A DNA stretch of 64,000 nucleotides from Verrucomicrobiota bacterium (GTDB lineage Bacteria > Verrucomicrobiota > Verrucomicrobiia > Palsa-1439). The notes below the pieces were generated by a model. That model worked only from the letters and a program-made list of their open reading frames with translations. It was not told the origin of the DNA and searched no databases. Made by a program: the position numbers and the translations under genes. The DNA is taken from the NCBI GenBank assembly GCA_037127585.1, contig JBAXYB010000004.1, forward strand, positions 4,022 through 68,021, given 5' to 3'. Of this stretch, positions 1-64,000 are shown in pieces (positions within the stretch are counted from its first letter, which is position 1; each line of letters opens with the position of its first letter).

Positions 1-572
1 GGCGTCAGCTTCGTCCGGCTTGACTGGCGTGGCAGCAGTCGCCGCGATGGCCGGCTCGACGCGGCGAGTCCGCGGCCGCGCTGGCGCGACGACGCGCACC
101 AGATCGTCGTAGTACAAGAATTCATCGCAATTGCTGATGAACAGATCCGCGGTGGAATTCTTCACGCCGACGCCAATGACTTTTTTCGCGTTCTCGCGCA
201 GTTTGCTCACCAAGGGCGAAAAATCAGAGTCGCCGCTGACGATGACGAATGTGTCGACGTGGCCTTTCGTGTAACACAGGTCGAGCGCGTCCACGACCAT
301 GCGGATGTCGGCGGAGTTCTTCCCCGATTGGCGCAAGTGAGGAATCTCGATGAGTTCAAACGCCGCCTCGTGCAAGTCGCGTTTGAAAACCTTGTACCGG
401 TCGAAGTCGCAGTACGCTTTCTTGACCACAATGTGGCCCTTGAGCAAAAGGCGTTCGAGGACTTTTTGCACGTTGAAGTTCGGGTAATGCGCGTCGTGGG
501 CGCCGAGCGCGATATTTTCAAGATCGAGAAATACCGCCATCGTTGCGTCGGAAGTTTGGGTACTCATGTTGG
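1..572 (-). CDS. NYN/LabA-like domain protein (3' end outside the window)
   Basis: Reverse-strand translation from the ATG at 572 reads MSTQTSDATMAVFLDLENIALGAHD...VVKKAYCDFDRYK...IVSGDSDFSPLV, which carries NYN/LabA-type motifs (DxENI, SGDSDF). The ORF runs off the window edge, which is why it is missing from the supplied ORF track. Confidence 0.6.
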
Positions 573-651
573 TGCGAGTGTATGCAAGCCCCCGCCCAAA
601 AGCAACGGCAGCGCGCTTGCACCCCGGACCCCGAATCCGTACCCTCCCAGC

Positions 652-1563
652 ATGCAAGCCATCCGTGTCCACCAATTCGGCGCGCCTGCCGTTCTGAAAT
701 TTGAAACCGTCCCGGACCTGCAACCGTCTGCCGGCCAAGTCCTCGTCCGCCTGCACGCTGTGGGCGTCAACCCAGTCGACACCTACATCCGCTCCGGCAA
801 CTACGGCGCGCTCCCGCCCCTGCCCTACACCCCGGGCAGCGACGCCGCCGGCACCACCGCCGATGGGCGACGCGTCTACCTCAGCGGCAGCCTGACCGGC
901 ACGTATGCCGAGTTCGCCCTTTGCGAACCGCGGCACCTGCATCCATTACCGGAAAGAATTTCCTTCGCCCAAGGCGCGGCGCTCGGCGTCCCGTACGCGA
1001 CCGCTTACCGGGCCTTGTTTCAAAAAGCGCGCGTCGCGCCGGGCGAAACCGTCTTAATCCACGGCGCGAGCGGTGGCGTCGGTCTGGCCGCGGTGCAGTT
1101 AGGGGTAAAACACGGTTGCCGGGTCATTGGCACTGCCGGCTCGGAACGCGGCTTGGCATTGATCCGCGACCAAGGCGCGCATCAGGTCCTCGACCATCGG
1201 CAACCGGATTACCTCGCCGGCGTGCAAGCCGACGTAATTCTGGAAATGCTGGCCAACGTGAATCTCGCCAAAGATTTCACCGCGTTGGCGAACAATGGCC
1301 GGATCGTCATCATCGGCAACCGCGGCTCAATTGAAATCAACCCGCGCGAAATCATGCGCCGGGAAGCCGTCGTGAACGGCGTCCTCCTCTTTGCCGCCAC
1401 GCCCGAAGAACTGGCCGTCAGCCACGCCGCCATCACCACCGGTCTTGCCAACGGCACCTTACGCCCCATCGTCGCCAAACAATTACCCTTGGCCGATGCG
1501 CCGACGGCACACGAAGCCGTGCTGAAACCCGGTGCTGCCGGTAAGATTATCTTACTGCCGTGA
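652..1563 (+). CDS. qor: NADPH:quinone oxidoreductase (zeta-crystallin / MDR family)
   Basis: MQAIRVHQFGAPAVLKFETVPDLQP...HAVGVNPVDTYIRSG...LIHGASGGVGLAAVQL. This is a medium-chain dehydrogenase/reductase fold with an AxxGxxG nucleotide-binding motif. Confidence 0.75.
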   Translation: MQAIRVHQFGAPAVLKFETVPDLQPSAGQVLVRLHAVGVNPVDTYIRSGNYGALPPLPYTPGSDAAGTTADGRRVYLSGSLTGTYAEFALCEPRHLHPLPERISFAQGAALGVPYATAYRALFQKARVAPGETVLIHGASGGVGLAAVQLGVKHGCRVIGTAGSERGLALIRDQGAHQVLDHRQPDYLAGVQADVILEMLANVNLAKDFTALANNGRIVIIGNRGSIEINPREIMRREAVVNGVLLFAATPEELAVSHAAITTGLANGTLRPIVAKQLPLADAPTAHEAVLKPGAAGKIILLP

Positions 1564-1616
1564 CCGCGACGACCGTCATACTTGCAATCAACCTTCCCCG
1601 CGACTAGACTCTGCCC

Positions 1617-1850
1617 ATGACGCGGATCGTCAAACAACATGCGGTGGTGCAACAAGACGGCGTGCTCGAAATCCACTCGCCCGATCTGCCGGCGGGTGCC
1701 GAAGCGGAGGTCACGGTGCACCTGCACACCCCCCGCCCGACCAACGGCCACACCATGAGCCAATATATCGGGCGAGGCACCGGTCTGTACGCGACGGCCA
1801 CGGAAGTTGACAGCTACATCCGGGAGTTGCGAGCGGAATGGCCACGCTAG
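1617..1850 (+). CDS. putative antitoxin partnering the downstream PIN toxin (VapB-like)
   Basis: A 77-aa ORF overlaps the following PIN-domain gene by 13 nt. A -35/-10-like ttgcaa...tagact lies upstream at about 1577-1607. The call rests on size and operon context only. Confidence 0.5.
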   Translation: MTRIVKQHAVVQQDGVLEIHSPDLPAGAEAEVTVHLHTPRPTNGHTMSQYIGRGTGLYATATEVDSYIRELRAEWPR

Positions 1851-2281
1851 ACTTGCCGGCCGGCTCGCGCGTCTATCTCGACGCCAACATCTTCATCTAC
1901 GCTGTCGAACGCATCCCACCCTATGATTCCCTTTTGCGCCCGCTATTTACTCGCTTCGACCGCGACGAACTCGATCCAGTAACCAGTCAACTCACCTTGG
2001 CCGAAGTCTTGGTGAAGCCCATCCAAGTTAACTCCGTGGCGGATAAGGAAGCCTATCTATCCTTGTTGGCCACTGACGGCCCGCTCGAAGTTGTTCCGGT
2101 AGATCGAGACATTCTTATTGCCGCCGCCACGCTCCGCGCCCAACGTAAGATTCTGCTCGCGGACGCCATCCACGTCGCCACCGCCGTCGAATATGACTGC
2201 AACTATTTTCTGACCAATGACCAGCGGCTCAAACTATTGCCCGACGTTCAGGTTCTCCTCCTCAGCGACTACACGCCGTAG
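1838..2281 (+). CDS. vapC: PIN-domain toxin (VapC family)
   Basis: The N-terminus reads YLDANIFIY and the protein is about 147 aa with the conserved acidic residues of a PIN domain. It is translationally coupled to the upstream small ORF. Confidence 0.7.
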   Translation: MATLDLPAGSRVYLDANIFIYAVERIPPYDSLLRPLFTRFDRDELDPVTSQLTLAEVLVKPIQVNSVADKEAYLSLLATDGPLEVVPVDRDILIAAATLRAQRKILLADAIHVATAVEYDCNYFLTNDQRLKLLPDVQVLLLSDYTP

Positions 2282-2476
2282 AACTTCGCCCGCGTGGTCG
2301 GCCCGCCGGTGATGACGTTGACCGTGCAGAAGAAGAACCCCAAAGCCGTGACCTTGTACACGAAGATGGGTTTCCAGATCATCCGTGAACAACCGCGGGC
2401 GGAAGACGGCGAACCGGAATTACTACATGGAGCGGCGTGTCCGTTAGCTGGCAACGAAATGGTAAGATCGTATTGA
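2282..2476 (+). pseudogene. remnant of a GNAT acetyltransferase C-terminus
   Basis: The frame immediately after the vapC stop reads NFARVVGPPVMTLTVQKKNPKAVTLYTKMGFQIIREQ. This is a GNAT C-terminal motif (xxNxxAxxLYxKxGF) with no N-terminal acetyl-CoA-binding half. Confidence 0.4.
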
Positions 2477-2514
2477 TTCCGTGACGTGAAGCACATCGTC
2501 TTGCTCGGTGCTTT

Positions 2515-3246
2515 TCATTTTGGCTTCTGGGTGTTGTCCGGCGGTGCTTGTTGCATTGCTTTAACAGTCATGGGCGCAGTTTTCGACATTCCATTGAGCG
2601 TCTCGATGGCCAATACAAGAGCCAGTTTGTGGTCGATTGCTGAGGCTACCATCTTCAGAATCTCCGCCAAGCTCTCAGTCGCTACCCTCAAGCATCTTGT
2701 CTTGTCCTCACGGATTGGAGAAAGAATCTCATCAACACGAACTCTCGTTTCATACCCCACACGCAATGGGGGAATAAAAGGGAAATGGTCTTTATCAACC
2801 GACAACGGGACTTTTCCCCAATCGGCAGGATTCCCCACCCGAGCCGCATATTGCTTGAACACTTGGGACAACACCGGGAAGTCTTCGTCAGTATAAACGC
2901 GGGCATCCAATCGCCCGCGGAGTACGCCCACAATCGAATTCGTCGGGACCTGCTCGACGCTTACGTCCGAAACATCACCACAAATCAATTCGTTTACCTT
3001 CGTGGAGAAGACTCGTGATCCGGGGGCAAGCTCATGATCTCGCAGAGGAAAATCTCCAGCAGCGTCAATACACCGCTCTGCCACAATGGTTGCAGCGGCG
3101 CTAATCGCATCCTCAACTCTAATGCGACCGTTTTGGTCGCGGAGAATGCCGAGAATAAGGTCGACCAATTTCTGACGCAAAGGCGAATCAATCGACTCCG
3201 ACGGTTTACCACCGGAGCCTTTGCGGAAGCTGTCAAAAATACTCAT
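2515..3246 (-). CDS. hypothetical protein (orphan, lies in the low-GC islet)
   Basis: A 243-aa ORF from the ATG at 3246 (MSIFDSFRKGSGGKPSE...). I recognise no motif. Local GC is about 45-50%, against more than 60% in the flanks. Confidence 0.45.
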   Translation of the reverse strand: MSIFDSFRKGSGGKPSESIDSPLRQKLVDLILGILRDQNGRIRVEDAISAAATIVAERCIDAAGDFPLRDHELAPGSRVFSTKVNELICGDVSDVSVEQVPTNSIVGVLRGRLDARVYTDEDFPVLSQVFKQYAARVGNPADWGKVPLSVDKDHFPFIPPLRVGYETRVRVDEILSPIREDKTRCLRVATESLAEILKMVASAIDHKLALVLAIETLNGMSKTAPMTVKAMQQAPPDNTQKPK

Positions 3247-3327
3247 GACATCACGATCCGCCGCGCCTGCTGCTGGGCGAGCAGGCACAACTCGGCGGCT
3301 TTGAACACGTGCGTTTGCGTCATGATG

Positions 3328-3729
3328 TCAGCCCCGGTAGGTGGCGTACGACGTCGGCGTTTCCCAGAGGCGGACTTCGACTACCGGCAGGCCTTCCGTC
3401 CGCGCGTGGTCGTAGATGAGTTTGGCGATGTTCTCCGCGGTCGGATTCTCCTCCATCACGACGTAGAGTTCGCCACTCTGTTGGAGCGTCGGCAACAGTG
3501 GGTCGGCTTTGTTGAGGAGCATCCGGTGATCGAGAGTGTCGTCAATCCATGCTTTCAGGATGCGTTTGATGTCGGCGAAATCGACAACCATGCCGCGCGC
3601 GTCGAGCTGGGCGGATTCGATGTCGATTTCGACGCGACCATTGTGGCCATGGAGGTGTTTGCACTGGCCGTCGTAGTTGAGGAGCCGGTGACCGTAACAG
3701 AAATCAATGTGTTTGGTGACTTTGAACAT
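3328..3729 (-). CDS. queD: 6-carboxy-5,6,7,8-tetrahydropterin synthase / 6-pyruvoyl-tetrahydropterin synthase (QueD/PTPS family)
   Basis: MFKVTKHIDFCYGHRLLNYDGQCKHLHGHNGRVEI contains the CxxHRL...HGHN zinc/catalytic signature of the PTPS family. Confidence 0.8.
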   Translation of the reverse strand: MFKVTKHIDFCYGHRLLNYDGQCKHLHGHNGRVEIDIESAQLDARGMVVDFADIKRILKAWIDDTLDHRMLLNKADPLLPTLQQSGELYVVMEENPTAENIAKLIYDHARTEGLPVVEVRLWETPTSYATYRG

Positions 3730-3776
3730 AGCGATGGGAGTGTAACCGCCAAGCCACCAAGAACGCCAAGAATTTC

Positions 3777-4511
3777 TCAGTTACCGGCAATCAGTCGTCC
3801 ACCGTCCACCATCAACGTGTGCCCGGTGATGAAGTCGCTGCCTTCGATGAGGAACAACACCGAGTTGACGATGTCCTGCGGCGAGCCGAGGCGTTTGACG
3901 ACGGTGGCTTGGATAACTTGCCGGGTCTGTTGAGGGGTAAAATCCTCCGGCAAGAGGACGGGGCCGGGAGCGATGGCGTTGACTTGGACCCGCGGGGCGA
4001 GTTCTTTCGCGAGCGCTTTGGTCAGGCAAATGATGCCGGCTTTCGAGACAAGGTAGGGCAAATAATGTTGATAGGGACGGACGGCGGCCCAATCGGCGAA
4101 AAGGATGATCTTGCCGGGGCGTTTCATTTGTTTGCCGACTTCGAGGGAAAACAGAAACGGGCCCTTGAGGTTCGCGTCGATGTGAAAATCCCAATCGGCT
4201 TCCGTCAGCTTCGCGAACGGGGTGCGTTCGTAGACGGCGGCACTGGCGACGAGGATGTCGATATGACCAAAATACCGGCGGGCTTTGGCAACCGCAGCCG
4301 CGACTTGCCGGGCTTTGGCTTGGTCGGCTTTCACGGCCAACGCATCGACGCCGAGTGCTTTGATTTCAGCAACAACTTGCCGGGCTTCGGCGGCGGAGGT
4401 GTTGTAGTGGACGATAATATTGGCACCGCGCTTCGCGAGGGCGAGGGCGATTTCGCGGCCGATGCGTTTACCGGCGCCAGTGACCAATGCAGTTTTACCG
4501 GTGAGTTTCAT
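3777..4511 (-). CDS. SDR-family oxidoreductase (pteridine-reductase-like)
   Basis: The N-terminus LVTGAGKRIGREIA is a TGxxxRIG motif typical of the PTR1/FolM subgroup of SDRs, with a YxxxK catalytic motif (YLVSK). It is adjacent to the PTPS-family gene. Confidence 0.7.
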   Translation of the reverse strand: MKLTGKTALVTGAGKRIGREIALALAKRGANIIVHYNTSAAEARQVVAEIKALGVDALAVKADQAKARQVAAAVAKARRYFGHIDILVASAAVYERTPFAKLTEADWDFHIDANLKGPFLFSLEVGKQMKRPGKIILFADWAAVRPYQHYLPYLVSKAGIICLTKALAKELAPRVQVNAIAPGPVLLPEDFTPQQTRQVIQATVVKRLGSPQDIVNSVLFLIEGSDFITGHTLMVDGGRLIAGN

Positions 4512-4528
4512 GTTGCGACTCTAACATA

Positions 4529-4554
4529 TTTTAACGCTTTTAACGGTTTTAACG
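4529..4554. promoter_or_regulatory. three tandem TTTTAACG repeats at 9-bp spacing in a divergent promoter region
   Basis: ttttaacgc ttttaacgg ttttaacgt lies between the SDR gene start (4511, minus strand) and the secreted-protein gene start (4574, plus strand). Confidence 0.4.
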
Positions 4555-4573
4555 TTTCGCTATAGTCCGCGCC

Positions 4574-4942
4574 ATGAAAGTCAAAGCTCTTGCGGTAGTG
4601 TTCCTCATGTTCGCCGCCATGGCGCACGCCGACAACGCCACGCTGATGGAAAGCTCCAACAACGACCAGCCACCCAGCGGGCACAACGCGCTCCGCAAAC
4701 TCGGGCGTGGTTTTTCCAATCTGTTATTCGGCATTGCCGAAGTCCCCAACCAGGTCACCAAGACAACCGCCGAAAAAGGCGGCGCTGCCGGCGTGACGTA
4801 TGGCTTTGGCAAGGGCCTCGTCCGCTGGCTCTGTCGCGAAGTCGTGGGCGTGTATGAGATCGTCACCTTCCCCATCCCGGCGCCGCGCTACTACAAGCCG
4901 GTCATGCGACCCGAGTTCCCAAATGAAGATTACGAACCGTAG
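4574..4942 (+). CDS. small secreted hypothetical protein
   Basis: An N-terminal signal peptide (MKVKALAVVFLMFAAMAHA) precedes a 122-aa protein with no assignable domain. Confidence 0.5.
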   Translation: MKVKALAVVFLMFAAMAHADNATLMESSNNDQPPSGHNALRKLGRGFSNLLFGIAEVPNQVTKTTAEKGGAAGVTYGFGKGLVRWLCREVVGVYEIVTFPIPAPRYYKPVMRPEFPNEDYEP

Positions 4943-5705
4943 CCTCTTGACCGCGGTCCTGCTGGGTGTAGTGGCGTCCGTCCCGAACGCAGTCTTTGCC
5001 GCCGAGACGGCGGACGCTACACCAATTGTTGCCGGCGATGCGGCCCTCGCTAAATTTGAACTCGACGATGCGATCAGCGCGTACCGGCTCGCACTGAGCC
5101 AGAAACCCTACGACTACGAAGCGTCGTGGAAACTGGCGCGCGCACTCCTCGACAAGAGCACGCTGACCAAAGATCTCACGACACAAAAGTCGTTGATCAC
5201 CCAAGGCGAAGTCCTCGCGCGCCGTGCTGTGCAATCGAATCCATCCGACTCGAAAGGCCATCTCTACTTGTCCATCGCCGTCGGCAAGCTCGCGTTGTTC
5301 GAGGGCGGCAAACGCAAAATCGAACTCTCGAAGGAAGTGAAAACCGAAGCCGAGAAAGCCATCGAGTTGAACGTGCAGGAGGACGGCGCCTACCATGTGC
5401 TGGGCATCTGGCATCGCGAGATGGCCACGCTGAATTTCATCCTGAAGAACTTCGCCGAATTCTTCTATGGCGACTTCCCGCCGGCCTCGCTGGCCGAGGC
5501 GGAGAAGAACTTACGCAAAGCCACGGAACTCGTGCCGACGGCCGTCATCCACAAAGTCGAACTCGGCATCACGTTGCGCATCGCCAGAAAACCCACCGAA
5601 GCGAAAACGATTCTGGAAGACGCACTGAAAATGCCGAAGACGTGGGTGACCGACGACTACTACAAAGCGCTGGCCACCGAGAACCTCGCCCGCCTCAAAA
5701 AGTAG
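4923..5705 (+). CDS. secreted helical-repeat (TPR-like) hypothetical protein
   Basis: The ATG at 4923 opens MKITNRSLLTAVLLGVVASVPNAVFA, a signal peptide, followed by helical repeats. It overlaps the previous gene by 20 nt. Confidence 0.5.
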   Translation: MKITNRSLLTAVLLGVVASVPNAVFAAETADATPIVAGDAALAKFELDDAISAYRLALSQKPYDYEASWKLARALLDKSTLTKDLTTQKSLITQGEVLARRAVQSNPSDSKGHLYLSIAVGKLALFEGGKRKIELSKEVKTEAEKAIELNVQEDGAYHVLGIWHREMATLNFILKNFAEFFYGDFPPASLAEAEKNLRKATELVPTAVIHKVELGITLRIARKPTEAKTILEDALKMPKTWVTDDYYKALATENLARLKK

Positions 5706-5708
5706 GCC

Positions 5709-7037
5709 ATGCCGGCAGTGCCCAATCAGGTCCTGAGCGTCTCCGAACTGACCCGCCGCATCAAAGGTCTGCTCGAAGGCCAGTTCTCTTCACTCTGGGT
5801 CGAAGGCGAAATCTCCAACTTTGCCACCGCGCCGTCGGGTCACTGTTACTTCACGCTCAAGGACGCCAACGCCCAACTCTCCGCCGTCATGTTTCGCGGC
5901 GTCGCCGGCAAGCTGAACTTCAACGTCGCCGATGGCCAACAAGTCCTCGCCCGCGGCGAGATCAGCGTTTACGAACGCCGCGGCCAATATCAAATCATCG
6001 TCACGCAACTCCAGCCGAAGGGCCTCGGCGCGTTGCAGCTCGCGTTCGAGCAACTCAAACAGAAACTTGCCGCCGAAGGTTTGTTCGATCCCGCCCGCAA
6101 GAAACCCTTACCGGTTTTGCCGCAACGCATCGGCGTGGTCACCTCGCCGACCGGCGCGGCCATCCGGGATTTCCTCAACATCCTCAACCGCAGGTACCCG
6201 AACCGGCATGTCATCATCAACCCGGTCCGAGTCCAAGGCGACGGCGCGGCTCAGGAAATCGCTGCCGCCATCGACCAGTTCAACGCGCTCGACCTCGTTG
6301 ATGTCATCGTCATCACGCGCGGCGGCGGGTCGCTCGAAGATTTGTGGGCGTTCAACGAGGAAGTTGTCGCGCGCGCCATTGCCCGGTCGCGCCTCCCGAC
6401 GATCTCGGCGGTCGGCCACGAAATTGATTTCACCATTGCCGACTTCGTAGCCGACCTCCGCGCGCCGACGCCCAGCGCCGCCGCCGAGTTGGTCGTCCGC
6501 GCGAAGGAGGAGTTCATCGCCGAGCTCCGGCAACTGCAACAACGGCTCGATAAAGATTTGCGTTGGCGCGTCAGCGAAGCGCGGCGCCGGCTGGCCGATT
6601 GCGTCCTGCGACAGCCGGGCGAACTGGTCCGGCAGTACCAACAGCGCGTCGATGATCTCGATCACCGCTTGGAGCACGCCACCGGTAACATTCTCGGAAC
6701 GCAACGCCACCGGCTCAAGACCGCGACCGGCACGTTGAAGTTGCTCACGCCGCAGACCTTTGTCCGGCAACTCCGCCACCGCGTCGACGCCCACGAGCAG
6801 CGGCTGACGACGGAGTTGGCGCGGCACCGGCAAGCGATCCGGCATCGCCTCGGCTCGTTGACCGGCAAGTTGGAGTTGCTCAGCCCCAAGTCCACCCTCG
6901 CCCGTGGCTACAGCATCACCCGCACAGCGGACGGCAAGATCGTGAAAACCGTGAGAACCGTGAAACCGGGACTGCCGGTCCGGACGCTGGTGACCGATGG
7001 CGAGTTTGATTCGGTCGTTTCACGTCGGTCGGAGTAG
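5709..7037 (+). CDS. xseA: exodeoxyribonuclease VII large subunit
   Basis: The N-terminal OB fold (LSVSELTRRIKGLLEGQFSSLWVEGEISNF) and the protein length of about 440 aa match XseA. Confidence 0.85.
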   Translation: MPAVPNQVLSVSELTRRIKGLLEGQFSSLWVEGEISNFATAPSGHCYFTLKDANAQLSAVMFRGVAGKLNFNVADGQQVLARGEISVYERRGQYQIIVTQLQPKGLGALQLAFEQLKQKLAAEGLFDPARKKPLPVLPQRIGVVTSPTGAAIRDFLNILNRRYPNRHVIINPVRVQGDGAAQEIAAAIDQFNALDLVDVIVITRGGGSLEDLWAFNEEVVARAIARSRLPTISAVGHEIDFTIADFVADLRAPTPSAAAELVVRAKEEFIAELRQLQQRLDKDLRWRVSEARRRLADCVLRQPGELVRQYQQRVDDLDHRLEHATGNILGTQRHRLKTATGTLKLLTPQTFVRQLRHRVDAHEQRLTTELARHRQAIRHRLGSLTGKLELLSPKSTLARGYSITRTADGKIVKTVRTVKPGLPVRTLVTDGEFDSVVSRRSE

Positions 7038-7077
7038 CCGCGAGCGCCAGCGAGTGGATTCCGTGGCTCGCAGCTAC
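7034..7077. repeat. REP-like hairpin (GTAGCCGCGAGC...GCTCGCAGCTAC) overlapping the xseA stop codon
   Basis: A 12-nt stem with a 20-nt loop whose 5' GTAG coincides with the xseA TAG stop. The motif is related to the copies at 22051 and 53416. Confidence 0.5.
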
Positions 7078-7150
7078 AGCGCGATTTGCGAAATAGCTCT
7101 GCCGGGAGAGGGTTTTGCGCTAGAGTGCCCGGCTCTGAAAGACTTACCCT

Positions 7151-8908
7151 ATGACACCTAAATTATTCTCTGAACTCGGCCTATCGGCTGAACTGCTGAA
7201 AGCCATCGATAAACTCGGGTTCGAGCAGGCGTCGCCCATTCAGGCGGCAGCGATACCGGTGTTGATGCAGGGGCACGATATCGTGGGGCAATCGCAGACG
7301 GGCTCCGGCAAGACGGCGGCGTTTGCGGTGCCGGCGATTGAGAAGATCGACGCGACGGTGCGCACGGTGCAGGTGCTGATTCTGTGTCCGACGCGGGAAC
7401 TGGCGGTGCAGGTGTCGGAAGAGGTCCACAAGCTGGCGGAGTTCAAGCGCGGCGTCCGTGCGTTGCCGGTGTATGGCGGACAGTCGTACGAGCGACAGTT
7501 TCAGGGATTGAAACAGGGCGTGCAGATCGTGATCGGGACGCCGGGGCGCGTGATGGATCATATGCGGCGCGGGACTCTCCGTCTGGATGCGCTGAAGATG
7601 GTGATTCTCGACGAAGCCGATGTGATGTTGGACATGGGGTTTCGTGATGACATCGAGATTATTCTCAAGGGCACACCGGCGGAACGACAGACTGTTTTCT
7701 TTTCGGCGACGATGCCGCCGGCGATTCAGCAGTTGATCAAGAAGTACGCGCGCACGCCGCAGAACGTCCGCATCGAGGAGAAGACGATGACGGTGTCGAC
7801 GGTCGAGCAGATCTATTACGAGATCGACCGGCGCTTCAAAGTGGAATTGCTGACGCGGCTCATCGACATTCACGATTTCAAACTCGGCATCATCTTCTGC
7901 AACACGAAACGGACGGTGGACGACCTCGTCACGCACTTGAACGCACAGGGCTATTCAGCGGAGGGCTTGCACGGCGACATGAATCAGGCGGTGCGCGACC
8001 GGGTGATGAACAAGTTCCGCAAGTCGGGGCTCGAATTTCTCGTGGCCACCGACATCGCCGCGCGCGGCATCGACGTGGACGACGTTCAGGTAGTGTTCAA
8101 CTACGACTTGCCGTACGACTCGGAAGATTATCTCCACCGGATCGGTCGAACCGGCCGCGCGGGTCGGAGCGGACAGGCGATCGCGTTCGTGTCAGGCCGG
8201 GAAGTCTATGCGATCCAGCACATCGAACGGTTCACCCGCACGCGGATGAAGCGCGGCAAACCGCCGACGATCGAGGAAGTGGACGAAGCGCGCGCGAATG
8301 TGTTCCTGAACAAACTGCGCGTCACGTTGCAGAGCGGTAAATTCATCCGGCAAGATCACTTTATCGAGCGGCTCTTGGAAGAAGGTTTTACCACGACCGA
8401 CATCGCCTCGGCCTTGCTGCATCATCTGGCCGGCGGCGAAACTCCCGCCACACCAGCTCCCGGCAAACCCAGCTTGAAAAAAGACCGCCGGGAGGGCGAG
8501 GCTCCCGCCGAGCCGCGGCCCGTTACTAAACTCGCGTCTGCTCCGGCAGCCATCGTCAAACCAACTCCGCCGGCCTCCAAGCCGGTTCATCACCCGGCCA
8601 TCCCTCGCCCGCCGGCCGCGAGACCCAGCGACCCGCGCCCCGGTCAGGCACCGCCCCACAGCCGGCGGACGCCCGCCCACCAAACCCGGCTCTTCCTTAG
8701 TGTCGGCGAAGAAATGGGCATGACCCCCGGCCATGTCGTCGGCGCCATTCTCGGCGAAACTGGCTTGAACCCGGACGCCATCGGCACAGTGGATATCCGG
8801 GCCCGGCATCTGTTTGTGGACGTCGCCACCGAACACGCCGCGCTGGTGGTCAAGAAGCTCAATCGCACCCGCATCAAAGGCCATCCGCTGAAAGCTAAAT
8901 TGGCGTGA
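7151..8908 (+). CDS. deaD: DEAD-box ATP-dependent RNA helicase (DeaD/CsdA-like with a C-terminal DbpA-type RNA-binding domain)
   Basis: The Q-motif region, Walker A (GSGKT), DEAD, SAT and HRIGRTGRAG motifs are all present, followed by a C-terminal extension. Confidence 0.85.
   Translation: MTPKLFSELGLSAELLKAIDKLGFEQASPIQAAAIPVLMQGHDIVGQSQTGSGKTAAFAVPAIEKIDATVRTVQVLILCPTRELAVQVSEEVHKLAEFKRGVRALPVYGGQSYERQFQGLKQGVQIVIGTPGRVMDHMRRGTLRLDALKMVILDEADVMLDMGFRDDIEIILKGTPAERQTVFFSATMPPAIQQLIKKYARTPQNVRIEEKTMTVSTVEQIYYEIDRRFKVELLTRLIDIHDFKLGIIFCNTKRTVDDLVTHLNAQGYSAEGLHGDMNQAVRDRVMNKFRKSGLEFLVATDIAARGIDVDDVQVVFNYDLPYDSEDYLHRIGRTGRAGRSGQAIAFVSGREVYAIQHIERFTRTRMKRGKPPTIEEVDEARANVFLNKLRVTLQSGKFIRQDHFIERLLEEGFTTTDIASALLHHLAGGETPATPAPGKPSLKKDRREGEAPAEPRPVTKLASAPAAIVKPTPPASKPVHHPAIPRPPAARPSDPRPGQAPPHSRRTPAHQTRLFLSVGEEMGMTPGHVVGAILGETGLNPDAIGTVDIRARHLFVDVATEHAALVVKKLNRTRIKGHPLKAKLA
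8488..8518. repeat. family-A palindrome half-site (CCGGGAGGGCGAGGCTCCCGCCGAGCCGCGG) in-frame inside deaD
   Basis: 30 of 31 nt are identical to the left arm of the intergenic palindrome at 38802. It is translated as REGEAPAEPR in the DeaD C-terminal linker. Confidence 0.6.
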
Positions 8909-8967
8909 GCGGGCAAGTTGCGCGCTTGCTACCGTCTCCAGCCCTGTGGTAACGTCCGCCCCGAAAT

Positions 8968-9261
8968 TTGATGAAACCCAGTAAGAAAACCGCCAACCCC
9001 AACGAGCCGAGCTTCGAGCAAGCTGTCGAACGACTCGAAAAGATCGTCGCCGATATGGAGAGCGCGGAATTACCGTTGGAAGATGTTCTGAAACGCTACG
9101 AAGACGGCACGAGCCTCGTGCGGTTCTGTGCGCAGAAACTCGACGAGGCGGAGAAAAAGATCGAACTGTTGCAGAAGAAGGCCGACGGCTCGGTCACGCT
9201 GAAACCATTTGAACCGGAATCCCCGGCCGAAGACGACGACAAAGAAGCCAAGCTGTTTTAA
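8968..9261 (+). CDS. xseB: exodeoxyribonuclease VII small subunit
   Basis: SFEQAVERLEKIVADMESAELPLEDVLKRYEDGTSLVRFCAQKLDEAEKKIELL is the characteristic XseB helix pair. Confidence 0.8.
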   Translation: MMKPSKKTANPNEPSFEQAVERLEKIVADMESAELPLEDVLKRYEDGTSLVRFCAQKLDEAEKKIELLQKKADGSVTLKPFEPESPAEDDDKEAKLF

Positions 9262-9273
9262 GGAGAATGAACG

Positions 9274-11211
9274 ATGGGACGCTATCTCGAAATGATCAAT
9301 TCGCCTTCCGATGTGAAACTGCTGACGCAGGATCAACTCGGCACCCTCGCGCAGGAGATCCGCGATGAATTGGTTAATGTTCTCGCCAAGTCCGGCGGTC
9401 ACCTCGGCCCGAACCTCGGCGTCGTGGAACTCACCATCGCGATGCACAAGGTTTTTAGTTCCCCAAAAGATAAATTCGTCTGGGACGTGAGCCACCAAGT
9501 CTACGTCCACAAACTGCTGACCGGCCGCCGCAAAGATTTCTCCAAGATTCGTCAGACCGGCGGGCCGATGGGTTTCGCACTCCGGGAAGAAAGCCCCCAC
9601 GATTGTTTCGGCGCGGGTCATGCCGGCACGGCGTTGTCCGCGGCGCTCGGCATGGCGACCGCCCGCGACCACAGCGGCACCGACGAACAAGTCGTCGCGG
9701 TGATTGGTGACGCAGCCCTGACCTGCGGCGTCACGTTCGAAGCGCTCAACAACATCAAGCACTCCACGAAGCGTCTCATCGTCGTCCTCAACGACAACGA
9801 ATGGAGCATCGCCAAAAACGTCGGCGCGATCTCCGATTACCTCAACAAAATCGTCACCAACCCCCGGTATGCGGCCGCACACAAGAAATGGGAGTCGTTC
9901 CTGAACCGGCTCGGACCGGACATCGTGAAGATCGAGCACAAGGTCGAGGAAGCCTTCAAGAGTTTGCTCGTGCCCAGCGTGCTCTTCGAAGAATTCGGCC
10001 TCCGTTACATCGGCCCGATGGATGGCCACAATTTACCGAAGCTCATCGAGACGCTCGAATGGGCCAAGAAGCAGACCACGCCCATACTCCTCCATATTCA
10101 GACCGTCAAAGGCAAAGGCTACGAGAAAGCGCTCGAAGACCCGCAGACGTTTCACGGCACCGGCCCGTTCGATGTCAACACCGGCAAAGGCCCGGCCAAG
10201 AAGGACGGCACCCCGCCGAATTACCAGGATGTTTTCGGCGAAGCGATGGTGCGCTTCTGCGAAGTGAATAGCAAACTTGTCGGTATTACCGGCGCCATGC
10301 CCACCGGCACGGGCTTGATCAAATTGCAGAAAGCCAAACCCGACCGATATTTCGATGTCGGCATCGCCGAAGAACACGCCGTGATCTTCGCCGCCGGCAT
10401 GGCCACCATGGGCTACAAGCCGGTCTGCGCCATTTACTCGACGTTCCTCCAACGCGCCTACGATTGCATCATCCACGATGTCGCCCTGCAAAATCTCGAC
10501 GTCATCTTCTGCATGGATCGCGCGAGCCTTTCCGCTAACGATGGCCCGACCCATCACGGTTTGTTCGACATCGCCTATGGTCGTTGCATTCCCGGCGCGA
10601 CACTGATGTCGCCGAAGGATGAAGACGAACTCTGCGACATGATGTGGACGGCGCTCCAGCATCACGGCCCAATCATGATCCGGTATCCCCGCGGTACCGG
10701 CGAAGGCGTTCCGATCAAAGCCAAGCCGGGCATCCTCCCCATCGGCAAGGCCGAAGTCCTGCAACACGGCACCGATGTCGCCATCATTTTCTACGGCGCC
10801 ATGCAAAAGATGGCGAAAGAAACCGCCGCCGCGTTACAAGCCGAAGGCAAATCCGTTGCGATCATCAACGCCCGTTTCGCCAAACCGATCGACCGCGACA
10901 TGCTCGAAAAATATGGCCACATCGCCAAAGTCGTCTGCACGCTCGAAGACCACGTGCTGATGGGCGGGTTCGGCAGCGCCGTCATGGAAACCCTCGGCGA
11001 CATGCACATCACCACCCCGGTCGTCCGCGTCGCCTGGCCGGACAAATTCATCGAACACGCCTCCACGCCAAAGGATTTGCAGGACAAATATAACGTCAAC
11101 TCCGCGACCGCCATCACCAAGATCAAAGACGCGCTCGCGCATGTGGCCCAGCTGACCGATCAACCCCAAAAGTTCCGCGTCCTCGGCGCAGTCGATGCGC
11201 GCACGGCTTGA
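9274..11211 (+). CDS. dxs: 1-deoxy-D-xylulose-5-phosphate synthase
   Basis: The TPP-binding GHxG...GDG...NDN motifs are present, the protein is 645 aa, and the N-terminus (INSPSDVKLLT..L..LA.EIR) is typical of Dxs. Confidence 0.9.
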   Translation: MGRYLEMINSPSDVKLLTQDQLGTLAQEIRDELVNVLAKSGGHLGPNLGVVELTIAMHKVFSSPKDKFVWDVSHQVYVHKLLTGRRKDFSKIRQTGGPMGFALREESPHDCFGAGHAGTALSAALGMATARDHSGTDEQVVAVIGDAALTCGVTFEALNNIKHSTKRLIVVLNDNEWSIAKNVGAISDYLNKIVTNPRYAAAHKKWESFLNRLGPDIVKIEHKVEEAFKSLLVPSVLFEEFGLRYIGPMDGHNLPKLIETLEWAKKQTTPILLHIQTVKGKGYEKALEDPQTFHGTGPFDVNTGKGPAKKDGTPPNYQDVFGEAMVRFCEVNSKLVGITGAMPTGTGLIKLQKAKPDRYFDVGIAEEHAVIFAAGMATMGYKPVCAIYSTFLQRAYDCIIHDVALQNLDVIFCMDRASLSANDGPTHHGLFDIAYGRCIPGATLMSPKDEDELCDMMWTALQHHGPIMIRYPRGTGEGVPIKAKPGILPIGKAEVLQHGTDVAIIFYGAMQKMAKETAAALQAEGKSVAIINARFAKPIDRDMLEKYGHIAKVVCTLEDHVLMGGFGSAVMETLGDMHITTPVVRVAWPDKFIEHASTPKDLQDKYNVNSATAITKIKDALAHVAQLTDQPQKFRVLGAVDARTA

Positions 11212-11911
11212 TATCGCCCTCTTCGACCGCGGCCTAACCGACAGCCGCGAGAAGGCCAAACGCCTGATCCTGGCCGGGGCCGTTCGCATCAACGGCCAGG
11301 TTGCCGGCAAACCCAGCGACATGGTTGCCGACGACGCCGTTCTCACCGTCGCCGCCGCCGAGAAATACGTCAGCCGTGGCGGCCACAAACTCGAAGCCGC
11401 ACTCGACGCATTCCATATCGATTGCGACGGCAAGACCTGCGCGGATCTGGGCGCCTCGACCGGCGGTTTTACCGACTGCCTCCTCCAACGCGGGGCCGCC
11501 GTCATCCATGCCGTGGACGTTGGCAAAGGCCAACTCGCCTGGAAACTCCGGCAAGACAAACGTGTCCTGATCCACGACGAAGTGAACGCGCGAAGTTATA
11601 CCGGCGAACTAGTCGATATCGTCACCATCGACGTCTCGTTCATCTCCCTCACCAAAGTCCTACCGGCGGCGGCGCAACTGCTCCGACCGGGCGGTCACCT
11701 CGTCGCGCTCATCAAACCACAATTCGAAGCCGGCCGCCGTGATGTCGGCAAAGGCGGCGTCGTGCGCGACCCGGTCGTTCACGAACGCGTGCAATCCGAG
11801 GTGAAAGAATTCGGCCTCGGCCTCGGTCTGCGGTTGCTTGGCATCGTCGAATCGCCTATTCTTGGGCCGGCAGGAAACAAAGAATTCCTCATCGGCTTTC
11901 AGAAACCGTGA
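11195..11911 (+). CDS. tlyA: TlyA-family rRNA 2'-O-methyltransferase (hemolysin A)
   Basis: An S4-like N-terminus (RLDIALFDRGLTDSREKAKRLILAGAVRING) is followed by an FtsJ-type methyltransferase motif (DLGASTGGFTD). Confidence 0.8.
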   Translation: MRARLDIALFDRGLTDSREKAKRLILAGAVRINGQVAGKPSDMVADDAVLTVAAAEKYVSRGGHKLEAALDAFHIDCDGKTCADLGASTGGFTDCLLQRGAAVIHAVDVGKGQLAWKLRQDKRVLIHDEVNARSYTGELVDIVTIDVSFISLTKVLPAAAQLLRPGGHLVALIKPQFEAGRRDVGKGGVVRDPVVHERVQSEVKEFGLGLGLRLLGIVESPILGPAGNKEFLIGFQKP

Positions 11912-12777
11912 AACCAAAAGTCATCGGCATCGCCGCCAATATCGGCAAGCCCGAGTCGCGCGACCGGCTCGTCGAGTTGCTCGCCCTCCTCGGCGCCGCC
12001 AAAATCACTACCTTGCTGGAACAGGAAGCCGCCGCGCTCGCCGGTCACCCGAATGACGCACACCCGCTGCGCGAGATTGGCCAGAAGGCTGACTTGGTGA
12101 TTGTGCTCGGTGGCGATGGGACAATTTTGCGCGTGGCCCGCGAACTCGACGGTGCCGACATCCCCATACTCGGCATCAACCTCGGCAATCTCGGCTTCCT
12201 CACCAGTGGCCGGTGCGATGACTTGCCGGCAGCGACGCAACAACTGCTGGCCGGGGATTTTGAAATCAGCGAACGGTTCGCGCTCGAAACCACCCTCCTC
12301 CGACAAGGCCAACACGTCGAAACCCACCGGGCGCTTAATGATGCCGTGGTTTCGCGTGGCGCATCTTCGCGAATAGTTCGGTTGCGTGTGTCGATTGATG
12401 GCGCGCTGTTGACAGAGTACGTGTGTGACGGCATGATTTTCGCCACGCCCACCGGTTCGACCGCGTATTCGTTAAGTGCCGGTGGGCCAATTTTGTTACC
12501 GCAAGCGCGGGCGTGCATCATCACCCCGATTTGCGCGCATGCACTGAGCAACCGGCCCATCGTGGCGGGGGAAGACTCCGTGGTGCGCTGCCTGGTCGCG
12601 AGCGCGGCAGGCGAATTGCTATTAACGATTGACGGCCAAGTGCAGATGCGGATGCAAGTCGGCGATGAAGTCGAAGTGCGCCGGTCGGCGCGCGCGGTGC
12701 GGTTGGCCACGTTCCAAGGCCAAACCTATTTCGAAGTATTGCGACAAAAACTTAAGTGGAGCGGTGCGAATGTCTAA
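11908..12777 (+). CDS. nadK: NAD+ kinase
   Basis: The GGDGT motif (LVIVLGGDGTILRVAREL) and the NE/D short motif are present, in a protein of about 290 aa. Confidence 0.85.
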   Translation: MKPKVIGIAANIGKPESRDRLVELLALLGAAKITTLLEQEAAALAGHPNDAHPLREIGQKADLVIVLGGDGTILRVARELDGADIPILGINLGNLGFLTSGRCDDLPAATQQLLAGDFEISERFALETTLLRQGQHVETHRALNDAVVSRGASSRIVRLRVSIDGALLTEYVCDGMIFATPTGSTAYSLSAGGPILLPQARACIITPICAHALSNRPIVAGEDSVVRCLVASAAGELLLTIDGQVQMRMQVGDEVEVRRSARAVRLATFQGQTYFEVLRQKLKWSGANV

Positions 12778-13237
12778 AATCAACAAAGTGGCCGGCCTCT
12801 TGCGCGCCGACCGAATCAACCTCAACATCCAAAGCCGGCAAAAGACCGCGGCCTTGCGCGAAGTCGCCGAACAACTGGGCCGAACCGGCTGCGTCGTCAA
12901 CTTCGACTCATTTTTTCAAGAGATTCTCGAACGCGAACGCGTCAGCAACACCGCGCTCGGGCATGATGTGGCGATTCCGCACGCCCGCACCGAGCAATGC
13001 CGGGAGATCCTCATCGCTGTTGGCCGCAATACGAACGGCATCGACTTCGAGGCCACCGACGGCCAGCCGGTCCGCCTGATTTTCATGATCGGCACCCCCA
13101 AACAGATGGTGACCGACTACCTCCGCGTCGTCGGCAACCTCGCCCGTCTACTCCGGCAAGACGCGCTCCGGCAAAGTCTCCTCGACGCCCCCGACGCCAC
13201 GACCTTCATCAAGCTCATCGACCAAGCCGAAGGCTGA
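12770..13237 (+). CDS. ptsN: PTS EIIA(Ntr)-type regulatory protein (PtsN-like)
   Basis: The ATG at 12770 overlaps the nadK stop. The active-site His context ALGHDVAIPHAR matches a PTS_EIIA_2 fold. Confidence 0.7.
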   Translation: MSKINKVAGLLRADRINLNIQSRQKTAALREVAEQLGRTGCVVNFDSFFQEILERERVSNTALGHDVAIPHARTEQCREILIAVGRNTNGIDFEATDGQPVRLIFMIGTPKQMVTDYLRVVGNLARLLRQDALRQSLLDAPDATTFIKLIDQAEG

Positions 13238-13337
13238 TGCCGGCGGCGCGCATCTGTGAATGTGGGAGCGGCCTCAGCGCCGCGGGTCGGGCCGAACACG
13301 GCGCTGAGCGCCGTGGCTACATCGGAATCCGCGATTG

Positions 13338-13404
13338 GTAGGGACGCCGCGCCGCGGCGTCCGCGATCATCAATATCTCGGCGCTCGTGGCGCGAGCGCC
13401 CTAC
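13338..13404. repeat. REPIN-like inverted doublet (GTAG + GC-rich hairpin) in the ptsN-cimA spacer
   Basis: The left arm GTAGGGACGCCGCGCCGCGGCGTCC pairs with a right arm that ends ...GCGCCCTAC. Confidence 0.45.
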
Positions 13405-13459
13405 CATTCGCAACCGCAGCATTGACGCTGGCGCGGCTTGTCTTTAGTCTCTGCCCCCG

Positions 13460-15037
13460 ATGAATAAGACGGTTGCCATCTACGACACGACGCTGCGGGA
13501 CGGGACGCAGGCGGAAGGGATCTCGTTTTCAAGCGCGGATAAGATCCGCATTGCGGAACGCCTCGATGCGTTTGGCGTGAATTACATCGAAGGCGGCTGG
13601 CCGGGGTCGAATCCGAAGGACATGGAGTTTTTTGTCGAGGCGGCGAAACGCAAATTTAAGACGGCCCGGATCGCGGCGTTCGGCAGCACCCGCCGGGCAA
13701 ATACGAAATGCGCGGACGATAAACAGATCGCGACGTTGCTCGCAGCCAATACTCCGGTGGTGACGATGGTCGGGAAGACGTGGTCGTTGCATGTTCGCGA
13801 GGTGATCCGTACGACGCCCGAGGAAAACGTGGCGATGGTCAGCGATTCGATCCGGTATTTCAAGGGACTCGGCAAGGAAGTCATCTATGACGCCGAACAT
13901 TTCTTTGACGGCTATAAAGACGATCCCCGGTATTCGTTGGCAACGTTGACGGCGGCGCAGGCGGCTGGCGTGGACATGGTGGTGCTCTGCGATACGAACG
14001 GCGGGACGATGCCGGGCGAGATCGCGCGGGTGACCAGCGAGGTGCGGAAGGCGTTGAACTGCGCGGTCGGGATTCATACGCATAACGACAGCGGTTGCGG
14101 CGTGGCCAACGCATTGGCGGCGGTGGAAGCCGGCGCGACCCAGGTCCAAGGCACGATGAACGGCTACGGCGAACGCACCGGTAACTGCAACTTGATTACC
14201 GTCATGCCGTGTCTCGTTTACAAGATGGGCTATACCTGCATCGCGCCGGAGCAGCTCCGGCATTTGCGGGAGCTGGCCAATTTCATCGACGATCTCGCGA
14301 ATGTGCGGCCGGACATCCGGCAACCGTTCGTCGGCTCGACGGCGTTCGCGCACAAAGGCGGCATCCACGTGAACGCCATCGAGAAAGTCGCGCGCAGTTA
14401 CGAACACATCGAGCCGGAGCTTGTCGGCAATCAACGCCGCGTTTTGGTCAGCGATCTCAGCGGGCGCAGTAACATCATGCTGAAGGCGCACGAGATGGGC
14501 ATCGACCTCAGCAAGGATACCGCCGAGGTGCGGGAGATTCTCGCCCAGCTCAAGCAATTGGAACACGGCGGCTACGAATTCGAAGCGGCGGACGCGAGCT
14601 TTCATATTCTGATCCAGAAATTACTCAAGAAGCACAAGCCGTTCTTCAAGCTGCTCGGCTACCGGGTCATCATGGATCGGCCGGCCGGTGACGGGAAATA
14701 TAGCGTCGAAGCGAGCGTGAAACTCGATGTGAACGGCGAGTCGATCCACACGGTGGCGGAAGGTGACGGCCCGGTCAACGCGCTCGATAACGCATTGCGC
14801 AGCGCGCTCACGAACTTTTATCCATCCATCCAGTCGGTGCGTCTCATCGACTACAAAGTGCGCATCCTCGAAAGCGGGACCGGCACGGCCGCCAAGACGC
14901 GGGTGATGATCGAATCCACCGACGGCACCAGTATCTGGGGCACGGTCGGCGTTGACGACAACATCATCGAAGCAAGTTGGGAAGCCCTTGTCGACTCCGT
15001 CGAATACAAGCTGTTCAAGGACGAGCAGCGCAAGTAA
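13460..15037 (+). CDS. cimA: (R)-citramalate synthase / 2-isopropylmalate-synthase-family enzyme
   Basis: MNKTVAIYDTTLRDGTQAEGISFS is a DRE-TIM barrel N-terminus. At 525 aa with the HxH metal site and a C-terminal LeuA-type regulatory domain, the protein matches the CimA subgroup. Confidence 0.8.
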   Translation: MNKTVAIYDTTLRDGTQAEGISFSSADKIRIAERLDAFGVNYIEGGWPGSNPKDMEFFVEAAKRKFKTARIAAFGSTRRANTKCADDKQIATLLAANTPVVTMVGKTWSLHVREVIRTTPEENVAMVSDSIRYFKGLGKEVIYDAEHFFDGYKDDPRYSLATLTAAQAAGVDMVVLCDTNGGTMPGEIARVTSEVRKALNCAVGIHTHNDSGCGVANALAAVEAGATQVQGTMNGYGERTGNCNLITVMPCLVYKMGYTCIAPEQLRHLRELANFIDDLANVRPDIRQPFVGSTAFAHKGGIHVNAIEKVARSYEHIEPELVGNQRRVLVSDLSGRSNIMLKAHEMGIDLSKDTAEVREILAQLKQLEHGGYEFEAADASFHILIQKLLKKHKPFFKLLGYRVIMDRPAGDGKYSVEASVKLDVNGESIHTVAEGDGPVNALDNALRSALTNFYPSIQSVRLIDYKVRILESGTGTAAKTRVMIESTDGTSIWGTVGVDDNIIEASWEALVDSVEYKLFKDEQRK

Positions 15038-15055
15038 CCCGCCCCGAAGCCCAGC

Positions 15056-16030
15056 ATGCGAATACTCATATTGATCCTCAGCGGTATGTTGTGTGCCATG
15101 CCGGTGGCGCTCGGCGAAGTGACCACCGTCGGCTCAGGGACCGTCGTCACCCTTAACGAGGAGAACGACAAGTACGTCACCCCCTCGACAGACAAGCATT
15201 ACACGCAAGGCTTGCACGTTACGATTCTCTGGCCGGATGAATGCGCGCTATTCTGGATGCGCCCGATGACGTGGTTGCCGGATTTTGACGTGGCCAACCC
15301 GATCCACAAATACGGCTTCACCTTCGGCCAAAACATCTATACGCCGATCGACATTCAAACGAACGCTCTGGTTACCGACGACCGGCCCTATGCCGGCTGG
15401 TTATATGCCGGCCTCATCCGCGAAAACCGTGGCACATTTGCCGGCGGCATCCCGGTGCTTGACCATCTTGAAGTTGACGCCGGAATCATTGGCTCGTGGT
15501 CGGAGGCGGACAACATCCAAATCTGGTTTCATGGCCTCATCCACGTCGAACGCCCCAAAGGCTGGCACCATCAGCTCAACAACGAACCGGGCTTGCTGCT
15601 GAACTTCGACCGGAAGTTTCTCCTCTGGGATTCCGCCGCTCCCGGCGACGACTTTCACGCCCAGATGCTCCCGCACGTCGGCATCAATCTCGGCAACGTC
15701 GACACCTCGGCGACCATCGGCACGATGTTCCGTCTCGGGTACAATTTCCCGAACGAATTCGCAACAAACTCGCCCGCCGGTTGGGGCTGGTACCTTTTCA
15801 GCAGTATCGATTGCCACGCGGTTGCCTACACCGAATTTCTCGATGGCAACATGTACCACGCGAGTCACAGCGTCGACAAAGAACCCGTCTACGCGCAATT
15901 CCGCGCCGGCCTCGCACTCATCTTGCGCCGTGTCGAAATCAGCTACACCTACAACTACCTGTCGAAACAGTTTGATCAACAGGACAAATACGACGCGTAC
16001 GCCTCACTCAATCTCATTTACCGTTTCTGA
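15056..16030 (+). CDS. outer-membrane LpxR-family (DUF2219) protein, a putative lipid A 3'-O-deacylase
   Basis: A signal peptide is followed by the DDRPYAGWLY, FLDGN...SHSVDK.P and C-terminal ...YRF motifs. From memory these match the LpxR family. Confidence 0.5.
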   Translation: MRILILILSGMLCAMPVALGEVTTVGSGTVVTLNEENDKYVTPSTDKHYTQGLHVTILWPDECALFWMRPMTWLPDFDVANPIHKYGFTFGQNIYTPIDIQTNALVTDDRPYAGWLYAGLIRENRGTFAGGIPVLDHLEVDAGIIGSWSEADNIQIWFHGLIHVERPKGWHHQLNNEPGLLLNFDRKFLLWDSAAPGDDFHAQMLPHVGINLGNVDTSATIGTMFRLGYNFPNEFATNSPAGWGWYLFSSIDCHAVAYTEFLDGNMYHASHSVDKEPVYAQFRAGLALILRRVEISYTYNYLSKQFDQQDKYDAYASLNLIYRF

Positions 16031-16898
16031 GCCGCTGATAAACTTCGTCCAGCGCCGCCGCGTTACCGGCCAGTAACGCCGACTCCAGCATCACCCAATA
16101 GACTTCCCCGCGCGACACCTTAACCCGCCCAGCCGGGTTCACGCGCAACCGGGCCAGCGTCTTCAACCCAATCCAAATTGGCCACACACACGCCAACCGC
16201 AACCGCTTCTGATCCGCCGGTATCGCCAACGTGTACCGCCACCCGGCATCGAGATGCTCCGCCGCCTGGTCGAGACCGGCCGCGACATCGGTCACATATT
16301 GCCGCCCGCGCCGCTGATCCTCGGCGACGTCGCGCAGAATATTGACGAGCTGCAATCCCTTGCCGAACCGAATCCCGTCCACCACGCTCAACGCCGCCAA
16401 GCCCGGCAAGTGTGCCTGACACATCTTCGTCCAAAACTCCCCCACGCACCCGGCCACCATGTACGTGTAGCGATCCAATTCATCGTCGTTTAGCGGCGGA
16501 CCGGGAAAACGTTCGAGATCAAAAATCTGTCCCCCGATGATGGTGTGCAACAGCTCCCGGATCCGGCGTTGGTCTTCGACCGCGAATGTGGCGAGACAAT
16601 CAAACACTGCCGGCAGGCGTTTCAGCAATTCCGCTTCGGCGGGCGTCGCTTCCGCGACGCCAATTTGTTCCACCACCGGTCGCGCGGAAATGCGACCCGC
16701 CGACAACTCGCGCAAAACCGCAATGCGCTCCGGCTGCGCCGTCTGCTCGGCATCCGCAATTGTGTCCGTCGCCCGTGCGAGCAAGTACGCCACCGAAATC
16801 TGCGGCCGAATCGCCGCCGGCAAGACGCGCAGCGTGAGATAAAACGACCGGGATACCTGCTTGAGCAGGGGGCCGAGGAGTTGGGCGTCCGAGGTCAC
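16014..16898 (-). CDS. squalene/phytoene-synthase-family enzyme (HpnC/HpnD-like, hopanoid pathway)
   Basis: SRSFYLTLRVLP and YCYMVAG-like (YTYMVAGCVGE) motifs, plus a DxxxD-type region, are characteristic of trans-isoprenyl diphosphate synthases of the SQS/PSY class. Confidence 0.7.
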   Translation of the reverse strand: MTSDAQLLGPLLKQVSRSFYLTLRVLPAAIRPQISVAYLLARATDTIADAEQTAQPERIAVLRELSAGRISARPVVEQIGVAEATPAEAELLKRLPAVFDCLATFAVEDQRRIRELLHTIIGGQIFDLERFPGPPLNDDELDRYTYMVAGCVGEFWTKMCQAHLPGLAALSVVDGIRFGKGLQLVNILRDVAEDQRRGRQYVTDVAAGLDQAAEHLDAGWRYTLAIPADQKRLRLACVWPIWIGLKTLARLRVNPAGRVKVSRGEVYWVMLESALLAGNAAALDEVYQRLRNGK

Positions 16899-16976
16899 GC
16901 GCGCAGTGTAGAAGAACCATTCCCGTTAGCAAAGCGCGTTTGTAGTGAGCCTGCAAAGCGGCACGGGTTTGGTGGT

Positions 16977-17039
16977 GTGGGAGCGGCGTCCCCGCCGCGA
17001 CCGGGTCGGCAAAAATCGCGGCGGGGACGCCGCTCCCAC
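16977..17039. repeat. REPIN: two identical 24-nt units (GTGGGAGCGGCGTCCCCGCCGCGA) in inverted orientation with a 15-nt spacer
   Basis: The doublet is a perfect inverted repeat at 16977-17000 and 17016-17039, lying in the divergent region between the hpn-like gene and metH. Confidence 0.6.
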
Positions 17040-17109
17040 AACGACTGTTGGTTCGTTACCTCCCTTGCCCAATGTCACCGCCGCTGCTATTGTCACCGCC
17101 GGCAACCCC

Positions 17110-20100
17110 ATGAGCACCGACCGCACTCAATTACTTTTTGACGCCCTAAACCAAAGCATTCTCGTGCTCGACGGCGCGATGGGAACGATGATCCAGAATC
17201 GCGACCTGACCGCCGCCGACTTCGGCGGACCGGCACTCGAAGGTTGCAACGAAAACCTCGTACTCACCCGCCCCGATGTCATTCGCGATATCCACCGGCA
17301 ATACTACGCCGCCGGCGCGCACATCGTCGAAACGAACACCTTCGGCGCGACGCCACTCGTGCTCGCGGAGTACGGTTTGCAGGACAAATGCCGGGAGATC
17401 AATGTCGCCGCCGCCCGGCTGGCTCGGGAAGCAGCCATCGAGTTCAACGGTTTCGTGGCCGGCTCAATCGGGCCAACGACAAAAGCCATCACCGTGACCG
17501 GCGGCGTGACGTTTCAGCAACTGGTTGAGAATTTCCATGCCCAAGCCCTCGGATTGATCGAAGGCGGCGCCGATCTGTTGCTCGTGGAAACTTGTCAGGA
17601 CACGCGCAACATCAAAGCCGCGCTCATTGGCATCGCCCAGACCGGCAGCAAGATTCCCGTGATGGTCTCCGGGACGATTGAGCCGATGGGCACGATGCTG
17701 GCCGGGCAGGCGGCGGAAGCGTTGGTCGCCTCGTTGCAGCATGTGGAACTGTTGGCCATCGGCTTGAACTGCGCGACCGGCCCGGAGTTCATGACCGATC
17801 ACATTCGGACCATTCATCAGATGACGAACGCGCGCGTGTCGTGTTACCCGAACGCCGGTCTGCCCAACGAGGAAGGTTTGTACCTCGAAACGCCAACCTC
17901 GCTCGCGACGGCGCTGGAGCGGTTCGTCAAGAACGGCTGGCTCAATATCATCGGCGGCTGCTGCGGGACGACACCGGCTCACATCAAAGCCATCGCGGAG
18001 ATGGTTGCCGGCAAGGAACCGCGCCGGCATCGCGGAGAACGGAAATCATGGTACAGCGGCATCGAATTGGTCGAAGCCAGCGACGACACCCGGCCGTTGA
18101 TCGTCGGCGAACGGACCAACGAAGTCGGCTCGCGCGCGTTCAAGCGACTCATCACGGAAGAAAAGTTCGAGGAAGCCAGCGAGATTGCTCGGGCGCAGGT
18201 CAAGCACGGCGCGCACATCATCGATATCAACCTCGAAAACACCGACCGGGACGAGTTGCTGGACATCGACCGGTTCTACGAGAAGGTCATTCACAAAGTC
18301 AAAGCGCCGATCATGATCGACTCGACCAACCCAAAGTCTGTCGAGCGCGCCCTCACCTATTGCCAAGGCAAGAGCATCATCAACTCGATCAACTTCGAGG
18401 ATGGCGAGGAGAAGTTTAACCACATCCTCCCCCTCGTACACCGGTACGGCGCCGCGGTGATCATCGGTTCGATCGACGAAGACAAATTGCAGGCGCAAGC
18501 CATCACCCGCGAACGCAAACTCGCCATCGCCCAACGCGCGCACAAGTATTGCATCGAACACGGCATCCCGGAAGAAGACCTCATTTTCGACCCGCTCGTT
18601 TTCCCCTGCGCGACTGGCGACGAGAATTATATTGGCAGCGCCGTCGAGACGATCGAAGGCGTGCGGCTCATCAAAGAAAACTTGCCGCGCTGCAAAACTG
18701 TCCTCGGCGTCAGCAACGTCAGCTTCGGTTTACCGGCAGCCGCCCGCGAAGTCATCAATTCAGTCTTCCTCTATCATTGTTCCCGTGCCGGCCTTGACCT
18801 CGCCATCGTCAACGCCGAGAAACTGGAACGTTACCCGAGCATCCCCGACGTCGAAAAGAAGCTCACGGAAGATTTACTCCACAACTATCCACCCGCCGGC
18901 ATGGACGCGCCAAAGGATTACCGGCAGCAGACCAAGGAACAACGCGCCGCGATCAACCAGCATCACATCGCCGCCATCAGCGAACACTTCCGCGGCGCGG
19001 AGAGTCGCGTAAAGAAGAAGACCTCCGATTTGCCGCTCGATGGCCGGCTCGCCAATTACATTCTCGAAGGCACGAAGGAAGGGCTCATCCCCGACCTTGA
19101 CCTGAAACGCGCAGAAGGCGCGACCCCGCTCGACATCATCAACGGCCCGCTCATGGACGGCATGAAAGAAGTCGGCCGGTTGTTCAACGCCAACGAACTG
19201 ATCGTCGCCGAAGTCCTCCAATCCGCCGAAGCGATGAAGGCCGCCGTCAACCACCTCGAACAGTTCATGGAAAAGAAGTCGGACTCGACCAAGGGCAAAG
19301 TCCTGCTCGCCACCGTCAAAGGCGACGTGCATGACATTGGCAAGAACCTCGTCGAAATCATTCTCTCGAACAACGGCTTCCACGTCATCAATCTCGGCAT
19401 CAAAGTTCCGCCCGAAGATTTGATCAAGGCGTACAAGGAACACCAGCCCGACGCCATCGGCTTGAGTGGCTTGCTCGTCAAGAGCGCCCAGCAAATGGTC
19501 ATCACCGCCGGTGACCTCAAACAAGCCGGCATCACCGTCCCGATGCTCGTCGGCGGCGCAGCGTTGAGCGACAAATTCACCCGCAACCGGATTGCGCCGA
19601 GCTACGAACAAGTCGTCATCTACTGCAAAGACGCCATGACCGGCTTGGCGATGATGAATAACCTGATGGACCCGGCCCAGCGCGAAAAAGTCGTCGAAGC
19701 CCACAAGCCGGTCGCCGTCGCTGTTGTCGAACCCGAAGCGGAGGAATTCCCCGAAACCACGCACCGCAGCATCCGCATCCACGAGGAGCTGCCATTACCC
19801 GTGCCCTACCCCGACCGGAAAGTGCGCGACGTTCCCCAGCTCCGCGAGATTTGGGAATACATCAATCCGCAGATGCTCTACGTCCGGCATCTCGGCTTCA
19901 AAACCAACTACGAGAAAGCCCTCGCCGCTCGTGACCCAAAAGCGCTGGAGCTTTACAACCTCGTCGAAGAAGTCAAAGTCGAAGCCGCGAAGTTCATGAA
20001 AGTGAAAGCCGTCTGGCAATTCTTCGAGGCGGAGGTGGATGGTAACAGCATCAAGCTGTTTTCGCCGCCGCGCCCACTCGCCGCCGCGCCCATTCATGTG

Positions 20101-20589
20101 TTTAACTTCCACCGGCAACGCAAACCTGACGGGCTGTGTTTGGCCGACTACATCAATGCCCCACATGATTCCGTGGCGATGTTCGTCGTCGGTGCCGGCA
20201 CCGGCATCCGGCAACGCGCCGAGGAATACAAAGCGCAAGGTGAATACCTCAAGTCCCACGCGCTCCAAGCCCTCGCCATCGAGACCGCTGAAGGTTGTGC
20301 TGAGTGGTTGCACCGGCGCATCCGGGAAGACTGGGGTTTCCCAGACCCCGCCGACATGACGATGCTCAACCGGTTCACGACCAAATACCGGGGCCGCCGC
20401 TACAGCTTCGGCTACCCGGCCTGCCCCGCGCTCGAAGACCAAGCCGGCATCTGGAAGCTGCTCAAGCCGGAAGAGATTGGAGTTCAACTCACGGAAGGTT
20501 TCATGATGGACCCGGAAGCATCGGTAAGCGCTTTGGTATTCCACCACACCGATTGCGCGTACTTTGGGGTTGGCGATACCGGAGAGTAG
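17110..20589 (+). CDS. metH: cobalamin-dependent methionine synthase
   Basis: The 1160-aa protein from MSTDRTQLLFDALNQSILVLDGAMGTMIQ carries Hcy-binding, pterin-binding, B12-binding (DVHDIGKN) and AdoMet reactivation domains. Confidence 0.9.
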   Translation: MSTDRTQLLFDALNQSILVLDGAMGTMIQNRDLTAADFGGPALEGCNENLVLTRPDVIRDIHRQYYAAGAHIVETNTFGATPLVLAEYGLQDKCREINVAAARLAREAAIEFNGFVAGSIGPTTKAITVTGGVTFQQLVENFHAQALGLIEGGADLLLVETCQDTRNIKAALIGIAQTGSKIPVMVSGTIEPMGTMLAGQAAEALVASLQHVELLAIGLNCATGPEFMTDHIRTIHQMTNARVSCYPNAGLPNEEGLYLETPTSLATALERFVKNGWLNIIGGCCGTTPAHIKAIAEMVAGKEPRRHRGERKSWYSGIELVEASDDTRPLIVGERTNEVGSRAFKRLITEEKFEEASEIARAQVKHGAHIIDINLENTDRDELLDIDRFYEKVIHKVKAPIMIDSTNPKSVERALTYCQGKSIINSINFEDGEEKFNHILPLVHRYGAAVIIGSIDEDKLQAQAITRERKLAIAQRAHKYCIEHGIPEEDLIFDPLVFPCATGDENYIGSAVETIEGVRLIKENLPRCKTVLGVSNVSFGLPAAAREVINSVFLYHCSRAGLDLAIVNAEKLERYPSIPDVEKKLTEDLLHNYPPAGMDAPKDYRQQTKEQRAAINQHHIAAISEHFRGAESRVKKKTSDLPLDGRLANYILEGTKEGLIPDLDLKRAEGATPLDIINGPLMDGMKEVGRLFNANELIVAEVLQSAEAMKAAVNHLEQFMEKKSDSTKGKVLLATVKGDVHDIGKNLVEIILSNNGFHVINLGIKVPPEDLIKAYKEHQPDAIGLSGLLVKSAQQMVITAGDLKQAGITVPMLVGGAALSDKFTRNRIAPSYEQVVIYCKDAMTGLAMMNNLMDPAQREKVVEAHKPVAVAVVEPEAEEFPETTHRSIRIHEELPLPVPYPDRKVRDVPQLREIWEYINPQMLYVRHLGFKTNYEKALAARDPKALELYNLVEEVKVEAAKFMKVKAVWQFFEAEVDGNSIKLFSPPRPLAAAPIHVFNFHRQRKPDGLCLADYINAPHDSVAMFVVGAGTGIRQRAEEYKAQGEYLKSHALQALAIETAEGCAEWLHRRIREDWGFPDPADMTMLNRFTTKYRGRRYSFGYPACPALEDQAGIWKLLKPEEIGVQLTEGFMMDPEASVSALVFHHTDCAYFGVGDTGE

Positions 20590-20803
20590 ATGTCCAAGTA
20601 TTGCGAGCTCTGACAGGTCTTGGTAGGATGTTGGTCGATGAATCTGCACCTCGACGAAACGATCCGCCGCAGACGCCCGATGAACGCGTCGAGACGTTGA
20701 TGGCTGCACTACGGGAGGTCGAAGCGCGCGGAATGTGGCCGAGGATTGATCGCAAAGCTAAGGAGCAGCGCATTATTCAGGGCCTTCATGCTGCTCGGAT
20801 TGC

Positions 20804-21001
20804 CCGGAAGAAATCGGCGTGCAGTTGACCGAAGGATTCATACTGAACCCGGGAATCGAGCGACGAGGGCAGTAGCGAGATGACGTTGTGTCGTTTCAAC
20901 GCCCGAAGGGTGTTGCGCGCGGGAGCGAGCAACATCAACCCAGCGTCAGCGCACTCGTGTTTCACCACCCCGATTGCGCGTACTTCGGCGTCGAGACGTA
21001 A
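20804..21001 (+). pseudogene. degenerate second copy of the metH 3' end
   Basis: It reads CCGGAAGAAATCGGCGTGCAGTTGACCGAAGGATTCAT...GTGTTTCACCACCCCGATTGCGCGTACTTCGGCGTCGAGACGTAA. This parallels the metH terminus (EEIGVQLTEGFMMDP...VFHHTDCAYFGVGDTGE*) with an internal indel of about 100 bp. Confidence 0.6.
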
Positions 21002-21041
21002 CGGAATAAACCACAGAGGCACAGGGGTCGCAGAGTCGTTG

Positions 21042-21066
21042 GTAGGGACGGCTCGCCGAGCCGTCC
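21042..21066. repeat. single REP unit (GTAGGGACGGCTCGCCGAGCCGTCC)
   Basis: GTAG is followed by a perfect 10-nt hairpin, about 55 bp upstream of the TA operon. Confidence 0.5.
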
Positions 21067-21119
21067 GCTCTGGCAGACTCAATCTTGATTACCGGGCCAC
21101 AGCCAGTTAATCTATCGAC

Positions 21120-21302
21120 ATGGCTACGGCAAACATCAAGGCTGACTTGAAAGAGATTGCGGAGCACTTACCGGTGACGTCTTCCTACACGGATGCGATG
21201 TACGAGTTGTCCTTTCGCATGAAGATTACCCACGCGAAGCAGGCCGCCAATGAAGGCCGGGTTATCCCTCACGCGGAAGTGAAGCGAGGATTTCACCTAT
21301 GA
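21120..21302 (+). CDS. small antitoxin-like protein, a diverged member of the same family as the next gene
   Basis: The 60-aa ORF overlaps the next ORF by 4 nt. Its C-terminus (...EGRVIPHAEVKRGF) resembles the conserved C-terminus of putative addiction-module antitoxins. Confidence 0.35.
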   Translation: MATANIKADLKEIAEHLPVTSSYTDAMYELSFRMKITHAKQAANEGRVIPHAEVKRGFHL

Positions 21303-21532
21303 GCAAATCGGAGATTCTGAGCGAATTGCCGAACCTCAGCGCCAAGGAACGACGGGAGATTCTCGACAGTCTCTTGCAGCTTGAGGGCGCAGGCTGGCTG
21401 GATGCGGCTGATCTCACCGACGAAGAACGCCAACTCATCGAATCCCGTCTCGAAGCTCATCGCCAGAATCCTGACGCTGCCATCCCATGGGAAGACGTCG
21501 AAGCGAAACTGATCGCACGCTTCGGCAAATGA
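21299..21532 (+). CDS. type II antitoxin (putative addiction module component family)
   Basis: MSKSEILSELPNLSAKERREILDSLLQL...AAIPWEDVEAKLIARFGK matches the pattern of unstable-antitoxin families. The ORF overlaps the ParE gene by 4 nt. Confidence 0.6.
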   Translation: MSKSEILSELPNLSAKERREILDSLLQLEGAGWLDAADLTDEERQLIESRLEAHRQNPDAAIPWEDVEAKLIARFGK

Positions 21533-21840
21533 GCTACCGGCTCAACGCCCGTCCTGAAGTTTCTCCAGACATTCTCGAGGCCGCCGATTGGTACGAACGT
21601 CAGCAACCGGACTTGGGCGCGGACTTTGTCCGTGAAGTCCGACACAGTATCCAATCACTGCGCGTCAATCCCTTGCTGTACCGGATTCGACATGCAAAAT
21701 GGCGCGTCCGGTGGGTACTACTCCATCGCTTCCCGTATCAAATTGTCTTCGTCGTCGATGGTGAACTGATTACGATTCTTGCCGTGATGCACGCCAAGCG
21801 ACATGACCGCCACTGGCGTGAACGAGCGAAAGCCGGATGA
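21529..21840 (+). CDS. parE: ParE/RelE-family toxin
   Basis: The ATG at 21529 opens MSYRLNARPEVSPDILEAADWYERQQPDLGADFVREV...YRIRHAKWRVRWVLLHRFPYQIVFVVDGELITILAVMHAKR, a ParE fold pattern. Confidence 0.65.
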   Translation: MSYRLNARPEVSPDILEAADWYERQQPDLGADFVREVRHSIQSLRVNPLLYRIRHAKWRVRWVLLHRFPYQIVFVVDGELITILAVMHAKRHDRHWRERAKAG

Positions 21841-21890
21841 GCCGCCTCCGAATATTTCTTAAGCGCTTGCCCCGAATCCTTTTCGGGGTC

Positions 21891-21953
21891 AGCGCGCTGG
21901 TGTTCCATCACACGGATTGCAACTATTTTGGCGTGGGTGATGTAGGCGATTAA
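21891..21953 (+). pseudogene. third copy of the metH 3' end (SALVFHHTDCNYFGVGDVGD*)
   Basis: It is nearly identical at the peptide level to the metH terminus SALVFHHTDCAYFGVGDTGE*, and sits immediately after the parE stop. Confidence 0.65.
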
Positions 21954-22028
21954 GATAGGCACGGGCTTGTGCCAACTGAAGTTTTCACAATCAGTCTAAT
22001 TTCTTCATGTGCGAGGCGATCTTGCATA

Positions 22029-22139
22029 GTGTCCTAATCTGGACCGACGTTGTAGCCGAAGCGTGAGCTTCGGGCGTCAGCATGCGAATCCCGAAGCTCA
22101 CGCTTCGGCTACAGGAAAGGCTGGGAGAAATTAGGACAC
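22029..22139. repeat. nested REPIN: two identical units (TGTAGCCGAAGCGTGAGCTTCGGG) inverted, inside an outer GTGTCCTAAT/ATTAGGACAC inverted repeat
   Basis: The inner arms lie at 22051-22074 and 22090-22113, and the outer arms at 22029-22038 and 22130-22139. Confidence 0.6.
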
Positions 22140-22183
22140 CACCGGGAGTTGCAATCGAAGTTCCCGACCACTAAAGTCCACGC

Positions 22184-22666
22184 ATGAAACTGAATCTGCT
22201 CTCGTTCACTACTTCCCTGGCTTTCTGCCTGATCGTCCTGACTTCGGCGTGCGCGAAGAGTGACGAGGCTTCGAATTCGAACGCACCGGCGCAAGCGCCG
22301 GCCAAAACTGAGCCGGCCAAACCGGCGACGGAGGTTAAGGTGACCGAGTTGAAAACTGAAGAGATCAAGGTCGGGACCGGCGCAGAAGCCGTGGCCGGCA
22401 AGACTGTGTCGGTGCATTACACCGGCTGGCTGGTGGACGGGACGAAGTTTGATTCGTCGAAAGATCGCGGGCAGCCGTTTAGTTTCCCGCTCGGCGGCGG
22501 GCGGGTCATCAAAGGTTGGGATCAAGGCGTGGCCGGCATGAAAGTCGGCGGGACGCGCAAGCTCACCATCCCGGCCAGCCTCGGCTACGGCGACCGGGGT
22601 GCTGGCGGCATTATTCCTCCCGGCGCGACGCTGGTATTCGAGGTCGAGTTACTCGGCGTGAATTGA
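22184..22666 (+). CDS. FKBP-type peptidyl-prolyl cis-trans isomerase, likely a lipoprotein
   Basis: Lipobox LTSAC; FKBP motifs [14 protein letters not shown] and [27 protein letters not shown]. Confidence 0.8.
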
Positions 22667-22673
22667 ACCGGCG

Positions 22674-23573
22674 TTAGACTTCCGTCGCGACCCAGTGACC
22701 GGGTTCGGCTTCCCGCCAATCAACCGGCTTGTCTTGAACGCGGCGCCGCGCTTCTTCTGGCGAAATATCATCGAGCACAATCCGTTGCCGGCGCCGGGCG
22801 GGGTCGATGTCCGGGACCGCCGACAGTAACGCTTGCGTGTAACGATGCAGCGGGTTCGAGTAAATCTGCTCGGCACTGGCTTCCTCGACGATTTTGCCAA
22901 AATACATCACCAGCACGCGGTCGCTGATGTGTTCGACAACCGCTAAGTCGTGCGCCACGAAAAGATAAGTGAGCTTGAATTTTTCCTGGAGGTCTTGCAG
23001 GAGATTGATGATCTGCGCTTGGACGCTGACGTCGAGCGCACTCACCGGCTCGTCGCAGACGATGAACTTCGGTTGCACCGCCAATGCGCGGGCAATGCCG
23101 ATGCGTTGACGCTGGCCGCCGCTGAACTCATGCGGATACCGGCGCGCGTGCTCGGGGGCGAGGCCGACCGACTTCAACAAGTCAGCAACCCGGTCGCGCT
23201 CTTCCGCTTTGCCGGTGCAGAGTTTGTGAATGCGGAGCGGTTCGGCGATGATGTTGCCGACGGTCATGCGCGGGTTGAGCGAACCGTACGGGTCTTGGAA
23301 AATCATCTGCGCTTGCCGGCGAAAGGCGCGCATGTCGGTGATGGGTTGACCGGCAAATTGGACTTCGCCGGCAGTCGGTTCGATCAACTGGAGGATTGTG
23401 CGCCCGAGGGTTGTTTTGCCGCAGCCAGACTCGCCAACCAGACCGACGCACTCGCCTTCATTGATGGCGAACGACACGCCGTCGACTGCTCGCACCCAGC
23501 CGACCGGACGTTGCAGGATGCCGGCTTTGATGGGGAAATGCGTCTTGAGATCTTTGACTTGGACGAGGCTCAC
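22674..23573 (-). CDS. oppF: oligopeptide/dipeptide ABC transporter ATP-binding protein (OppF-type)
   Basis: Walker [10 protein letters not shown], the LSGGQRQR signature, and the C-terminal oligopeptide-ABC extension are present. A GTG start overlaps the oppD stop. Confidence 0.8.
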
Positions 23574-24520
23574 AGTTTCTCCCAGTAGGGACAGCGAACG
23601 TTGTCGATTAACTGCGGCTCGGGGTCGCGCGAGCAATCCGGTTGGACGCGGTCGCAGCGCGGGGCGAATTTGCAGCCCGCCGGTAGACGCGCAGCGCTCG
23701 GGACTGTGCCCGGGATGGATTGCAGCCGGGCAGCGCGTTCGCCGAGACGTGGAATGGAACGCATCAGTGCGGCGGTGTAGGGATGGCGGGGATTCTTGAG
23801 CAGTTCGGCAGATGGTGATTGTTCGACGACGCGGCCGGCGTACATGACGCAGACGTTGTCGGCAATGTCGCCCACGATGCCGAGGTTGTGGGTGATGAGC
23901 AGGATGCTCATGCCGATCTCGCGTTTCAGATCTCTGAGCAAGTCGAGAATCTGCGCTTGAATGGTCACGTCGAGCGCGGTGGTCGGTTCGTCGGCGACGA
24001 GCAAGGCCGGGTTGCAGGCGAGGCCCATCGCGATCATGACGCGTTGTTGCATGCCGCCGCTGAGTTGATGCGGGTAATCGCGCAGTCGCCGCTCGGGGTC
24101 CGGGATGCGGACGAGTTTCAAAAGGCGGACGACTTCGGCATCGGTTGCGGCCTCGGGCCGGTGGAGTTGGAGTACTTCCTTGATTTGATAGCCGATGCGG
24201 AAGACCGGGTTGAGCGAGGTGGCCGGCTCTTGAAAGATGTAGGAGATCTTCGCGCCGCGAATCGCGCGCAGCCGGTGTTTGTCCATCTTCAAAACGTCTT
24301 CACCGTCGAGGAGGACTTCGCCGCCTTTGTAAACGCCGGGCGGTGTGGCGACCAGTTTACCGAGCGCCAAGGCCGTCACGCTTTTGCCGCAACCGGATTC
24401 GCCGACGAGCGCGAGGGTCTCGCCTTTCTTGATCGCGAACGAAACGCCGTCGACAGCGCGGACTTCGCCTTCGTCGGTGAAGAAGCTGATTTGTAAGTTT
24501 TTGACTTCGAGCAGGCTCAT
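23570..24520 (-). CDS. oppD: oligopeptide/dipeptide ABC transporter ATP-binding protein (OppD-type)
   Basis: The N-terminus is [13 protein letters not shown], with Walker [10 protein letters not shown] and the LSGGMQQR signature. Confidence 0.8.
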
Positions 24521-25464
24521 TTGGTTTCCGCTGTTCGGAGTTTGGGGTCGAGGGCGTCGCGCAGGGCGTCGCCGAACAGGTTCAAGGCGAGCACGAGAAA
24601 GAACATGGCGGCGGTCGCGCCGGCCAGTTCCCACCAGTTCCCGAGCCAGAGGCGTTGTTTGGAGTCGTTGATGATCGCGCCCCAGCTCGGTTCGTTGGCG
24701 ATCCCGACGCCGAGGTAACTGAGCACGGCTTCGGTCAGAATCAAGCCCGGGAAGCGCAACGAGAAGTTGATGATGATCAAGTGCGCGACGTTGGGCGCGA
24801 TGTGCCGGAACATGATGGCGGTATCACTCACGCCGAGTGACCGGGCCGCGAGGACATACTGGCGTTCCCGGTGTTTCATGTATTCGGCGCGAATGAGCCG
24901 GCACAAGCCAACCCAGCCGGTAAAGCCCATGCCGACGCAGACGGCGAAGAGACCGCTGTCGACATACCGGGTGATGAATTGAAAGATTTCGTTGCGGTCA
25001 ACGGCGCTGCGCACCACGTAGGCGATGGCCATGATGAGCAGGATGCCGGGGACGGAGTCCACCACGGAGTAGAGATAAACGACGACCGTATCTACCTTCC
25101 GGCCAAAGTAGCCGGCCACGGCGCCGAGCGCGAAGCCGAGCGGGATGACGATGAACGACGTCAGCAGTCCGATCTCAAATGCGATGCGCGTGCCTTGGAT
25201 GATCTGGCTCAGATTGTCGCGACCGGCGAAGTTGGTGCCGAGGGGGTGCGCCGGCGACGGCGGGTGGTTGCGAATGTCGTAGTTGGATTCTTTGTACTGG
25301 GGCGTGACACCGCGCAGGCGGGCGTTCCAGAACGTTACTTCGGCATACATCCAGACAGCCGTATACGCGGCCAAGATCGCGAGACAGAGCAACGCGAGTT
25401 TGTTGCGGCGCAGTTGCCGCCAGGCGATGGACCACAAACCGGGATTGTTGGTTGCGTCGCTCAT
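24517..25464 (-). CDS. oppC: ABC transporter permease (OppC-type)
   Basis: A multi-pass membrane protein with the EAA-like motif region of the BPD_transp_1 family. The start is uncertain, either 25464 (MSDATNN) or 25491. Confidence 0.75.
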
Positions 25465-26405
25465 TTGAGTCGGATGCGCGGATCGGCCCACGTGTAGGCG
25501 ATGTCGGTGGCGAGGTTGGCGACAACAAAGATGACCGAGCCGATGAAGGTGGTGGCGAAGATCACGTCTTCGTCGCCATTGAAGAGGGCATTGACGGTGA
25601 GCCGCCCGAGACCGGGAATGCCGAAGAAGTTTTCGAGCAGCAATGCGCCGGTATAGAGGAACGGGATGGCGACGATGACGTTGGTGAGGATCGGGATCAT
25701 GGCGTTGCGCAGGACATGCCGGAACAGGACGGTCCGCCCCGAAACGCCTTTGGCGCGGGCGGTGCGGACGTAATCCTGGTTCATCTCATCGAGCATCACC
25801 GTGCGGTAGAAGCGGACGCTGCCGCCGACTCCCGCGACGACGCCGATCAGCACCGGCAACACCAAGTATTGTGGGCCTTCAAATCCCCAGACTGGGAAGA
25901 GCCGCCATTCACTGGCGAGCCAGAATTGCGCGACCATGATGTAGACGAGCGAACTGATGCTCATCGCCATGACGGCGAGAACGACCAGGCTCCGGTCAAT
26001 CCATGCGTTCCGGTAATACGCCGCCAACAGCGCGAGCACAATCGCCAGCACCGTCTCGATGACGAACAGCGGCGTGGTGACACAGAGCGACGGCAGCAGT
26101 CCTTCGCGCAGCATGGTGCTGACGCGTTGTTTGGTGGTGATGGATTCGCCGAAATCAAGCCGCACCAGTTGGCCGCAGAGCCGCGGGAATTGGGCGTCGA
26201 ACGGATTGGAGAGATTCAGGAAGAGCGGTTTGTCGTAGCCGCGTTCTTTGCTGATCTGAGCGATACGGGCGGGAGTGGCATTCTTGCCGGCGATGCGGTA
26301 GGCGGGGTTGCCGCCGATGACGCGGAAGAGGAAGAACGTGATGAGCAGGACGCCGAGCGTGATTGGAATCACGGAAACTAGCCGGCGGATGATGTAGGCA
26401 ACCAT
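25461..26405 (-). CDS. oppB: ABC transporter permease (OppB-type)
   Basis: The N-terminus MVAYIIRRLVSVIPITLGVLLITFFLF is the canonical OppB/DppB form. Confidence 0.8.
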   Translation of the reverse strand: MVAYIIRRLVSVIPITLGVLLITFFLFRVIGGNPAYRIAGKNATPARIAQISKERGYDKPLFLNLSNPFDAQFPRLCGQLVRLDFGESITTKQRVSTMLREGLLPSLCVTTPLFVIETVLAIVLALLAAYYRNAWIDRSLVVLAVMAMSISSLVYIMVAQFWLASEWRLFPVWGFEGPQYLVLPVLIGVVAGVGGSVRFYRTVMLDEMNQDYVRTARAKGVSGRTVLFRHVLRNAMIPILTNVIVAIPFLYTGALLLENFFGIPGLGRLTVNALFNGDEDVIFATTFIGSVIFVVANLATDIAYTWADPRIRLK

Positions 26406-26411
26406 GGTCGT

Positions 26412-28154
26412 TCAGTGCGGCAAGACTTTGTAATACTTCCAGTTGGCGTATGGGAAGGCGTGTTGTTTGTAGTTCTGAAACCACGGCTGAAATAATCCAT
26501 AGGACAGCGGGTATGTCATCAACGCCCATACGCAGTCGTCGACCACGATGTCAGCCATTTTTTCGTAAAGCGCGGTGCGTTCGGGGGAATCCGGCATGGA
26601 CACGATTTGATCGTAGAGTTTGTCGAAGGCCGGATTTTGGTAATTGGTGGCGTTGACGCCGGGGCATTTGTTGGGGCCGTAGAAAAGTTGGAGGAGATTT
26701 TGCGCGTCCGGATAGTCGATCACCCAAACGGCCCAGAAGATCTGCGTTTCGCCTTCGTGTTCGCGACGGAGGTATTCGGAGCCGGCCAGTTGTTGGACGA
26801 CAAGATCGACGCCGATGGCGCGGAGTTGTTCGGTGTAGAAATCCGCTGCTTGCCGGACATCGGTGCTGCCGGCGCCGGGCATGATCATCGTGAGTCGCAA
26901 TTGCCGGCCTTGGTCATCCTTGCCGCCGGGGTAACCGGCTTCGGCCAAGAGTTGCTTGGCGCGAGCGAGATTGAATTGGTAGGGATACGGCTTGGCGACG
27001 TGACCGGCGATGCCGGGCGGGATTGGCGAAGTGGCGGGAGTGTGGCGGTTGTTGGTAATGACTTCGACGTAACGCGGCACATTGACGGCGGTGGCGAATG
27101 CTTGCCGGAGTTTCTTATTCTTGCCGACGACCGGGTCGAGCATGTTGAAACCGAGATAGTAGATGTCGAGCAGCGGCGCTTTCAGGAGGCGGATGCCGCG
27201 CTGTTTGAGCGTATCCGTCAGTTCGAGTTGCGGGTCGATGACTTTCTCGAAGTAATCTTTGTTGATGCCGGCGGAGAACAATTGGCCGCCGAGAAACATC
27301 TGCCACGTCGTGTAATACTCGCGAATGTCGTACTCCACGATCCGGTCCACCAAGGGCAACGGCTTACCGGCATCGGCCAGCAGTCCCGCCGCCCGGTCGT
27401 TCGCGTCGCCGGTGTCTGGGTATGTCTGGCCGCTGAAAGTCGGATTGCGTTCGAACTCGATCCGGTAATTGCGCCGCCAGGCTTTCAGGCGGAACGGGCC
27501 GGTGCCGACCGGGTGATTGCGGAATTCCGCCCCGTAGAAATCCACCGCTTCGCGCGGCAAGACGAACGTGTACTGCATCGTCAGCACCCAGAGAAGTTGC
27601 GGATAGGGCCGGTGGAGTTTGATCTGGAGCGTGTATTTGTCGAGCGCTTGAAAGCCGGGAATCGGGTCGCTGTAGTCCACGGCGGCCTTCGCATCTGCCC
27701 ACTTTTTGACCCAATCTTCCGCACCGAGGACGTGGTTGACGAACAGCCAGTCGCCCGCCGATTGCAGGCGCGGATTCAACACGCGTTTCCAGGAGTAGAC
27801 GAAATCGTCGGCGGTCACCTCGCGTCCCTTGCCGCCGGGGAAACACTTGTCGTCCGGGAAACGCACGCCGGGTTTAAGCTTGAAGGTGTACGTCAGGCCG
27901 TCCGCCGCAACTTCCGGCATGGCCGCGGCCAACCTTGGGATGACATGATACGGGCGATCCAAATAAGAATACTCAAGCAACCCTTCGTAGACCCGCCCCA
28001 CTTGGTCAGCGGACTCCACGTCGTTGGCGTCCACCGGGTCGAAACCCTTGAAGTCACCCCCGGTGCCATACAGCACCGTCTCCGCCGCGCCGCCGGCCGC
28101 CGATGCCAGCGTCGTTAAGACGACGAGCGCAAGCACGCAGCGGCGAGCTGTCAT
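26412..28154 (-). CDS. oppA: ABC transporter substrate-binding protein, family 5 (peptide/nickel type)
   Basis: A signal peptide precedes a periplasmic solute-binding protein of about 560 aa, encoded at the head of the permease/ATPase genes. Confidence 0.8.
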   Translation of the reverse strand: MTARRCVLALVVLTTLASAAGGAAETVLYGTGGDFKGFDPVDANDVESADQVGRVYEGLLEYSYLDRPYHVIPRLAAAMPEVAADGLTYTFKLKPGVRFPDDKCFPGGKGREVTADDFVYSWKRVLNPRLQSAGDWLFVNHVLGAEDWVKKWADAKAAVDYSDPIPGFQALDKYTLQIKLHRPYPQLLWVLTMQYTFVLPREAVDFYGAEFRNHPVGTGPFRLKAWRRNYRIEFERNPTFSGQTYPDTGDANDRAAGLLADAGKPLPLVDRIVEYDIREYYTTWQMFLGGQLFSAGINKDYFEKVIDPQLELTDTLKQRGIRLLKAPLLDIYYLGFNMLDPVVGKNKKLRQAFATAVNVPRYVEVITNNRHTPATSPIPPGIAGHVAKPYPYQFNLARAKQLLAEAGYPGGKDDQGRQLRLTMIMPGAGSTDVRQAADFYTEQLRAIGVDLVVQQLAGSEYLRREHEGETQIFWAVWVIDYPDAQNLLQLFYGPNKCPGVNATNYQNPAFDKLYDQIVSMPDSPERTALYEKMADIVVDDCVWALMTYPLSYGLFQPWFQNYKQHAFPYANWKYYKVLPH

Positions 28155-28546
28155 TTTTCAGGAGCAGGGGCGGGTTGCGGCGTAGCAGCCGGCAGGGCTG
28201 GCGCAATGGGGGCGGCCGTGCCGGAGTTCGGCATCGGGAACGCCGGCGCACTCGCCGGGGCGACGGGAGCATTCTTAATCGCCTTCTCCATCAACGACTC
28301 ATTGCCGCTGCGCCGGGAATGCAGCACCGCCAAAATCAACGTCGTCCCCAGCATGATCGACGCGCACCAGATCGTGATCCGCACCAGGGCTGTGGTCGTA
28401 CCGGCGCCGAAGACGGACTCGGTCATCCCGCCGCCGAAGGCCGCGCCGACACCTTGGTCTTGCGACTTTTGCATCAAGACCAACACAATTAAAATCAGCG
28501 CCACGATCACGTGGACGGTTGTCAATAATCCAATCAATATGTTCAT
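28151..28546 (-). CDS. secG: preprotein translocase subunit SecG
   Basis: MNILIGLLTTVHVIVALILIVLVLMQ...GGG is a SecG transmembrane pair with the Gly-rich loop. The gene is downstream of tpiA as in many bacteria. Confidence 0.75.
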   Translation of the reverse strand: MNILIGLLTTVHVIVALILIVLVLMQKSQDQGVGAAFGGGMTESVFGAGTTTALVRITIWCASIMLGTTLILAVLHSRRSGNESLMEKAIKNAPVAPASAPAFPMPNSGTAAPIAPALPAATPQPAPAPEK

Positions 28547-28579
28547 ATTTTTTCTTAATCCTAATCTTACTCCTACTCT

Positions 28580-29344
28580 TTACGCTGCTGCTGCTTTCAC
28601 GATTGCCGAGAAATCCGCGGCTTTCAACGCCGCCCCGCCCACCAGCGCACCGTCGATGTCCGGCTGGCTGAGCAACTCCTTCGCATTATCCGGCTTCACG
28701 CTACCACCGTATTGAATGCGAACTTTTTCTGCCGCATCGCCGAAAAGTTCCTTCAACAACTGACGGATCAACGCATGCACTTCTTGCGCTTGCGCCGGGG
28801 ACGCTGTTTTACCGGTGCCGATGGCCCAGACCGGTTCGTAGGCGATGACGGTGGCGAGAATATCATCTTTACTGAATCCGGCAAGGCTGCCGCGCACCTG
28901 CCCGGCCACCACGGCTTCCGTCTGACCGGCTTCGCGGTCGGCCAACATCTCGCCGACGCAGACAATGGGGTGCAATCCGTTGGCCAACGCCGCTTTCGCG
29001 CGCTTGTTCACGCCGGCATCGGTCTCGCCGAAGAACTGCCGGCGTTCGCTGTGACCGACAATGGCGTACCGGACGCCGTGCTCTTTGAGCATGGCCGGCG
29101 CAATCTCGCCGGTAAACGCGCCTTCTTTTTCCCAGTGAACGTTCTGCGAACCGAGCTGAATGTTCGAGCCGGCAATTGCCGCGTTGATAGCCGGTAAGGA
29201 GATAGCGGTCGGGCAGACGACAATTTCGGCTTTGGTGATGCCGGCAACTTCCGCTTTGAGGGCGTTGACGAGCGCGACGCCTTCGGCGGACGTCTTATAC
29301 ATCTTCCAGTTACCGGCGATGATGGGTTTACGATTGGTATTCAT
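28580..29344 (-). CDS. tpiA: triosephosphate isomerase
   Basis: AGNWKMY, the catalytic His region GHSERR, and [11 protein letters not shown] are all present. Confidence 0.9.
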
Positions 29345-30546
29345 TTGTCAGATAGCGCCGCCACGCCGGGAAGAACTTTGCCTTCGAGGAATTCCAGCGA
29401 TGCGCCGCCGCCGGTACTCATGAAACTCATTTCTTTCGCGAGACCGGCAGCCTTCACAGCCTTCGCGCTGTCGCCGCCGCCGATGATGGTGGTCGCGCCG
29501 TTCTTGGTCGCTTGCGCGACGGCTTTGGCGATTTCAAATGTGCCTTTGGCGAAATCCGGGATCTCGAACACGCCCATCGGGCCGTTCCAGACGATGGTCT
29601 TGGCCTTGGCGATTTCCTTTTTGTAGGTCTCGATCGTCGCGGCGCCGATGTCCACGCCTTCCCAACCGTCCTCGATGCTCGGGCCATCGGTGTTGCGAGT
29701 GGGCGCGCCGGCTTTGAATTCGGTGGTCTGGAGTTGGTCTTCCGGCAGGAAGAACTTTTTGCCCTTGGCTTTTTCGAGGAGCGATTTGGCGAGGTCGATC
29801 TTGTCGTGTTCGCACAGCGACTTACCGACGCTGTAGCCTTGCGCTTTGCGGAACGTGTACGCCATCGCGCCGCCGATTAGAATGACGTCGGCAATGTTGA
29901 GGAGGTTTTCGATGACTTTGATTTTGTCAGAAACTTTCGCGCCGCCGAGGATGCAGAGGAGCGGACGGGCTGGATTGGAGATGACGCCGCCGAGATACTT
30001 GAGTTCTTTCTCCATGAGAAAGCCGGCCGCTGCTTTGCCGCCGCGCTTCTTGACGATCTCCGCGACCGCTGCGGTTGAAGCGTGGGCGCGATGCGCGGTG
30101 CCGAACGCGTCGTTGACGTAGATGTCCACGTTGGCCGCCAGTTTCTCGGCGAACCCGGCATCGTTCTTTTCTTCTTCGGCGTAGAACCGGAGGTTCTCCA
30201 ACAACAGAATGTCACCGGGCTGGAGGATGGCTTTGGTCTTCTCGACCTTGTCGCCAATGCAATCGTCCACGAACGCGACCGGCCGGGCCAGAAGTTCGGC
30301 CAGCCGTTGGGCGCAGGGGCGCAGCGACTGCTTAGGATCGCGCTTGCCTTTGGGGCGACCGAGGTGCGAACCGAGGATGACACGCGCGCCGTTCTGCCAA
30401 AGGTATTCGAGCGTCGGGACAGTCGCTTTGATGCGCTTGTCGTCGGTGATCGCGCCGGCATCGTCGAGCGGCACGTTGTAGTCGACGCGGACAAAGAACG
30501 TCTTGCCGCGGAAATCTTTTACGTCATGTAATGATAGCTTCGCCAT
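29341..30546 (-). CDS. pgk: phosphoglycerate kinase
   Basis: RVDYNVPLD, the N-terminal domain motifs, GGGA...NGPMGVFE, and the length of about 400 aa match Pgk. Confidence 0.9.
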
Positions 30547-30629
30547 AGTAATTAGCTCCGGTCACAAACGAGGTCTGGGGAGAGTAGCGATTCAGGCCCG
30601 GCAGTCAATGGAAAAGCCGCGCGCGGCGA

Positions 30630-31001
30630 CTAGTCGTTGAGCCACGCCCGAGCGGCGGGCTCATCCGCAAAGAATTGCAACTGCAACGGGTGCAACTGCA
30701 CATCCTTCAACACGAATTCCACCATCATGCGTTTGAAACCCGACGGAATCACCACCGCCCATTTCTTGAGAGCATTCGGGGCCTGCGCGGTCATTTCCAA
30801 CAGACGTTTGGCATCCGGCAATTCACTCATGAGCGGCCCGCCGGCATCGGCCGCAACGGTGGTGAGCGTTTTGAGCGTGGGTTTGTAGCGGGGGTCGCGG
30901 TAGACCTCGGCGATATGCTGCTCCAAATCCGCGCAAGAATTTGAACCACTGATCTGCACCAAAATTAGTCCCTGCCCTTCGTCAATCGTGTACTCGATCA
31001 T
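30630..31001 (-). CDS. hypothetical protein (possibly STAS/SpoIIAA-like)
   Basis: A 123-aa ORF with no confident motif. It lies divergent from potA. Confidence 0.4.
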   Translation of the reverse strand: MIEYTIDEGQGLILVQISGSNSCADLEQHIAEVYRDPRYKPTLKTLTTVAADAGGPLMSELPDAKRLLEMTAQAPNALKKWAVVIPSGFKRMMVEFVLKDVQLHPLQLQFFADEPAARAWLND

Positions 31002-31137
31002 GCCGGCCTTTCTAGCCGCGCCCGCCGGTCAACGTCAAGCTTCCGGTCCGACACCGCGAGCGGCTCAAAAATTATTGTCGCGCGGCCGGTGGCTTCTGTT
31101 ATCTTCAGACGTCACACAGTTCCGGCCCGAGTGCATC

Positions 31138-32217
31138 ATGGCAACACAGACCCCTGCGATTGAAGTGGAGAATCTGGTGCGGCAGTTCGGCGATATGTTA
31201 GCGCTGGACCACGTCAGCGTCAGTATCCGGAAAGGCGAATTTTTCTCCCTGCTCGGCCCGTCGGGCTGCGGCAAGACCACCCTGCTCCGCTGCATCGGCG
31301 GCCTCGACATCCCGGATGACGGCGTGATTCGCATTGGCGGCACCGATGCGAAGGAGATCCCGGCGCACAAACGGCCCGTTAACACTGTCTTTCAATCGTA
31401 CGCGCTGTTCCCCCATTTGAGTGTGCGCGACAACATCGCGTTCGGCTTGCGCATGAAAAAGGTGGCAAAGCCGGAGATTGAAGACCGGGTCAAGCGCGTC
31501 CTCGACATGGTCCAGATCACCCAATTGGCCGACCGTAAACCCGGCCAGCTCTCCGGCGGTCAGAAACAACGCGTCGCCCTCGCCCGCGCCATCGTCAACG
31601 AGCCGAGCGTGCTCCTGCTTGATGAGCCGCTCGGCGCGCTCGACATGAAACTGCGGAAGGAGCTGCAGATCGAGTTATTGGCGCTGCAACGGCGGCTGGG
31701 CATCACCTTTATCTATGTGACGCACGATCAGGAAGAGGCGTTGGTGATGAGCGACCGGATCGCCGTCATGCGCGCTGGCAAAATTGAGCAAATGGGCGAA
31801 GCCGAAGCCATCTACGAACATCCGCACACCCGGTACGTCAGCACCTTCCTGGGTTCGTGCAATCTAATCGACGCAACGGTCCGGCAACGCACGGCGACCG
31901 GGGCGCTCGTGCAAAGTGCAGTCGGTGAACTGCGCGTGGAAGCAACCATCCCGGCCCGCGATAAATTCACGCTCGCCATCCGCCCGGAGAAAGTCACGTT
32001 GTGCGCGCCGAGCGAGTGCGCCGGTGAGAATCGCATCAAAGTTAAAGTGGCTGAAGTCATTTATATCGGCTCGGAAACGCATTATGTCCTGAAGGCCGGT
32101 GAGCAGACGCTCTCGGCGGAAACGATGAACGTCAAAGTCGGCCGCCAAGGTTTTGATATCGGCCAGGAGGCAATTGTGTATTTGCCGGCGGCCGGTCTGT
32201 TGGTGTTGGATGATTAA
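31138..32217 (+). CDS. potA: spermidine/putrescine ABC transporter ATP-binding protein
   Basis: Walker A GPSGCGKTT, the LSGGQKQRVALARA signature, and a C-terminal TOBE/MOP-like domain are present. Confidence 0.85.
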   Translation: MATQTPAIEVENLVRQFGDMLALDHVSVSIRKGEFFSLLGPSGCGKTTLLRCIGGLDIPDDGVIRIGGTDAKEIPAHKRPVNTVFQSYALFPHLSVRDNIAFGLRMKKVAKPEIEDRVKRVLDMVQITQLADRKPGQLSGGQKQRVALARAIVNEPSVLLLDEPLGALDMKLRKELQIELLALQRRLGITFIYVTHDQEEALVMSDRIAVMRAGKIEQMGEAEAIYEHPHTRYVSTFLGSCNLIDATVRQRTATGALVQSAVGELRVEATIPARDKFTLAIRPEKVTLCAPSECAGENRIKVKVAEVIYIGSETHYVLKAGEQTLSAETMNVKVGRQGFDIGQEAIVYLPAAGLLVLDD

Positions 32218-32367
32218 ATTGAGACAGCGATTGGAGAAGGCGGCAGTTTGTAGGGCGCGATGCCCCGTGTCGTTTCGGAGTATCGCGCCGCGAGGAGAGT
32301 CCAGCAATGATCACGGCGCGATACCTAAACGACAGGCATCGCGCCCTACAATTAGCGCGCTTGCCGC

Positions 32368-33288
32368 ATGAAATCTTCCCGCCCAGGCGAAGTTCGATTC
32401 GGCGAGCAACTCAGCGCGCGGGGGCAACTGTACCGGTCGGCCACGACCAGCGGGCCGAGCATCGTGTGGGTCACGATTTTTCTGTTGCTGCCATTGGTGG
32501 GGATTGGCGTCATCAGCTTTCTGTCGCGCGGCGAATCCGGCGGGTACGAGCTACCGTTTACCTTTACTAACTACACGCGCTTTGCCGGTTGGGGTTTTTT
32601 TGGGTATGACATTTTGTATCCGCAGATCATTCTGCGCAGCATCGTGCTCGGCACCGGTACGGCGGCGCTCTGTACGTTGGCGGCATTGCCGCTGGCGTTT
32701 TTTATCGCGGCGTTACCGGGCCGGTACAAGAATCTGGCTCTGACACTCGTCTTGATTCCGTTTTGGACGAACCTCTTGATCCGCACGTACGCGTGGCAGA
32801 TTTTGCTCGCGCCGGAAAGCCCGATCACGTGGGTGGCGACCAAGCTGCATTTGATCGCCGCCGACGCACCGCTGTATCCGAGCGAGTTCGCGATTTATAT
32901 CGGCATGGTTTGCGATTATCTGCCGTTCCTTGTGTTGCCGTTGTATTCGTCGGTGGAGAAGATCGACTGGAGCATTGCCGAAGCGGCGAGCGATTTGGGG
33001 GCGGATGGGAAACGCGTGTTCTGGCATGCCATTTTGCCGCAGGTGATGCCGGGGTTGGTGGCGGGCGTGATTCTGGTGTTGATACCGGCGATGGGGCAGT
33101 TTGTGATCCCGGATTTGTTGGGCGGGGCGAAGACCGTGATGCTGGGGAATGCCATCCAGCAACAGTTTGGGCCGAGCCGGGATTGGCCGTTTGGGTCGGC
33201 GATCGCGTTTCTGGGAATGGCCGTGGTGCTGGTGAGCCTGTGGTTTTACGCGCGGTATGCCGGCGAGAAAGGCGGTGACATCTTATGA
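32368..33288 (+). CDS. potB: spermidine/putrescine ABC transporter permease
   Basis: A six-TM permease with the EAA motif region (AEAASDLGA). The true start may lie downstream of 32368. Confidence 0.75.
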   Translation: MKSSRPGEVRFGEQLSARGQLYRSATTSGPSIVWVTIFLLLPLVGIGVISFLSRGESGGYELPFTFTNYTRFAGWGFFGYDILYPQIILRSIVLGTGTAALCTLAALPLAFFIAALPGRYKNLALTLVLIPFWTNLLIRTYAWQILLAPESPITWVATKLHLIAADAPLYPSEFAIYIGMVCDYLPFLVLPLYSSVEKIDWSIAEAASDLGADGKRVFWHAILPQVMPGLVAGVILVLIPAMGQFVIPDLLGGAKTVMLGNAIQQQFGPSRDWPFGSAIAFLGMAVVLVSLWFYARYAGEKGGDIL

Positions 33289-34085
33289 GAAAGGTGTCGC
33301 TGCCGCTGTGGTTGCTGGCCGGGTTTCTGTACGTGTTCATGTACGCGCCGATCGTGGTGGTGATCGTCTTTTCGTTCAATGCCGCAAAACACGGGGGGCC
33401 GTGGACGGGGTTTACCACGGAATGGTACGCGAAGTTGCTCGACAGCCCGGATAAGCTCAAGGCCACGGAGAACACTGCCATCTTGGCGTTCGCGAGCACA
33501 ATCCTGGCGACGGTGCTCGGGACGATGTTGGGCTACGGCCTGAGCCGGTATTGGTTTCCGGGGAAGAAACTTTTTTCGCTCATGATGTATATTCCGGTCG
33601 TGATCCCGGACATTGTGATGGCGGTGGCGATGTTGTCATTTTACGCGTTGGTGCGAGATTGGCTTGGGCTGTTTGAACTGGGCATGACGACGATGATCAT
33701 CGCGCATATTACGTTTCAGATTCCGTTCGTCGCCATTGTGGTGCGGTCGCGGCTGGCTGGGATGGACCCGGCCATCGAGGAAGCGGCGCATGACTTGGGT
33801 GCGAGTTCGTGGCAGACGTTTTGGAATGTGACGTTCCCGCTGATGCTGCCGGGGGTGTTGGCGGGGGCGATGTTGGCTTTTACATTGAGTCTCGACGATT
33901 TTGTGGTTAGCTTCTTCACAACAGGACCCGGAGCGACGACATTGCCAATTCTGATTTACTCGTCGGTCAAACGCGGCATTACGCCGGACATCAACGCGTT
34001 GTCCACGTTGATCGTGCTGGCGTCCGTCATCGGAACCATCGGCGTGACGCTGTTGCAGCGTCCCGCCAAACACTCAGGAGGTTGA
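33285..34085 (+). CDS. potC: spermidine/putrescine ABC transporter permease
   Basis: A PotC-like permease (EEAAHDLGAS) that overlaps the potB stop. Confidence 0.8.
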   Translation: MRKVSLPLWLLAGFLYVFMYAPIVVVIVFSFNAAKHGGPWTGFTTEWYAKLLDSPDKLKATENTAILAFASTILATVLGTMLGYGLSRYWFPGKKLFSLMMYIPVVIPDIVMAVAMLSFYALVRDWLGLFELGMTTMIIAHITFQIPFVAIVVRSRLAGMDPAIEEAAHDLGASSWQTFWNVTFPLMLPGVLAGAMLAFTLSLDDFVVSFFTTGPGATTLPILIYSSVKRGITPDINALSTLIVLASVIGTIGVTLLQRPAKHSGG

Positions 34086-34086
34086 T

Positions 34087-35121
34087 ATGTTACAGCGTCT
34101 CGCCGTGATTGCGGTTGCGCTCTCGCTGACAGTTTCAGCGTGGGCTGCGAAGAACAAACTCAACGTGTACATCTGGAGCGAGTACATCGACCCGAAGATC
34201 ATCGAGCAGTTCTCGAAGGAATTCGACTGCGAGGTGACGGTCGATCTCTACGAAGACAACGAGAGCATGATGGCCAAACTCCAAGGCGGCGGCACCTCGC
34301 TCTACGACATCGTCGTCCCCTCGGACTACATCATCCCGGCGTTGATCAAAAACAGCTTACTCGCGCCGTTGCGGAAAGAAAACGTTCCAAACATGAAGAA
34401 CCTCGATCCCCAGTTCGCCGGCCGCGAATATGATGCCGGCAACAAATACACCGCGCCATACCAATGGGGTACCGTCGGCCTCTACGTCCGTCGAAAACCC
34501 GGCGAAACCATCGACGAAACGTGGGGCATCATCTTCGACCCGAAGAAATCCATCGGCTCGTTCCTGATTATTGACGACGCCCGGGCCGCCATCGGTGCCG
34601 CGCTCAAGTACAAGGGCTACAGCCTCAACACCACCGACAAGAAGCAACTGAAGGAAGCGCGCGATGTGCTTATCGAAGCCAAGAAGCGTTCCCTCGGCTT
34701 CGAAGGCGGCGTCGGCATCAAGAACAAGGTCCTCGCCAAAGTCTGCCGCGTCGGCATGGTCTACAACGGTGACGCCGTCCGTGGCACGAAGGAAGACAAG
34801 GACACCTATTACTTCGTCCCGCGCGAAGGCACCGAAATCTGGCTCGATAACCTCGCCATCCCGGCGAAAGCCCCGAATCGCGACATGGCCGAGAAGTTCA
34901 TCAACTACATCCTCGACGCGAAGATCGGCGCCCAACTCTCGAACTTCAATCAGTACCCCACGCCCAACCTAGCCGCCAAAGAGCTCATCAATCCGGCCGA
35001 TCTCAAGAACACTGCCATCTACCCCAGCGCGGAGCAGATGAAGACGCTGGAGTTCGTCAAAGACCTCGGCTCGAAGACCGGCTGGTACGACGAACTCTGG
35101 ACCGGTATCAAATCCAAATAA
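34087..35121 (+). CDS. potD: spermidine/putrescine-binding periplasmic protein
   Basis: A signal peptide precedes an SBP_bac_1 fold. LNVYIWSEYIDP is the typical PotD/PotF N-terminal motif. Confidence 0.8.
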   Translation: MLQRLAVIAVALSLTVSAWAAKNKLNVYIWSEYIDPKIIEQFSKEFDCEVTVDLYEDNESMMAKLQGGGTSLYDIVVPSDYIIPALIKNSLLAPLRKENVPNMKNLDPQFAGREYDAGNKYTAPYQWGTVGLYVRRKPGETIDETWGIIFDPKKSIGSFLIIDDARAAIGAALKYKGYSLNTTDKKQLKEARDVLIEAKKRSLGFEGGVGIKNKVLAKVCRVGMVYNGDAVRGTKEDKDTYYFVPREGTEIWLDNLAIPAKAPNRDMAEKFINYILDAKIGAQLSNFNQYPTPNLAAKELINPADLKNTAIYPSAEQMKTLEFVKDLGSKTGWYDELWTGIKSK

Positions 35122-35143
35122 TCACCCCCACGTCAGGAGCGAT

Positions 35144-36493
35144 ATGCCTCAAGACCTCACCGCGGCGCACAAGAAATCTGCCTACGTCCTCGATCTGATC
35201 AGCAAAAAAGAACTCTCGCTCGCCGAACGCAAACGCGTCATCAAAGAGTCCGTCAAGTATTGGGCCGACCACGTCAACGCCGGCTTCCTCAAATACCGGA
35301 AATCCGTCAGCACCGACTACACCGCCGTCGAATGGTCCGACGAAGGCGCATGCTTCAAAGACATCAACGGCAAAGAATTCATCGACATGCTCGGCGGCTT
35401 CGGCATCTACGTCACCGGCCACCGCCACCCGAAAGTCCTGAAAGCCGTCCTCGACCAACTCAAACGCCAAGGCATCCACTCCCAAGAACTCATCGACCCG
35501 CTCCGTACCTACCTCGCCCACCTCGTCGCACTCATCACGCCGGGCGATCTTCAATTCGCCTTCCTCACCAACAGCGGCACCGAGTCCATCGAAGGCTGCC
35601 TCAAAATGGCCGTGGCCACTACCGGCCGCCACAAATTCATCGGCATGCTCGGAGGTTTCCACGGCAAGAGCATGGGCTCGCTCGGCGGCACCTCGAAAGC
35701 CATCTTCCGCGAACCATTCCTCCCGCTCCAAAACTGGACCCACGTCCCGTTCGGCGACGTTGACTCCCTCAAGATGATCATGGCCAGTTGCGATTTTAGT
35801 GGCGACCGCGTCGCTGCCGTCGTCATCGAACCCATCCAAGGCGAAGGCGGCATCAACGTCGCCCCGCCCGGCTTCCTCGCCGCCGCCCGCGAACTCTGCG
35901 ACAAATACGGCGCCATGCTCGTGTTCGACGAAATCCAATGCGGCATGGGCCGCACCGGCAAAATGTTCTACTGCGAACACGACGGCGTCGTCCCCGACCT
36001 CATGGCACTCGGCAAAGGCTTCGGTGGCGGCGTCATGCCCATCGGCGCGACCGTCGGCACCCCGAAGACCTGGGAAAAATACATCGAGAACCCATTCCTC
36101 CACACCACCACTTTCGGCGGCAACCCCGTTTGCTGCGCTGCCGCCATCGCCACCATCAACGTCCTCCTCGAAGAAGACTTGCCGGCGCAAGCCGCCAAGA
36201 AAGGCGATTACCTCCTCAAAAACATCAACGCCCTCGCCAAGAAATACTCAAAGGTCTTGAAACTCTGCCGCGGCAAAGGCCTCATGCTCGGCATGGAATT
36301 CACCAACGACGAACTCGGCTACGAAGTCGCCAAAAACCTTTTCGCCCGGCAAATCCTCATCAGCGGCACCTACATCAACGCCCGCGTCCTCCGCATCGAA
36401 CCGCCGCTCGTCATCCCGCAAGCCCAACTCGACCGGTTCCTCGAAATGCTCGAAGAATCGCTCAAGCAAGTTTACAAAGCCCACAAACTCTGA
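35144..36493 (+). CDS. class-III PLP aminotransferase, likely putrescine:2-oxoglutarate aminotransferase
   Basis: FDEIQCGMGRTGKMF (PLP-lysine context) and an LGKGFGGG-type motif are present in a 449-aa protein. It lies immediately downstream of potABCD, so the putrescine specificity is inferred from context. Confidence 0.65.
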   Translation: MPQDLTAAHKKSAYVLDLISKKELSLAERKRVIKESVKYWADHVNAGFLKYRKSVSTDYTAVEWSDEGACFKDINGKEFIDMLGGFGIYVTGHRHPKVLKAVLDQLKRQGIHSQELIDPLRTYLAHLVALITPGDLQFAFLTNSGTESIEGCLKMAVATTGRHKFIGMLGGFHGKSMGSLGGTSKAIFREPFLPLQNWTHVPFGDVDSLKMIMASCDFSGDRVAAVVIEPIQGEGGINVAPPGFLAAARELCDKYGAMLVFDEIQCGMGRTGKMFYCEHDGVVPDLMALGKGFGGGVMPIGATVGTPKTWEKYIENPFLHTTTFGGNPVCCAAAIATINVLLEEDLPAQAAKKGDYLLKNINALAKKYSKVLKLCRGKGLMLGMEFTNDELGYEVAKNLFARQILISGTYINARVLRIEPPLVIPQAQLDRFLEMLEESLKQVYKAHKL

Positions 36494-36496
36494 CGC

Positions 36497-36661
36497 GTGC
36501 AACCCTTCGCCGCCATCGACTGTCCGCACTGTGGCGAAAAATTCACGCTCGCCATTGACCCTAGCGAAGACGACGCGGAGTTTGTCATCGACTGTGAAAT
36601 TTGTTGCCGGCCGATGACGGTTACTGTCCACGACGGAGAAGTCCATGCCGTTGCCGATTGA
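36497..36661 (+). CDS. CPXCG-type zinc-ribbon small protein (54 aa), absent from the supplied ORF track
   Basis: A GTG start 3 nt after the aminotransferase stop opens VQPFAAIDCPHCGEKFTLAIDPSEDDAEFVIDCEICCRPMTVTVHDGEVHAVAD*, with CPHCG and CEICC motifs. Confidence 0.5.
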   Translation: MQPFAAIDCPHCGEKFTLAIDPSEDDAEFVIDCEICCRPMTVTVHDGEVHAVAD

Positions 36662-36720
36662 ACAAGCCTCCTACTGGCTCGCCACCCGGCCACCCCCGAA
36701 TCCGTCCCGCTAACCGGCAC
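36660..36720 (+). repeat. displaced partial copy of the 5' end of the downstream FAD-oxidoreductase gene; left direct repeat of TA cassette 2
   Basis: GAACAAGCCTCCTACTGGCTCGCCACCCGGCC-CCCCGAATCCGTCCCGCT compares with 37382-37440, which reads GAACAAGCCTCCTACTGGCTCGCCACCCGGCCTCCCCATGAATCCGTCCCGCT. The identity is about 90% and the left copy is frame-shifted. Confidence 0.65.
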
Positions 36721-36757
36721 CCTTCGCGCCAATAATCCTATTTCGGAGTCCCGTCGT

Positions 36758-37048
36758 TTACGTCAGCCGCTGTCTGATCCAAGTCGGATTCCGGCGGCAG
36801 TCCAGTACGGCATTGACGTGAACAGTGTCGCCGGTCACGGTGTAGTAGATGGCAAATGGAAAACGCTTGGATAGGCAGCGCTGCTGGCCGAAAACGATTG
36901 AGTGAATGCCAGCATACAGTTGCAGCGAATCGATGTCGGAAAACAGGCAGTCAAGAAAGTAGTTACCAAGACCAAGTTCTTGTTTCTCGTAGAAACAGAA
37001 ACCGTCAATCAGGTCGTGCCGCGCATCGTCGTGAATCTCAACTCTCAC
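36758..37048 (-). CDS. parE: ParE/RelE-family toxin
   Basis: MRVEIHDDARHDLIDGFCFYEKQELGLGNYFLDCLFSDIDSLQLYAGIHSIVFGQQ...YYTVTGDTVHVNAVLDCRR matches the ParE pattern (...Y.....I.V.RVLH..RD). Confidence 0.65.
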   Translation of the reverse strand: MRVEIHDDARHDLIDGFCFYEKQELGLGNYFLDCLFSDIDSLQLYAGIHSIVFGQQRCLSKRFPFAIYYTVTGDTVHVNAVLDCRRNPTWIRQRLT

Positions 37049-37260
37049 GACACTTGGCGGCGGAGGTCAACCTTGGCCGATTCCCACGAGGTGTATCCCG
37101 CCTTGCCTTCGGCGACCCGGTTCTGTCGCTGCTCCAGCACTTCCTTGTGCCATGCCGGAGATTCGACGGCTTCGGGTGTGCGCGATAAGTCCTCCCACAA
37201 GGCTTCCATCGCGGCGAGCTTCTCTGCCAGAGTCATTTCTTTCAACGCCAGCGTTGTCAT
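37045..37260 (-). CDS. type II antitoxin (putative addiction-module component)
   Basis: The ATG at 37260 opens MTTLALKEMTLAEKLAAMEALWEDLS...SWESAKVDLRRQVS. A 4-nt overlap links it to the toxin gene. Confidence 0.55.
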   Translation of the reverse strand: MTTLALKEMTLAEKLAAMEALWEDLSRTPEAVESPAWHKEVLEQRQNRVAEGKAGYTSWESAKVDLRRQVS

Positions 37261-37369
37261 GGCCAAACTATACCGTGGCCGGCCGGAATTGCCAATCTGA
37301 ACGTCCCGACATGAATAAAAAGTTATTACGCCGCGCCTCACTCCATCCTGGCTGTGCTAAACTGTTCCC

Positions 37370-38746
37370 GTGCGCCCCATCGAACAAGCCTCCTACTGGC
37401 TCGCCACCCGGCCTCCCCATGAATCCGTCCCGCTGACCGGCGACCGCAACGCCGACATCGTCATCATCGGTGGCGGCTTTACCGGCCTCTGGACCGCTGT
37501 GGCTCTCAACCAACTCGCACCGGCCGCCACCATCATCCTCCTCGAACGCGCCTGTCTCGGCTACGGCGGCAGCGGTCGCAATGCCGGCCAAGTCAGCGGC
37601 GGCATCGACCACTCCCACCAAAAAGCCATCGCCCATTTCGGACTCGACGAAGCCCGGCGCATGGCGACACTCGGACTCCAAAACCTCGACGAGATCGGCC
37701 AATTCTTCCGGCACCACAAACTCGACTGCGATTTTGCGCGCACCGGCCAACTCTTCGTCGCCCTCACGCCCGCGCAAGTGGAAGACGCCCGCGCCGCCGT
37801 GGCCGCCGCCACGCAAGTCGGTATTGCCGACGCGCGCGTGCTCACCGCCGACGAAACTCGCGCCGAACTGAACAGCCCCCTCTACTGCGGCGGCGCCATT
37901 GACCCAACCTGGGGCATCGTCAACCCCATCAAAATCGTCGACGGCATTCGCCAAGTTATGACCACTGCCGGCGTGAAAATCTTCGAGCGCACGCCGGTCA
38001 CTGCCATCGACCCGACCGGCCCCAAAGTCCGCGTCAAAACTCTGACCGGCACCGTTGTGGCAGACAAAGTCATCCTCGCCACCAACGCCTACTCACACCA
38101 CCTCATCCCGCGGCTCCTGCGCCGGTACATCCCGCTCTACGACTACGTCCTCGTCAGCGAACCCCTCACCCCCGCCCAACTCGCCGCGATCGGCTGGCAA
38201 CGCCGGCAAGCCGTCGTCGACGGTCGCACCTTCTTCAACTATTACCGGCTCACCGCCGACAACCGGATCCTCTGGGGCACCAGCGAAGCCCGGTATTACT
38301 CCGGCAATCGCGTCGACGAATCTTGCGACCACTCCGAAACCCACTACGCCGCGCTGCGCGCCAGCTTCACTCGGCATTTCCCCCAACTGGCCGGCTTGCA
38401 ATGGCCCTACGCCTGGGGTGGTCCGATCGCCTCGACGACCCGGCTCACCCCATTCTTTGGGTCACTGGCTGGTGGCCGCATTCACTATGGCTTGGGCTAT
38501 ACCGGTCTCGGCATCGCCAACTCCCATCTCGCCGGCAAGATTCTCGCCCATCAAACCCTCGGCATCCCCAGTCCCCTCCTCGACCTCGCACTAGTCCGCC
38601 ACCAACCGCTCCTCTACCCACCCGAACCAATCCGCACGTGGGCCGTGAACATCATCACCCGTTCCCTGCGCCGCGTGGATGCCGGCGCGAAGCCCAACGC
38701 CTTGTTGCGAGCCCTCGATCTGCTCGGAATCGGCTTCTCGAGCTAG
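37370..38746 (+). CDS. FAD-dependent oxidoreductase (DAO family; gamma-glutamylputrescine-oxidase/PuuB-like)
   Basis: The N-terminal Rossmann motif is DIVIIGGGFTGLWTA, in a 458-aa protein. It lies next to the putrescine uptake and aminotransferase genes. Confidence 0.65.
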   Translation: MRPIEQASYWLATRPPHESVPLTGDRNADIVIIGGGFTGLWTAVALNQLAPAATIILLERACLGYGGSGRNAGQVSGGIDHSHQKAIAHFGLDEARRMATLGLQNLDEIGQFFRHHKLDCDFARTGQLFVALTPAQVEDARAAVAAATQVGIADARVLTADETRAELNSPLYCGGAIDPTWGIVNPIKIVDGIRQVMTTAGVKIFERTPVTAIDPTGPKVRVKTLTGTVVADKVILATNAYSHHLIPRLLRRYIPLYDYVLVSEPLTPAQLAAIGWQRRQAVVDGRTFFNYYRLTADNRILWGTSEARYYSGNRVDESCDHSETHYAALRASFTRHFPQLAGLQWPYAWGGPIASTTRLTPFFGSLAGGRIHYGLGYTGLGIANSHLAGKILAHQTLGIPSPLLDLALVRHQPLLYPPEPIRTWAVNIITRSLRRVDAGAKPNALLRALDLLGIGFSS

Positions 38747-38801
38747 GATGAAACTGCGCAGCCCGGCTAAGAACCCATCCCAAAACGTCCCGATCCATTT
38801 T

Positions 38802-38879
38802 CCGGGAGGGCGAGGCTCCCGCCGAGCCGTGGGGTGACGTGGCTCGGCGGGAGCCTCGCCCTCCCCCGGTTTTGGGATC
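38802..38879. repeat. family-A palindrome (CCGGGAGGGCGAGGCTCCCGCCGAGCCG - 10-nt loop - reverse complement)
   Basis: The arms are near-perfect 28-nt sequences, and the flanks (cccaaaac...gatcc / ggttttgggatcgg) are themselves partly complementary. Confidence 0.65.
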
Positions 38880-39011
38880 GGCTCTAAGCCGTCGCCACGA
38901 TGCGTTCCATCGCAGCTTCTTGCTGCTCGATGGATTCAACAAGCCGAAACTGGGTCCGCGCCCGGTCGAGGTTGTGCCCGTCCCGATGCGTCTTGAAATA
39001 CGTGTCACCGT

Positions 39012-39953
39012 TCAAGAAATCCGCCAGAAGCGAATCCCGATTTCAAAAGTGATCAGTTTACCGGAAAAGACCAGCTGCCGGCGTTCAGCCGGCGTGAGAA
39101 ACTCACCGGCCGTGCTGAGATAGCCCCGCACGAGTGCCTCGAACAACGGAAATTGCATTTTGACCTTTGTCAGATCACGTTCGTCTTCCTTGCTCGGGCT
39201 GGTGGTGGTGCGAACCATGTCGCCGAAATCATAGAGCACCAACCCCGGCATCACCGTGTCGAGATCAATGACGCAGATCCCCTTGCCCGTCGCATCGTCG
39301 AGCATGACGTTGTTGAATTTCGTGTCGTTGTGCGTGATGCGTTCCGGCAACCCGGCTTCAATCAAGACCGGCGTGATCGCCTTCCGCCGAAGGGCAAATT
39401 CGATTTCGGGTTTCGCCAGCGCGGCGCGATTGGCCACGTCCGCCGCGATGGCCGTCTCCAACGCCGCGAACCGTTTCGGCGTGTGGTGGAAATCGGGAAT
39501 GGTGTCGTGCAACCGCGGCGCCGGTAAGTCCGCGAGCTGCTGTTGAAACTGGCCAAAAGCGCGCGCGGCTTGGTACGCTTGCTGGGGTTGCTCAACCGCA
39601 TCGTAGGTGTGAGCGCGGTCGATGAATTGGTACGCGCGCCAGTGGTTGCCGGCTTCGTCGCAATAAAAGATCTGCCCGGCGCGTGCCGGCACGAGGGTGA
39701 GCGCCCGGTCGCTGCCGTTGGTGAGTTTAGTGCGCAGATGATCGGTGACGCGCTGGATGTTTTCCATCACGGCCACCGGGTTCTTAAAGACGGCGTGATT
39801 GATGCGCTGGAGAATGTACTGCCCACCGGCACAGGTCACGCGGTAGGTGTCGTTGATGTGGCCGCTGCCGTACGGTTCGGATGTGACCATCGCACCGGCA
39901 AACTGAAATTGCCGGCTGATGGCGTGAACATCGTGGGGTGGATTCTTGTGCAT
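39012..39953 (-). CDS. phosphotransferase-family protein (APH/choline-kinase-like fold)
   Basis: Brenner-like motif HNDTKFNNVML and a D-x-D region (IDLDTV) are present. The substrate is unknown. Confidence 0.5.
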   Translation of the reverse strand: MHKNPPHDVHAISRQFQFAGAMVTSEPYGSGHINDTYRVTCAGGQYILQRINHAVFKNPVAVMENIQRVTDHLRTKLTNGSDRALTLVPARAGQIFYCDEAGNHWRAYQFIDRAHTYDAVEQPQQAYQAARAFGQFQQQLADLPAPRLHDTIPDFHHTPKRFAALETAIAADVANRAALAKPEIEFALRRKAITPVLIEAGLPERITHNDTKFNNVMLDDATGKGICVIDLDTVMPGLVLYDFGDMVRTTTSPSKEDERDLTKVKMQFPLFEALVRGYLSTAGEFLTPAERRQLVFSGKLITFEIGIRFWRIS

Positions 39954-40059
39954 GGCCTCGACCGGGGCGCAGTGTGGCCGGCGCCGGCAACTCTGTCAAG
40001 TCGGCGACGTATTCCGCCCCACGTTGACTTGCCGGCGGCTGAAGTTTATAACCGCTCGC

Positions 40060-40533
40060 ATGGAACAGCTTTGGGCACCGTGGCGGATTCGGTACATTCT
40101 CGGGGAACGGGAGACCGGTTGTTTTTTCTGTAAAAGTTCGCAATCCGCTGCGGACGCCAAGAATCTGGTCCTCATCCGCGCGAAGACCAGCTTCGTGATG
40201 CTCAACGCTTATCCGTACAACGCCGGCCACTTGCTGGTTGCGCCCTATAAGCATACCGGCGAGTTGAGCGAGTTGGCGGAGTCGGAGTTGAACGAGATGA
40301 CCGGGCTGATTGTGCGGTGCAAGGAATTGCTGACGCGCGCGATGAAACCGCAAGGCTTCAACATCGGCCTCAATCTCGGCAAGACCGCCGGCGCGGGCGT
40401 GCTCGACCATGTCCATTGGCACATTGTCCCGCGGTGGGACGGCGACGTGAATTTCATGCCGGTCACGGCGGACACGCGCGTGGTGCCGCAGGCGCTCGAC
40501 GAATTGTACACCGCGTTGATGAAACACGTCTGA
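40060..40533 (+). CDS. HIT-family (histidine triad) protein
   Basis: CFFC... and the histidine triad region HVHWHIVPRW are present. Confidence 0.8.
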   Translation: MEQLWAPWRIRYILGERETGCFFCKSSQSAADAKNLVLIRAKTSFVMLNAYPYNAGHLLVAPYKHTGELSELAESELNEMTGLIVRCKELLTRAMKPQGFNIGLNLGKTAGAGVLDHVHWHIVPRWDGDVNFMPVTADTRVVPQALDELYTALMKHV

Positions 40534-40574
40534 GCCGTTGCGCACTTTGGCCGCGCGGTTTATAGTGCCCCCCA

Positions 40575-41219
40575 ATGAACCTCCCAGATCAAGTGGCCGT
40601 GTTTCCGTTGCCGAATACAATTCTGTTTCCCCGCGTGATGTTGCCGCTCTACATCTTTGAGCCCCGCTACCGGCAACTCTTAGCAGACGCCCTTGCCGGC
40701 GAACGTTTGGTGACAGTCGCCCTTCGGCAACCCACGGGACAACCGGCGCAACTGGCCGGCGTCGGCCTGATTCGGACCAGCCTCCTGCGGCCGGACGGCA
40801 CATCGACATTAGTTCTCGAGGGCGTCGCGCGGGTGCGAATCACCGAGTACGTTCAGATGAAGCCCTACCGGATCGCGCGGGTGACGCCGTGCGAAAGTTT
40901 CTCGCCAGCCCCACCGGCGCGGGAGGAATTGCAGGACATCGTCCGCCGGCTCGCCAAGGTGCGGGCAAAATTTGGGGCGCGGCTCCCGAAGTCGATGCTC
41001 GCCACCTTGCTTGCCGAAGAAGATGCGGATTACCTGACCGATCTGGTGAGCAACACGCTCATCGACGATTGCCAGGTGAAACAGCGCCTCCTCGAAACGC
41101 TGAATGTCAACGAGCGCGTCGACCGGCTGGTCGCGGAGTTACAACGCCAACTCCACCAGTTCGAGCTCTGGCGCAAACTGCAAGGCGACCTCCCCAACGA
41201 TCATGTCGGCAGAAATTGA
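40575..41219 (+). CDS. LON N-terminal (substrate-binding) domain protein
   Basis: VFPLPNTILFPRVMLPLYIFEPRYRQLL is the hallmark opening of the LON_substr_bdg domain. Confidence 0.7.
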   Translation: MNLPDQVAVFPLPNTILFPRVMLPLYIFEPRYRQLLADALAGERLVTVALRQPTGQPAQLAGVGLIRTSLLRPDGTSTLVLEGVARVRITEYVQMKPYRIARVTPCESFSPAPPAREELQDIVRRLAKVRAKFGARLPKSMLATLLAEEDADYLTDLVSNTLIDDCQVKQRLLETLNVNERVDRLVAELQRQLHQFELWRKLQGDLPNDHVGRN

Positions 41220-41904
41220 ACCGACTGCGACAGCGCCAACGCTGAACAATCTGAGCGCTGCGGCACTCGCCCAGTTGGTCTTGGGTTTGTATTTTCTATT
41301 TAGCGGCCTGCTGATGCTGGTCGCGGCGCTGACGGAATCATTCGTGGCCACGGCGCTGCGCCCGCTCTCAGTCATCCTCATTGGGGCTGGCGGTTTGGGG
41401 ATGGCGACCGGCGCCTGGCGGTTACACCGCGTGACCGGCTTGGGCGAGGCGTGGCGGAAACGGACCCGGGACTTATTAATCGCAACCGTGTTAGCGGCCT
41501 ACCTGAGCTTGTTCTTTATTCTGTGGCGGCAACTGCCGACGAACGGCTACCTGCTGGCGCATGCGCTGGCTTTTTTTGCGCTCGTGCTGGTCACGGTGTG
41601 CCTCCTCTGTCTGCCGGTCCGAGTGCTCGCGCACGCGGCGGACCGACCGGGCTTGGCAGTGCAAGCCGGGGCGTTTGGGACCGTGGCGCTGGTGTTACTG
41701 GTGCCGCCGTTTGGATTGATCGCGCAGCGGATGATCGAGGCGTTGCGGGAAGGAGTCGATCCGTTTGCGCTCCTTCAATTTTGGGTCGCGCACACCGCGG
41801 TTTGGATCACAATGGTTATGCTGGTGCCGTTTTCATTAACGCTCTCCTTGCTCTGGTCGACAAAAGATTTAGTGCTCGACCACCTCAACGCGCGCGCCGA
41901 TTGA
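41203..41904 (+). CDS. hypothetical integral membrane protein
   Basis: Several hydrophobic helices follow the ATG at 41203, and I recognise no domain. Confidence 0.45.
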   Translation: MSAEIEPTATAPTLNNLSAAALAQLVLGLYFLFSGLLMLVAALTESFVATALRPLSVILIGAGGLGMATGAWRLHRVTGLGEAWRKRTRDLLIATVLAAYLSLFFILWRQLPTNGYLLAHALAFFALVLVTVCLLCLPVRVLAHAADRPGLAVQAGAFGTVALVLLVPPFGLIAQRMIEALREGVDPFALLQFWVAHTAVWITMVMLVPFSLTLSLLWSTKDLVLDHLNARAD

Positions 41905-41907
41905 CCG

Positions 41908-42615
41908 TCACGCCTCCGGGAAGCTGACGATCACGCGGCCTTTTTTCCGGACGAGAAGCCGGTCGAAGACCAGCATCCGCAGACTTTTCGCCACAGTGAC
42001 CGGCGGACTGACCGGCTCGACGCGGCCCTGCCGGATCGATGCAAAGATTGCCGGCACCGTCGGCGCGGCATCCACCCGCGTAAAATGCTGGCCAAACATC
42101 CACAACGCGTGCGCGTCCGAATTAGCAATCAGCGGTTTGCCGTGTTGCGCGGCGAACCGGCGGGCGCGGTTGTTGAACGCGTCAAACCAAGTGAAATGCA
42201 TCCCGGCAATCTCGATGGCGTCGAAGAGATCCAGGTTGCGCTCCAGTTCCCGCCCGAGACAACAGCCCTTCGGATAAAACGGATGCGGTGCGATCACGAG
42301 CAATTCCGCCCCCCGTTCGCGCCGGTAGGCCCGCAAATCGGCATACGTCTTCAGCCGGTCAACATCCCGCGGCGGAATATTGAAGAGCAGCACATCGCGC
42401 CCGGCGAAACTCCACTCAACCGCCTGGATCAGCAATAAACCTTTGGCGCGCGCGTAATCGAAAACGCGTTCGTCATCGAACACTTTTCGGTGCAGCGTGA
42501 TTGCGATCGCAGCAAACTCCAACGCCACGGCCTTGTCGATTAACTGCGTCGCCGTGTACGGCAAGCCGTCGAACGGGTCGTCGCCCGTGTGCATATGGAG
42601 ATCGATCTTAATCAT
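41908..42615 (-). CDS. PHP-domain (polymerase/histidinol-phosphatase-like) metal-dependent phosphoesterase
   Basis: MIKIDLHMHT carries the HxH motif at the N-terminus, and downstream His/Asp residues (NSDAH) are present. Confidence 0.7.
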   Translation of the reverse strand: MIKIDLHMHTGDDPFDGLPYTATQLIDKAVALEFAAIAITLHRKVFDDERVFDYARAKGLLLIQAVEWSFAGRDVLLFNIPPRDVDRLKTYADLRAYRRERGAELLVIAPHPFYPKGCCLGRELERNLDLFDAIEIAGMHFTWFDAFNNRARRFAAQHGKPLIANSDAHALWMFGQHFTRVDAAPTVPAIFASIRQGRVEPVSPPVTVAKSLRMLVFDRLLVRKKGRVIVSFPEA

Positions 42616-45602
42616 GTCACGTTCACCACGTCGCCGGTGCGGAGGAAGAAGACGAGCAGTTCTTCGACCGCGATGCCGGCGGTTTTGTTCAGCGCCTCAC
42701 GGTAGGCGCGCAGTTGAGCCTGATATTGCAACGCCTCTTGCGTCACATCGGTTTTGTAATCCACGAGCACCCACCGGCTCTGCTCGCGAAACAGTAAATC
42801 AATTCGGCCTTCCAACGTTCCATCGGCAAACGGCAACTCCCGGTAAACCTCATCCGCCTGACCAGCGCGGGTGAGCAACGGCGAACGGAGCGCGCGTTCG
42901 ACCCACGTCTTGGCGTCATCAGTCAAACCGGTTGCGTCCAATCGTTCCAACGCCGCGTGAACGAGCGTTCCGATTTCCATCGCCCGTTCGCGCGCAACCC
43001 CGGTCGGCTCGTCTTCCGCCTCAAGCTTCGACGGACTCACGCGCAACGCCGACTTCCCAGCTCGCTCCAACAACGCCGTGCGCTCCGCCTGCCAGGCCGC
43101 GCGGTTGAACGTTCGGACATCCGCCGCCGCCGGTTCGCCCACAACCACCGCCGGCAAGTCGCCGATAATTTCCACCACGGCACTCTCGCCCAGCTCGAAG
43201 CCGCGCTTCAAGAGGTCAAGCCGCTCACCTTTTTCGGCAAACCACGGGATGATCAGTTGCCGGCGCGCGCGGGTGGCCGCCACGTAGAGCAACCGGATTT
43301 CCTCGGCTTCATCGCGCAAGTCTTGCTCGCCAACTGCCGGTTCAAAACCGGTGGTCTTGCAGCCGGCAAAGCGCAACTGGAAATTCTGCGCTGCCCGATC
43401 CGGCACAAGTCGCGCGCCGCTGTCGCTGGATTTACCGGCCAGATCGGCGAGAATCACGACTGGAAATTCGAGACCCTTCGATTTGTGCATCGAGAGCAAT
43501 TGCACGGCCGGCGCTTGATCTTCGTGGGCCGGTGCGGGTTCTTCGTCCATCCCGGCCATGACGGTCTGGCGGAGTTGCCGGACGAAGCCGCGCAAGGAAC
43601 GGATGCCGGCAGCTTCGACTTGCCGGGCCAGTTCGAGTGCTTTGAGCAGATTCGCGACGCTGGCTTGACCGTCGGCGCTGACGGAGAAACAGGCCTGACA
43701 GAGATGCGTCCGCGCGAAGACTTGTTCGACGAAACCGGCCACGGAGAATTGATGCCGGGCATCGTGGAGTTCGCGCAGGAGGCGGAAGGTCGGGTTGTCG
43801 GCGCGCAAGTAACTCAGGCCACCGGCTTCGTTGGCGAGAAGGATTTGCTCGTCGCTCCAACCAAACAACGGCGACCGGAGAACGGCAATGAGATTGAGTT
43901 TGTCGTTCGGATTGTCGAGGCAACACAAGAGCGCGATCAAGGTCTGAATCTCTTGCCGTTGATAGTAACCACGACCGCCGATGATGCGAAACGGAACGCT
44001 GGTTTCGAGGAAGACTTCGGCAAACACTTCCACGCCGGTAAAACTTCGGAAGAGCAATGCGACATCGTTCCAGGGGATCTGCTGGCGGTGGAGATACCGA
44101 GCGATGGCGGTGGCTTCGGCACGACGGGCGGCGTCGATGGATTGTTTTTCGGGGATTGATGCCGGCCGCAAGAGCGTGATCTTGCCGGCGGCCGGGTGCG
44201 AGGCTTCGAGTTCGATGTAGTGCGGTTGATAGCTGGTCGGCTGAAACATCTTGGCGAAGACTGAATTTACCCAGTCGATGATGTTGGCCTGGCTGCGGAA
44301 GTTGCGCTGGAACTGGACGACTTGGCCGGTCGCCCCCAACTGCTGCCGCGTGCCGGCGTACATCTCGATGTCGGCCCGCCGAAAACCGTAGATGCTTTGT
44401 TTGGGATCGCCAACGATGAAGAGTTTTCCCGGTGTGTCGCCGCCGAGAGCGAGGACGATTTCGTTTTGGACCGGGTCGGTATCCTGAAATTCATCAACAA
44501 GAAGGAACTTGTACCGGTCTTGGAACTCCTGGCGGATGGCTGGCCCGCGCAGGAGGTCGCGCGTTTGTTCCAAGAGATCATCGAAGTCGAGCACGGCTTG
44601 GGAGTTTTTATATTGCTGAAAATGACCGACAAAGCCGGTCAGCCAGCCGGCCAGTTCCACCAGAAAGTTGTGTTCAGTGGCCGCGGTGTAATCGGCGATG
44701 ACGGCTTTGAGTTCTTTGATAGTCGCTTTGGTTTCGATGAATACCGCGGGCGAATCGAAATCGGCTTTGCGTTTTGGCTCGGAAAGTTCGACCGCGGAGA
44801 GCAACGCCGCCGCGCGCTCGGCCGAGGCAGTCGCCAGTTGCGGCAGGACATCGAGAAAGGATTTCACTCGTTGATAGAAGGTCTCGGCCGGCGCGACGTT
44901 GTGTTTGAGGCACCGCTCCAAGACTGGTGCTGCCGCTTCGAGTTCCCGGCGGATCGATTGCGGGTCGGCCGGGCACAGCGCCGGCCACGGTTGGTCGGTG
45001 AGCCGTGACCGCTGCTCTATCAACAGCGTCGCGAGCTCTTTGAGTTGGGGGATTCCGATCTCGCGCATCAAGGCCTGACGCAACGCAGCGGGATTTTTCG
45101 TCAGTTCGGATTCCAGCCAATTCGCCCACGCTTCATCGAGGAGCAATTGCTGCTGCAAATTATCGGCGACCGCAAACTGCGGATCGAGGCGCGCTTCGAC
45201 GGGCCGCTCGCGCAAAAGCGACGCGCAGAACGAATGAATCGTCGTAATGGGGGCGCGTTCCAAATCGCTGAGAGCTTGCCGGAGTGCGGCGCCGGTCACT
45301 TTCTTTTCCAGTTCTTCGCGCAGCCGCAACTTCAACTCCCCCGCCGCTTTCTCGGTAAATGTGATCGCGACATTCTCGTAAAGCCGCGCCCGGCCACTGG
45401 TCACCGCCGTCAGGATGCGCGCGACCAATGCCGTGGTCTTGCCGGTGCCGGCGGCAGCTTCGACGAAGAATGTCGTGTCGAGTTGCGTCGCGGTGGCGCG
45501 GCGCGCTTCTTGATCGATGGGAGGGCGAAGCTCCGGCTGAGCCGCCGGGGGCATGGCTCGCCGGGAGGCTCGCCCTCCCAACGACTCGCGTTCAGGACTC
45601 AT
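42612..45602 (-). CDS. addA: UvrD-like helicase with a C-terminal PD-(D/E)xK nuclease (AddA/RecB-like)
   Basis: Walker A is AGTGKTT, and helicase motifs, a C-terminal nuclease domain, and a stop/start overlap with the upstream addB-like gene are all present. Confidence 0.75.
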   Translation of the reverse strand: MSPERESLGGRASRRAMPPAAQPELRPPIDQEARRATATQLDTTFFVEAAAGTGKTTALVARILTAVTSGRARLYENVAITFTEKAAGELKLRLREELEKKVTGAALRQALSDLERAPITTIHSFCASLLRERPVEARLDPQFAVADNLQQQLLLDEAWANWLESELTKNPAALRQALMREIGIPQLKELATLLIEQRSRLTDQPWPALCPADPQSIRRELEAAAPVLERCLKHNVAPAETFYQRVKSFLDVLPQLATASAERAAALLSAVELSEPKRKADFDSPAVFIETKATIKELKAVIADYTAATEHNFLVELAGWLTGFVGHFQQYKNSQAVLDFDDLLEQTRDLLRGPAIRQEFQDRYKFLLVDEFQDTDPVQNEIVLALGGDTPGKLFIVGDPKQSIYGFRRADIEMYAGTRQQLGATGQVVQFQRNFRSQANIIDWVNSVFAKMFQPTSYQPHYIELEASHPAAGKITLLRPASIPEKQSIDAARRAEATAIARYLHRQQIPWNDVALLFRSFTGVEVFAEVFLETSVPFRIIGGRGYYQRQEIQTLIALLCCLDNPNDKLNLIAVLRSPLFGWSDEQILLANEAGGLSYLRADNPTFRLLRELHDARHQFSVAGFVEQVFARTHLCQACFSVSADGQASVANLLKALELARQVEAAGIRSLRGFVRQLRQTVMAGMDEEPAPAHEDQAPAVQLLSMHKSKGLEFPVVILADLAGKSSDSGARLVPDRAAQNFQLRFAGCKTTGFEPAVGEQDLRDEAEEIRLLYVAATRARRQLIIPWFAEKGERLDLLKRGFELGESAVVEIIGDLPAVVVGEPAAADVRTFNRAAWQAERTALLERAGKSALRVSPSKLEAEDEPTGVARERAMEIGTLVHAALERLDATGLTDDAKTWVERALRSPLLTRAGQADEVYRELPFADGTLEGRIDLLFREQSRWVLVDYKTDVTQEALQYQAQLRAYREALNKTAGIAVEELLVFFLRTGDVVNVT
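45519..45579. repeat. family-A palindrome inside the first 30 codons of addA
   Basis: GGGAGGGCGAAGCTCCGGCTGAGCC...GGCTCGCCGGGAGGCTCGCCCTCCC, translated as part of MSPERESLGGRASRRAMPPAAQPELRPP. Confidence 0.6.
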
Positions 45603-48421
45603 GCCACGGTCTCCTTGATGTGCTGGAACGCACCGAGACGTTCGTCGCCGGTCTTCCGCTCGGTCAGTTTCAGGACGCCGTTGCCACAGATGGGACGGAA
45701 ATCACAATTCCGGCAATTCTCCACCGTAGCGTGTTGCGCGAAGACGCCGTCCCGAATCATGTCGGACGCCGTCTGCAAGAGCCCGGTCAACTCCGCGCGC
45801 CGGTCGTCGAGCGCGGCGTGCGAGAATTTCACCGCGCGGTAACCACCGCGCATCGTGAAGTAGAGGTAACTCGCGTCGTCAACCGTCACGCCCGGCAGGA
45901 GTTGTTCGGCGGCCAGCAGATAGAGCGGCAACTGCAACGTCTCGCCGGCGGCCAGCGAATTATTCTTTAAACCGCGCGGCAGCTTGCCGGCTTTGTAGTC
46001 GAGAACGCGCGCGTGGTGGCCGGTGGTCGAGAAATCAATCCGGTCGATCTTGCCGCGGAGTCGGACCGGCGGCGCGACGACCAGATCTTTGAATTCCTTC
46101 TCGAATTCGCGGGGCTGCCACTCGTCACTTAGCCGGCGCTGTTCGCGGGCCACAAACGCGGTGACTTCGTGCCGGATGATCTCCTTTTTGATTTCCCAAA
46201 CCGTCGGATAGCCGGTGACTCCGGTGCGGGCGAACTCTTGGAATTGTTCATCAATCACCGCCAACGTTCCCCGCCGGTAATAGTCCTCCAAAATTGCGTG
46301 GTACAGCGACCCGAGATCGAGCGCGTCGATGACGATCGTGGCCTCTGGTTCTTCCCACTTCTCGACGCCGAGCACGTGCTGCTGGAAATAGGCGAACGGA
46401 CATTGGAAGAACTTTTCCAGCGAGGTCGCACTGATGACGAGTTTCTCCAGACCGAACCGGTCGCGGAGGAGTTTGAGCGCGGCGGGGTCGGCAATGACGC
46501 CATCATACCGGGTCAGGCGCGACTCACGCCACCGGGTTTTCTCCGCCGCAACACCTCCGGCTACCACGGGCAATGTTTGCGCGAGATATTGGTCGCGGTC
46601 GGCGGCGTGGTGTAAGGCGACGAGGTCGAACTCGCGTTCGTCCACAGCTTCGACATCGTCCCGGAACGCAGCGAGCGGCACGACTTGACACGGCATCGAT
46701 TTGAAATCCGTGGCGCCGGTCGCTTCGAGCAGTAACGACGACGGGACGCGGGGTCGAGCCGTACCGGCATCGAGGCGCGGGAAACTCAGGATGAGTTGGT
46801 CGCGCGCGACGCGACAGGTCAGATCGAACAGTAAGCGCTCTTCGTCGTGGCCGTGGCGTTTTAAAGGGAGCGCGGCGCTGAGTTGTTGGCGCTCGTCGTC
46901 GAGCAAGAGTGGGTCTTCGCGGATGACGCGAGGGAAACTCTTTTCGACAAGTCCGAGCAACACGACAAAATCAAAGCTCAAGCCGCGCGCGCCCATGACA
47001 TCGCTGACAAAGACGTTACCGGCTTGGAATCGTTCGGTTTGGTCGGTCGCGGCTTCGAGCGCTTTTTGACTGAACTCGGTGAACAACGGTAAGTCCACCG
47101 GTAGTTCCAGCGCGTCGAGTTCCGTGAGAGCTTCGATGGCGCCGATGACTTTGGCGTGGGTGCCGCCGAGTTGGCGGAAAGCGTTGAGCGTGGTTGTAAC
47201 CAACTCGCGCCAGGTGTTGTGCCGGGGTAACGCTTCGGTGGCGGCAAAGAGGTCGTCGATAAACCGGCGGAGTGATTCGTCGCCTTGGAGCCGGTCGTGC
47301 CATTGGGATTTTCCGCTGACGATCCCGAGGCGGACGGTCTGGGCGTCCCAGTGGGAATTCGGGCCGATGTGGCAGGCGAGTTCCATAACGGCGGCACGAC
47401 TGAAGTCAGACCGGATGGCGGCGAGGAGGAGCAACAGCAATTTGGCGTCGTGCTGTTCGGTGAGCGGCCGGCCACCACGGAAGAAGGCGCGGATGCCGAG
47501 TTGCGGAAGTGTGTCGCGGAGGATGGCGTCGTATTGGTCGCGCGACCGGCAGAGGATGGCGCAATCGTTGAAGGTCTTGCCGGGATTGGCGCGGAGGTAG
47601 GCGAAGATGGCGCGGACGGCTTCGCGGACTTCGGCGGTTTCGCCGGGGCAGGAGACGACTTGAGGGGGCGAAACGGTGAATGGGGGAGCGGGCGAAACGA
47701 CTTGATAGCCGAGCGATTTGAACCACGCGAGGAGCGGTTGGGAGTAGTCGTCGTGTTCGGTGGCGGGGAAGAAAATGGCGGACGGAGCGAGCGCGGCGAT
47801 GAATTGCTTCTGCGTCGCATTGAGGTCGTAGAAGCCGTAGAGGAAAAGTTCGCAGTTCTGGGTTCGCGGTTCGGGGTTGAGGAAGTTGTGCTCGGCGAGC
47901 CAGGCCCGGTAAGTCGTGTAGGCGGCGGCGAGCTCACGAAGCTTGGGGGTTGTGCCGGCGAGTTTGGTCAGGCCGGCTTCTTGGAGATCGGTGAAGGTGT
48001 TGCGCAACGCGGTGGCGAAGCCGGTCGTATGGCTGACCGGCGCAAAGTACCCATCCGCCGGTAAGGCGTGGGCGAGTTGCCGGCAGAGGAGTTCGAGGGC
48101 CAATGGCGGTGGGACTGTCGCCGGGCGCATCAGGTCATTGAGGGTTTGGAAGTCGACGTTGACGTGGGGGGCGAGTTTGCGGCGGAGGGCGAGACCGAGT
48201 AAATGCGTCGGGACGATGACGGTGACTGGCGCGAGTGGGCGCCGGGCTTGCAGGCGCGCCGCGAGCGCGGCTTCGAGCGTGGGCTGAAATGCGCCGAGAT
48301 GGATTTGGCGTGGCGTCGGCGCGGAAAAGTTGTTAGTCCTAGACACGTTGATGAAAATTTTGCCGAAGTATATCACACGGCAGTTGGCGACCACGCTGTT
48401 TTTCACGCTCGGCGTGTTCAC
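45599..48421 (-). CDS. addB: AddB-like PD-(D/E)xK nuclease subunit with a C-terminal Fe-S cysteine cluster
   Basis: The C-terminus (...ENCRNCDFRPICG) is typical of AddB. The 4-nt ATGA overlap with addA suggests translational coupling. The true N-terminus is uncertain. Confidence 0.65.
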   Translation of the reverse strand: MNTPSVKNSVVANCRVIYFGKIFINVSRTNNFSAPTPRQIHLGAFQPTLEAALAARLQARRPLAPVTVIVPTHLLGLALRRKLAPHVNVDFQTLNDLMRPATVPPPLALELLCRQLAHALPADGYFAPVSHTTGFATALRNTFTDLQEAGLTKLAGTTPKLRELAAAYTTYRAWLAEHNFLNPEPRTQNCELFLYGFYDLNATQKQFIAALAPSAIFFPATEHDDYSQPLLAWFKSLGYQVVSPAPPFTVSPPQVVSCPGETAEVREAVRAIFAYLRANPGKTFNDCAILCRSRDQYDAILRDTLPQLGIRAFFRGGRPLTEQHDAKLLLLLLAAIRSDFSRAAVMELACHIGPNSHWDAQTVRLGIVSGKSQWHDRLQGDESLRRFIDDLFAATEALPRHNTWRELVTTTLNAFRQLGGTHAKVIGAIEALTELDALELPVDLPLFTEFSQKALEAATDQTERFQAGNVFVSDVMGARGLSFDFVVLLGLVEKSFPRVIREDPLLLDDERQQLSAALPLKRHGHDEERLLFDLTCRVARDQLILSFPRLDAGTARPRVPSSLLLEATGATDFKSMPCQVVPLAAFRDDVEAVDEREFDLVALHHAADRDQYLAQTLPVVAGGVAAEKTRWRESRLTRYDGVIADPAALKLLRDRFGLEKLVISATSLEKFFQCPFAYFQQHVLGVEKWEEPEATIVIDALDLGSLYHAILEDYYRRGTLAVIDEQFQEFARTGVTGYPTVWEIKKEIIRHEVTAFVAREQRRLSDEWQPREFEKEFKDLVVAPPVRLRGKIDRIDFSTTGHHARVLDYKAGKLPRGLKNNSLAAGETLQLPLYLLAAEQLLPGVTVDDASYLYFTMRGGYRAVKFSHAALDDRRAELTGLLQTASDMIRDGVFAQHATVENCRNCDFRPICGNGVLKLTERKTGDERLGAFQHIKETVA

Positions 48422-49463
48422 GTTTGTGTTGTTGCTGGGGCGCGTGCTGAAGCAGCTCAGCGATCTGCTCGTGAACCGGCAAGTCGGGCTGGATGTCGTG
48501 GCGTGGTTTCTGGCGTTGTTGATGCCCAGCGTGATGAGCTTTTCGTTGCCGATGGCAATGCTGGCGTCAGTTTTGTTGGTGTTCGGGCGGATGAGCGCGG
48601 ATAGCGAGTTGACCGCGATGCGGGCCAGCGGGATAGGCCTCGGGCGGGTGGCGGCACCGGTGATTATTCTTTCGCTGTTGATGGGGGCGTTTTGTTTTTA
48701 CGTGAATACGGAACTGGCGCCGCTGTGCCGGTTTAAGTTTCGGACGTTGTTTCTGCAATTGAGCACGGAGAATCCGATGGCGTTGTTGGAGGAAGGGGCA
48801 TACATCAAAGACTTCCCGGGGTATGTCATCTACGTCGGCCGAAAACACGCCGACCATGTCGAGGATGTGTTGCTCTACACGCTCGACGATAAAGGCAACG
48901 TTGTCTCCAGCCTCCGCGCCCAACGCGGCACAGTGACCGGCAAAGCGGCCGAACGTAAGTTACTGCTCGACCTTTACGATGTGCGCGGCGATCTACACGA
49001 CCAGAGCGATCCGACCAACGTGCACAAGATCAGCCCCGGGACGACGGCGAACCACTACCCAATCGAATTAGATGTGTCGCAAGCGATCCGGCTGGCGCGG
49101 TCGGCGCGGACGTTGACGGATTTATTATTCAGCGAATTGCGCGACGAGATTGCCCGGTTGCGTAGTATCGGCATTTATCCGGCCGCGGCGCTGATGGAAG
49201 CACACCAGCGCGTCGCGTCGGCGGTCGCGTGCGTGGCGTTCACGTTGATCGGGATTCCGCTCGGCATCAAGGCGAGCCGGCGCGAAACGTCCATCGGGAT
49301 CGCGTTGAGTCTCGGGCTGGCGTCGATTTATTATTTGATGCTGGTTCTGGCGAGCACGCTGCGCAGCAAGCCGTACTTGTTTCCAGAGGCGATTCTCTGG
49401 ACACCGAATCTCATCTTTGAAGTGCTCGGCGTGTGGTTGCTCTGGCGTGTTAGTCGCGTGTAG
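48351..49463 (+). CDS. LptF/LptG-family lipopolysaccharide export permease (YjgP/YjgQ)
   Basis: The MKILPKYITRQ start and six-TM arrangement with a periplasmic beta-jellyroll region fit the LptF/G family. Confidence 0.65.
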   Translation: MKILPKYITRQLATTLFFTLGVFTFVLLLGRVLKQLSDLLVNRQVGLDVVAWFLALLMPSVMSFSLPMAMLASVLLVFGRMSADSELTAMRASGIGLGRVAAPVIILSLLMGAFCFYVNTELAPLCRFKFRTLFLQLSTENPMALLEEGAYIKDFPGYVIYVGRKHADHVEDVLLYTLDDKGNVVSSLRAQRGTVTGKAAERKLLLDLYDVRGDLHDQSDPTNVHKISPGTTANHYPIELDVSQAIRLARSARTLTDLLFSELRDEIARLRSIGIYPAAALMEAHQRVASAVACVAFTLIGIPLGIKASRRETSIGIALSLGLASIYYLMLVLASTLRSKPYLFPEAILWTPNLIFEVLGVWLLWRVSRV

Positions 49464-49616
49464 TGCTCCCCGCTTGATGCCGCTTACCGGCTGTGGCACA
49501 ATCCGAACGGGTCAAGCGTGGAGAACTAGCGACTGAGTTCACCTAAAGCATATCTTGTAAAGATTGAGCCGGAAGGTTTCGAGAGTGATCGGTGGGCGAT
49601 CACCGACAAACCGCTC

Positions 49617-49844
49617 ATGATCGGCCGCAGTAAAGACGCCGGGGTACCGCTGCTGAGTCGGAAAGTCTCCCGCGTCCAATGCCTGATCGCCCTCCAACGC
49701 GATGGCTCGTACATTCTGGTGGATCTTCATTCAACCAACGGCACGCGCGTGAATGACCGGTTGCTTCTGGGAAAAGAGGCCGTGCTCCAAGTGTACGACC
49801 GGATCGCCATCGGCGACGCGCAGTTTATCTTCAAAATGCTCTAA
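49617..49844 (+). CDS. FHA-domain protein (short; start uncertain)
   Basis: RSKDAGVPLLSRKVSRVQCLIALQRDGSYILVDLHSTNGTRVNDR matches FHA core motifs (G-R...S-x-x-H...N-G-T). The ORF stays open upstream to 49532 but offers only CTG or ATT as candidate starts there. Confidence 0.5.
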   Translation: MIGRSKDAGVPLLSRKVSRVQCLIALQRDGSYILVDLHSTNGTRVNDRLLLGKEAVLQVYDRIAIGDAQFIFKML

Positions 49845-49869
49845 ACCAATGCCGGTATCGGAAACCGGC

Positions 49870-50346
49870 TTACGCCTTAAAGATTGCGGCGGTGAATCCG
49901 AGAATCACGCCCGCGACGTTGTGACTGTTTAATTTGGCGAAATTGATCCGCAGCGTTTCATCGGCCAGATACTCCGTGTGTTCCGTGACGACGCGCACGG
50001 TGCGGCCATCTTTTGAAACCAAGAAGGCCAGCTTTGGCGCCAGCAGTCCGGCAACGCTCGTCGCGCCTGCTTTTGGCAGCACCGTCAGTTCGAGGCTGGC
50101 GCAGTACTCGGTGGGATTCTCGTCGGCGGCCTGGTCTTCAACGATCTGGACGCGACAGCGATCGGCTAAGACCGCTTTCACTTCCTCACACGCTGGGCGG
50201 ACGATTTCCCGCAGCAGTTCCCGGTGTTTGTTCCGCTGCTGTTGGGCCTGATCCGTATGGCGATCCGCTTCAGCCCGACCTTTGGCCCGCGCCTGGTCAT
50301 ACGATGCCAATTGGGCGTGAAGTTGCGTGACAATATTGGTCCTCAT
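49870..50346 (-). CDS. hypothetical protein
   Basis: A 158-aa ORF with a coiled-coil-like N-terminus and no recognisable motif. Confidence 0.4.
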   Translation of the reverse strand: MRTNIVTQLHAQLASYDQARAKGRAEADRHTDQAQQQRNKHRELLREIVRPACEEVKAVLADRCRVQIVEDQAADENPTEYCASLELTVLPKAGATSVAGLLAPKLAFLVSKDGRTVRVVTEHTEYLADETLRINFAKLNSHNVAGVILGFTAAIFKA

Positions 50347-50381
50347 GGCACTTACCTACAAACTAGCTGCCACCATGCCAA

Positions 50382-51404
50382 CTAGCCGGCCAGCGTTCGC
50401 CCCATGACTTCGACCAACGGCCGAATCGCAGCCATTAATTGCGCGAATTGCTCGGGCTTGAGTTGCTGGCCGCCGTCACTCAGCGCGGTGGCCGGATCGG
50501 GATGAACTTCAACCAACAAACCGTCAGCACCAACCGCCACCGCCGCCCGCGCCAACGGGATGATCATGTCGGCGCGACCGGCCGCATGACTCGGATCGAC
50601 GAAGACCGGCAAGTGCGTCTCCTTCTTCGCCACGGCGACCGCCGACAAGTCGAGCGTGTTCCGGCACGCAGTCTCGAACGTGCGGATGCCGCGTTCACAG
50701 AGAATGACCTGATTGTTGCCATGCACGCAGATGTACTCGGCGGCCAACAGCCATTCGTCCACCAGACCGGAAACACCCCGCTTCAACAGAATCGGCTTAC
50801 CGGCGGCGGCGGCGGCGGCGAGGAGGGGAATATTTTGGGCGTTGCGCGCGCCAATCTGGAGCACGTCGGCATAGCTCGCCACCAATTCGACATCTAGCGG
50901 ACTCATCACTTCGGTCACGATGGGCAAGCCGGTCACAGCTCGCGCTTCTTTCAACATCTCCAGCGCCGGTTGGCCGAGTCCCTGGAAGTCATACGGTGAG
51001 GTGCGCGGCTTGAATGCGCCACCGCGGAAGAGCGTCGCGCCGGAGGCCTTGACGGTTTTGGCGGTCGCGATGGTTTGGTCCGCTGTTTCGACGGAACACG
51101 GGCCGGCCACAACGTGAAATGCTTTGCCACCGAGTTTGAGTCCCGCCACATCAATAACCGTGTCGTGGGCCTGGTATTGCCGGCTGACGAGCTTGTATTT
51201 CTTTTGCACCCGCGTGACGGATTCGACTTGCGGGTAAACGATGAGCGATTCGAGGGTGTGATGGTTGCGTTCGTCGCCGACGCAGGCGACGATGGTGCGT
51301 TCGACGCCGCGAATCAGTCTCGGCTCGTACTCGAATTTCTTAACGGCATCACAGACTTGCTGGATTTCGGTTTCGTTGCTGCCAATTTTGAGGACGATAA
51401 TCAC
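50382..51404 (-). CDS. 3-deoxy-7-phosphoheptulonate (DAHP) synthase, type I-beta with an N-terminal regulatory domain
   Basis: A KDSA/AroG-like TIM barrel follows a roughly 80-aa ferredoxin-like N-terminal extension. Motifs include GPCSVE, GARN (GARNAQN) and the C-terminal metal-site residues. Confidence 0.75.
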
Positions 51405-51440
51405 ACAGAGGATGTAGCAACCGGTCGGAGGAAAGTCAAA

Positions 51441-52784
51441 CTAGCCGGCGGCGACCGCGCCGAAATAGCCGTCCCAGGCGATGTCGACGATTTCTTTGCT
51501 CAGGCGAAGTTTCTCGCGGTTATAGCGGCAGACTTCCATGGCGCGGTCGATGAGGTCGCGGGGTTCGCAGGCTTTTGGCTCGCGGTTTTCTTTGCCGTAC
51601 CGGATTTCGAGGTGCGCCAGGATTGTCGGGTCAACAGTTAGCCCATGCCGGCGCGCGTACCGGATGAAGATATCGGCGTACGTCTGCGGACTCGGCGCCA
51701 TGACGTGGATCCGGTAGCCCATGCGCCGCAGGAACGCTTCGTCGGCAAGATCGGAGACCGTCAGATTGGTGGCGAACACGATGACTTGCTCGAAGGGCAC
51801 TTGGAATTTTTTGCCGTTGTTAAGCGTCAGATAGTCGATCCGACTTTCGAGCGGAATGATCCACCGATTGAGCAACGCTTCCGGCGAGCAGCGTTGCCGG
51901 CCGAGATCGTCCACGACCAAGACGCCGCCGTTGGATTTCAACTGGAACGGCGCTTCGTAGTACCGGTGCGCGGGTGAGTTCGCGAGATCCATGCTCTCGA
52001 TGGTGAGTTCGCCACCGACGACGACGAGGGGCGGCTTGATCTTGACCCACCGGCGGTCGTAATCGGTTTCCTCTATCTTGCAGGCTTCGTGGGTGTGCGG
52101 GTCGAACAACCGAATGACTTGACCGTCGACTTCGATGGCGTAGGGAATCCAAATGTTGCCGTCGATCGCATCGACGAGAGCGCGGGCGATGGCGGTCTTG
52201 CCGTTACCGGATGGACCGCTCAGAAACAGACTGCGACCGGAGCTGGCGACCAAGCCCAGCACTTGTTTGACGCCATCGTTGAGAACGAGTTCGCCCATCG
52301 CGTTGTCGAGATCGCTGCGCGCGGAAGGCGGGCGGGCTTGCACTTGCTTGGAGAGCCGGTCGGAGTACGCATCCAGCGAGACCGGCGCGGGGCCGACGTA
52401 GCTATTCGAAGCGGAGACGCGCGCGTATTCAGTCCACCCGCGTTCGAGCATCGCGTACCGGTGATTGTGGGAACCGACCACGCCTTTAATCTCGACGAAT
52501 TTGTCGCGCGTGAGTTTTTGCAACACCGCGTCGGTAATCATCAAGCCGAGATGCAAACGCGTGGCCACATCGGAAGCCGTTGAATTCGGGTCAACCGCCA
52601 TCGCCTTCAACACTAGTTCGCCCAGAAACCCGGACGAAATGCCAAGCTCCTCGATCGTCATCGGCATCGGCGGCTTGAACGAGTGTCCGTCGTCCACCAG
52701 CAACGACGTCGTCGCCGCCGATTTAAGATGCGGCGTGAAGCTGACGACCTTTTTGGTGTTATCGGTATTGGCTAGGGCGATCAT
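51441..52784 (-). CDS. AAA+ family ATPase of unknown function
   Basis: Walker A in the middle of the protein (LSGPSGNGKTAIARAL) and Walker-B-like VLVVDDLGRQ are present. I cannot place it in a subfamily. Confidence 0.5.
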   Translation of the reverse strand: MIALANTDNTKKVVSFTPHLKSAATTSLLVDDGHSFKPPMPMTIEELGISSGFLGELVLKAMAVDPNSTASDVATRLHLGLMITDAVLQKLTRDKFVEIKGVVGSHNHRYAMLERGWTEYARVSASNSYVGPAPVSLDAYSDRLSKQVQARPPSARSDLDNAMGELVLNDGVKQVLGLVASSGRSLFLSGPSGNGKTAIARALVDAIDGNIWIPYAIEVDGQVIRLFDPHTHEACKIEETDYDRRWVKIKPPLVVVGGELTIESMDLANSPAHRYYEAPFQLKSNGGVLVVDDLGRQRCSPEALLNRWIIPLESRIDYLTLNNGKKFQVPFEQVIVFATNLTVSDLADEAFLRRMGYRIHVMAPSPQTYADIFIRYARRHGLTVDPTILAHLEIRYGKENREPKACEPRDLIDRAMEVCRYNREKLRLSKEIVDIAWDGYFGAVAAG

Positions 52785-52872
52785 TGTTTAATAATCCGAT
52801 TCAAAAATAGCGGCTTCCATGCCAGTCGGCTAATCCTTGCAACGCTGCCGGCTTTTTCCTAAAGTGCCCGGC

Positions 52873-53397
52873 ATGACAACGCGCTTATTGACAAGGGTTT
52901 TGGTGATTTCCACCCTGCTCGCCTGCCTCCCGGCGGCGCCGGCAGCCGATCAAACCATCAATCAAAACTTGGGAGTCATGGACGAGAAAGTCAATCGACT
53001 CAACGCCCAGATGGAAGACTTGCTGGTCCGCTACCAGGCAATGCAAAAGGACATGGACTTGATTCGTGGCGAACTCCAAGAATTTCGCCGCGCCGGCGGT
53101 GGCGTCTCGCAAGCCGACCTGAAAGCACTTGACGACCGCATCCAAGCCGTCGACACCGCCCGGAAAAATGACCGGCAAGCCATCATCGATCAACTCGCCA
53201 AAGAACTCGCCGGCGCCGGTAAGCCCGCCGGCAAGACACCGCCAGCGGCTGACGGGAAAGAGCATGTCGTACTAAAAGGCGAATACCTCGCCACGATTGC
53301 GCGCAAGTATGGCGTGTCAGTCGCCGACTTGAAGAAGGCGAATAATCTGACCGGCGACGACATCAAGGTCGGGCAGAAGTTGACGATCCCGAAGTAA
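52873..53397 (+). CDS. secreted LysM-domain protein with a coiled-coil region
   Basis: A signal peptide, a coiled coil, and a C-terminal LysM (HVVLKGEYLATIARKYGVSVADLKKANNLTGDDIKVGQKLTIP) are present. Confidence 0.65.
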   Translation: MTTRLLTRVLVISTLLACLPAAPAADQTINQNLGVMDEKVNRLNAQMEDLLVRYQAMQKDMDLIRGELQEFRRAGGGVSQADLKALDDRIQAVDTARKNDRQAIIDQLAKELAGAGKPAGKTPPAADGKEHVVLKGEYLATIARKYGVSVADLKKANNLTGDDIKVGQKLTIPK

Positions 53398-53415
53398 TCG
53401 CAACAGGATCGCCAT

Positions 53416-53490
53416 TGTAGCCGCGAGCCTGCTCGCGGCCCCACGGAATGCGCCAGTCCACAGTGAACCGCGAGCAGGCTCGCGGCTACA
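53416..53490. repeat. REPIN: two identical units (TGTAGCCGCGAGCCTGCTCGCGG) in inverted orientation, between convergent genes
   Basis: The arms are perfect 23-nt sequences at 53416-53438 and 53468-53490. Each arm is itself a small hairpin (CCGCGAGC..GCTCGCGG). Confidence 0.65.
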
Positions 53491-53513
53491 AAACCGAATT
53501 TCAAAACGCGCTC

Positions 53514-56500
53514 TCAGGCTTTTTCGGGCCGGTTGCTGTCCCAGACGATCGCCTTCTGCGGGGCGCTCTTCCGTTGCGAATCACCGCCCCCGCCCCACTG
53601 TCGCTGCCCAGCCGGCTTGGCGGTCATCTTCTCGGTATCCACCTTCAACCACACCGTTTCCTCGCCCGCCAACGTTTCGAGCGCGTCCACCAGTTCGGCC
53701 GACGGCGTCACCGCGAATTGATCGTGCGGTTCGAGAAACAAGAGTTGGCCATCCGGGTACATGAAGCAAAACATCACCGGCACGCCGCCGGTATGGGCGT
53801 TCAACAGATCCCGAATCTGCAGCAACGTAGCCTCGTTGGCCGCCGTGGTTGAAAGCCGGATGTGCATGGCCTTGGTGAACCGCTTGGGGACGTCGGTCAA
53901 TGGGATAACTTGATCCGCAAATATTTTCGGTTTGTCCTCGCGCAGATTCACCACGCCGGTAACAAAGACGGGCGCGTCCGCTTTCAAATGGATCGCACAC
54001 TTCGCATACGCCTCCGGGAAGACGAGCACCTCCACCGCGCCATCGAGATCTTCGAGCGTCAGGATCGCCATCGGCTTGCCTTGCTTGGTCAACCGCGGCT
54101 GGAGTTTACTCACAAGACCGCCGATGCGCGTGGCTTGGCCGTCCTGCAATTGAAGCAACTGCGTCGTCGACGCGAGTTCGTACCGGCGCAGAATCTCCGC
54201 GTACTGACTCAACGGATGGCCGGTCACGTAGAACCCGAGCAATTCTTTTTCGAAGCCCAACATCTCACTCTGCGTCCACTCCACCGCTGGCGGCTGACCG
54301 GCGGTTTGCTTGCGGGCATTGACCGGCGCGACGTCAAAGAGCGCGGCCTGCCCGCGATCCTTGTCGCGCTGGACAGTGGCGGCGCGATTGATTTGGTAAT
54401 CGATCTCGGCGAACACCTGGGCGCGCGCCGGGTTGATGGCGTCGAATGCGCCGCATTTGATGAGACACTCGATGACCTTGCGATTGACGACATGCATGTC
54501 GATCCGGTCACAGTAATTGGCAAGCGAGGTGAACGGCCCGCCCTTCCCGCGCACATCGATGATGTTCTGCACGGCGATCTCGCCCACGTTTTTAATCGCG
54601 GCCATGCCGAAACGGATTGCCTTAGTAGCGCGGGCGTCCCGCCCGTCTCCCCCAGCCGACGACACGGGCGGGACGCCCGCGCTACTGGTTACGGTGAACC
54701 GCACGCCGCTCTCATTCACATCCGGCGGCAAGACTTCGATCTTCATGTGCCGGCATTCGTTGATGAAGAGCTGAATCTTCTCCGTGTTCGCCAGTTCGTT
54801 CGATAACGACGCCGCCATGAACTCGACCGGGTAGTTCGCCTTCAAGTACGCCGTCTGATACGCGACCACGGCGTAGGCGGCACTATGCGATTTGTTAAAT
54901 CCGTAACCGGCAAACTTCGCCAGCGTATCGAAAATTCCTTCGGCTTTGGCTTTCGGGATTTTATGCGTGTCCGCGCAGCCTTTGATGAACGTGGCGCGCT
55001 GCTTCTCCATCTCCTCCAGCTTTTTCTTCCCCATCGCGCGCCGCAAAATATCCGCGCCCCCGAGCGTGTACCCGGCCAGCGCGTTCGCCGCCTGCATGAC
55101 CTGCTCCTGGTACACAAAAATGCCATACGTCTCTTTGAGAATCGTCTCCAGCGCCGGGTGGTCGTAGACAACTTTCACCTTGCCATGTTTGCGAGCAATG
55201 TAGTCGTCGATGAACTGCATCGGCCCCGGCCGGTAGAGCGCGATGAGCGCGTTGATGACCTCAATCGAATCAATCCCAATGCGCCGGCACAAGTCGCGCA
55301 TCCCGCCGGATTCCAATTGAAACACGCCGATGGTGTTCGCCTTCATCAGCAGGTCGAACGTCTTTTGATCGTTGAGCGGAATCTTCTCCATGTCAACGCG
55401 CGTCCCGGTGGTCTGCTCAATCAGATCGAGGCAATCCTTGATCACCGTCAACGTCTTCAACCCGAGGAAATCCATCTTCAACACGCCGAGATCGCCGAGC
55501 GGATTCATCGAGTACTGCGTGACGATGTCAGTCTCATTCGTGCCGGTCGTCAGCGGCACGATATTCGTCAACGGCTCCGCGCCGATGACCACGCCGGCCG
55601 CGTGCGTGGATGCGTTGCGCGCGATGCCTTCGAGCGCCTTGCCGTTGTCGATGATGCGCCGGACGATGTCCTCCGTATTGTAGGCCGTCTTGAGCTCGGG
55701 GTTCATCTCCAACGCCTTCTCCAGCGTCATACCGAGATCCGGCGGAATCATCTTTGCGATCCGGTCACACTCGGTATAACCCAGCCCCAGCACACGCCCC
55801 ACATCCCGCACCACCATCTTCGCGCCGAGCGTACCGAACGTGATGATCTGCGCGACGTGATCCGACCCGTACTTCTGCCGGACATACTCAATGACTTCCG
55901 GTCGGCGGTTGTAACAAAAGTCCATGTCGATATCCGGCGGCGACACGCGTTCGGGATTGAGAAACCGCTCAAAGAACAACCCATACCGGAGCGGGTCGAT
56001 ATCCGTGATCTTCAACGCATACGCCACCAGACTACCGGCCGCACTGCCGCGCCCCGGCCCCACCGGGATGCCATGCGTCCGCGCGAAATTCACAAAATCC
56101 CAGACGATCAAGAAATAGCTCGTGAACCCCTGCTTCGCGATGACATCCAGCTCGCGTTCGACCCGCGCGTGGATTTCGTTCGACGGCGAGCTGCCATACC
56201 GCTCGCGCACCCCGGCTTCGGTGAGTTGCCGGAGATACTGGTTCCGCTCGACACCAACCGGCGGGTGATAGACCGGAAAACGCAGCTTGCCGAACTCGAA
56301 TTTGAAACTGCATTTCTCCGCGACTTCGAGCGTGTTCGTGACCGCCTCCGGCACCTCGGCGAACAGCGTGTGCATTTCCTCCGGCGACCGCAGGAAAAAC
56401 TGCTCCGGCGCATACCGCATCCGCTTCTCGTCGCTGACCAACGCCTGCGTCTGCAAACAGATCAAACAATCGTGCGCTTCCCAATCACCGCGTTTGACAT

Positions 56501-57134
56501 AATGCACGTCGTTCGTGGCGACGGTCGCCAACTTGAATTCCTTCGCCCACTTGAGCAACTGCCGGTTGGCGACTTGCTGTTCCGGTATGCCGTGGTTTTG
56601 CAGTTCGATGTAAAAATCCCCCGGCGCAAAAATCTGCCGGTAATCATCCAGCGCCGCTTTCGCCTGTTCAACCTGCTCGTTGATGATCTTGTTCGGCACC
56701 TCGCCCTTGAGACACGAAGTGAAGCCGATCAACCCTTTCGAGTGTTGCGCGAGAATTTCCTTATCGATGCGCGGCTTGTAGTAGAAGCCTTCGAGATGCG
56801 CCATCGTGACCAGCTTGATGAGATTCTTGTACCCGGTCTCATCCTTCGCCAGCAGCACCAAATGATACGCCGCATCTCGAGCACTCCCGGCCTTCTTCTC
56901 CAACCGCGACCCCGGCGCGATATACGTCTCGCACCCGATGATTGGTTTCAGTCCCTTCGCTGATGCGGCCTGATAGAACTCGACCGCCCCGAACATCCCG
57001 CCATGATCCGTCATCGCAATTGCCGGCATCCCGTACTCGTGGGCTTTGGCGATCACATCGTCCACACGGCACGCCCCGTCGAGCATGCTGTACTCGGTGT
57101 GCAAATGCAGATGGACAAAGTCGGAGTGTTTCAT
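53514..57134 (-). CDS. dnaE: DNA polymerase III alpha subunit
   Basis: The N-terminal PHP domain (FVHLHLHTEYSMLDGA), the polymerase core, HhH and OB domains are present in a 1206-aa protein. Confidence 0.9.
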   Translation of the reverse strand: MKHSDFVHLHLHTEYSMLDGACRVDDVIAKAHEYGMPAIAMTDHGGMFGAVEFYQAASAKGLKPIIGCETYIAPGSRLEKKAGSARDAAYHLVLLAKDETGYKNLIKLVTMAHLEGFYYKPRIDKEILAQHSKGLIGFTSCLKGEVPNKIINEQVEQAKAALDDYRQIFAPGDFYIELQNHGIPEQQVANRQLLKWAKEFKLATVATNDVHYVKRGDWEAHDCLICLQTQALVSDEKRMRYAPEQFFLRSPEEMHTLFAEVPEAVTNTLEVAEKCSFKFEFGKLRFPVYHPPVGVERNQYLRQLTEAGVRERYGSSPSNEIHARVERELDVIAKQGFTSYFLIVWDFVNFARTHGIPVGPGRGSAAGSLVAYALKITDIDPLRYGLFFERFLNPERVSPPDIDMDFCYNRRPEVIEYVRQKYGSDHVAQIITFGTLGAKMVVRDVGRVLGLGYTECDRIAKMIPPDLGMTLEKALEMNPELKTAYNTEDIVRRIIDNGKALEGIARNASTHAAGVVIGAEPLTNIVPLTTGTNETDIVTQYSMNPLGDLGVLKMDFLGLKTLTVIKDCLDLIEQTTGTRVDMEKIPLNDQKTFDLLMKANTIGVFQLESGGMRDLCRRIGIDSIEVINALIALYRPGPMQFIDDYIARKHGKVKVVYDHPALETILKETYGIFVYQEQVMQAANALAGYTLGGADILRRAMGKKKLEEMEKQRATFIKGCADTHKIPKAKAEGIFDTLAKFAGYGFNKSHSAAYAVVAYQTAYLKANYPVEFMAASLSNELANTEKIQLFINECRHMKIEVLPPDVNESGVRFTVTSSAGVPPVSSAGGDGRDARATKAIRFGMAAIKNVGEIAVQNIIDVRGKGGPFTSLANYCDRIDMHVVNRKVIECLIKCGAFDAINPARAQVFAEIDYQINRAATVQRDKDRGQAALFDVAPVNARKQTAGQPPAVEWTQSEMLGFEKELLGFYVTGHPLSQYAEILRRYELASTTQLLQLQDGQATRIGGLVSKLQPRLTKQGKPMAILTLEDLDGAVEVLVFPEAYAKCAIHLKADAPVFVTGVVNLREDKPKIFADQVIPLTDVPKRFTKAMHIRLSTTAANEATLLQIRDLLNAHTGGVPVMFCFMYPDGQLLFLEPHDQFAVTPSAELVDALETLAGEETVWLKVDTEKMTAKPAGQRQWGGGGDSQRKSAPQKAIVWDSNRPEKA
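54625..54685. repeat. REPIN (two identical GTAGCGCGGGCGTCCCGCCCG units inverted, 19-nt spacer) embedded in-frame within dnaE
   Basis: The doublet is a perfect inverted repeat, translated as approximately SSAGVPPVSSAGGDGRDARATK between the conserved PPDVNESGVRF and AIRFGMAAIKNVGE segments of DnaE. Confidence 0.65.
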
Positions 57135-57152
57135 GAACTCGTGCCGGTGACT

Positions 57153-57407
57153 CTACCGCAAGATGAGAAAGATGAACAACCCCAACATCGCCGCCGCCAC
57201 CACCCAAATCCAAACTTGCCGGCTCGATGGCTTGCCGACACCTTCCCGGCGTTTCCAGTCTTCGTAATCAAAATCGGCCGGATCTTCCTCGTGAATGGTA
57301 TCGTCCGCCCACCCGGTCTTCTCGTCTGCACCGCAAGCCGGGCAGGCTTTAGCCCCCGCCGGCACGTCTTCTCCACAGTTCGGGCAACTGAACTCCTCGT
57401 CAGGCAT
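57153..57407 (-). CDS. zinc-ribbon small membrane protein
   Basis: MPDEEFSCPNCGEDVPAGAKACPACGAD has two CxxC pairs, followed by an acidic linker and a C-terminal transmembrane helix. Confidence 0.5.
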   Translation of the reverse strand: MPDEEFSCPNCGEDVPAGAKACPACGADEKTGWADDTIHEEDPADFDYEDWKRREGVGKPSSRQVWIWVVAAAMLGLFIFLILR

Positions 57408-58833
57408 GGCCGAACAACTCATCCACGCGTTTCTTCACCGCGCCATCCATCTTAATGATCGGCGGCCAGGGGCGTGTCTCCGCCTCGCCCGGCCACTTGT
57501 GCGTCGCATCAAAACCCAGCTTACTCCCCAGCCCCATTGTCGGCGTCGAGTGATCAAGCACATCGGCGGGGCCTTTGGTGAAAATGATGTCGCGCTGTGG
57601 GTCGACGTTCGCGGTCAGCCGGAACATCACCTCACTCAGGTTGTGGACATTCACATCTTCGTCCACGACCACGATCATCTTCGTGAACATCATCTGCCCC
57701 ATGCCCCACAACCCGTGCATCACCTTCATCGCATGATACGGAAACTGTTTCTTGATCGAGACCACCACCAGATTGTGGAACGCCCCCTCCGCCGGCAACG
57801 CGAGGTCCACGATCTCGTTGAACGTCATCTTAAACACCGGCAGAAAGATCCGGACGCTCGCCGTCCCCATGTAGAAATCTTCCATCGGCGGAATGCCGAC
57901 GATGGTGCTCGGATAAATCGCATCCTTCTTCGCCGTGATGCGTTCGATATGAAACTTCGGATAAGGCTCCGGCAACGTGTAATACCCGGTGTGATCACCG
58001 AACGGCCCTTCGAGATCGAGTTTCTCCTCGGGATCGACGTAGCCTTCCAACACAAAATCGCAATCCGCCGGCACTTCGAGATCGTTCGTCTGACACTTCA
58101 CCATCGCGACTGATTTCTTCCGGAGAAAACCGGCCAGCATCATCTCATCAATCCCATCCGGCATCGGGGCTGTCGCCGCAAACGTGTAAACCGGGTCGCC
58201 CCCCAGCGCGACAGTGACCGGCATCCGTTTCTTCAACTCCACATACCGGCGCCAATGCCGCGCCCCGGTCTTGTGCAGTTGCCAATGCATGAACGTGGTC
58301 CGCTCATCGATGACTTGCATCCGGTACGTCCCGACGTTGCGCGCCCCGGTATCCGGATCCCGCGTGATGACCAACGGCAGCGTGATGAACCGCCCCGCAT
58401 CCTGCGGCCAACATTTCTGAATCGGTATTTCGCTGAGACCGCGTAACTCCGTGGTCGGAGCGGCGTCCCCGCCGCGACCGGGTTTGGCATGCCGAAGTTT
58501 CAAGGCCGTCCCCAACAACGCCACCGTCTCCTTGAACGAGGTCGGCGGCTTGGCCTTCAAGAGCGATTCGAGTTCGCCGGCAATCTCCTCGACCGAGTCC
58601 ACCCCAAGCGCCATCGCCATCCGCTTTGTCGACCCGTAGCCATTGATCAACAGCGGAAACTTCGCGCCCTTGCACTTCTCAAACAACAACGCCTTCCCGC
58701 CGCCCGGTAACTTCATTTCCCGGTCCGCAATCTCCGTGATTTCAAAGACGGGATCGACTTCGATGGTGATCCGCTTCAACTCACCGGTGGCGTCGAGCTT
58801 TGAGACAAAATCGCGCAAGGAATCGTAGGCCAT
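57400..58833 (-). CDS. UbiD-family (prenylated-FMN-dependent) decarboxylase
   Basis: The N-terminus MAYDSLRDFVSKLDATGELKRI and a protein of about 480 aa match the UbiD fold. Confidence 0.8.
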   Translation of the reverse strand: MAYDSLRDFVSKLDATGELKRITIEVDPVFEITEIADREMKLPGGGKALLFEKCKGAKFPLLINGYGSTKRMAMALGVDSVEEIAGELESLLKAKPPTSFKETVALLGTALKLRHAKPGRGGDAAPTTELRGLSEIPIQKCWPQDAGRFITLPLVITRDPDTGARNVGTYRMQVIDERTTFMHWQLHKTGARHWRRYVELKKRMPVTVALGGDPVYTFAATAPMPDGIDEMMLAGFLRKKSVAMVKCQTNDLEVPADCDFVLEGYVDPEEKLDLEGPFGDHTGYYTLPEPYPKFHIERITAKKDAIYPSTIVGIPPMEDFYMGTASVRIFLPVFKMTFNEIVDLALPAEGAFHNLVVVSIKKQFPYHAMKVMHGLWGMGQMMFTKMIVVVDEDVNVHNLSEVMFRLTANVDPQRDIIFTKGPADVLDHSTPTMGLGSKLGFDATHKWPGEAETRPWPPIIKMDGAVKKRVDELFGHA

Positions 58834-58859
58834 GCGTCGACTGATACCAAAAAGCCGGC

Positions 58860-58916
58860 GTAGGAGCGACATTCTTGTCGCGATCGTCCTGGTCGCGGCA
58901 GGAATGCCGCTCCTAC
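58860..58916. repeat. REPIN with two slightly diverged units (GTAGGAGCGACATTCTTGTCGC / GTAGGAGCGGCATTCCTGCCGC)
   Basis: The inverted doublet lies between the queC stop and the ubiD start. The differences between arms are compensatory and keep each hairpin intact. Confidence 0.55.
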
Positions 58917-58919
58917 AAA

Positions 58920-59531
58920 TTAGGCGCAGGTCTCGAACGCCCGCGCTCGTTCGGCGCACTTGTTACAGCGACCACACGCCCGACCGCCGCGTGGCGCGAC
59001 ACAGGAGAAAGTCAGGTGCAACGGCAAACCACGACCGCGGCGGATCACCTGCGCCTTCGCGAGCGACCGGAAGGGAGCGATGACTTTCAACTGGCAGTTC
59101 AGCGCGTTACCGGCGAGGCGGGCGAAGTCGCGGAAGAATTTCGGGGTCGCATCCGGGAAGGGATTGTGGCCGAGCGAGCCGATGGCGATGACCGGGATCT
59201 TATTCAGCGCGCAGAAGACCGCGGCTTTCGAGAGCAACATGAGGTTGCGGCCCGGGAGATACATCTTTTCGTCGGCGGTTTTCGCGCCGGGGACGTTTTT
59301 GCCAGTGAGGCTCCAGTGGTTGCCATAATCGACCGGCGAGTTGAGGACGGTGAGCGGACCGGCGTGAATGGCGCGGAGATACCGGCGGAGATGGCGGAGT
59401 TCCGCGGTTTCCCATATCAAGCCATGCCGGATGAAGACTGGATAAACGCGCCGGTGGCGGTGCGCCAACTCGGCCAACATCACGCAGCTATCGAGGCCAC
59501 CGCTGACGAGGGCGCAGACGGTACTTTTCAT
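58920..59531 (-). CDS. queC: 7-cyano-7-deazaguanine synthase
   Basis: The PP-loop is CALVSGGLDS, and the C-terminal zinc cysteines are CGRCNKC. Confidence 0.85.
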   Translation of the reverse strand: MKSTVCALVSGGLDSCVMLAELAHRHRRVYPVFIRHGLIWETAELRHLRRYLRAIHAGPLTVLNSPVDYGNHWSLTGKNVPGAKTADEKMYLPGRNLMLLSKAAVFCALNKIPVIAIGSLGHNPFPDATPKFFRDFARLAGNALNCQLKVIAPFRSLAKAQVIRRGRGLPLHLTFSCVAPRGGRACGRCNKCAERARAFETCA

Positions 59532-59565
59532 TTCATTCGCGACCGGTCGCGATTACAAATCGCTC

Positions 59566-59847
59566 CTACATGGACTGCCGGATCGTCTCTTTCTCAGCTT
59601 CGAGTTTGTCGCGGAGGCGGGCGACGCCGACGCGGAGATTCTCGGCTAACTTCTGCGCGTCTTCCGCTTTGCCGGCAGTGCGGGCGGTGGCGATCTTCGG
59701 GGTGAGGTCGAGTTCGACCTCGGCGATTTTGGCTTTGTAGATGCGCTCCAGTTCCGCGAGCTTTTCTTTTTGCGCGGCGGTGAGTTTCGCGGCGGATTTT
59801 CCGCCGGTGCGTTCGAGGGCGAGCTCCCAAGAGGATTTAAGGGCCAT
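59566..59847 (-). CDS. hypothetical protein (helical, 93 aa)
   Basis: The ATG at 59847 overlaps the upstream Rieske gene stop (ATGA). Confidence 0.4.
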   Translation of the reverse strand: MALKSSWELALERTGGKSAAKLTAAQKEKLAELERIYKAKIAEVELDLTPKIATARTAGKAEDAQKLAENLRVGVARLRDKLEAEKETIRQSM

Positions 59848-60152
59848 CAGATTTTCACTTTCACGTCGTTGCCTTCGATGACGACATCGAACCGGTCCAC
59901 TTTCGCCGTCGGGATGACGGGCGATTGGCCGGTGGTGCAGTCGAATCGCCAGCCGTGCCACGGGCAGGTGACGACGCAGCCGTCGAGCATGCCTTCGCTC
60001 AGCGGACCGCCGCGATGCGGGCAGACGTTGTCGATGGCGTGCAGCTTCCCGTCGATGTTGAAGAGCGCAAGTTCGCGCTCGCCGGCGACGACGGTTTTGC
60101 CTTCACCGGGCTTGAGGTCGGAGGTCTCGGCTACTTTGATAAGGTCACTCAT
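59847..60152 (-). CDS. Rieske [2Fe-2S] domain protein (NirD-like small subunit)
   Basis: CPHRGGPLSEG...CPWHGWRF shows the Rieske CxH...CxxH ligands, in a protein of about 100 aa. Confidence 0.7.
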   Translation of the reverse strand: MSDLIKVAETSDLKPGEGKTVVAGERELALFNIDGKLHAIDNVCPHRGGPLSEGMLDGCVVTCPWHGWRFDCTTGQSPVIPTAKVDRFDVVIEGNDVKVKI

Positions 60153-60167
60153 GGTATTGTTTGTGGC

Positions 60168-60737
60168 ATGGATTCGGAACGGTTTCAAGACGCGATTACC
60201 CGCATCGACGCCGCCAACGCCGGTGACCCGCAGGGCGGCGCGTTGCCCTACTCGCAACACGTCTCGGCGTGGGTCGTGAAACTCGCGCCCGCCGCCAGCG
60301 AACCGCTCCGGCTCGCCGCGCGGGCCCAGCACATTTGCCGGTGGTTGAGTCCACGTGATTCATATCCACCCGGTCGGATCGGGTACTTGAAATGGCGCGA
60401 GGATTTGAAACAGTTTCACGCCAGGAAAGCCGGGGAGATTCTCCGGGAAGTCGGTTACGACCCGAATACGATTGACCGCGTCCAACATCTGATTTGCAAA
60501 CGCAATTTCCCACGCGACGAGGAGGGCCGGGTGTTGGAGGACGCGTTGTGTCTGACGTTTTTGGAGATACAGTTCGCTGAGACTACAGCCAAGACCGGGA
60601 ATGACAAGATGGTCGAAATCCTCCGCAAAACTTGGCGCAAGATGACGCCAGCGGCGCAGGCGTTGGCCGGGACGTTGCCGCTGACCGATGCCCAGCGCGC
60701 CCTGCTCGAACAAGCGCTCACGCCGCAAGCTCCGTAA
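60168..60737 (+). CDS. hypothetical protein (DUF4202-like)
   Basis: A 189-aa ORF from the ATG at 60168. The family assignment is from memory and is low confidence. Confidence 0.4.
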   Translation: MDSERFQDAITRIDAANAGDPQGGALPYSQHVSAWVVKLAPAASEPLRLAARAQHICRWLSPRDSYPPGRIGYLKWREDLKQFHARKAGEILREVGYDPNTIDRVQHLICKRNFPRDEEGRVLEDALCLTFLEIQFAETTAKTGNDKMVEILRKTWRKMTPAAQALAGTLPLTDAQRALLEQALTPQAP

Positions 60738-60985
60738 TTTACTGGGCGGGCCGTTCAGTCTTGTCTGGTCGTGGTGATAAACTTTCTTACCGGTGCGAAT
60801 TTTCGGTAACCAATCTTCAACTTGGCGGATTTGTCAAAGGTAACCGATGCTTTTGTTCATCAGTCGGTTAGCGCACAGTGAGCAGCGGTTGTCGATTGAC
60901 AAGACGGGGGTGGCGCAGCATCTTGGCTTGTCGAGTGCTATTGATGAGTATGAGAAATACCAAAACCACGTAGGAGAATAAGATC

Positions 60986-61492
60986 ATGAACATCATCAAG
61001 CTGATTCAGAAGCGCTTCCTCGGGAAAAGTGTGTCGACCCGGCGCGGGCAGTCGATGGTGGAGTTCGCGATAGTGGCCCCGCTGTTCTTCTTGATGGTCT
61101 TTGGAATCATCGATATTGGGCGGGTCATTTTCTCCCAAATCACCCTGCAAAATGCGATGCGCCAAGCCGGCCGATTCGCGGTCACCGGCAACCGCCTCAC
61201 CGACCCGGTCACACTGCAGCCGATGTCGCGCGTGAATTCCATTATCGAAACCGCCAAGAAAGCAGCCGTCGGACTTGACGTCACGAATATTCAGATCAGC
61301 AGCGCCGCCGGCGGCAACTCCGGGGCGGCTCGGGCGGGCGGCCCGCGCGATGTGGTGACGATCTCCATGACCTCCAATTTGAAGTTGATCACTCCGATGA
61401 TTGGGCGGTTTTTTGGTGCGAGTGGCATTTATACGTTTACGGTGAAAACCACCTTCTTGAACGAACCCTTTGCATCAACCCAAACGTCGTAG
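60986..61492 (+). CDS. TadE/TadG-like pilus assembly protein
   Basis: The N-terminal RRGQSMVEFAIVAPLFFLMVFGIIDIGR is the TadE-like motif. Confidence 0.65.
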   Translation: MNIIKLIQKRFLGKSVSTRRGQSMVEFAIVAPLFFLMVFGIIDIGRVIFSQITLQNAMRQAGRFAVTGNRLTDPVTLQPMSRVNSIIETAKKAAVGLDVTNIQISSAAGGNSGAARAGGPRDVVTISMTSNLKLITPMIGRFFGASGIYTFTVKTTFLNEPFASTQTS

Positions 61493-61504
61493 TAATTTTC
61501 ACTA

Positions 61505-62047
61505 ATGCCGACCCTGCAACATATCCGCCAGCGATTGACCCGGTTTCTCCGACACGGCGAGTCCGGGCAAGCGTTTATTGAGTTAGCCTTCGTCGTCATG
61601 ATGCTGGCGGTCTTGCTGTTTGGACTCATCGACTTTGGCCGCTTTCTTTACGAACGCCAGATCGTGGTGAACCTGTCTCGCGAAGGCGCGAACCTCGTTT
61701 TGCGGAACACCGCGGTGACCAATGCCGCCACCGCGGTCATGAACTCAGCCAGTCCCTTGAAGATGGCCACGCAGGGCCGGTTGATCATGAGCACAGTCAC
61801 GAATAGCAACGGGGTTCGGCGCGTCACCAGTCAGTATGCGACCGGCGGATTGGCCAGTGGCTCGGCCAGCAAACTCGGGGTTCTCAACGCTGTCGCCACC
61901 ATGCCGGCAACAACCACGGTTATTCCGGCCGCTGGCAAAGTGTTATACGTCACGGAAGTCTATTACAAATTCACGCCCATCACGCCGGTCGGGAAACTGC
62001 TCCAACTAGCCGCCCCATCCAATCTCTATGACGTGGCGTATTTCTAA
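61505..62047 (+). CDS. TadE-like protein
   Basis: GESGQAFIELAFVVMMLAVLLFGLIDFGRFLYER is the TadE-like N-terminal helix. Confidence 0.65.
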   Translation: MPTLQHIRQRLTRFLRHGESGQAFIELAFVVMMLAVLLFGLIDFGRFLYERQIVVNLSREGANLVLRNTAVTNAATAVMNSASPLKMATQGRLIMSTVTNSNGVRRVTSQYATGGLASGSASKLGVLNAVATMPATTTVIPAAGKVLYVTEVYYKFTPITPVGKLLQLAAPSNLYDVAYF

Positions 62048-62063
62048 TTCCTGGAGACAACCA

Positions 62064-63314
62064 ATGAAACTCACCCGCCCCCGCCCCGCTCGCAGCTCAC
62101 GCCAGGACGGCCAATCGATGGTGATGTTCGTGTTTTTTCTAGTGGTCTTGATCTTGTTCACGGGCCTCGGCATCGACCTCGGGTTCGCCTACATCACCAA
62201 AGCCAATCTCTCAAAAGCCGTTGACGCCGCTTGTTTGGAAGGGATGCTCAACGCCAATCAAGGCACTGTCACCGCGACGGCGATTGCCCAAAGCGTCTTC
62301 GCCGCCAATTACGGCCGCCCCGGCCGCGATACCGGGACCGTGACGCCGAACATCGTCATGAGTTTCAGCCCGCTCGGCCACCGGCTCGTCACCGTCGATG
62401 CGACGGCCCAGATCAACACCTTTTTCATCCGCATCTTACCGACCTGGAAACGCCTCAGCGTCAAAGCCAACGCCCAAGCCCAGCAACGCCGGCTCATCAT
62501 GTCACTGGTGCTGGATCGTTCGGGGTCGATGATTAATGACCGTGGTGCTAATGTTCTCCCGCAGGCAGTCACCAATTTCGTCGGCTATTTCGATGATGCA
62601 AACGATTACGTCTCCATGAACAGTTTCTCGACGTGGGGACGAACGGATGTGACGATCCGTCAGAACTTCAAATCCTCCATCACCGCGACTGCTAACGTTT
62701 GGATGGCGAACTTGAATGCAAACTTTAGTGGCAATACCTGCTCCGAGCAAGGGTTCACAAATGGACTGGCCCAAAACCAAAGCATCGTTGTCGCTCCCGG
62801 TGACGATGTCATCAAAGCGATTATCTTCTTCACCGATGGTTTGGCAAACGGGTTTAAGTACACGCTCAATTGTGGACCGAGAAACATTTCCAATTCGAAT
62901 GGTGGGAGACCAACGATCACTGACCCACTCACCGGAGCAGTGAATAGTAACGGCTGCACCGTTCCTTCCACAATCCCGTCGATCGACCCGTCGTACACCG
63001 GGAAGGCAAACATCAACACCGTGAGTTGCGGCGATATGCATGATGAAGCCGAAGCTCGCGCTGTGGCACTTGCCAGACAGGCGCGGGCACTTGGAAACAT
63101 CGTTTATTGCGTTGGTCTGGGGAATGGTTTTTCGGAATGCTCACGGCCGGCCCTCAATCCCGACTTTCTTAAGGACATGGCCAATACCACTGACAGTCCG
63201 CACTACGACCCAACTCAGCCCGTCGGCCTCTCCCTCGTCGCCGACGACCCCAGCGACGTCCAACCCCTCTTCGACCAGATTCGCGCCGACATTCTGTTGC
63301 GCCTCACGCAATAA
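62064..63314 (+). CDS. Tad-pilus-associated von Willebrand factor A domain protein (TadG-like)
   Basis: The N-terminal TadG-like segment (GQSMVMFVFFLVVLILFTGLGIDLG) is followed by a vWA MIDAS motif, LVLDRSGSM. Confidence 0.65.
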   Translation: MKLTRPRPARSSRQDGQSMVMFVFFLVVLILFTGLGIDLGFAYITKANLSKAVDAACLEGMLNANQGTVTATAIAQSVFAANYGRPGRDTGTVTPNIVMSFSPLGHRLVTVDATAQINTFFIRILPTWKRLSVKANAQAQQRRLIMSLVLDRSGSMINDRGANVLPQAVTNFVGYFDDANDYVSMNSFSTWGRTDVTIRQNFKSSITATANVWMANLNANFSGNTCSEQGFTNGLAQNQSIVVAPGDDVIKAIIFFTDGLANGFKYTLNCGPRNISNSNGGRPTITDPLTGAVNSNGCTVPSTIPSIDPSYTGKANINTVSCGDMHDEAEARAVALARQARALGNIVYCVGLGNGFSECSRPALNPDFLKDMANTTDSPHYDPTQPVGLSLVADDPSDVQPLFDQIRADILLRLTQ

Positions 63315-63334
63315 CAGTCATCCTCGCCGTTGAT

Positions 63335-63386
63335 GGGAGGGCGAGCCTCCCGGCGAGCCGCGGCTCGACTGGAACCTCGCCCTCCC
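63335..63386. repeat. family-A palindrome (partly deleted copy) downstream of the TadG-like gene
   Basis: GGGAGGGCGAGCCTCCCGGCGAGCCGCGGCTCG...CCTCGCCCTCCC. Confidence 0.5.
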
Positions 63387-63452
63387 GAGTTCCTCTCACT
63401 GGACCGCATTGCCGGTTTTACTAATCGCGCGAATCGCGGTAGTCTCGCCGCC

Positions 63453-64000
63453 GTGAAAGTCAGCACCAAACTCAGTACCGCTTTTTGCTTGGCGGCGGTC
63501 TTTCTCCTCGTCGTGGAAATCGCCGCAGTCATCGTTGTCGACCGGCTGAACTCGATTCTGGCCGCCACTAATCACGCCAATCTCCAAGCCGGCCAAGTCG
63601 CCGAAGCCCTCCAAGCCTACCGGCTCGCGCCGCAACGCCGCGCGGATCTTGGGGCGCGCCTCGATGATTTGGAACGGCTGGCCCGCACCCCGGCCGAGAA
63701 CGACCTGATCACCAAGGCCCGGCAAGGGTTGACCACCGGCCAGCCCATGGTCGCCCTCGAAGAACTCGGCACACTGTATCGGCAAGCCATCTTCAAGAAT
63801 TCCACCCGCCTCCAAACCATCCATCACTGGACGACGATCGGCCTGATTGTAATCATGCTCGACAGCGTTCTCTTGTTCGTCGGCCTGACGTGGCTCGTGC
63901 GCCGGTGGCTGCTCCGGCCTTTGGGTTTCATGAATCACGGCGTGGCCGCGCTGGCCGCCGTCGATTTAGCGCGCCAAGTCTCGCCCATCGGCGACGAAGA
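63453..64000 (+). CDS. membrane sensor protein, N-terminal part (likely HAMP-containing histidine kinase or chemoreceptor; continues beyond the window)
   Basis: The open frame runs from the GTG at 63453. One transmembrane helix is followed by a periplasmic segment, a second helix (IGLIVIMLDSVLLFVGLTWLV), and then RRWLLRPLGFMNHGVAALAA, a HAMP-like segment. Confidence 0.4.
   Translation, partial: MKVSTKLSTAFCLAAVFLLVVEIAAVIVVDRLNSILAATNHANLQAGQVAEALQAYRLAPQRRADLGARLDDLERLARTPAENDLITKARQGLTTGQPMVALEELGTLYRQAIFKNSTRLQTIHHWTTIGLIVIMLDSVLLFVGLTWLVRRWLLRPLGFMNHGVAALAAVDLARQVSPIGDE

Follow-up and report, generated by a model that had tools for sequence, protein, structure and literature searches.

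Duplicated gene ends around two ParE toxin-antitoxin operons in a Verrucomicrobiota genome look like footprints of DNA import

Two small ParE-type toxin-antitoxin (TA) cassettes of a soil Verrucomicrobiota bacterium lie between duplicated ends of neighbouring host genes, and these duplicated ends look like the footprint of DNA import from related bacteria, not like a trait peculiar to this toxin family. The window analysed, 64,000 nucleotides of contig JBAXYB010000004.1, carries copies of the metH 3' end around cassette 1 and copies of the 5' end of a FAD-dependent oxidoreductase gene (FADox) around cassette 2. Since nearly all differences between the copies are synonymous, they appear to be ends of diverged functional alleles joined by horizontal transfer and not products of in-place decay. 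On balance we consider it probable that the two cassettes are type II ParE operons, independent of each other and related through ancient ancestry, imported as DNA that integrated at a conserved gene end by a Campbell-type single crossover or by homology-facilitated illegitimate recombination (HFIR).

Results

Duplicated gene ends at two loci

The features of the metH locus are as follows.

16945-20589, plus strand: metH, B12-dependent methionine synthase (open reading frame; homologue in contig L117 with all MetH Pfam domains)
20524-20589, plus strand: in-gene metH 3' end, from the repeat comparison
20628-20825, plus strand: segA, a small conserved ORF between metH ends 1 and 2, with a homologous ORF in L025 at 620-856 and no Pfam match
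20804-20999, plus strand: metH 3'-end copy 2, consisting of 2a (20804-20852), a 92-nt interruption (20853-20944) and 2b (20945-20999) with its own stop
21010-21066, no strand: REP-like sequence after the surrogate stop, with a ACCACAGAGGCACAG motif and the GC-rich palindrome GGGACGGCTCGCCGAGCCGTCC; folded
21120-21302, plus strand: orf60, orphan antitoxin-like gene with an ATGA overlap with the AT1 start
21299-21532, plus strand: antitoxin 1 (AT1), PF09720 and TIGR02574
21529-21840, plus strand: toxin 1 (Tox1), ParE family, PF05016
21863-21895, no strand: hairpin directly abutting metH copy 3, with the core CCCCGAATCCTTTTCGGGG at 21870-21888; unique in the window
21888-21953, plus strand: metH 3'-end copy 3, displaced, in frame, with its stop at the same codon position as in the in-gene end

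The metH 3' end is thus present three times around cassette 1 in the window sequence. The in-gene end and copy 3 both span the same 21 codons and the stop, copy 2b stays in frame with a stop three codons earlier than the in-gene end, and the interrupted copy 2 is also found in L025 at 1419-1616. Divergence among the copies is concentrated at synonymous sites (pS 0.72-0.92 against pN 0.05-0.13; for copy 3 and the in-gene end, 0.89 and 0.11), with frame and stop codons kept, and the copies have no identical block longer than 16 nt in common. Compared with the closest contig, L025, the window metH matches at 49 of 50 nt up to position 20518 and then at 41 of 70 (59%) to the stop. This drop shows that the working metH end was replaced, and the last ~70 nt of the gene (20519-20589) are a surrogate, non-orthologous 3' end. 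In a placement over 16 codons the window in-gene end is the outlier among 13 copies, 48-nt ends being too short for firm conclusions.

The second locus has the following features.

36645-36718, plus strand: displaced FADox pseudo-5' end, overlapping the stop of the CPXCG gene (36661), with a 1-nt frameshift
37048-36758, minus strand: toxin 2 (Tox2), ParE-like, from BLASTP to Tox1 and the source names of its cluster
37260-37045, minus strand: antitoxin 2 (AT2), PF09720
37267-37295, minus strand: sigma-70-like promoter TTGGCA-17-TATAGT ahead of AT2 (consensus promoter scan), kept in L103
37370-38746, plus strand: FADox (DAO; PF01266, 202 bits), its first ~72 nt being the working copy of the duplicated 5' end

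Here the FADox 5' end is present twice, positions 37376-37441 being matched at 36654-36718 with 93% and 88% identity and one 1-nt deletion. Divergence is again synonymous (pS 0.15-0.30, pN 0; four of four substitutions). A close relative, L103, has the same cassette adjoining FADox without the pseudo-copy, and to the window's own gene the pseudo-copy is 91% identical, the L103 gene 78%; therefore the locus 2 duplication is younger than the residence of the cassette, and the direction of import is ambiguous. A cassette-free arrangement is seen in L115/L116, where FADox follows an aminotransferase gene after 6 nt.

In a survey of both ends of ~45 genes (~90 termini) only the metH 3' and FADox 5' ends are duplicated, with z of 25.7 and 16.4 against shuffles and a next best z of 4.0, and the window-wide repeat scan returned no other non-paralogous local direct repeat of at least 30 nt that coincides with a gene terminus. 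The vapBC cassette of the window (1617-2281) has just a 25-nt, 76% repeat of the last eight codons of the upstream gene, not significant in the survey. No significant duplication surrounds the Tox2 homologue (83% identical) between nuoN and aroE in L104 or the Tox1 homologue (68%) after sucD in L119, and the duplication tests were negative for the homologous cassettes in L106 and L103. These cases do not support gene-end duplication as a general property of such cassettes, as had been proposed from the sequence alone. A search of GTDB representatives with an oligopeptide-binding protein query yielded no clean empty metH site, the single close relative (L005/L103) having its synteny broken at both cassettes; for FADox the one empty site obtained is the distant L115/L116.

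Toxin-antitoxin genes

Both cassettes have a type II operon layout, with a small antitoxin gene immediately 5' of the toxin gene and a 4-nt overlap (ATGA in cassette 1, GTGA in cassette 2) that probably couples their translation; toxicity and its neutralisation are predicted. The pairing of antitoxin and toxin is conserved in L103, L106, L109, L117 and L119. Both antitoxins belong to PF09720 (28.8 bits for AT1 and 54.8 for AT2 against a gathering cut-off of 23.3), and TIGR02574 is passed by AT1 (34.2 against 31.9 bits) and missed by AT2 (16.0). Tox1 matches PF05016, the ParE_toxin profile, over positions 6-87 of 89 (38.5 bits against a cut-off of 23), and PF05016 is also present in its 30 homologues, two short fragments (57 and 63 aa) excepted; an exact-sequence look-up of Tox1 found no contig. 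Tox2 has no Pfam match at E ≤ 1, PF05016 included, and no NCBIfam match. In BLASTP it aligns end to end with Tox1 (26% identity, E 2e-11), and it belongs to a cluster of 2381 homologues that public sources name RelE/ParE; by these comparisons it is a putative ParE-like toxin outside the current profile.

The sequence-only reading had thus rightly assigned the two antitoxins to one family and the toxins to ParE/RelE-like proteins, and its 4-nt overlaps and flanking duplicated termini are borne out at both cassettes, the metH ends numbering three and not two. A third small ORF of cassette 1, orf60, had been missed. Homologues of orf60 lie 5' of a truncated, unrelated ParE in L025 (PF05016, 35.3 bits) and 5' of AT1'/Tox1' in L117. 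The consensus promoter and terminator scan gave nothing at cassette 1 and a single promoter at cassette 2. The geometry is common to both: surrogate end, ~110 nt, antitoxin, toxin, 40-48 nt, displaced fragment.

Recurrence at metH

Duplicated metH ends also occur in other metagenome contigs, around similar and around quite different contents. L117 carries orf60-AT-ParE followed by an intact 197-nt second metH end at ~85% identity, and L109-L112 carry AT-ParE followed by a decayed metH end. The duplication encloses HicAB in L032, a second, different ParE module with orf60 in L025, 1.6 kb of non-TA cargo in L038 and almost nothing in L058 (an empty unit). This range of contents indicates that the footprint tracks a recombination route at a locus and not an antitoxin family. 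The left edges of displaced copies occupy at least four registers, a better fit to homology or microhomology than to a single att core; the duplicated segment measures 197 nt in L117, ~66 nt in the window and ~95 codons in L038, and L032 has another register.

Hairpin, breakpoints and the search for a recombinase

Counted as unique instances, the hairpin occurs seven times across 1.14 Mb of retrieved DNA, four of these abutting a displaced metH fragment, and its DNA fold has an energy of -13.8 kcal/mol (z -3.6). The REP-like sequence occurs once in the window, with relatives 3' of metH stops in L025, L058 and L109. Several breakpoints cluster within ~6 nt at the metH site CCGGAAGC^ATCGG, namely that of the in-gene end against L025, the left edges of copies 2b and 3, and that of the second hairpin in L058. 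Some of these clustered breakpoints may stem from one event.

An Rfam scan of locus 1 gave nothing above noise, with sub-threshold miRNA noise only, on the 22051-22113 inverted repeat. Origin of the hairpin from an IS200/IS605- or MITE-type element was set aside, since these elements are not known to copy 60-200 nt of their target. Neither attC nor an integrase, as expected of integron gene cassettes, was found, the sole recurrent structure being a 19-nt hairpin.

No integrase or transposase is among the top Pfam families, each with at least two members, of the 130 ORFs that follow metH in 80 loci, and Pfam found no recombinase near either cassette in the window, its unassigned ORFs included. 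Together with variable boundaries and the lack of identical att cores in the copies, this does not match a site-specific integrative element or a CIME.

Discussion

Homology-anchored integration leaves an insert flanked by donor and recipient alleles of a resident segment, and the loci have this form, with pS far above pN, a non-orthologous in-gene end and, in L117, a clean 197-nt duplication. In this scheme, incoming DNA from a diverged relative would carry a copy of a gene end together with a cassette, and would integrate either as a circularised fragment, through a single Campbell-type crossover, or through one homologous and one illegitimate junction. In the resulting order, the gene body would be completed by an imported surrogate terminus, so that the gene stays intact, and followed by the cassette and then the displaced resident terminus. 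A cassette placed between two conserved gene-end copies could loop out and re-enter any genome with that gene, which would explain the same cassette at metH in several lineages as well as the tandem pile-up of units, and the addictive TA pair would then resist loss. The direction of import, passage through circular intermediates and a need for RecA are our inferences; the loci and contigs analysed showed neither a circular form nor a donor genome. In E. coli lacZ, a circular molecule with a gene-end segment produces by single crossover gene-end duplications of 109-950 bp flanking the insert (PMC3240628), and spread by homologous recombination at flanking core genes has been proposed for TA islets (PMC13617665). 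Against the homology model, the breakpoints clustered at one metH site look site-specific, a conserved hairpin abuts four displaced fragments, arms of 66 nt with ~80% identity suit RecA poorly, and the locus 2 duplication, judged by L103, is younger than the residence of its cassette.

Site-specific recombination would turn the cassettes into integrase-less remnants or satellites (CIME-like) targeting the metH 3' and FADox 5' ends with surrogate termini in attP, or into modules moved by a recombinase acting on the REP-like hairpin or palindrome (compare Tn3 res-like and dif-like sites). It would account for breakpoints clustering at metH ~20516-20524, for the hairpin CCCCGAWTCCTWWTCGGGG, which is rare elsewhere but adjoins the displaced fragment once each in the window and L025 and twice in L058, and for units in a tandem array, as in integrative-element accretion; a Photorhabdus ParE/RelE operon between two copies of a 24-bp res-like palindrome provides a precedent (PMC13617665). 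However, no recombinase gene was found close to the cassettes of the window or in the frequent families downstream of metH in the 80 loci, the copies have no identical core beyond blocks of 16 nt, boundaries differ between L117, the window, L032 and L038, and the hairpin is one-sided and absent from locus 2, L032 and L117, so that we regard this reading as possible but unlikely. More speculatively, and with a distinctly low probability, the metH-end repeats may act together with the REP-like hairpin as a site dedicated to capturing cassettes, at which an unlinked recombinase would recognise the palindromic CCGGAAGC^ATCGG and the cassette-end hairpin, inserting and excising units with their own surrogate metH terminus and giving an integron-like array with no integrase in cis and TA pairs as the main cargo.

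The sequence-only reading saw in the two cassettes close relatives of one mobile ParE/PF09720 element whose own insertion duplicates host gene ends, and the common Pfam antitoxin family, the homologous toxins and the same geometry speak for it. Yet toxin identity is 26% and the two antitoxins give no pairwise alignment, a distant relationship of the toxins being the very outcome that this reading had set against its claim of a shared origin; the footprint also surrounds HicAB and non-TA cargo, close homologues of both toxins occur elsewhere without it, and the copies are diverged alleles and not fresh target-site duplications, all of which makes a single element very improbable. What survives is the tie between the duplications and the arrival of DNA, which the diverged alleles and the recurrence at metH uphold; a duplication proper to the cassette type is not supported, as duplicated ends also accompany HicAB, another ParE, non-TA cargo and an empty unit. 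Local tandem duplication of gene ends followed by decay, or chance similarity, either of them unrelated to the cassettes, has next to no probability. Slippage can yield short direct repeats and the FADox pseudo-copy has a frameshift, but z values of 16-26 against shuffles at only two of ~90 termini and the same pattern in independent contigs contradict both, and near-saturated pS with pN of ~0.05-0.1 is incompatible with neutral in-place decay. Local duplication with decay is refuted by this synonymous-only divergence.

Homology-anchored import, our preferred reading, shares with Campbell-type and HFIR events one homologous anchor in a resident gene, an insert flanked by a gene-end duplication and no need for a dedicated recombinase. 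Here, in contrast, there are natural footprints only, the arms come from alleles that differ by ~20% and can measure just 66 nt, repetition has given a tandem array of units, and several junctions carry a REP-like hairpin. Surrogate termini are familiar from islands that target tRNA and tmRNA genes and from SXT/R391 elements in the prfC 5' end, CIMEs being their integrase-less derivatives. As in those elements, an element-borne replacement end keeps the target gene intact, the native end is displaced to the far side and tandem accretion occurs at one site, whereas the present loci have no integrase, no shared identical core, variable boundaries and units of only 0.4-0.9 kb. TA gene cassettes of chromosomal integrons and pdif modules of Acinetobacter plasmids are likewise discrete TA units in arrays between repeated recombination sites; the units described here resemble them as discrete TA pairs in arrays, but no attC or dif-like site, IntI or linked Xer gene was found at the loci, and the repeat unit is the metH end. 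Photorhabdus TA islets (Belot et al. 2026, PMC13617665) are small ParE/RelE-type operons that also stand alone in variable spots between core genes. In one of them a palindrome is duplicated on both sides, whereas here it is one-sided, and no diverged duplicated gene termini are described for the islets, whereas the repeat at the present loci belongs to the coding sequence of the adjoining gene.

It has long been asked how chromosomal TA operons can move with neither a transposase nor an integrase, and these loci keep what appears to be a readable footprint of one route, in which a cassette would travel with a piece of a conserved neighbouring gene, land by homology and leave two allelic gene ends behind. 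Such insertions can also rewire a host gene, as FADox is severed from its polyamine-uptake operon and gains a new 5' end and upstream region. If the route is general, duplicated and synonymously diverged gene termini would be a simple genomic marker with which to date and count TA acquisitions, and could point both to donor lineages and to hot spots of recombination, for example the metH-FKBP gap of soil Verrucomicrobia.

Duplicated gene ends around two ParE cassettes

Both ParE cassettes of the window lie within duplicated ends of host genes, as the sequence-only reading had stated. When both termini of about 45 genes were compared with the adjoining 2.5 kb, metH (z = 25.7) and the gene of an FAD-dependent oxidoreductase (FADox; z = 16.4) stood apart from the next score of 4.0, and a repeat scan of the window found no further non-paralogous local direct repeat of at least 30 nt at any gene terminus. 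The last 22 codons of metH are present three times, the first 24 codons of FADox twice, and the two loci share one layout, in which the working terminus is followed at about 110 nt by the antitoxin and the toxin, and the displaced terminus comes 40-48 nt further on.

Features of the two loci
16945-20589, +: metH, upstream neighbour of cassette 1
20524-20589: in-gene metH end
20945-20999: metH end copy 2, after a fragment (20804-20852, matching metH 20467-20515) and a 92-nt interruption
21120-21302, +: orf60, cassette 1
21299-21532, +: antitoxin AT1 (PF09720, 28.8 bits)
21529-21840, +: toxin Tox1 (PF05016, ParE, 38.5 bits)
21888-21953: metH end copy 3
36497-36661: small CPXCG zinc-ribbon gene, one flank of cassette 2
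36654-36718: repeat of the FADox start (37376-37441), with one 1-nt deletion, overlapping the CPXCG stop codon
37048-36758, -: toxin Tox2, ParE-like
37260-37045, -: antitoxin AT2 (PF09720, 54.8 bits)
37370-38746: FADox, other flank of cassette 2

Antitoxin and toxin genes overlap in each cassette (ATGA in the first, GTGA in the second), and ATGA is likewise common to the end of orf60 and the start of AT1. The antitoxins do share a family and the toxins are ParE-like: Tox2, which matched no family profile, shows full-length similarity to Tox1 (26% identity, E 2e-11), and NCBI records exactly matching either toxin are named 'RelE/ParE family toxin'. Because the toxins are this divergent and pairwise comparison of AT1 with AT2 found no similarity, the cassettes are related only anciently, and the common origin proposed earlier is contradicted, as a recent one, by these protein alignments. 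The genome is a Verrucomicrobiota MAG whose nearest GTDB relatives are Verrucomicrobiia MAGs.

The conserved 60-aa gene orf60, without a family match, recurs in the fetched contigs L025 (888-1067) and L117 (3075-3257). In L025 it is followed by a truncated, unrelated ParE, in the window and in L117 by the AT1-Tox1 pair; it looks like the orphan antitoxin of an older cassette that later took up the present pair. The insert of copy 2 (84-92 nt) interrupts the same position in the window (20853-20944) and L025 (~1459-1546) and contains a small hairpin, CAACGCCCGAAGGGTGTTG; the fold of the insert is not unusual (z -1.7). An inverted repeat of two perfectly matching 24-nt arms, 15 nt apart, lies between copy 3 and the FKBP gene (22051-22113); it is probably a terminator or REP, and Rfam returned sub-threshold miRNA-model matches only for it.

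The metH site in other contigs

Metagenome contigs were scanned with the metH C-terminus, and toxin homologues were looked up as well.

Gene order at the metH site
L117/L118: metH, orf60, antitoxin, ParE (72% to Tox1), intact second metH end
L109-L112: metH, antitoxin, ParE (77%), decayed end copy, FKBP
L025: metH, ORF like segA (the small conserved ORF between metH ends 1 and 2), orf60-like gene with truncated unrelated ParE, hairpin, end copy, DUF433/DUF5615 pair
L032: first metH end, HicA/HicB pair, second metH end
L038: 1.6 kb of non-TA cargo, then a metH fragment of ~95 codons
L058: two metH ends with REP-like sequence alone between them

Since the cargo differs among contigs (also L024 and L026-L029), the metH-FKBP gap is a variable hot spot. 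The second end in L117/L118 spans the last 65 codons (197 nt) at ~85% identity, with nearly all changes synonymous, and is publicly annotated as a Met_synt_B12 fragment; the end copy of L025 is interrupted like copy 2 of the window. Other cargo in L024 (7033-7643, 8325-8892) and L026 (6528-8930) includes a RelE toxin (PF06296) paired with an HTH_3 antitoxin and, 3' of the FKBP gene, a DUF433/DUF5615 pair; two large ORFs of this cargo may, from their sequences, be candidate defence genes. The metH genes of L032 (159-1913) and L058 (16-939) carry an in-frame insert, 'CHSERSEESHNVSETLP...AQGDTS', similar to a small repeat element that is widespread among soil bacteria.

The sequence-only reading had taken the duplication as probably a property of the cassettes' insertion mechanism. 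It does not belong to ParE/PF09720 cassettes as such: the same footprint accompanies HicAB, non-TA cargo or no cargo at all (L032, L038 and L058), and toxin homologues elsewhere lack it: flanks are without duplication around a Tox2 homologue (83%) between nuoN and aroE (L104), a Tox1 homologue (68%) 3' of sucD (L119) and a close toxin homologue in another context (L106). What stands is the tie to insertion, the allelic copies recording its route. The third TA pair of the window is a PIN/VapC module:

1617-2281: 77-aa antitoxin candidate and toxin (PF01850, 61.9 bits)

It adjoins the 3' side of a quinone-oxidoreductase-like gene; on its other side stand a fragment of a GNAT-like gene (2294-2485) and a weak 25-nt similarity to the last 8 codons of the upstream gene (1540-1564 versus 2461-2485), the latter not significant in the survey.

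Allelic nature of the copies

Between metH end copies, synonymous differences per site are near saturation (pS 0.72-0.92), non-synonymous differences are few (pN 0.05-0.13), and protein and reading frame are kept throughout: the copies are alleles rather than decay products. All four substitutions between the FADox copies are synonymous. Each copy was until recently a working metH or FADox end in a different lineage; unselected drift in place would not leave such synonymous-biased divergence with the protein kept. The stop codon has the same position in copy 3 as in the in-gene end, and copy 2b, the second part of copy 2, has its own stop 3 codons earlier.

The metH end now in use is non-orthologous, because identity to L025, the nearest metagenomic relative, falls from 49/50 up to 20518 to 41/70 from there to the stop. 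Over 16 comparable codons it is the outlier among 13 copies, and the displaced copies after related cassettes in the window, L025 and L117 are 85-88% similar to one another. After the stops of surrogate metH ends, non-orthologous termini that keep the gene intact, several contigs have a motif, ACCACAGAGRCACAG, and a GC-rich palindrome, GGGACGGCTCGCCGAGCCGTCC (window 21010-21066, L025 ~566-600, L058 ~940-975); related GC-rich repeats of the 'ARRAVPT/EPRPP' type occur at other places of the window, among them the starts of ORFs 42612-45602 and 63330-63998.

The FADox locus in relatives

In a more distant relative (L115/L116), polyamine-transporter genes, an aminotransferase and FADox follow one another as a single string, with a 6-nt gap and without a TA pair; cassette 2 therefore interrupts an operon, and the working FADox copy brings its own upstream region. 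In the closest genome (L103, JAJVHY01), AT2 and Tox2 are again present as a pair divergent from FADox; similarity to the window ends ~8 nt past the toxin stop, an unrelated NOV_C gene (5223-6053) separates the Tox2 homologue from the CPXCG gene, and the displaced FADox start is absent. Its antitoxin-FADox spacer (region 3506-3788) holds a 174-nt insert. Judged by third-position identities between window and L103 (FADox 0.64, aminotransferase 0.75, Tox2 0.74, AT2 0.875), cassette 2 has occupied its present place from roughly the time when the two lineages separated. The displaced FADox start, 91% identical to the window's own gene, is younger than this residence, so that either FADox copy could be the import.

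Two further stretches (38800-41100 and 48500-50350) have low third-position GC and ORFs without a Pfam match (e.g., 39784-40809, 48567-48923, 49125-49499), adjoin an ORF with an FHA domain (49617-49844), and may represent additional accessory DNA.

Route of insertion

Recombination anchored on the gene end is the simplest process that leaves a gene intact through a foreign terminus and a displaced copy whose inner boundary is sharp, and we consider it somewhat probable that the cassettes were inserted in this way. It could proceed by a single crossover of a circularised fragment at the gene end, or by one homologous and one illegitimate junction. Such insertions have been recovered in E. coli with 109-950-bp duplications of the lacZ end (PMC3240628), and TA islets of Photorhabdus have been proposed to spread via homologous recombination at flanking core genes (PMC13617665).

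A site-specific route is unlikely, even though several breakpoints fall within ~6 nt of one metH site (CCGGAAGC^ATCGG, ~20516-20524) and the displaced fragment directly adjoins a 19-nt hairpin (CCCCGAWTCCTWWTCGGGG) in the window and L025, as well as twice in L058. The hairpin is unique in the window, and the 1.14 Mb of fetched DNA contain 7 unique instances of it; the breakpoint site is palindrome-like and shares CCG..TCGG with it. A classical att system is opposed by copies that lack a shared identical core, boundaries that differ in L117, L032 and L038, a second locus without the hairpin, and searches that found no recombinase among unassigned window ORFs or among the frequent families of 130 ORFs downstream of metH in 80 loci. 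Microhomology or a hairpin-directed recombinase could explain the clustering, and some of the clustered junctions may descend from a single event.

Under gene-end-anchored recombination, a cassette between two conserved gene-end copies could in principle be looped out and then integrate again in naive genomes, which would fit the finding that at least three lineages have the same cassette at metH, the similarity of the displaced copies and the tandem build-up in the window. The phenomenon is a variant of TA islets and homology-driven additive transfer, both known, and provides a readable footprint of how TA operons move without mobility genes of their own.

Follow-up and report, generated by a model that had tools for sequence, protein, structure and literature searches.

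The closest precedent for the locus described here is the 'insertion with long target duplication' of restriction-modification systems (Furuta, Abe & Kobayashi, 2010, PMC2853133; Mruk & Kobayashi, 2013, PMC3874152; Nobusato et al., 2000). Published examples have two repeats that are nearly identical to each other and to the uninterrupted target (e.g., 44-47 of 46-47 bp), which makes them a real duplication (PMC2853133). Like those insertions, the present one involves an addiction-type gene pair without transposase or integrase and direct repeats of tens to hundreds of base pairs that vary in length and in many cases cover the start or stop codon of an adjacent gene, and the uninterrupted site is found in a relative. 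It differs from them in its cargo, which is a type II toxin-antitoxin pair, and in its repeats, the copies of which differ mostly at silent positions, with one copy having a different start and leader. No report of such an architecture for type II toxin-antitoxin cassettes was found in the literature, and the movement of chromosomal toxin-antitoxin pairs that lack a mobility gene is a long-standing loose end.

Other known processes share part of this layout. Homology-facilitated illegitimate recombination reportedly integrates foreign DNA that pairs through a single homologous anchor and is joined without homology at its opposite end, and it does not need mobility genes, which is also what the present locus would require. 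It leads one to expect that one and the same anchor can have different far junctions, as seen between the window (the whole 64-kb stretch of DNA analysed) and the relative L003. However, in the published cases recipient DNA beside the anchor is said to be usually deleted, whereas here the anchor's own end has been left stranded, which under this process requires that pairing stopped short of the end of the diverged anchor. SXT/R391 elements in prfC, tRNA-gene islands and cis-mobilisable elements target the end of a gene and supply a replacement end. They resemble the present locus in that the gene remains intact with a supplied terminus while the displaced native terminus forms a direct repeat at the far end, and in that tandem accretion is possible. 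Unlike them, this locus has yielded no recombinase or conserved core, the 'element' is only about 560 nt long, the target genes are many and unrelated, and the supplied leader and start also occur on genes that are free of the cassette. Xenologous gene displacement in situ within operons has reportedly been observed as well. The replacement in place of an oxidase start that was coupled to a CPXCG gene by a diverged start of the stand-alone type is similar to it, but here one can also see what is left of the displaced copy, along with a linked addiction cassette, which point to how the replacement was carried in and why it was retained. Finally, the Vibrio superintegron contains integron gene cassettes carrying toxin-antitoxin pairs. 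Minimal toxin-antitoxin cassettes with repeats between them and stacked arrays are common to both, but the repeats are here the coding ends of host genes instead of attC sites, and intI is absent.

The strongest direct repeat in the window, found with blastn, pairs positions 36654-36718 with 37376-37441 over 66 columns, with 60/66 identities (90.9%), one 1-nt gap and an E value of 4.2e-18. The repeat of about 60 bp and 90% identity reported in a preliminary description of this DNA is thus real (66 nt, 91%, a 1-nt indel, E 4e-18), and the self-comparison proposed there does align 36654-36718 to 37376-37441. The right copy lies inside an intact gene for an FAD-dependent oxidase (37370-38746, forward strand; PF01266 DAO, E 2e-59), which has a GTG start and whose product begins with MRPIEQASYW. 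The left copy is the stranded 5' end of an oxidase gene (36645-36746, forward strand). It has an ATG of its own at 36645 and reads MPLPIEQASYWLATRPP, followed by a frame shift and a stop. Its best-kept stretch is 36654-36718, with a 1-nt deletion near 36697, and a degraded tail continues to about 36746. The 60-bp core given in the preliminary description was therefore correct but too short, since alignment with relatives extends the degraded homology to roughly 102 nt and leaves a gap of just 11 nt or so before the toxin stop codon. The frame-shifting deletion and the overlap with the stop of the CPXCG gene, both noted at that time, were found as described. The overlap covers the TGA (36659-36661) and the codons before it in this zinc-ribbon gene (36497-36661, forward strand; PF14255, E 1e-15), which is the final gene of a transporter-aminotransferase block. 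Past the toxin stop codon, a junction of about 11 nt (36747-36757) separates the cassette from the stranded start. The similarity to oxidase 5' ends runs to about 36746, and that to the cassette of L003 begins at 36752.

As first described, only an antitoxin and a ParE toxin are encoded between the repeats, to which the promoter of the operon can be added. The toxin (36758-37048, reverse strand, 96 aa) has no match in Pfam or NCBIfam even at E 10 or E 1, the PF05016 model included. BLASTP aligns it to the other, PF05016-matching ParE of the window (26% identity, E 2e-11). Its AlphaFold2 model has a pLDDT of 93.1, and the top 21 Foldseek matches in the PDB are all ParE-type (TM 0.65-0.79), with 3kxe_A, 5ceg_B and 8c24_B reaching a TM of 0.77 at an rmsd of about 2-2.6 Å. 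A profile of 26 of its homologues matches ParE2 8c26_A (E 0.015), and the 3319 homologues found are called RelE/ParE by their sources. The protein is a predicted toxin of RelE/ParE fold that, judged from these models and matches, forms a divergent ParE subfamily. The antitoxin (37045-37260, reverse strand, 71 aa; PF09720 Unstab_antitox, E 9.5e-15) is located directly upstream and overlaps the toxin start by 4 nt, and a candidate sigma-70-like promoter of the operon (37267-37295, reverse strand; TTGGCA-17-TATAGT) was recognised as a pattern match in a consensus scan (10/12 matches). The cassette is thereby predicted to be a type II pair of a ParE/RelE toxin and a PF09720 antitoxin. These two small genes are its only ORFs, no transposase or integrase was found in it, no inverted repeats were found at its ends, and an Rfam search of leader and cassette gave no match. 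Likewise, no recombinase was found in or beside either cassette of the window, the ten larger ORFs tested between 13.5 and 40.8 kb being transporters and metabolic genes. A transposon or insertion sequence with target-site duplication was rejected because transposase and terminal inverted repeats are missing and the repeats are 29-284 nt long and 74-94% identical. An integron gene cassette was rejected because intI and an attC-like inverted repeat are missing and only about 11 nt separate the toxin stop from the stranded end.

Relatives provide the identity of both copies. In L178, the CPXCG gene leads directly into the oxidase gene (MEKPMQLPIEKASYW), whose product starts with MQLPIEKASYW. Positions 36498-36718 of the window form one block with positions 5-226 of L178, including extra Leu-Pro codons that are absent from the right copy; L178 is only 80% identical in protein and hence no sibling strain of the window. 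The CPXCG gene abuts the oxidase gene in L004 and L043 too, so that the junction without a cassette, which it had been proposed to seek in related genomes, exists in three relatives. Because it aligns, together with the overlapping CPXCG end, to the uninterrupted site of L178, the left copy is most likely the original start of the oxidase gene, in its original place, and today a dead, frame-shifted remnant. Another start (GTG-CGC-CCC) is found on the right copy, preceded by a leader of about 65 nt (37305-37369, forward strand), with the toxin-antitoxin operon and its promoter directly in front of it. The leader aligns with the sequence that precedes the GTG codon in L003, L176 and L177 and defines a 'stand-alone' type of oxidase gene. 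This leader and a GTG-CGY-YCC start are also present on the oxidase genes of L176 and L177, which have no cassette directly upstream. In L176, the closest relative of the window oxidase (90% identical in amino acids, evenly along the gene), neither toxin nor antitoxin occurs within 412 nt upstream, and in L177 a sulfatase gene occupies the upstream position. Since both features are found there without the cassette, the leader and the GTG start belong to the oxidase gene, and the cassette does not include them. A native remnant similar to L178 (left) and a diverged copy of the same gene end similar to L176, L177 and L003 (right) thus co-occur at the locus. The identity profiles of the oxidase gene to L176, L003, L177 and L178 are flat, with no recombination breakpoint visible.

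The same block of cassette, leader and oxidase gene occurs in L003, downstream of the same CPXCG gene. There it is accompanied by 1.85 kb of additional cargo, with one NOV_C and one zinc-ribbon gene, and the stranded copy is absent. Between the window and L003, the cassettes are 89% identical in nucleotides and the adjoining oxidase genes, which belong to different sub-clades, 81%. A cassette that is more alike than its neighbour agrees with a cassette end that was swapped through recombination inside the gene. The start of the L003 oxidase gene matches either window copy at 51-52/66 positions and the window copies match each other at 60/66. That the copies are closer to each other than to L003, yet the cassette-leader junction is common, calls for either a closely related donor and a recent event, or gene conversion between the two copies. 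With L003 and L006 as outgroups, the direction of the 5 substitutions that separate the window copies was ambiguous.

Bracketing repeats were found around 18 of 65 homologous cassettes, compared with 0/68 shifted controls (Fisher p 6e-7) and 2/118 in another control set. Similar scars adjoin about one in four of the related cassettes found in other bacteria. Four loci were set aside, L151 and L156 because their AT-rich, non-coding, three-copy repeat is of a different class, and L099 and L157 because they are short or unclear. Across loci, the repeats are 29-284 nt long and 74-94% identical, and none of the 18 bracketed loci has near-identical repeats. The bracketed host genes are unrelated (e.g., dehydrogenase, beta-lactamase-like, cytochrome and amidohydrolase genes) and amount to about 12 unrelated targets, with cassettes that have 67-88% toxin identity. 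In 11/18 bracketing pairs the downstream copy begins 12-100 nt past the toxin stop. A shared motif or recombinase core was absent from the junctions in 16 junction sets, and no non-coding ends are conserved across genomes, the similarity between cassettes ending at the ribosome-binding site of the antitoxin and at the toxin stop.

The differences between copies follow the reading frame. All 5/5 substitutions between the window copies are at third positions (p 0.017), which is thin for this locus alone; over 13 repeat comparisons, third positions account for 123/206 differences (p 4e-6), the expectation for a fresh duplication with a freely decaying orphan being about 44%. In L146, 12/12 differences are at third positions, and the 33-aa peptides and the stop codons are identical; L167 has 14 silent differences across 38 identical residues. 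The stranded copies of L146, L167 and the third copy at metH (see below) have intact frames and stop codons. In L146 and L102, the similarity between copies ends at the stop codon or within a base of it, as expected if coding constraint alone had preserved it. In the older-looking L168, L108 and L143, the third-position excess is absent. The excess, together with peptides that are identical despite 12-14 silent changes, makes the copies look like two diverged orthologous gene ends rather than a fresh duplication. The target duplication by transposition-like insertion assumed in the preliminary description could thus not be upheld. Besides the different start and leader, the native left copy and the codon-structured differences, the variable repeat length (29-284 nt) and the lack of a junction motif and of common non-coding ends also speak against it.

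The other cassette of the window, at metH, provides a parallel that had already been drawn and that is richer than was then described. The last ~22 codons of metH are present in three copies, which end at 20589, about 21000 and 21953. The first is the genuine 3' end (repeated unit 20523-20589, forward strand). The second (20797-21000, forward strand) is an old stranded 3' end with an internal insertion of about 100 nt, orthologous to positions 5783-6016 of L173 (tblastn, blastn). The third (21887-21953, forward strand) is a stranded 3' end with intact frame and stop codon, and differs from the genuine end at 19 positions, 14 of which are third codon positions; the third-position counts of the metH comparisons are 14/19 and 9/11. 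The cassette (21120-21840, forward strand), composed of a 60-aa ORF, a PF09720 antitoxin (21299-21532) and a PF05016 ParE toxin (21532-21840), sits between two stranded copies. The metH gene of L173 also has stacked cassettes between copies of the same ~22 codons, with other cargo than in the window, and its third copy has the flank of window copy 2 and a sequence nearest to copy 3 (85%). At metH, three different cassettes have stranded ends that all begin no more than about 10 nt away from one codon, which random illegitimate joins do not predict and which would fit better if the repeated gene end itself were the recombination site. The idea of one mobile cassette class at two sites stands as far as the architecture is concerned, which is real and recurs at metH and elsewhere (18/65), and is not supported for a discrete cassette moving in a transposition-like manner. 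The claim that both toxins are of the same family applies at the level of fold or superfamily, the toxins being 26% identical and the antitoxins sharing PF09720 without pairwise similarity. A comparison of 20590-21960 with 36640-37445 found nothing below E 0.08, and thus no shared non-coding ends of the two cassettes.

The explanation favoured here, to which we assign about an even chance, is that the cassette spreads together with the end of a neighbouring gene through recombination anchored in that gene, whereby the native end is stranded and addiction guards the cassette. The probability is similarly balanced for its corollary that the repeat consists of two diverged versions of one gene end side by side and is not a duplication made by insertion. 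Donor DNA from a related bacterium would have brought a block containing the toxin-antitoxin pair, the leader and either the 5' part or the whole of the oxidase gene, and this conserved gene would have been the homologous anchor for recombination with the resident chromosome. The far end, about 10 nt past the toxin stop, would have been attached to the interior of the resident gene in a non-homologous join, unless a later deletion removed the resident copy back to the cassette. The outcome would be the stranding of the first ~100 nt of the resident oxidase gene. The addiction module would then guard the arrangement, deletions that remove it being counter-selected, which would explain the persistence of scars beside toxin-antitoxin cassettes. 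Inferred in this account are the route of recombination, the origin of the block from a donor and the protection by addiction.

L003, with the same block and a different far junction, agrees with recombination anchored in the neighbouring gene. Other observations are less easily accommodated by it, namely the tight cassette borders (11/18), which random fragment ends do not predict unless they were later trimmed, the even identity to L176 along an oxidase gene without a visible breakpoint, the metH ends near one codon with a cassette between two stranded copies, the loci L168, L108 and L143 without third-position excess, and a left copy that is nearer to the right copy than to the start in L003, though L003 has the same cassette-leader junction. 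The tight borders and the diverged copies would be covered by a Campbell-type event, in which a small circle or a repeat-bounded segment carrying a copy of the gene end enters by a single crossover inside that end. The gene terminus would then be a portable, homology-based attachment site, and cassettes would stack, swap and excise between its copies. The metH region argues for such a platform through its stacked cassettes between ~22-codon copies in the window and in L173 with differing cargo, its stranded copies that begin within about 10 nt of each other, the cassette enclosed by two of them, and the third copy of L173, in which the flank of copy 2 and the copy 3-like sequence (85%) are combined as copy-by-copy deletion would give. 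Nevertheless, such a crossover seems rather unlikely, as short copies of 74-91% identity, in which uninterrupted matches extend over about 10-32 nt, are a poor substrate for RecA, an oxidase circle must also bear the leader that L176 and L177 have without the cassette, L003 has the block without a second copy, and no circular form was observed. A history of tandem oxidase copies needs no horizontal step at the stranding. It starts from a native CPXCG-coupled copy, a cassette island and a second copy with leader, and lets deletions of the redundant first copy halt at the addiction cassette, leaving about 100 nt in the window and none in L003. The differing left junctions, the NOV_C and zinc-ribbon cargo of L003 and a deletion endpoint about 11 nt past the toxin stop are accounted for, and the codon evidence is consistent with two copies that were once functional. 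However, a long or full-length pseudogene intermediate is seen in 0/65 loci (the longest repeat is 284 nt), the second copy must still have been acquired earlier, and the stranded copy should be as old as the split between the window and L003, yet it is 91% identical to the intact one; we consider this course unlikely.

Insertion by a dedicated mechanism that duplicates about 30-300 bp, with later divergence of the copies, has the anatomy on its side, i.e., repeats longer than 30 bp and of variable length that span a start or stop codon, no mobility genes, and a relative with a single, uninterrupted copy (L178). The loci L168, L108 and L143, without third-position excess, can be read in the same way, and gene conversion could have blurred the history. 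What is missing from the restriction-modification pattern is the true duplication itself. With the third-position excess, the intact frames and stops in L146, L167 and metH copy 3, a right copy whose start codon and leader are native to cassette-free oxidase genes, and near-identical repeats in 0/18 cases, such a mechanism is quite improbable. No more probable is site-specific integration of a minimal, non-autonomous element whose att site includes a replacement gene end and whose tyrosine or serine recombinase is encoded elsewhere. Elements that supply a replacement gene end give exactly this layout, and the stacking at metH with constant boundaries resembles tandem accretion at an attachment site. 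Nonetheless, neither cassette has a recombinase in it or beside it (ten larger ORFs, 13.5-40.8 kb, all metabolic or transporter genes), cassettes with toxins 67-88% identical sit at about 12 unrelated genes, the junctions have no common core and no conserved non-coding ends, the repeats range from 29 to 284 nt, and the left junction of L003 differs. An assembly artefact, in which two strains were merged at their common 5' sequence, has to be considered for a metagenome-assembled genome whose sole other record (L001/L002) is 100% identical and maybe from the same assembly. It is extremely improbable, since a chimeric join through the shared 32-mer gives one copy instead of two around a cassette, the junction at 36746-36757 lies outside the repeated sequence, and the layout is repeated in many independent assemblies.

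The present locus and 12 further repeat comparisons suggest a route by which toxin-antitoxin pairs could move without mobility genes, the cassette riding on recombination in an adjoining conserved gene and leaving behind a stranded, at first intact copy of the end of that gene. If this is general, a stranded gene end with mostly silent differences from the live copy would be a signature with which cassette transfers can be dated and traced, the 'long target duplications' beside addiction modules may be no duplications, and the spread of cassettes could change both the termini and the regulation of metabolic genes next to them. A more far-reaching and rather unlikely proposal is that the conserved ends of housekeeping genes are homology-based, recombinase-free 'attachment sites' for addiction cassettes. 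A cassette would carry a copy of the last or first ~20-90 codons of its neighbour, so that cassettes in distant relatives could land, stack, swap and excise at the same gene. If so, general recombination would operate an integron-like platform at the end of metH, of which the window and L173 would give examples, and roughly one in four cassettes of this ParE family would bear the attachment-site scar. In the window, the oxidase gene, formerly translationally coupled to the CPXCG gene in a cluster of the polyamine type, now has a leader of its own. Exact matches to the toxin and oxidase proteins of the window come from the same contig only, and the only toxin homologues on plasmids are distant ones (≤37% identity), present on four plasmids.

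The FAD-dependent oxidase gene (458 aa, GTG start at 37370 on the + strand; PF01266, E 2e-59) begins with the right copy of a direct repeat (36654-36718 / 37376-37441; 66 aligned positions, 90.9% identity, one 1-nt gap, blastn E 4e-18) which ranks first among the direct repeats of the 64-kb window. For the left copy a separate ATG is present at 36645 (+ strand), and the copy reads MPLPIEQASYWLATRPP before a 1-nt deletion causes loss of the frame; it shares sequence with the final codons and stop of the CPXCG zinc-ribbon gene (36497-36661, + strand). Alignment with oxidase relatives shows that degraded left-copy sequence runs on to about 36746, which leaves a gap of only about 11 nt to the toxin stop. 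Between the copies, all on the - strand, lie a 96-aa toxin (36758-37048), a 71-aa antitoxin of family PF09720 (37045-37260) and a promoter-like site (37295-37267), and genes for an ABC transporter, the associated binding protein and a class-III aminotransferase lie upstream of this locus. The toxin does not match the Pfam ParE model, is 26% identical (E 2e-11) to the other ParE protein of the window, which matches PF05016, and has a predicted structure (pLDDT 93) for which ParE crystal structures are the first matches. With the repeated oxidase 5' end, the frame-shifting deletion, the overlap with the CPXCG stop and the antitoxin and ParE toxin on the opposite strand all located, the preliminary description of repeat, genes and neighbours is accurate and the observation is confirmed.

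The origin of the two starts can be approached through other genomes, the source genome being a Verrucomicrobiia assembled from a metagenome. Five close oxidase relatives were counted as informative, of which the loci L178, L176, L177 and L003 are described singly. In L178 (80% aa identity) the oxidase is uninterrupted: the CPXCG gene passes straight to an oxidase starting MEKPMQLPIEKASYW, and window positions 36498-36718, comprising the CPXCG gene and the left copy, align with it as a single block. The same cassette-free abutment is seen in the more distant relatives L004 and L043. In L176 (90% aa) and L177 (82% aa), a conserved leader of ~65 nt is followed by GTG-CGY-YCC-ATY-GAA, and exactly this type of leader and start precedes the right copy in the window. 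No toxin or antitoxin was found within the 412 nt examined upstream of the L176 oxidase, and a sulfatase gene lies upstream of the leader in L177. L003 (oxidase 82% aa) carries the same cassette (89% nt identity). As in the window, this cassette adjoins the leader and GTG start and follows the transporter-aminotransferase-CPXCG block; in L003, the interval between CPXCG gene and toxin contains 1.85 kb of other cargo and no stranded copy. This cargo (L003 3453-5042), a 318-aa NOV_C (DUF3883) protein and a 179-aa zinc-ribbon membrane protein missing from the window, is defence-like or accessory. The cassettes of the window and L003 are 89% alike and the adjoining oxidases, which belong to different sub-clades, 81%. 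Based on the arrangements in L178, L176, L177 and L003, the left copy is the native, CPXCG-coupled start of the oxidase in its native position. The right copy and its leader represent an alternative native-type start, which also occurs where there is no cassette. Loci L001/L002 (ENA ERZ4222710 NODE_453) are 100% identical to window 32370-39965 and probably represent the same assembly, and thus give no independent support for the structure.

Toxin homologues number in the thousands, and 80 metagenome loci and four loci from protein look-ups were sampled. Among the 65 loci with at least 300 nt of flank, to which the count was restricted, the cassette is bracketed by direct repeats in 18 (29-284 nt, 74-94% identity), compared with 0 of 68 shifted positions in the same loci (Fisher p 6e-7) and 2 of 118 unrelated loci (p 1e-7). 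About a dozen events, apparently independent of one another, have the 3' or 5' terminus of a long ORF as one of the copies, and the host genes concerned are unrelated (e.g., 2-hydroxyacid dehydrogenase, beta-lactamase-like protein, multihaem cytochrome and amidohydrolase). In 11 of the 18 pairs, the distance from the toxin stop to the start of the downstream copy is 12-100 nt; for stranded copies upstream of the cassette, we estimate that roughly 55-120 nt separate their end from the antitoxin start. Cassettes from different contexts have only their coding region in common, the oxidase and metH cassettes of the window have no common non-coding ends, and no motif common to the junctions was found, which argues against a discrete mobile element. 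The interpretation in the preliminary description is partly supported: the architecture exists, recurs and goes with addiction cassettes, but a transposon-like target duplication by a discrete mobile cassette is not supported.

A further argument comes from the codon positions at which the copies differ. After a fresh target duplication, the stranded copy is expected to decay at all three positions, with an estimated third-position share of about 44% if silent change in the live copy is allowed. Over all 13 comparisons, 123 of 206 differences are at third positions (p 9e-15 against one third; p 4e-6 against 0.44). These include all five differences between the window oxidase copies, which are additionally separated by one indel, 9/11 between the genuine metH end and copy 2, and 14/19 between it and copy 3, in which frame and stop are intact (copies 2 and 3 being stranded metH 3' ends). 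Among the sampled cassette loci, the share is 12/12 in L146, with identical 33-residue peptides and stop codons, 14/17 in L167, with 14 silent differences across 38 identical residues, and 17/25 in L092. In L146 and L102 the similarity between the copies stops at the stop codon or within a base of it. The bias is absent in L168, L108 and L143, as would be expected of older scars. The simplest reading of this pattern is that both copies were functional gene termini while they diverged, in separate genomes, and that they came together recently. Together with the alternative leader and start of the right copy, the third-position excess speaks against the derivation of both repeats from one target.

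The recurrence of the architecture at metH, also part of the preliminary description, is borne out: the last ~22 metH codons are present in three copies, whose ends lie at 20589 (the genuine one), about 21000 and 21953, and one cassette is located between the two stranded copies. L173, the closest relative, also has three copies, with a DUF2442/DUF4160 pair as cargo, and has in common with the window an old stranded copy containing the same internal insertion of ~100-120 nt; no stranded copies were found in L174 and L175. The stranded copies begin within about 10 nt of each other.

We consider a homology-anchored route, to which we give an even chance, the best supported explanation. A block from a related genome, consisting of cassette, leader and the 5' part or the whole of the oxidase gene, would recombine with the chromosome, the resident oxidase serving as the homologous anchor. 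At the far end, just past the toxin stop, either a non-homologous join would form within the resident gene or the resident copy would be trimmed back later, and by both routes the native oxidase start would be stranded. Such scars may be kept beside addiction modules through selection against deletions that remove the modules. This route would account for the native left copy, the codon pattern, the variable repeat length, the lack of mobility genes and of motifs, the left junction that differs in L003, and cassettes that are more alike between window and L003 than the oxidases. Ordinary recombination can explain the oxidase locus taken singly, and the evidence at this one locus is thin. Comparison with the relatives reveals no breakpoint inside the oxidase gene, and the left and right copies are unexpectedly close (60/66 identical, versus 51-52/66 for the L003 start), so that a recent close donor or gene conversion is needed. 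The metH boundaries are a weak point of anchored recombination, as they are too regular for random non-homologous joins, and they leave room for a model with the repeated gene end itself as the recombination site. The rival explanations are a recombinase acting in trans, a single crossover of a circle carrying cassette and gene end, a tandem intermediate that later suffered a deletion, and a true long target duplication. The nearest precedent is the "insertion with long target duplication" of restriction-modification systems, which has the same anatomy: addiction-type genes without mobility genes, variable flanking repeats of about 30-500 bp, often across a start or stop codon, and an uninterrupted site in sibling strains (PMC2853133). 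The defining trait of that type, both repeats deriving from one target, is not found here.

Homology-facilitated illegitimate recombination and in situ gene displacement by a diverged orthologue resemble the mechanism proposed for the oxidase locus. SXT and similar elements supply a replacement gene end, an outcome like the one seen here. For type II toxin-antitoxin cassettes, a literature search turned up no account of such an architecture, which does not prove that none exists. The scar seen across the family, with its codon signature, is undescribed as far as this search reached and constitutes a useful lead on the spread of chromosomal toxin-antitoxin pairs.

Several additional observations were made at these loci. 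The region from metH to the FKBP isomerase gene (window 20590-22183; L173 4938-7300; L174 1385-4050; L175 4599-6772) contains different cargo in every relative seen (ParE cassette, DUF2442/DUF4160 pair, DUF6088 or large ORFs without assignment) and behaves as an integration hotspot. metH appears split in two ORFs in L173 and L175. A small ORF directly downstream of metH (window 20655-20816, + strand; L173 5601-5762; 76% aa conserved), without a Pfam match, adjoins the old stranded copy with the internal insertion, and a 60-aa ORF (21120-21302, + strand), without a match in the family search, precedes the antitoxin and makes the metH cassette a three-gene unit. The oxidase leader, AAAAAnAGTT...TAAACTG...CC-GTG, stands before the GTG of stand-alone oxidases in four genomes (window 37305-37369; L003 5945-6000; L176 ~350-412; L177 ~3940-4000), matches nothing in Rfam and could act as a promoter or regulatory element. 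An AT-rich non-coding repeat of ~90 nt, with up to three copies around the cassette in an array-like layout (L156 3616-3709, 4553-4647 and 5139-5229; L151 2041-2134 and 2978-3072), is of a different class from the gene-end repeats. The L092 contig, in which the HMUDK_hel gene adjoining the cassette is almost wholly repeated, has a second, diverged direct-repeat pair (2278-2380 / 3113-3217, 79% identity) around a further small set of genes; a faint match to Zeta_toxin lies close by. Finally, a palindromic REP-like repeat family, mostly ~50-110 nt and mostly intergenic, is scattered across the window (8488-8518, 16976-17040, 22051-22113, 32248-32351, 38804-38865, 45519-45579, 53415-53491, 54624-54686, 58860-58916 and 63335-63386), and in L003 a REP-like copy (5807-5908) is inserted precisely where the cassette meets the oxidase leader.

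Follow-up and report, generated by a model that had tools for sequence, protein, structure and literature searches.

The coding sequence of dnaE, the gene for the DNA polymerase III alpha subunit, in a Verrucomicrobiota bacterium very probably contains a RAYT-type REPIN that the protein accommodates as a disordered loop at a β-hairpin tip. A REPIN, in which two GTAG-headed REP hairpins stand as an inverted doublet, belongs to the kind of non-autonomous elements associated with RAYT (IS200-like Y1) transposases. Here the element would have been inserted at the tip of a two-stranded β-hairpin (RFTV / IRFG), just before the helix-hairpin-helix (HhH) DNA-binding motif, and its read-through would add about 20 residues rich in Gly, Ser, Ala, Pro and Arg, forming a disordered loop carried by a lengthened hairpin stalk and leaving the polymerase fold intact. 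In the REP-rich genomes of the Verrucomicrobiota this tip is likely to be among the very few insertion-tolerant places of DnaE, which would account for the recurrent hosting of such inserts. The relevant features of the window, that is, the whole stretch of 64,000 nucleotides that was analysed, are the following.

53514..57134, minus strand: dnaE (DNA polymerase III alpha subunit), the host gene, a 1206-codon ORF identified by its Pfam domains, its PDB matches and a gene order as in orthologues.
54618..54689, minus strand: 24 codons (T816-A839) where empty alleles have a 4-codon hairpin turn, which makes a net gain of 60 nt, as established codon by codon against L119 and L121, two empty orthologues (GTC GAG AAA GGC AAC ATT).
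54624..54686, no strand assigned: the REPIN as a full inverted repeat of 63 nt, with 26-nt arms and 11 nt between them, supported by fold energies.
54625..54645, no strand assigned: REP unit 1, an exact 21-mer (GTAG head and CGGGCG/CGCCCG stem), with the same 21-mer in other genomes.
54646..54664, no strand assigned: the 19-nt spacer between both 21-mers, which in genomic copies of the family measures about 14 to 45 nt.
54665..54685, no strand assigned: REP unit 2, the exact reverse complement of unit 1.

The host ORF (53514..57134, minus strand) runs through its 1206 codons without interruption and has a replicative-type architecture, in which Pfam recognizes the PHP (residues 8-181), DNA_pol3_alpha (the palm, 299-558), finger (561-722), HHH_6 (798-906) and OB (1003-1079) domains. 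Over its full length the protein is similar to solved Pol III alpha structures, with E = 1e-290 against the Taq enzyme and E = 1e-257 against that of E. coli (PDB matches 2HPI, 5FKU), and it is 100% identical to a deposited 'MAG: DNA polymerase III subunit alpha [Verrucomicrobiota bacterium]'. In the window as in the orthologues, dnaE, a LysM gene, a 447-aa gene and DAHP synthase follow one another in this order. The gene is probably the replicative dnaE, which is set apart from the error-prone DnaE2 by length and domain content only.

The sequence GTAGCGCGGGCGTCCCGCCCG occupies positions 54625-54645 and its exact reverse complement positions 54665-54685, 19 nt apart, so that the perfect inverted doublet of a GTAG unit that the original prediction had placed in this 1206-codon gene is indeed there. 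Complementarity is 21/21 over the exact 21-mers, and the inverted repeat can be extended to 26-nt arms (54624-54649 and 54661-54686) that are 96% complementary, with one mismatch (25/26). Each unit has the layout GTAG-CG-CGGGCG-TCC-CGCCCG, with a 6-bp stem and a 3-nt loop. Two matches of the 21-mer were observed in the window versus 0.02 expected, and none of 100 shuffles gave two. The single strand folds as one long hairpin, with an energy of -63.7 kcal/mol as RNA (z = -7.5) and of -38.4 kcal/mol as DNA (z = -7.8). A search of Rfam gave no match at the dnaE insert; the same search on an extragenic doublet of the window (53409-53497) returned only chance microRNA-like matches.

The coding-strand sequence of the element is ACC AGT AGC GCG GGC GTC CCG CCC GTG TCG TCG GCT GGG GGA GAC GGG CGG GAC GCC CGC GCT ACT AAG GCA, which is translated as T-SSAGVPPVSSAGGDGRDARAT-KA, and in its protein context the insert appears as ...RFTV-TSSAGVPPVSSAGGDGRDARATKA-IRFGMAAIKNVGE. 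The doublet as bounded by the inverted-repeat search measures 63 nt (21 codons), and the net gain relative to the closest empty alleles is 60 nt (20 codons). Read-through would be allowed because the insert is G+C-rich, two of the three frames are open and the net change is 60 nt: in either orientation the doublet has no stop codon in two of its three frames, and the third would give a TAG stop. The expectation that the inserted length would be a multiple of three was borne out by this in-frame difference from the EKGN orthologues. An intein or another in-frame mobile element was ruled out, as the insert consists of 24 low-complexity residues with no domain.

A scan that took one genome per species found exact copies of the 21-mer in other genomes, at least 138 spread over at least 118 loci, mostly as doublets; among the matches listed, the MAGs SPRUCE 226, SPRUCE 690 and SPRUCE 364 have more than 10 such loci each. 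Its usual form in Verrucomicrobiia MAGs (SPRUCE 226, 690) is AGTAGCGCGGGCGTCCCGCCCGT, followed after about 14-45 nt by ACGGGCG(A/G)GACGCCCGCGCTACT, and the dnaE element equals this form both in its doublet architecture and in its extra flanking bases. In Acidobacteriota MAGs the 21-mer unit constitutes the outer arm of larger nested elements, and head variants GTAGAAC and GTGGAAC are present in orthologues. A related Verrucomicrobiia MAG (L051) carries a RAYT-like gene with HUH and Tyr motifs that has doublets of the dnaE-element family on both flanks. This gene scores 29.6 bits with Pfam Y1_Tnp (cut-off 23) and, as a stop-to-stop ORF, 72.9 bits with NCBIfam REP_Tyr_transpos NF047646, just under the cut-off of 80; a second RAYT, in L063, reaches 84.7 bits with NF047646. 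The 64-kb window has no second copy of the dnaE-element REP family, and a motif regex found no RAYT gene in it. Both results weigh against the reading proposed here, under which mobilisation of the dnaE element in its source genome would presumably have depended on a RAYT.

Six other hairpin doublets lie in the window, all of other families, two of them GTAG-headed, and all either extragenic or at predicted ORF 5' ends; the dnaE copy is the one clearly intragenic hairpin doublet in the 64 kb. Because of these six doublets the source genome is regarded as REP-rich. The dnaE element itself has the GTAG head and the G+C-rich stem-loop of a REP, and its two units are inverted around a short spacer. 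It departs from the extragenic location usual for GTAG-type REP/REPINs, lying inside dnaE and in frame. Judged by its sequence it is a genuine REP doublet, or REPIN, belonging to a GTAG-headed, dispersed family, an identity that had been proposed from the window and is now upheld by the dispersed copies and by the RAYT flanked by the same repeat in L051.

The sequence is unique in the window and comes from a metagenome-assembled contig, and it might accordingly be no mobile-element insertion at all, being instead a palindromic low-complexity stretch of local or coincidental origin, or an artefact of the MAG assembly. Such an origin is extremely improbable, and we consider it effectively refuted already by the at least 138 exact copies of the 21-mer that other genomes carry, by the same doublet architecture beside a RAYT in L051, by the preservation of the reading frame, and by the recurrence of homologous inserts at that codon position in NCBI, JGI and ENA assemblies that are independent of one another.

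P0002 and P0003, the syntenic orthologues nearest to the window DnaE (87% identity), read RFTV-EKGN-IRFG at this place, where the EKGN turn is encoded within GTC GAG AAA GGC AAC ATT and the window has 24 codons versus their 4. Aligned to Taq Pol III alpha, the insert site falls between V883 and G884-E886, in the hairpin FDFKVV-GEE-ILFG, directly N-terminal to the GLSAVKNVGE helix-hairpin-helix motif and within the Pfam HHH_6 match (798-906). Among empty alleles the residues of the turn are hypervariable (EKGN, DKGR, RDGK, GGGK and others). Our homologue set comprised 120 clusters, and insert length at the hairpin site was scored in 119 of them: the site is 3-5 residues long in 71 and longer, up to 41, in the other 48, with inserted peptides of 7-41 residues and variable sequence. 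When metagenomes were scanned with the DnaE segment, most matches were distant DnaEs whose site is empty, and the scan was useful as an outgroup and for L125, L126, L132 and L146; about 50 DnaEs of other lineages in it all had a short turn. Presence or absence of the element varies, in these sequences, among close relatives of the window dnaE, with P0002 and P0003 empty and other orthologues filled, a comparison that the original prediction had suggested. The accompanying statement that other DnaE proteins have no comparable stretch was wrong, since 48 of the 119 clusters and nearly all parsed Chthoniobacterales DnaEs are filled.

No target-site duplication was detected at the insert junctions in the orthologue DNA, and no conserved target motif at the left junctions (ACC/A, GCT/A, ACG/A, GTT/, GCC/ and CAA/A, the slash marking the junction). 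The 7-nt sequence AAGGCAA occurs both at the right flank of the filled allele and, in the +1 frame, in the empty one; the 62-nt insertion with a 2-nt compensating deletion that this match would imply was judged uninterpretable from one pair. An inverted-repeat scan of the P0004 contig (L120) with a seed of 10 gave nothing, no other REPINs being seen in its 23 kb; the P0004 insert was itself missed at this seed because of its two arm mismatches.

The structural setting was examined in an AlphaFold2 model of residues 540-1010, built with 65 aligned homologues (mean pLDDT 80.9) and giving TM values of 0.67-0.77 against the Pol III alpha of Taq, E. coli and M. tuberculosis. In the model, strands 814-817 and 838-841 flank the insert, and the insert's own flanks lengthen the β-hairpin. 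The central 15 residues (821-835) have a pLDDT below 50, with neighbouring blocks at about 88-95, and the inserted loop is predicted to be disordered. The alignment of the site to the hairpin tip of the Taq enzyme, this predicted disorder and the hypervariable empty turns, taken together, support the proposal that the hairpin tip is a permissive surface loop.

The inserts at the dnaE site in orthologue DNA are REP doublets of at least seven families, used in two reading frames. The families and their carriers are the following.

GTAG(C/A)(G/A)C-GGGCGTC(C/T)CGCCCG: the window, P0004, P0005 and P0036.
GTAGGACAGGCGTCCCGCCTGTC: P0089, P0096 and P0105.
GTAGCGCAAGCTTCCAGCTTGCG: P0020, with a decayed relative in P0013.
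GTGCTGCCGGCATCCTGCCGGCAG: P0108.
TGTGGGAGCGGCGTCCCCGCCGCGA: L126, the same family as the extragenic doublet at 16976-17040 of the window.
GTAGCCGCGGTCAGCGACCGCGGCTAC: L132, as a single unit.
GTAGCGGCGGTCTATGACCGCCG: L146.

The elements are read as AGT AGx or GTA Gxx, and the frame may differ even within one family (P0096 vs P0089). The 'LKFxPE...IRYG' DnaE type of L132 and L146 was considered as coming from another phylum, which was rejected on its label, Verrucomicrobiota/Chthoniobacterales; consequently, nothing is claimed for the dnaE site beyond this phylum. In this Chthoniobacterales type, 53 of 55 parsed homologues exceed the 22-residue baseline at the site, further REP-type peptides occur (VAAVYDRR...GGHRPPLQ, WEGPQRP...AEAAPTL and VAGIDDAG...ITDPGYN), and one sequence has tandem copies of the arm. 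Only one other indel hotspot was found in the approximately 1200 residues of the 120 homologues, after residue 314 in a distant clade, and it too has REP-like tails. One codon-level site in dnaE is reused by many REP families across the Verrucomicrobiota, which we have not found described before. That the hairpin tip is a phylum-wide, convergently reused landing pad for REP/REPINs, whose reuse reflects a mechanism and not mere tolerance, seems rather doubtful to us; the possible mechanisms would be a RAYT target-site or REP-to-REP preference, homogenisation of the arms, or selection for a flexible appendage or for mRNA structure.

The state of the arms at orthologous sites ranges from perfect (window, P0108) and near perfect (P0020), through one or two mismatches (P0005, P0004, P0089), to decayed (P0036, P0013, L125). 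Differences from the window DnaE at 4-fold sites are 0.34-0.36 for the empty P0002 and P0003 and 0.395 for the filled P0004 (about 0.56 after Jukes-Cantor correction). Amino-acid identity, 4-fold sites and a neighbour-joining tree alike place the window DnaE nearer to the empty pair P0002 and P0003 than to the filled P0004, and filled alleles are scattered among empty ones over the whole tree. Because the window DnaE is nearer to empty alleles and the empty turn EKGN resembles the outgroup consensus, these comparisons favour independent gains, or allele exchange by recombination. Judged from the 4-fold difference to P0004, one old neutral insert would be expected to have undergone about 12 substitutions per lineage in its 42 arm nucleotides and the window has none, so that either the insertions would be recent and repeated or the arms would be kept complementary. 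Template-switch correction of quasipalindromes and conversion by other copies are established mechanisms, and could keep the arms complementary.

Further features are common to filled alleles. Against independent gains, the window, P0004 and P0005 coincide in site, in frame and in the 17-nt distance from CGCCCGT to ACGGGCGG, where genomic copies differ among themselves (about 14 to 45 nt); similarity among their spacers is 6-7/17, which does not stand out from chance, so that the equal length alone is notable. The arms of P0004 and P0005 have the same three changes relative to the window, in both arms, and filled alleles with unrelated REPINs share the right flank (K/Q/S)A-IRFG. The original prediction of a recent insertion into a permissive loop is sustained as to the loop; the data fit several histories, of which a simple recent insertion is only one.

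The insert is most likely a tolerated, near-neutral passenger rather than a functional module, its neutrality being what we infer from three findings that fit tolerated, decaying insertions. These are the range of arm decay, the unconstrained peptides, which at the dnaE site have no common length or sequence beyond the residues dictated by the repeat, and the presence of the same 21-mer in other genes. It lies in frame in bona fide genes for Mfd/TRCF, MetH, IspG, a Ser/Thr kinase, a GDSL-domain protein and RHS proteins, as well as for an HI0933-like flavoprotein (two MAGs) and an RlmD-like methyltransferase, in which two MAGs have it at one and the same site. Against the passenger reading, the recurrence at the site, the shared frame and 17-nt spacer and the near-perfect arms could indicate targeting or maintenance, and a hairpin of -63.7 kcal/mol in an essential mRNA might be costly.

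We regard it as unlikely that the element is targeted or maintained in this way, the hairpin-tip codons of dnaE being a preferred landing or retention site and the recurrence the outcome of mechanism or function. An existing REP could attract REP insertion or conversion, or complementarity could be kept by template-switch correction or by selection on DNA or RNA structure. A preferred site would fit the occupation of 48 of 119 homologue clusters and of 53 of 55 parsed Chthoniobacterales sequences by at least seven REP families, with just one other indel hotspot in about 1200 residues, and it would fit the right flank common to filled alleles with unrelated REPINs, but the left junctions have no visible conserved target motif and many other, unrelated proteins also tolerate this REP. 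Maintenance would fit the near-perfect arms, despite a corrected 4-fold distance of about 0.56 per site between the window and P0004; however, the decayed copies of P0036, P0013 and L125 argue that it is not universal, and the length and sequence of the peptides are unconstrained. The same three changes in both arms of P0004 and P0005, and the frame and spacer length that these share with the window despite diverged spacer sequences, also point towards targeting or maintenance, but repeated independent insertion of the active family of each genome would equally yield an apparent covariation of the arms.

In-frame GTAG REP dimers have been known since 2013, being most numerous in Opitutus terrae and found notably in replication and repair genes (Di Nocera, De Gregorio & Rocco 2013, BMC Genomics 14:522, PMC3733652). 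REPs lying wholly within ORFs were catalogued there, more than half of them dimers encoding 20-30 residues, and neutral insertion in flexible loops was also proposed (PMC3733652). Two polymerase genes are among the cases: dnaE2 of O. terrae (Oter_4053), with a REP insert at residues 934-971 beginning with GTGVSPV, and dnaE of R. conorii, with a REP at residues 853-861 (PMC3733652). The view that REPs are normally strictly extragenic was therefore too strong, and the unusualness first attributed to an in-frame REPIN in a polymerase was overstated. In-frame REP dimers in genes of Verrucomicrobia, polymerase genes included, were known already, and the dnaE insert is a further case.

The dnaE element resembles the REPs of that study (PMC3733652) in being a GTAG-headed inverted dimer, in frame, of 20-30 residues, in a replication/repair gene of the same phylum, and the GTGVSPV of O. 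terrae dnaE2 is the left-arm peptide of the P0004 dnaE insert. It differs in its host, the replicative dnaE of an uncultured verrucomicrobium, and in its position at a hairpin tip before the HhH motif. Furthermore, REPs in genes of one functional category were reported at different sites, except in Xanthomonas recB (PMC3733652), whereas in dnaE a single codon-level site receives many families phylum-wide. With REPIN-RAYT systems (Bertels & Rainey 2011, PMC3116915; Nunvar et al. 2010) the element shares the inverted doublet, the variable spacer, the many dispersed copies, here in other genomes, and a RAYT flanked by the repeat in L051. REPINs and RAYTs have been described as extragenic (Bertels & Rainey 2011, PMC3116915), and unlike these classical REPINs the dnaE copy is coding. 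REPIN populations are described as mainly vertically inherited; in contrast, the dnaE 21-mer is common to MAGs labelled as several phyla. Rickettsia palindromic elements (RPEs) behave analogously, in that these palindromes lie in frame in many unrelated functional genes and are predicted to be fold-compatible (Ogata et al. 2000, as summarised in PMC10969869). By that account (PMC10969869), RPEs are of about 100-150 bp, of other families, from an alphaproteobacterial intracellular parasite and with no dedicated RAYT. Membership of the dnaE element among the RPEs was rejected on its size of 63 nt, its GTAG head and its verrucomicrobial host, as compared with that description of RPEs (PMC10969869).

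For annotation, these results advise caution: where Verrucomicrobial proteins contain peptides such as GVPPV...RDARAT or GQASSLS...RDACPT, these stem from repeats and should not be taken for functional motifs. The interest of the dnaE insert rests mainly on the recurrence at its site and on the question of arm maintenance. It would represent a natural case in which a selfish palindromic repeat has been absorbed by an essential and highly conserved enzyme with its function unbroken. G+C-rich REPs, with few stop-bearing frames, can in this manner seed new surface loops of proteins. Furthermore, the dozens of independent or independently refreshed REP inserts at one DnaE site, with empty and filled alleles among close relatives, provide a natural series that serves the study of how REPINs choose and retain their sites, of the rate at which their arms decay or are homogenised, and of the tolerance of a polymerase to insertion.

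Besides the REPIN carried in frame by dnaE, the window holds six further hairpin doublets, perfect or near-perfect, all of them extragenic or at the 5' ends of predicted ORFs.

Further hairpin doublets in the window
16976-17040, extragenic or at a predicted ORF 5' end
22051-22113, extragenic or at a predicted ORF 5' end
38804-38865, extragenic or at a predicted ORF 5' end
45514-45584, extragenic or at a predicted ORF 5' end
53415-53491, extragenic, 23 nt past the dnaE stop codon
63335-63386, extragenic or at a predicted ORF 5' end

These doublets represent at least three REP families other than that of the dnaE REPIN: TGTGGGAGCGGCGTCC..., units headed by GTAGCC, and GGGAGGGCGAGGCTCCCGCCGAGCC, present in three copies. 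The family of the 16976-17040 doublet is the one found in frame at the DnaE site of another genome (locus L126, homologue P0021). An Rfam search with the extragenic REPIN downstream of dnaE (53409-53497) returned the microRNA precursors MIR1151 and mir-1304, both sub-threshold at about 30 bits, where the gathering score is 90; the hits are chance matches to a long hairpin.

At the DnaE hairpin site, the filled alleles of homologues P0001, P0004, P0020, P0021, P0022, P0036 and P0039 end in '(K/Q/S)A-IRFG' regardless of REPIN family, and empty alleles end in 'xxG(K/R/Q/N)-IRFG'. The shared ending of the filled alleles could reflect common ancestry, be required by the structure or be a signature of insertion. 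The insert at this site in P0124, a Chthoniobacterales DnaE fragment, begins with a single left-arm peptide, VAAVYARR, after which right-arm peptides stand three times in tandem (GGHRPPLQ, GGHRPPLE and AGHRSPLQ), and this arrangement indicates local amplification of REP units within coding sequence.

A second insertion hotspot of DnaE was observed in a distant clade of homologues (P0088-P0120). It falls between the PHP domain and the palm domain, after the position of residue 314 of the empty orthologue P0002. Here a conserved module of about 20 residues (RAEGHEFIVERVEDPRRLPTY) precedes variable tails that include REP-like peptides (for example 'AASILPADQ...CRQDAGSTL' in P0111, '...IAGGTPAL' in P0110).

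In locus L051, from a related Verrucomicrobiia MAG, two REPINs of the 21-mer family of the dnaE REPIN enclose a transposase gene.

L051:2640-4349, minus strand, RAYT gene between two REPINs of the 21-mer family

A single stop-to-stop ORF begins with a D-Tyr-tRNA deacylase domain, crosses the upstream REPIN and continues into the RAYT, so this REPIN may be translated as the end of dtd; in the same locus, an Mfd gene 2 kb away holds another in-frame copy of the family. The exact 21-mer, GTAGCGCGGGCGTCCCGCCCG, was found at no fewer than 118 loci (L001-L118) in a search of genome contigs and, among the matches listed, is common to MAGs labelled Acidobacteriota/Terriglobia, Verrucomicrobiia, Planctomycetota, Desulfobaccales, 'delta proteobacterium' and Reyranella. 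Acidobacteriota copies of the 21-mer form the outer arm of composite elements with four nested hairpins. Exact identity between MAGs with such distant labels is surprising, since elements of this kind are considered to be inherited vertically.
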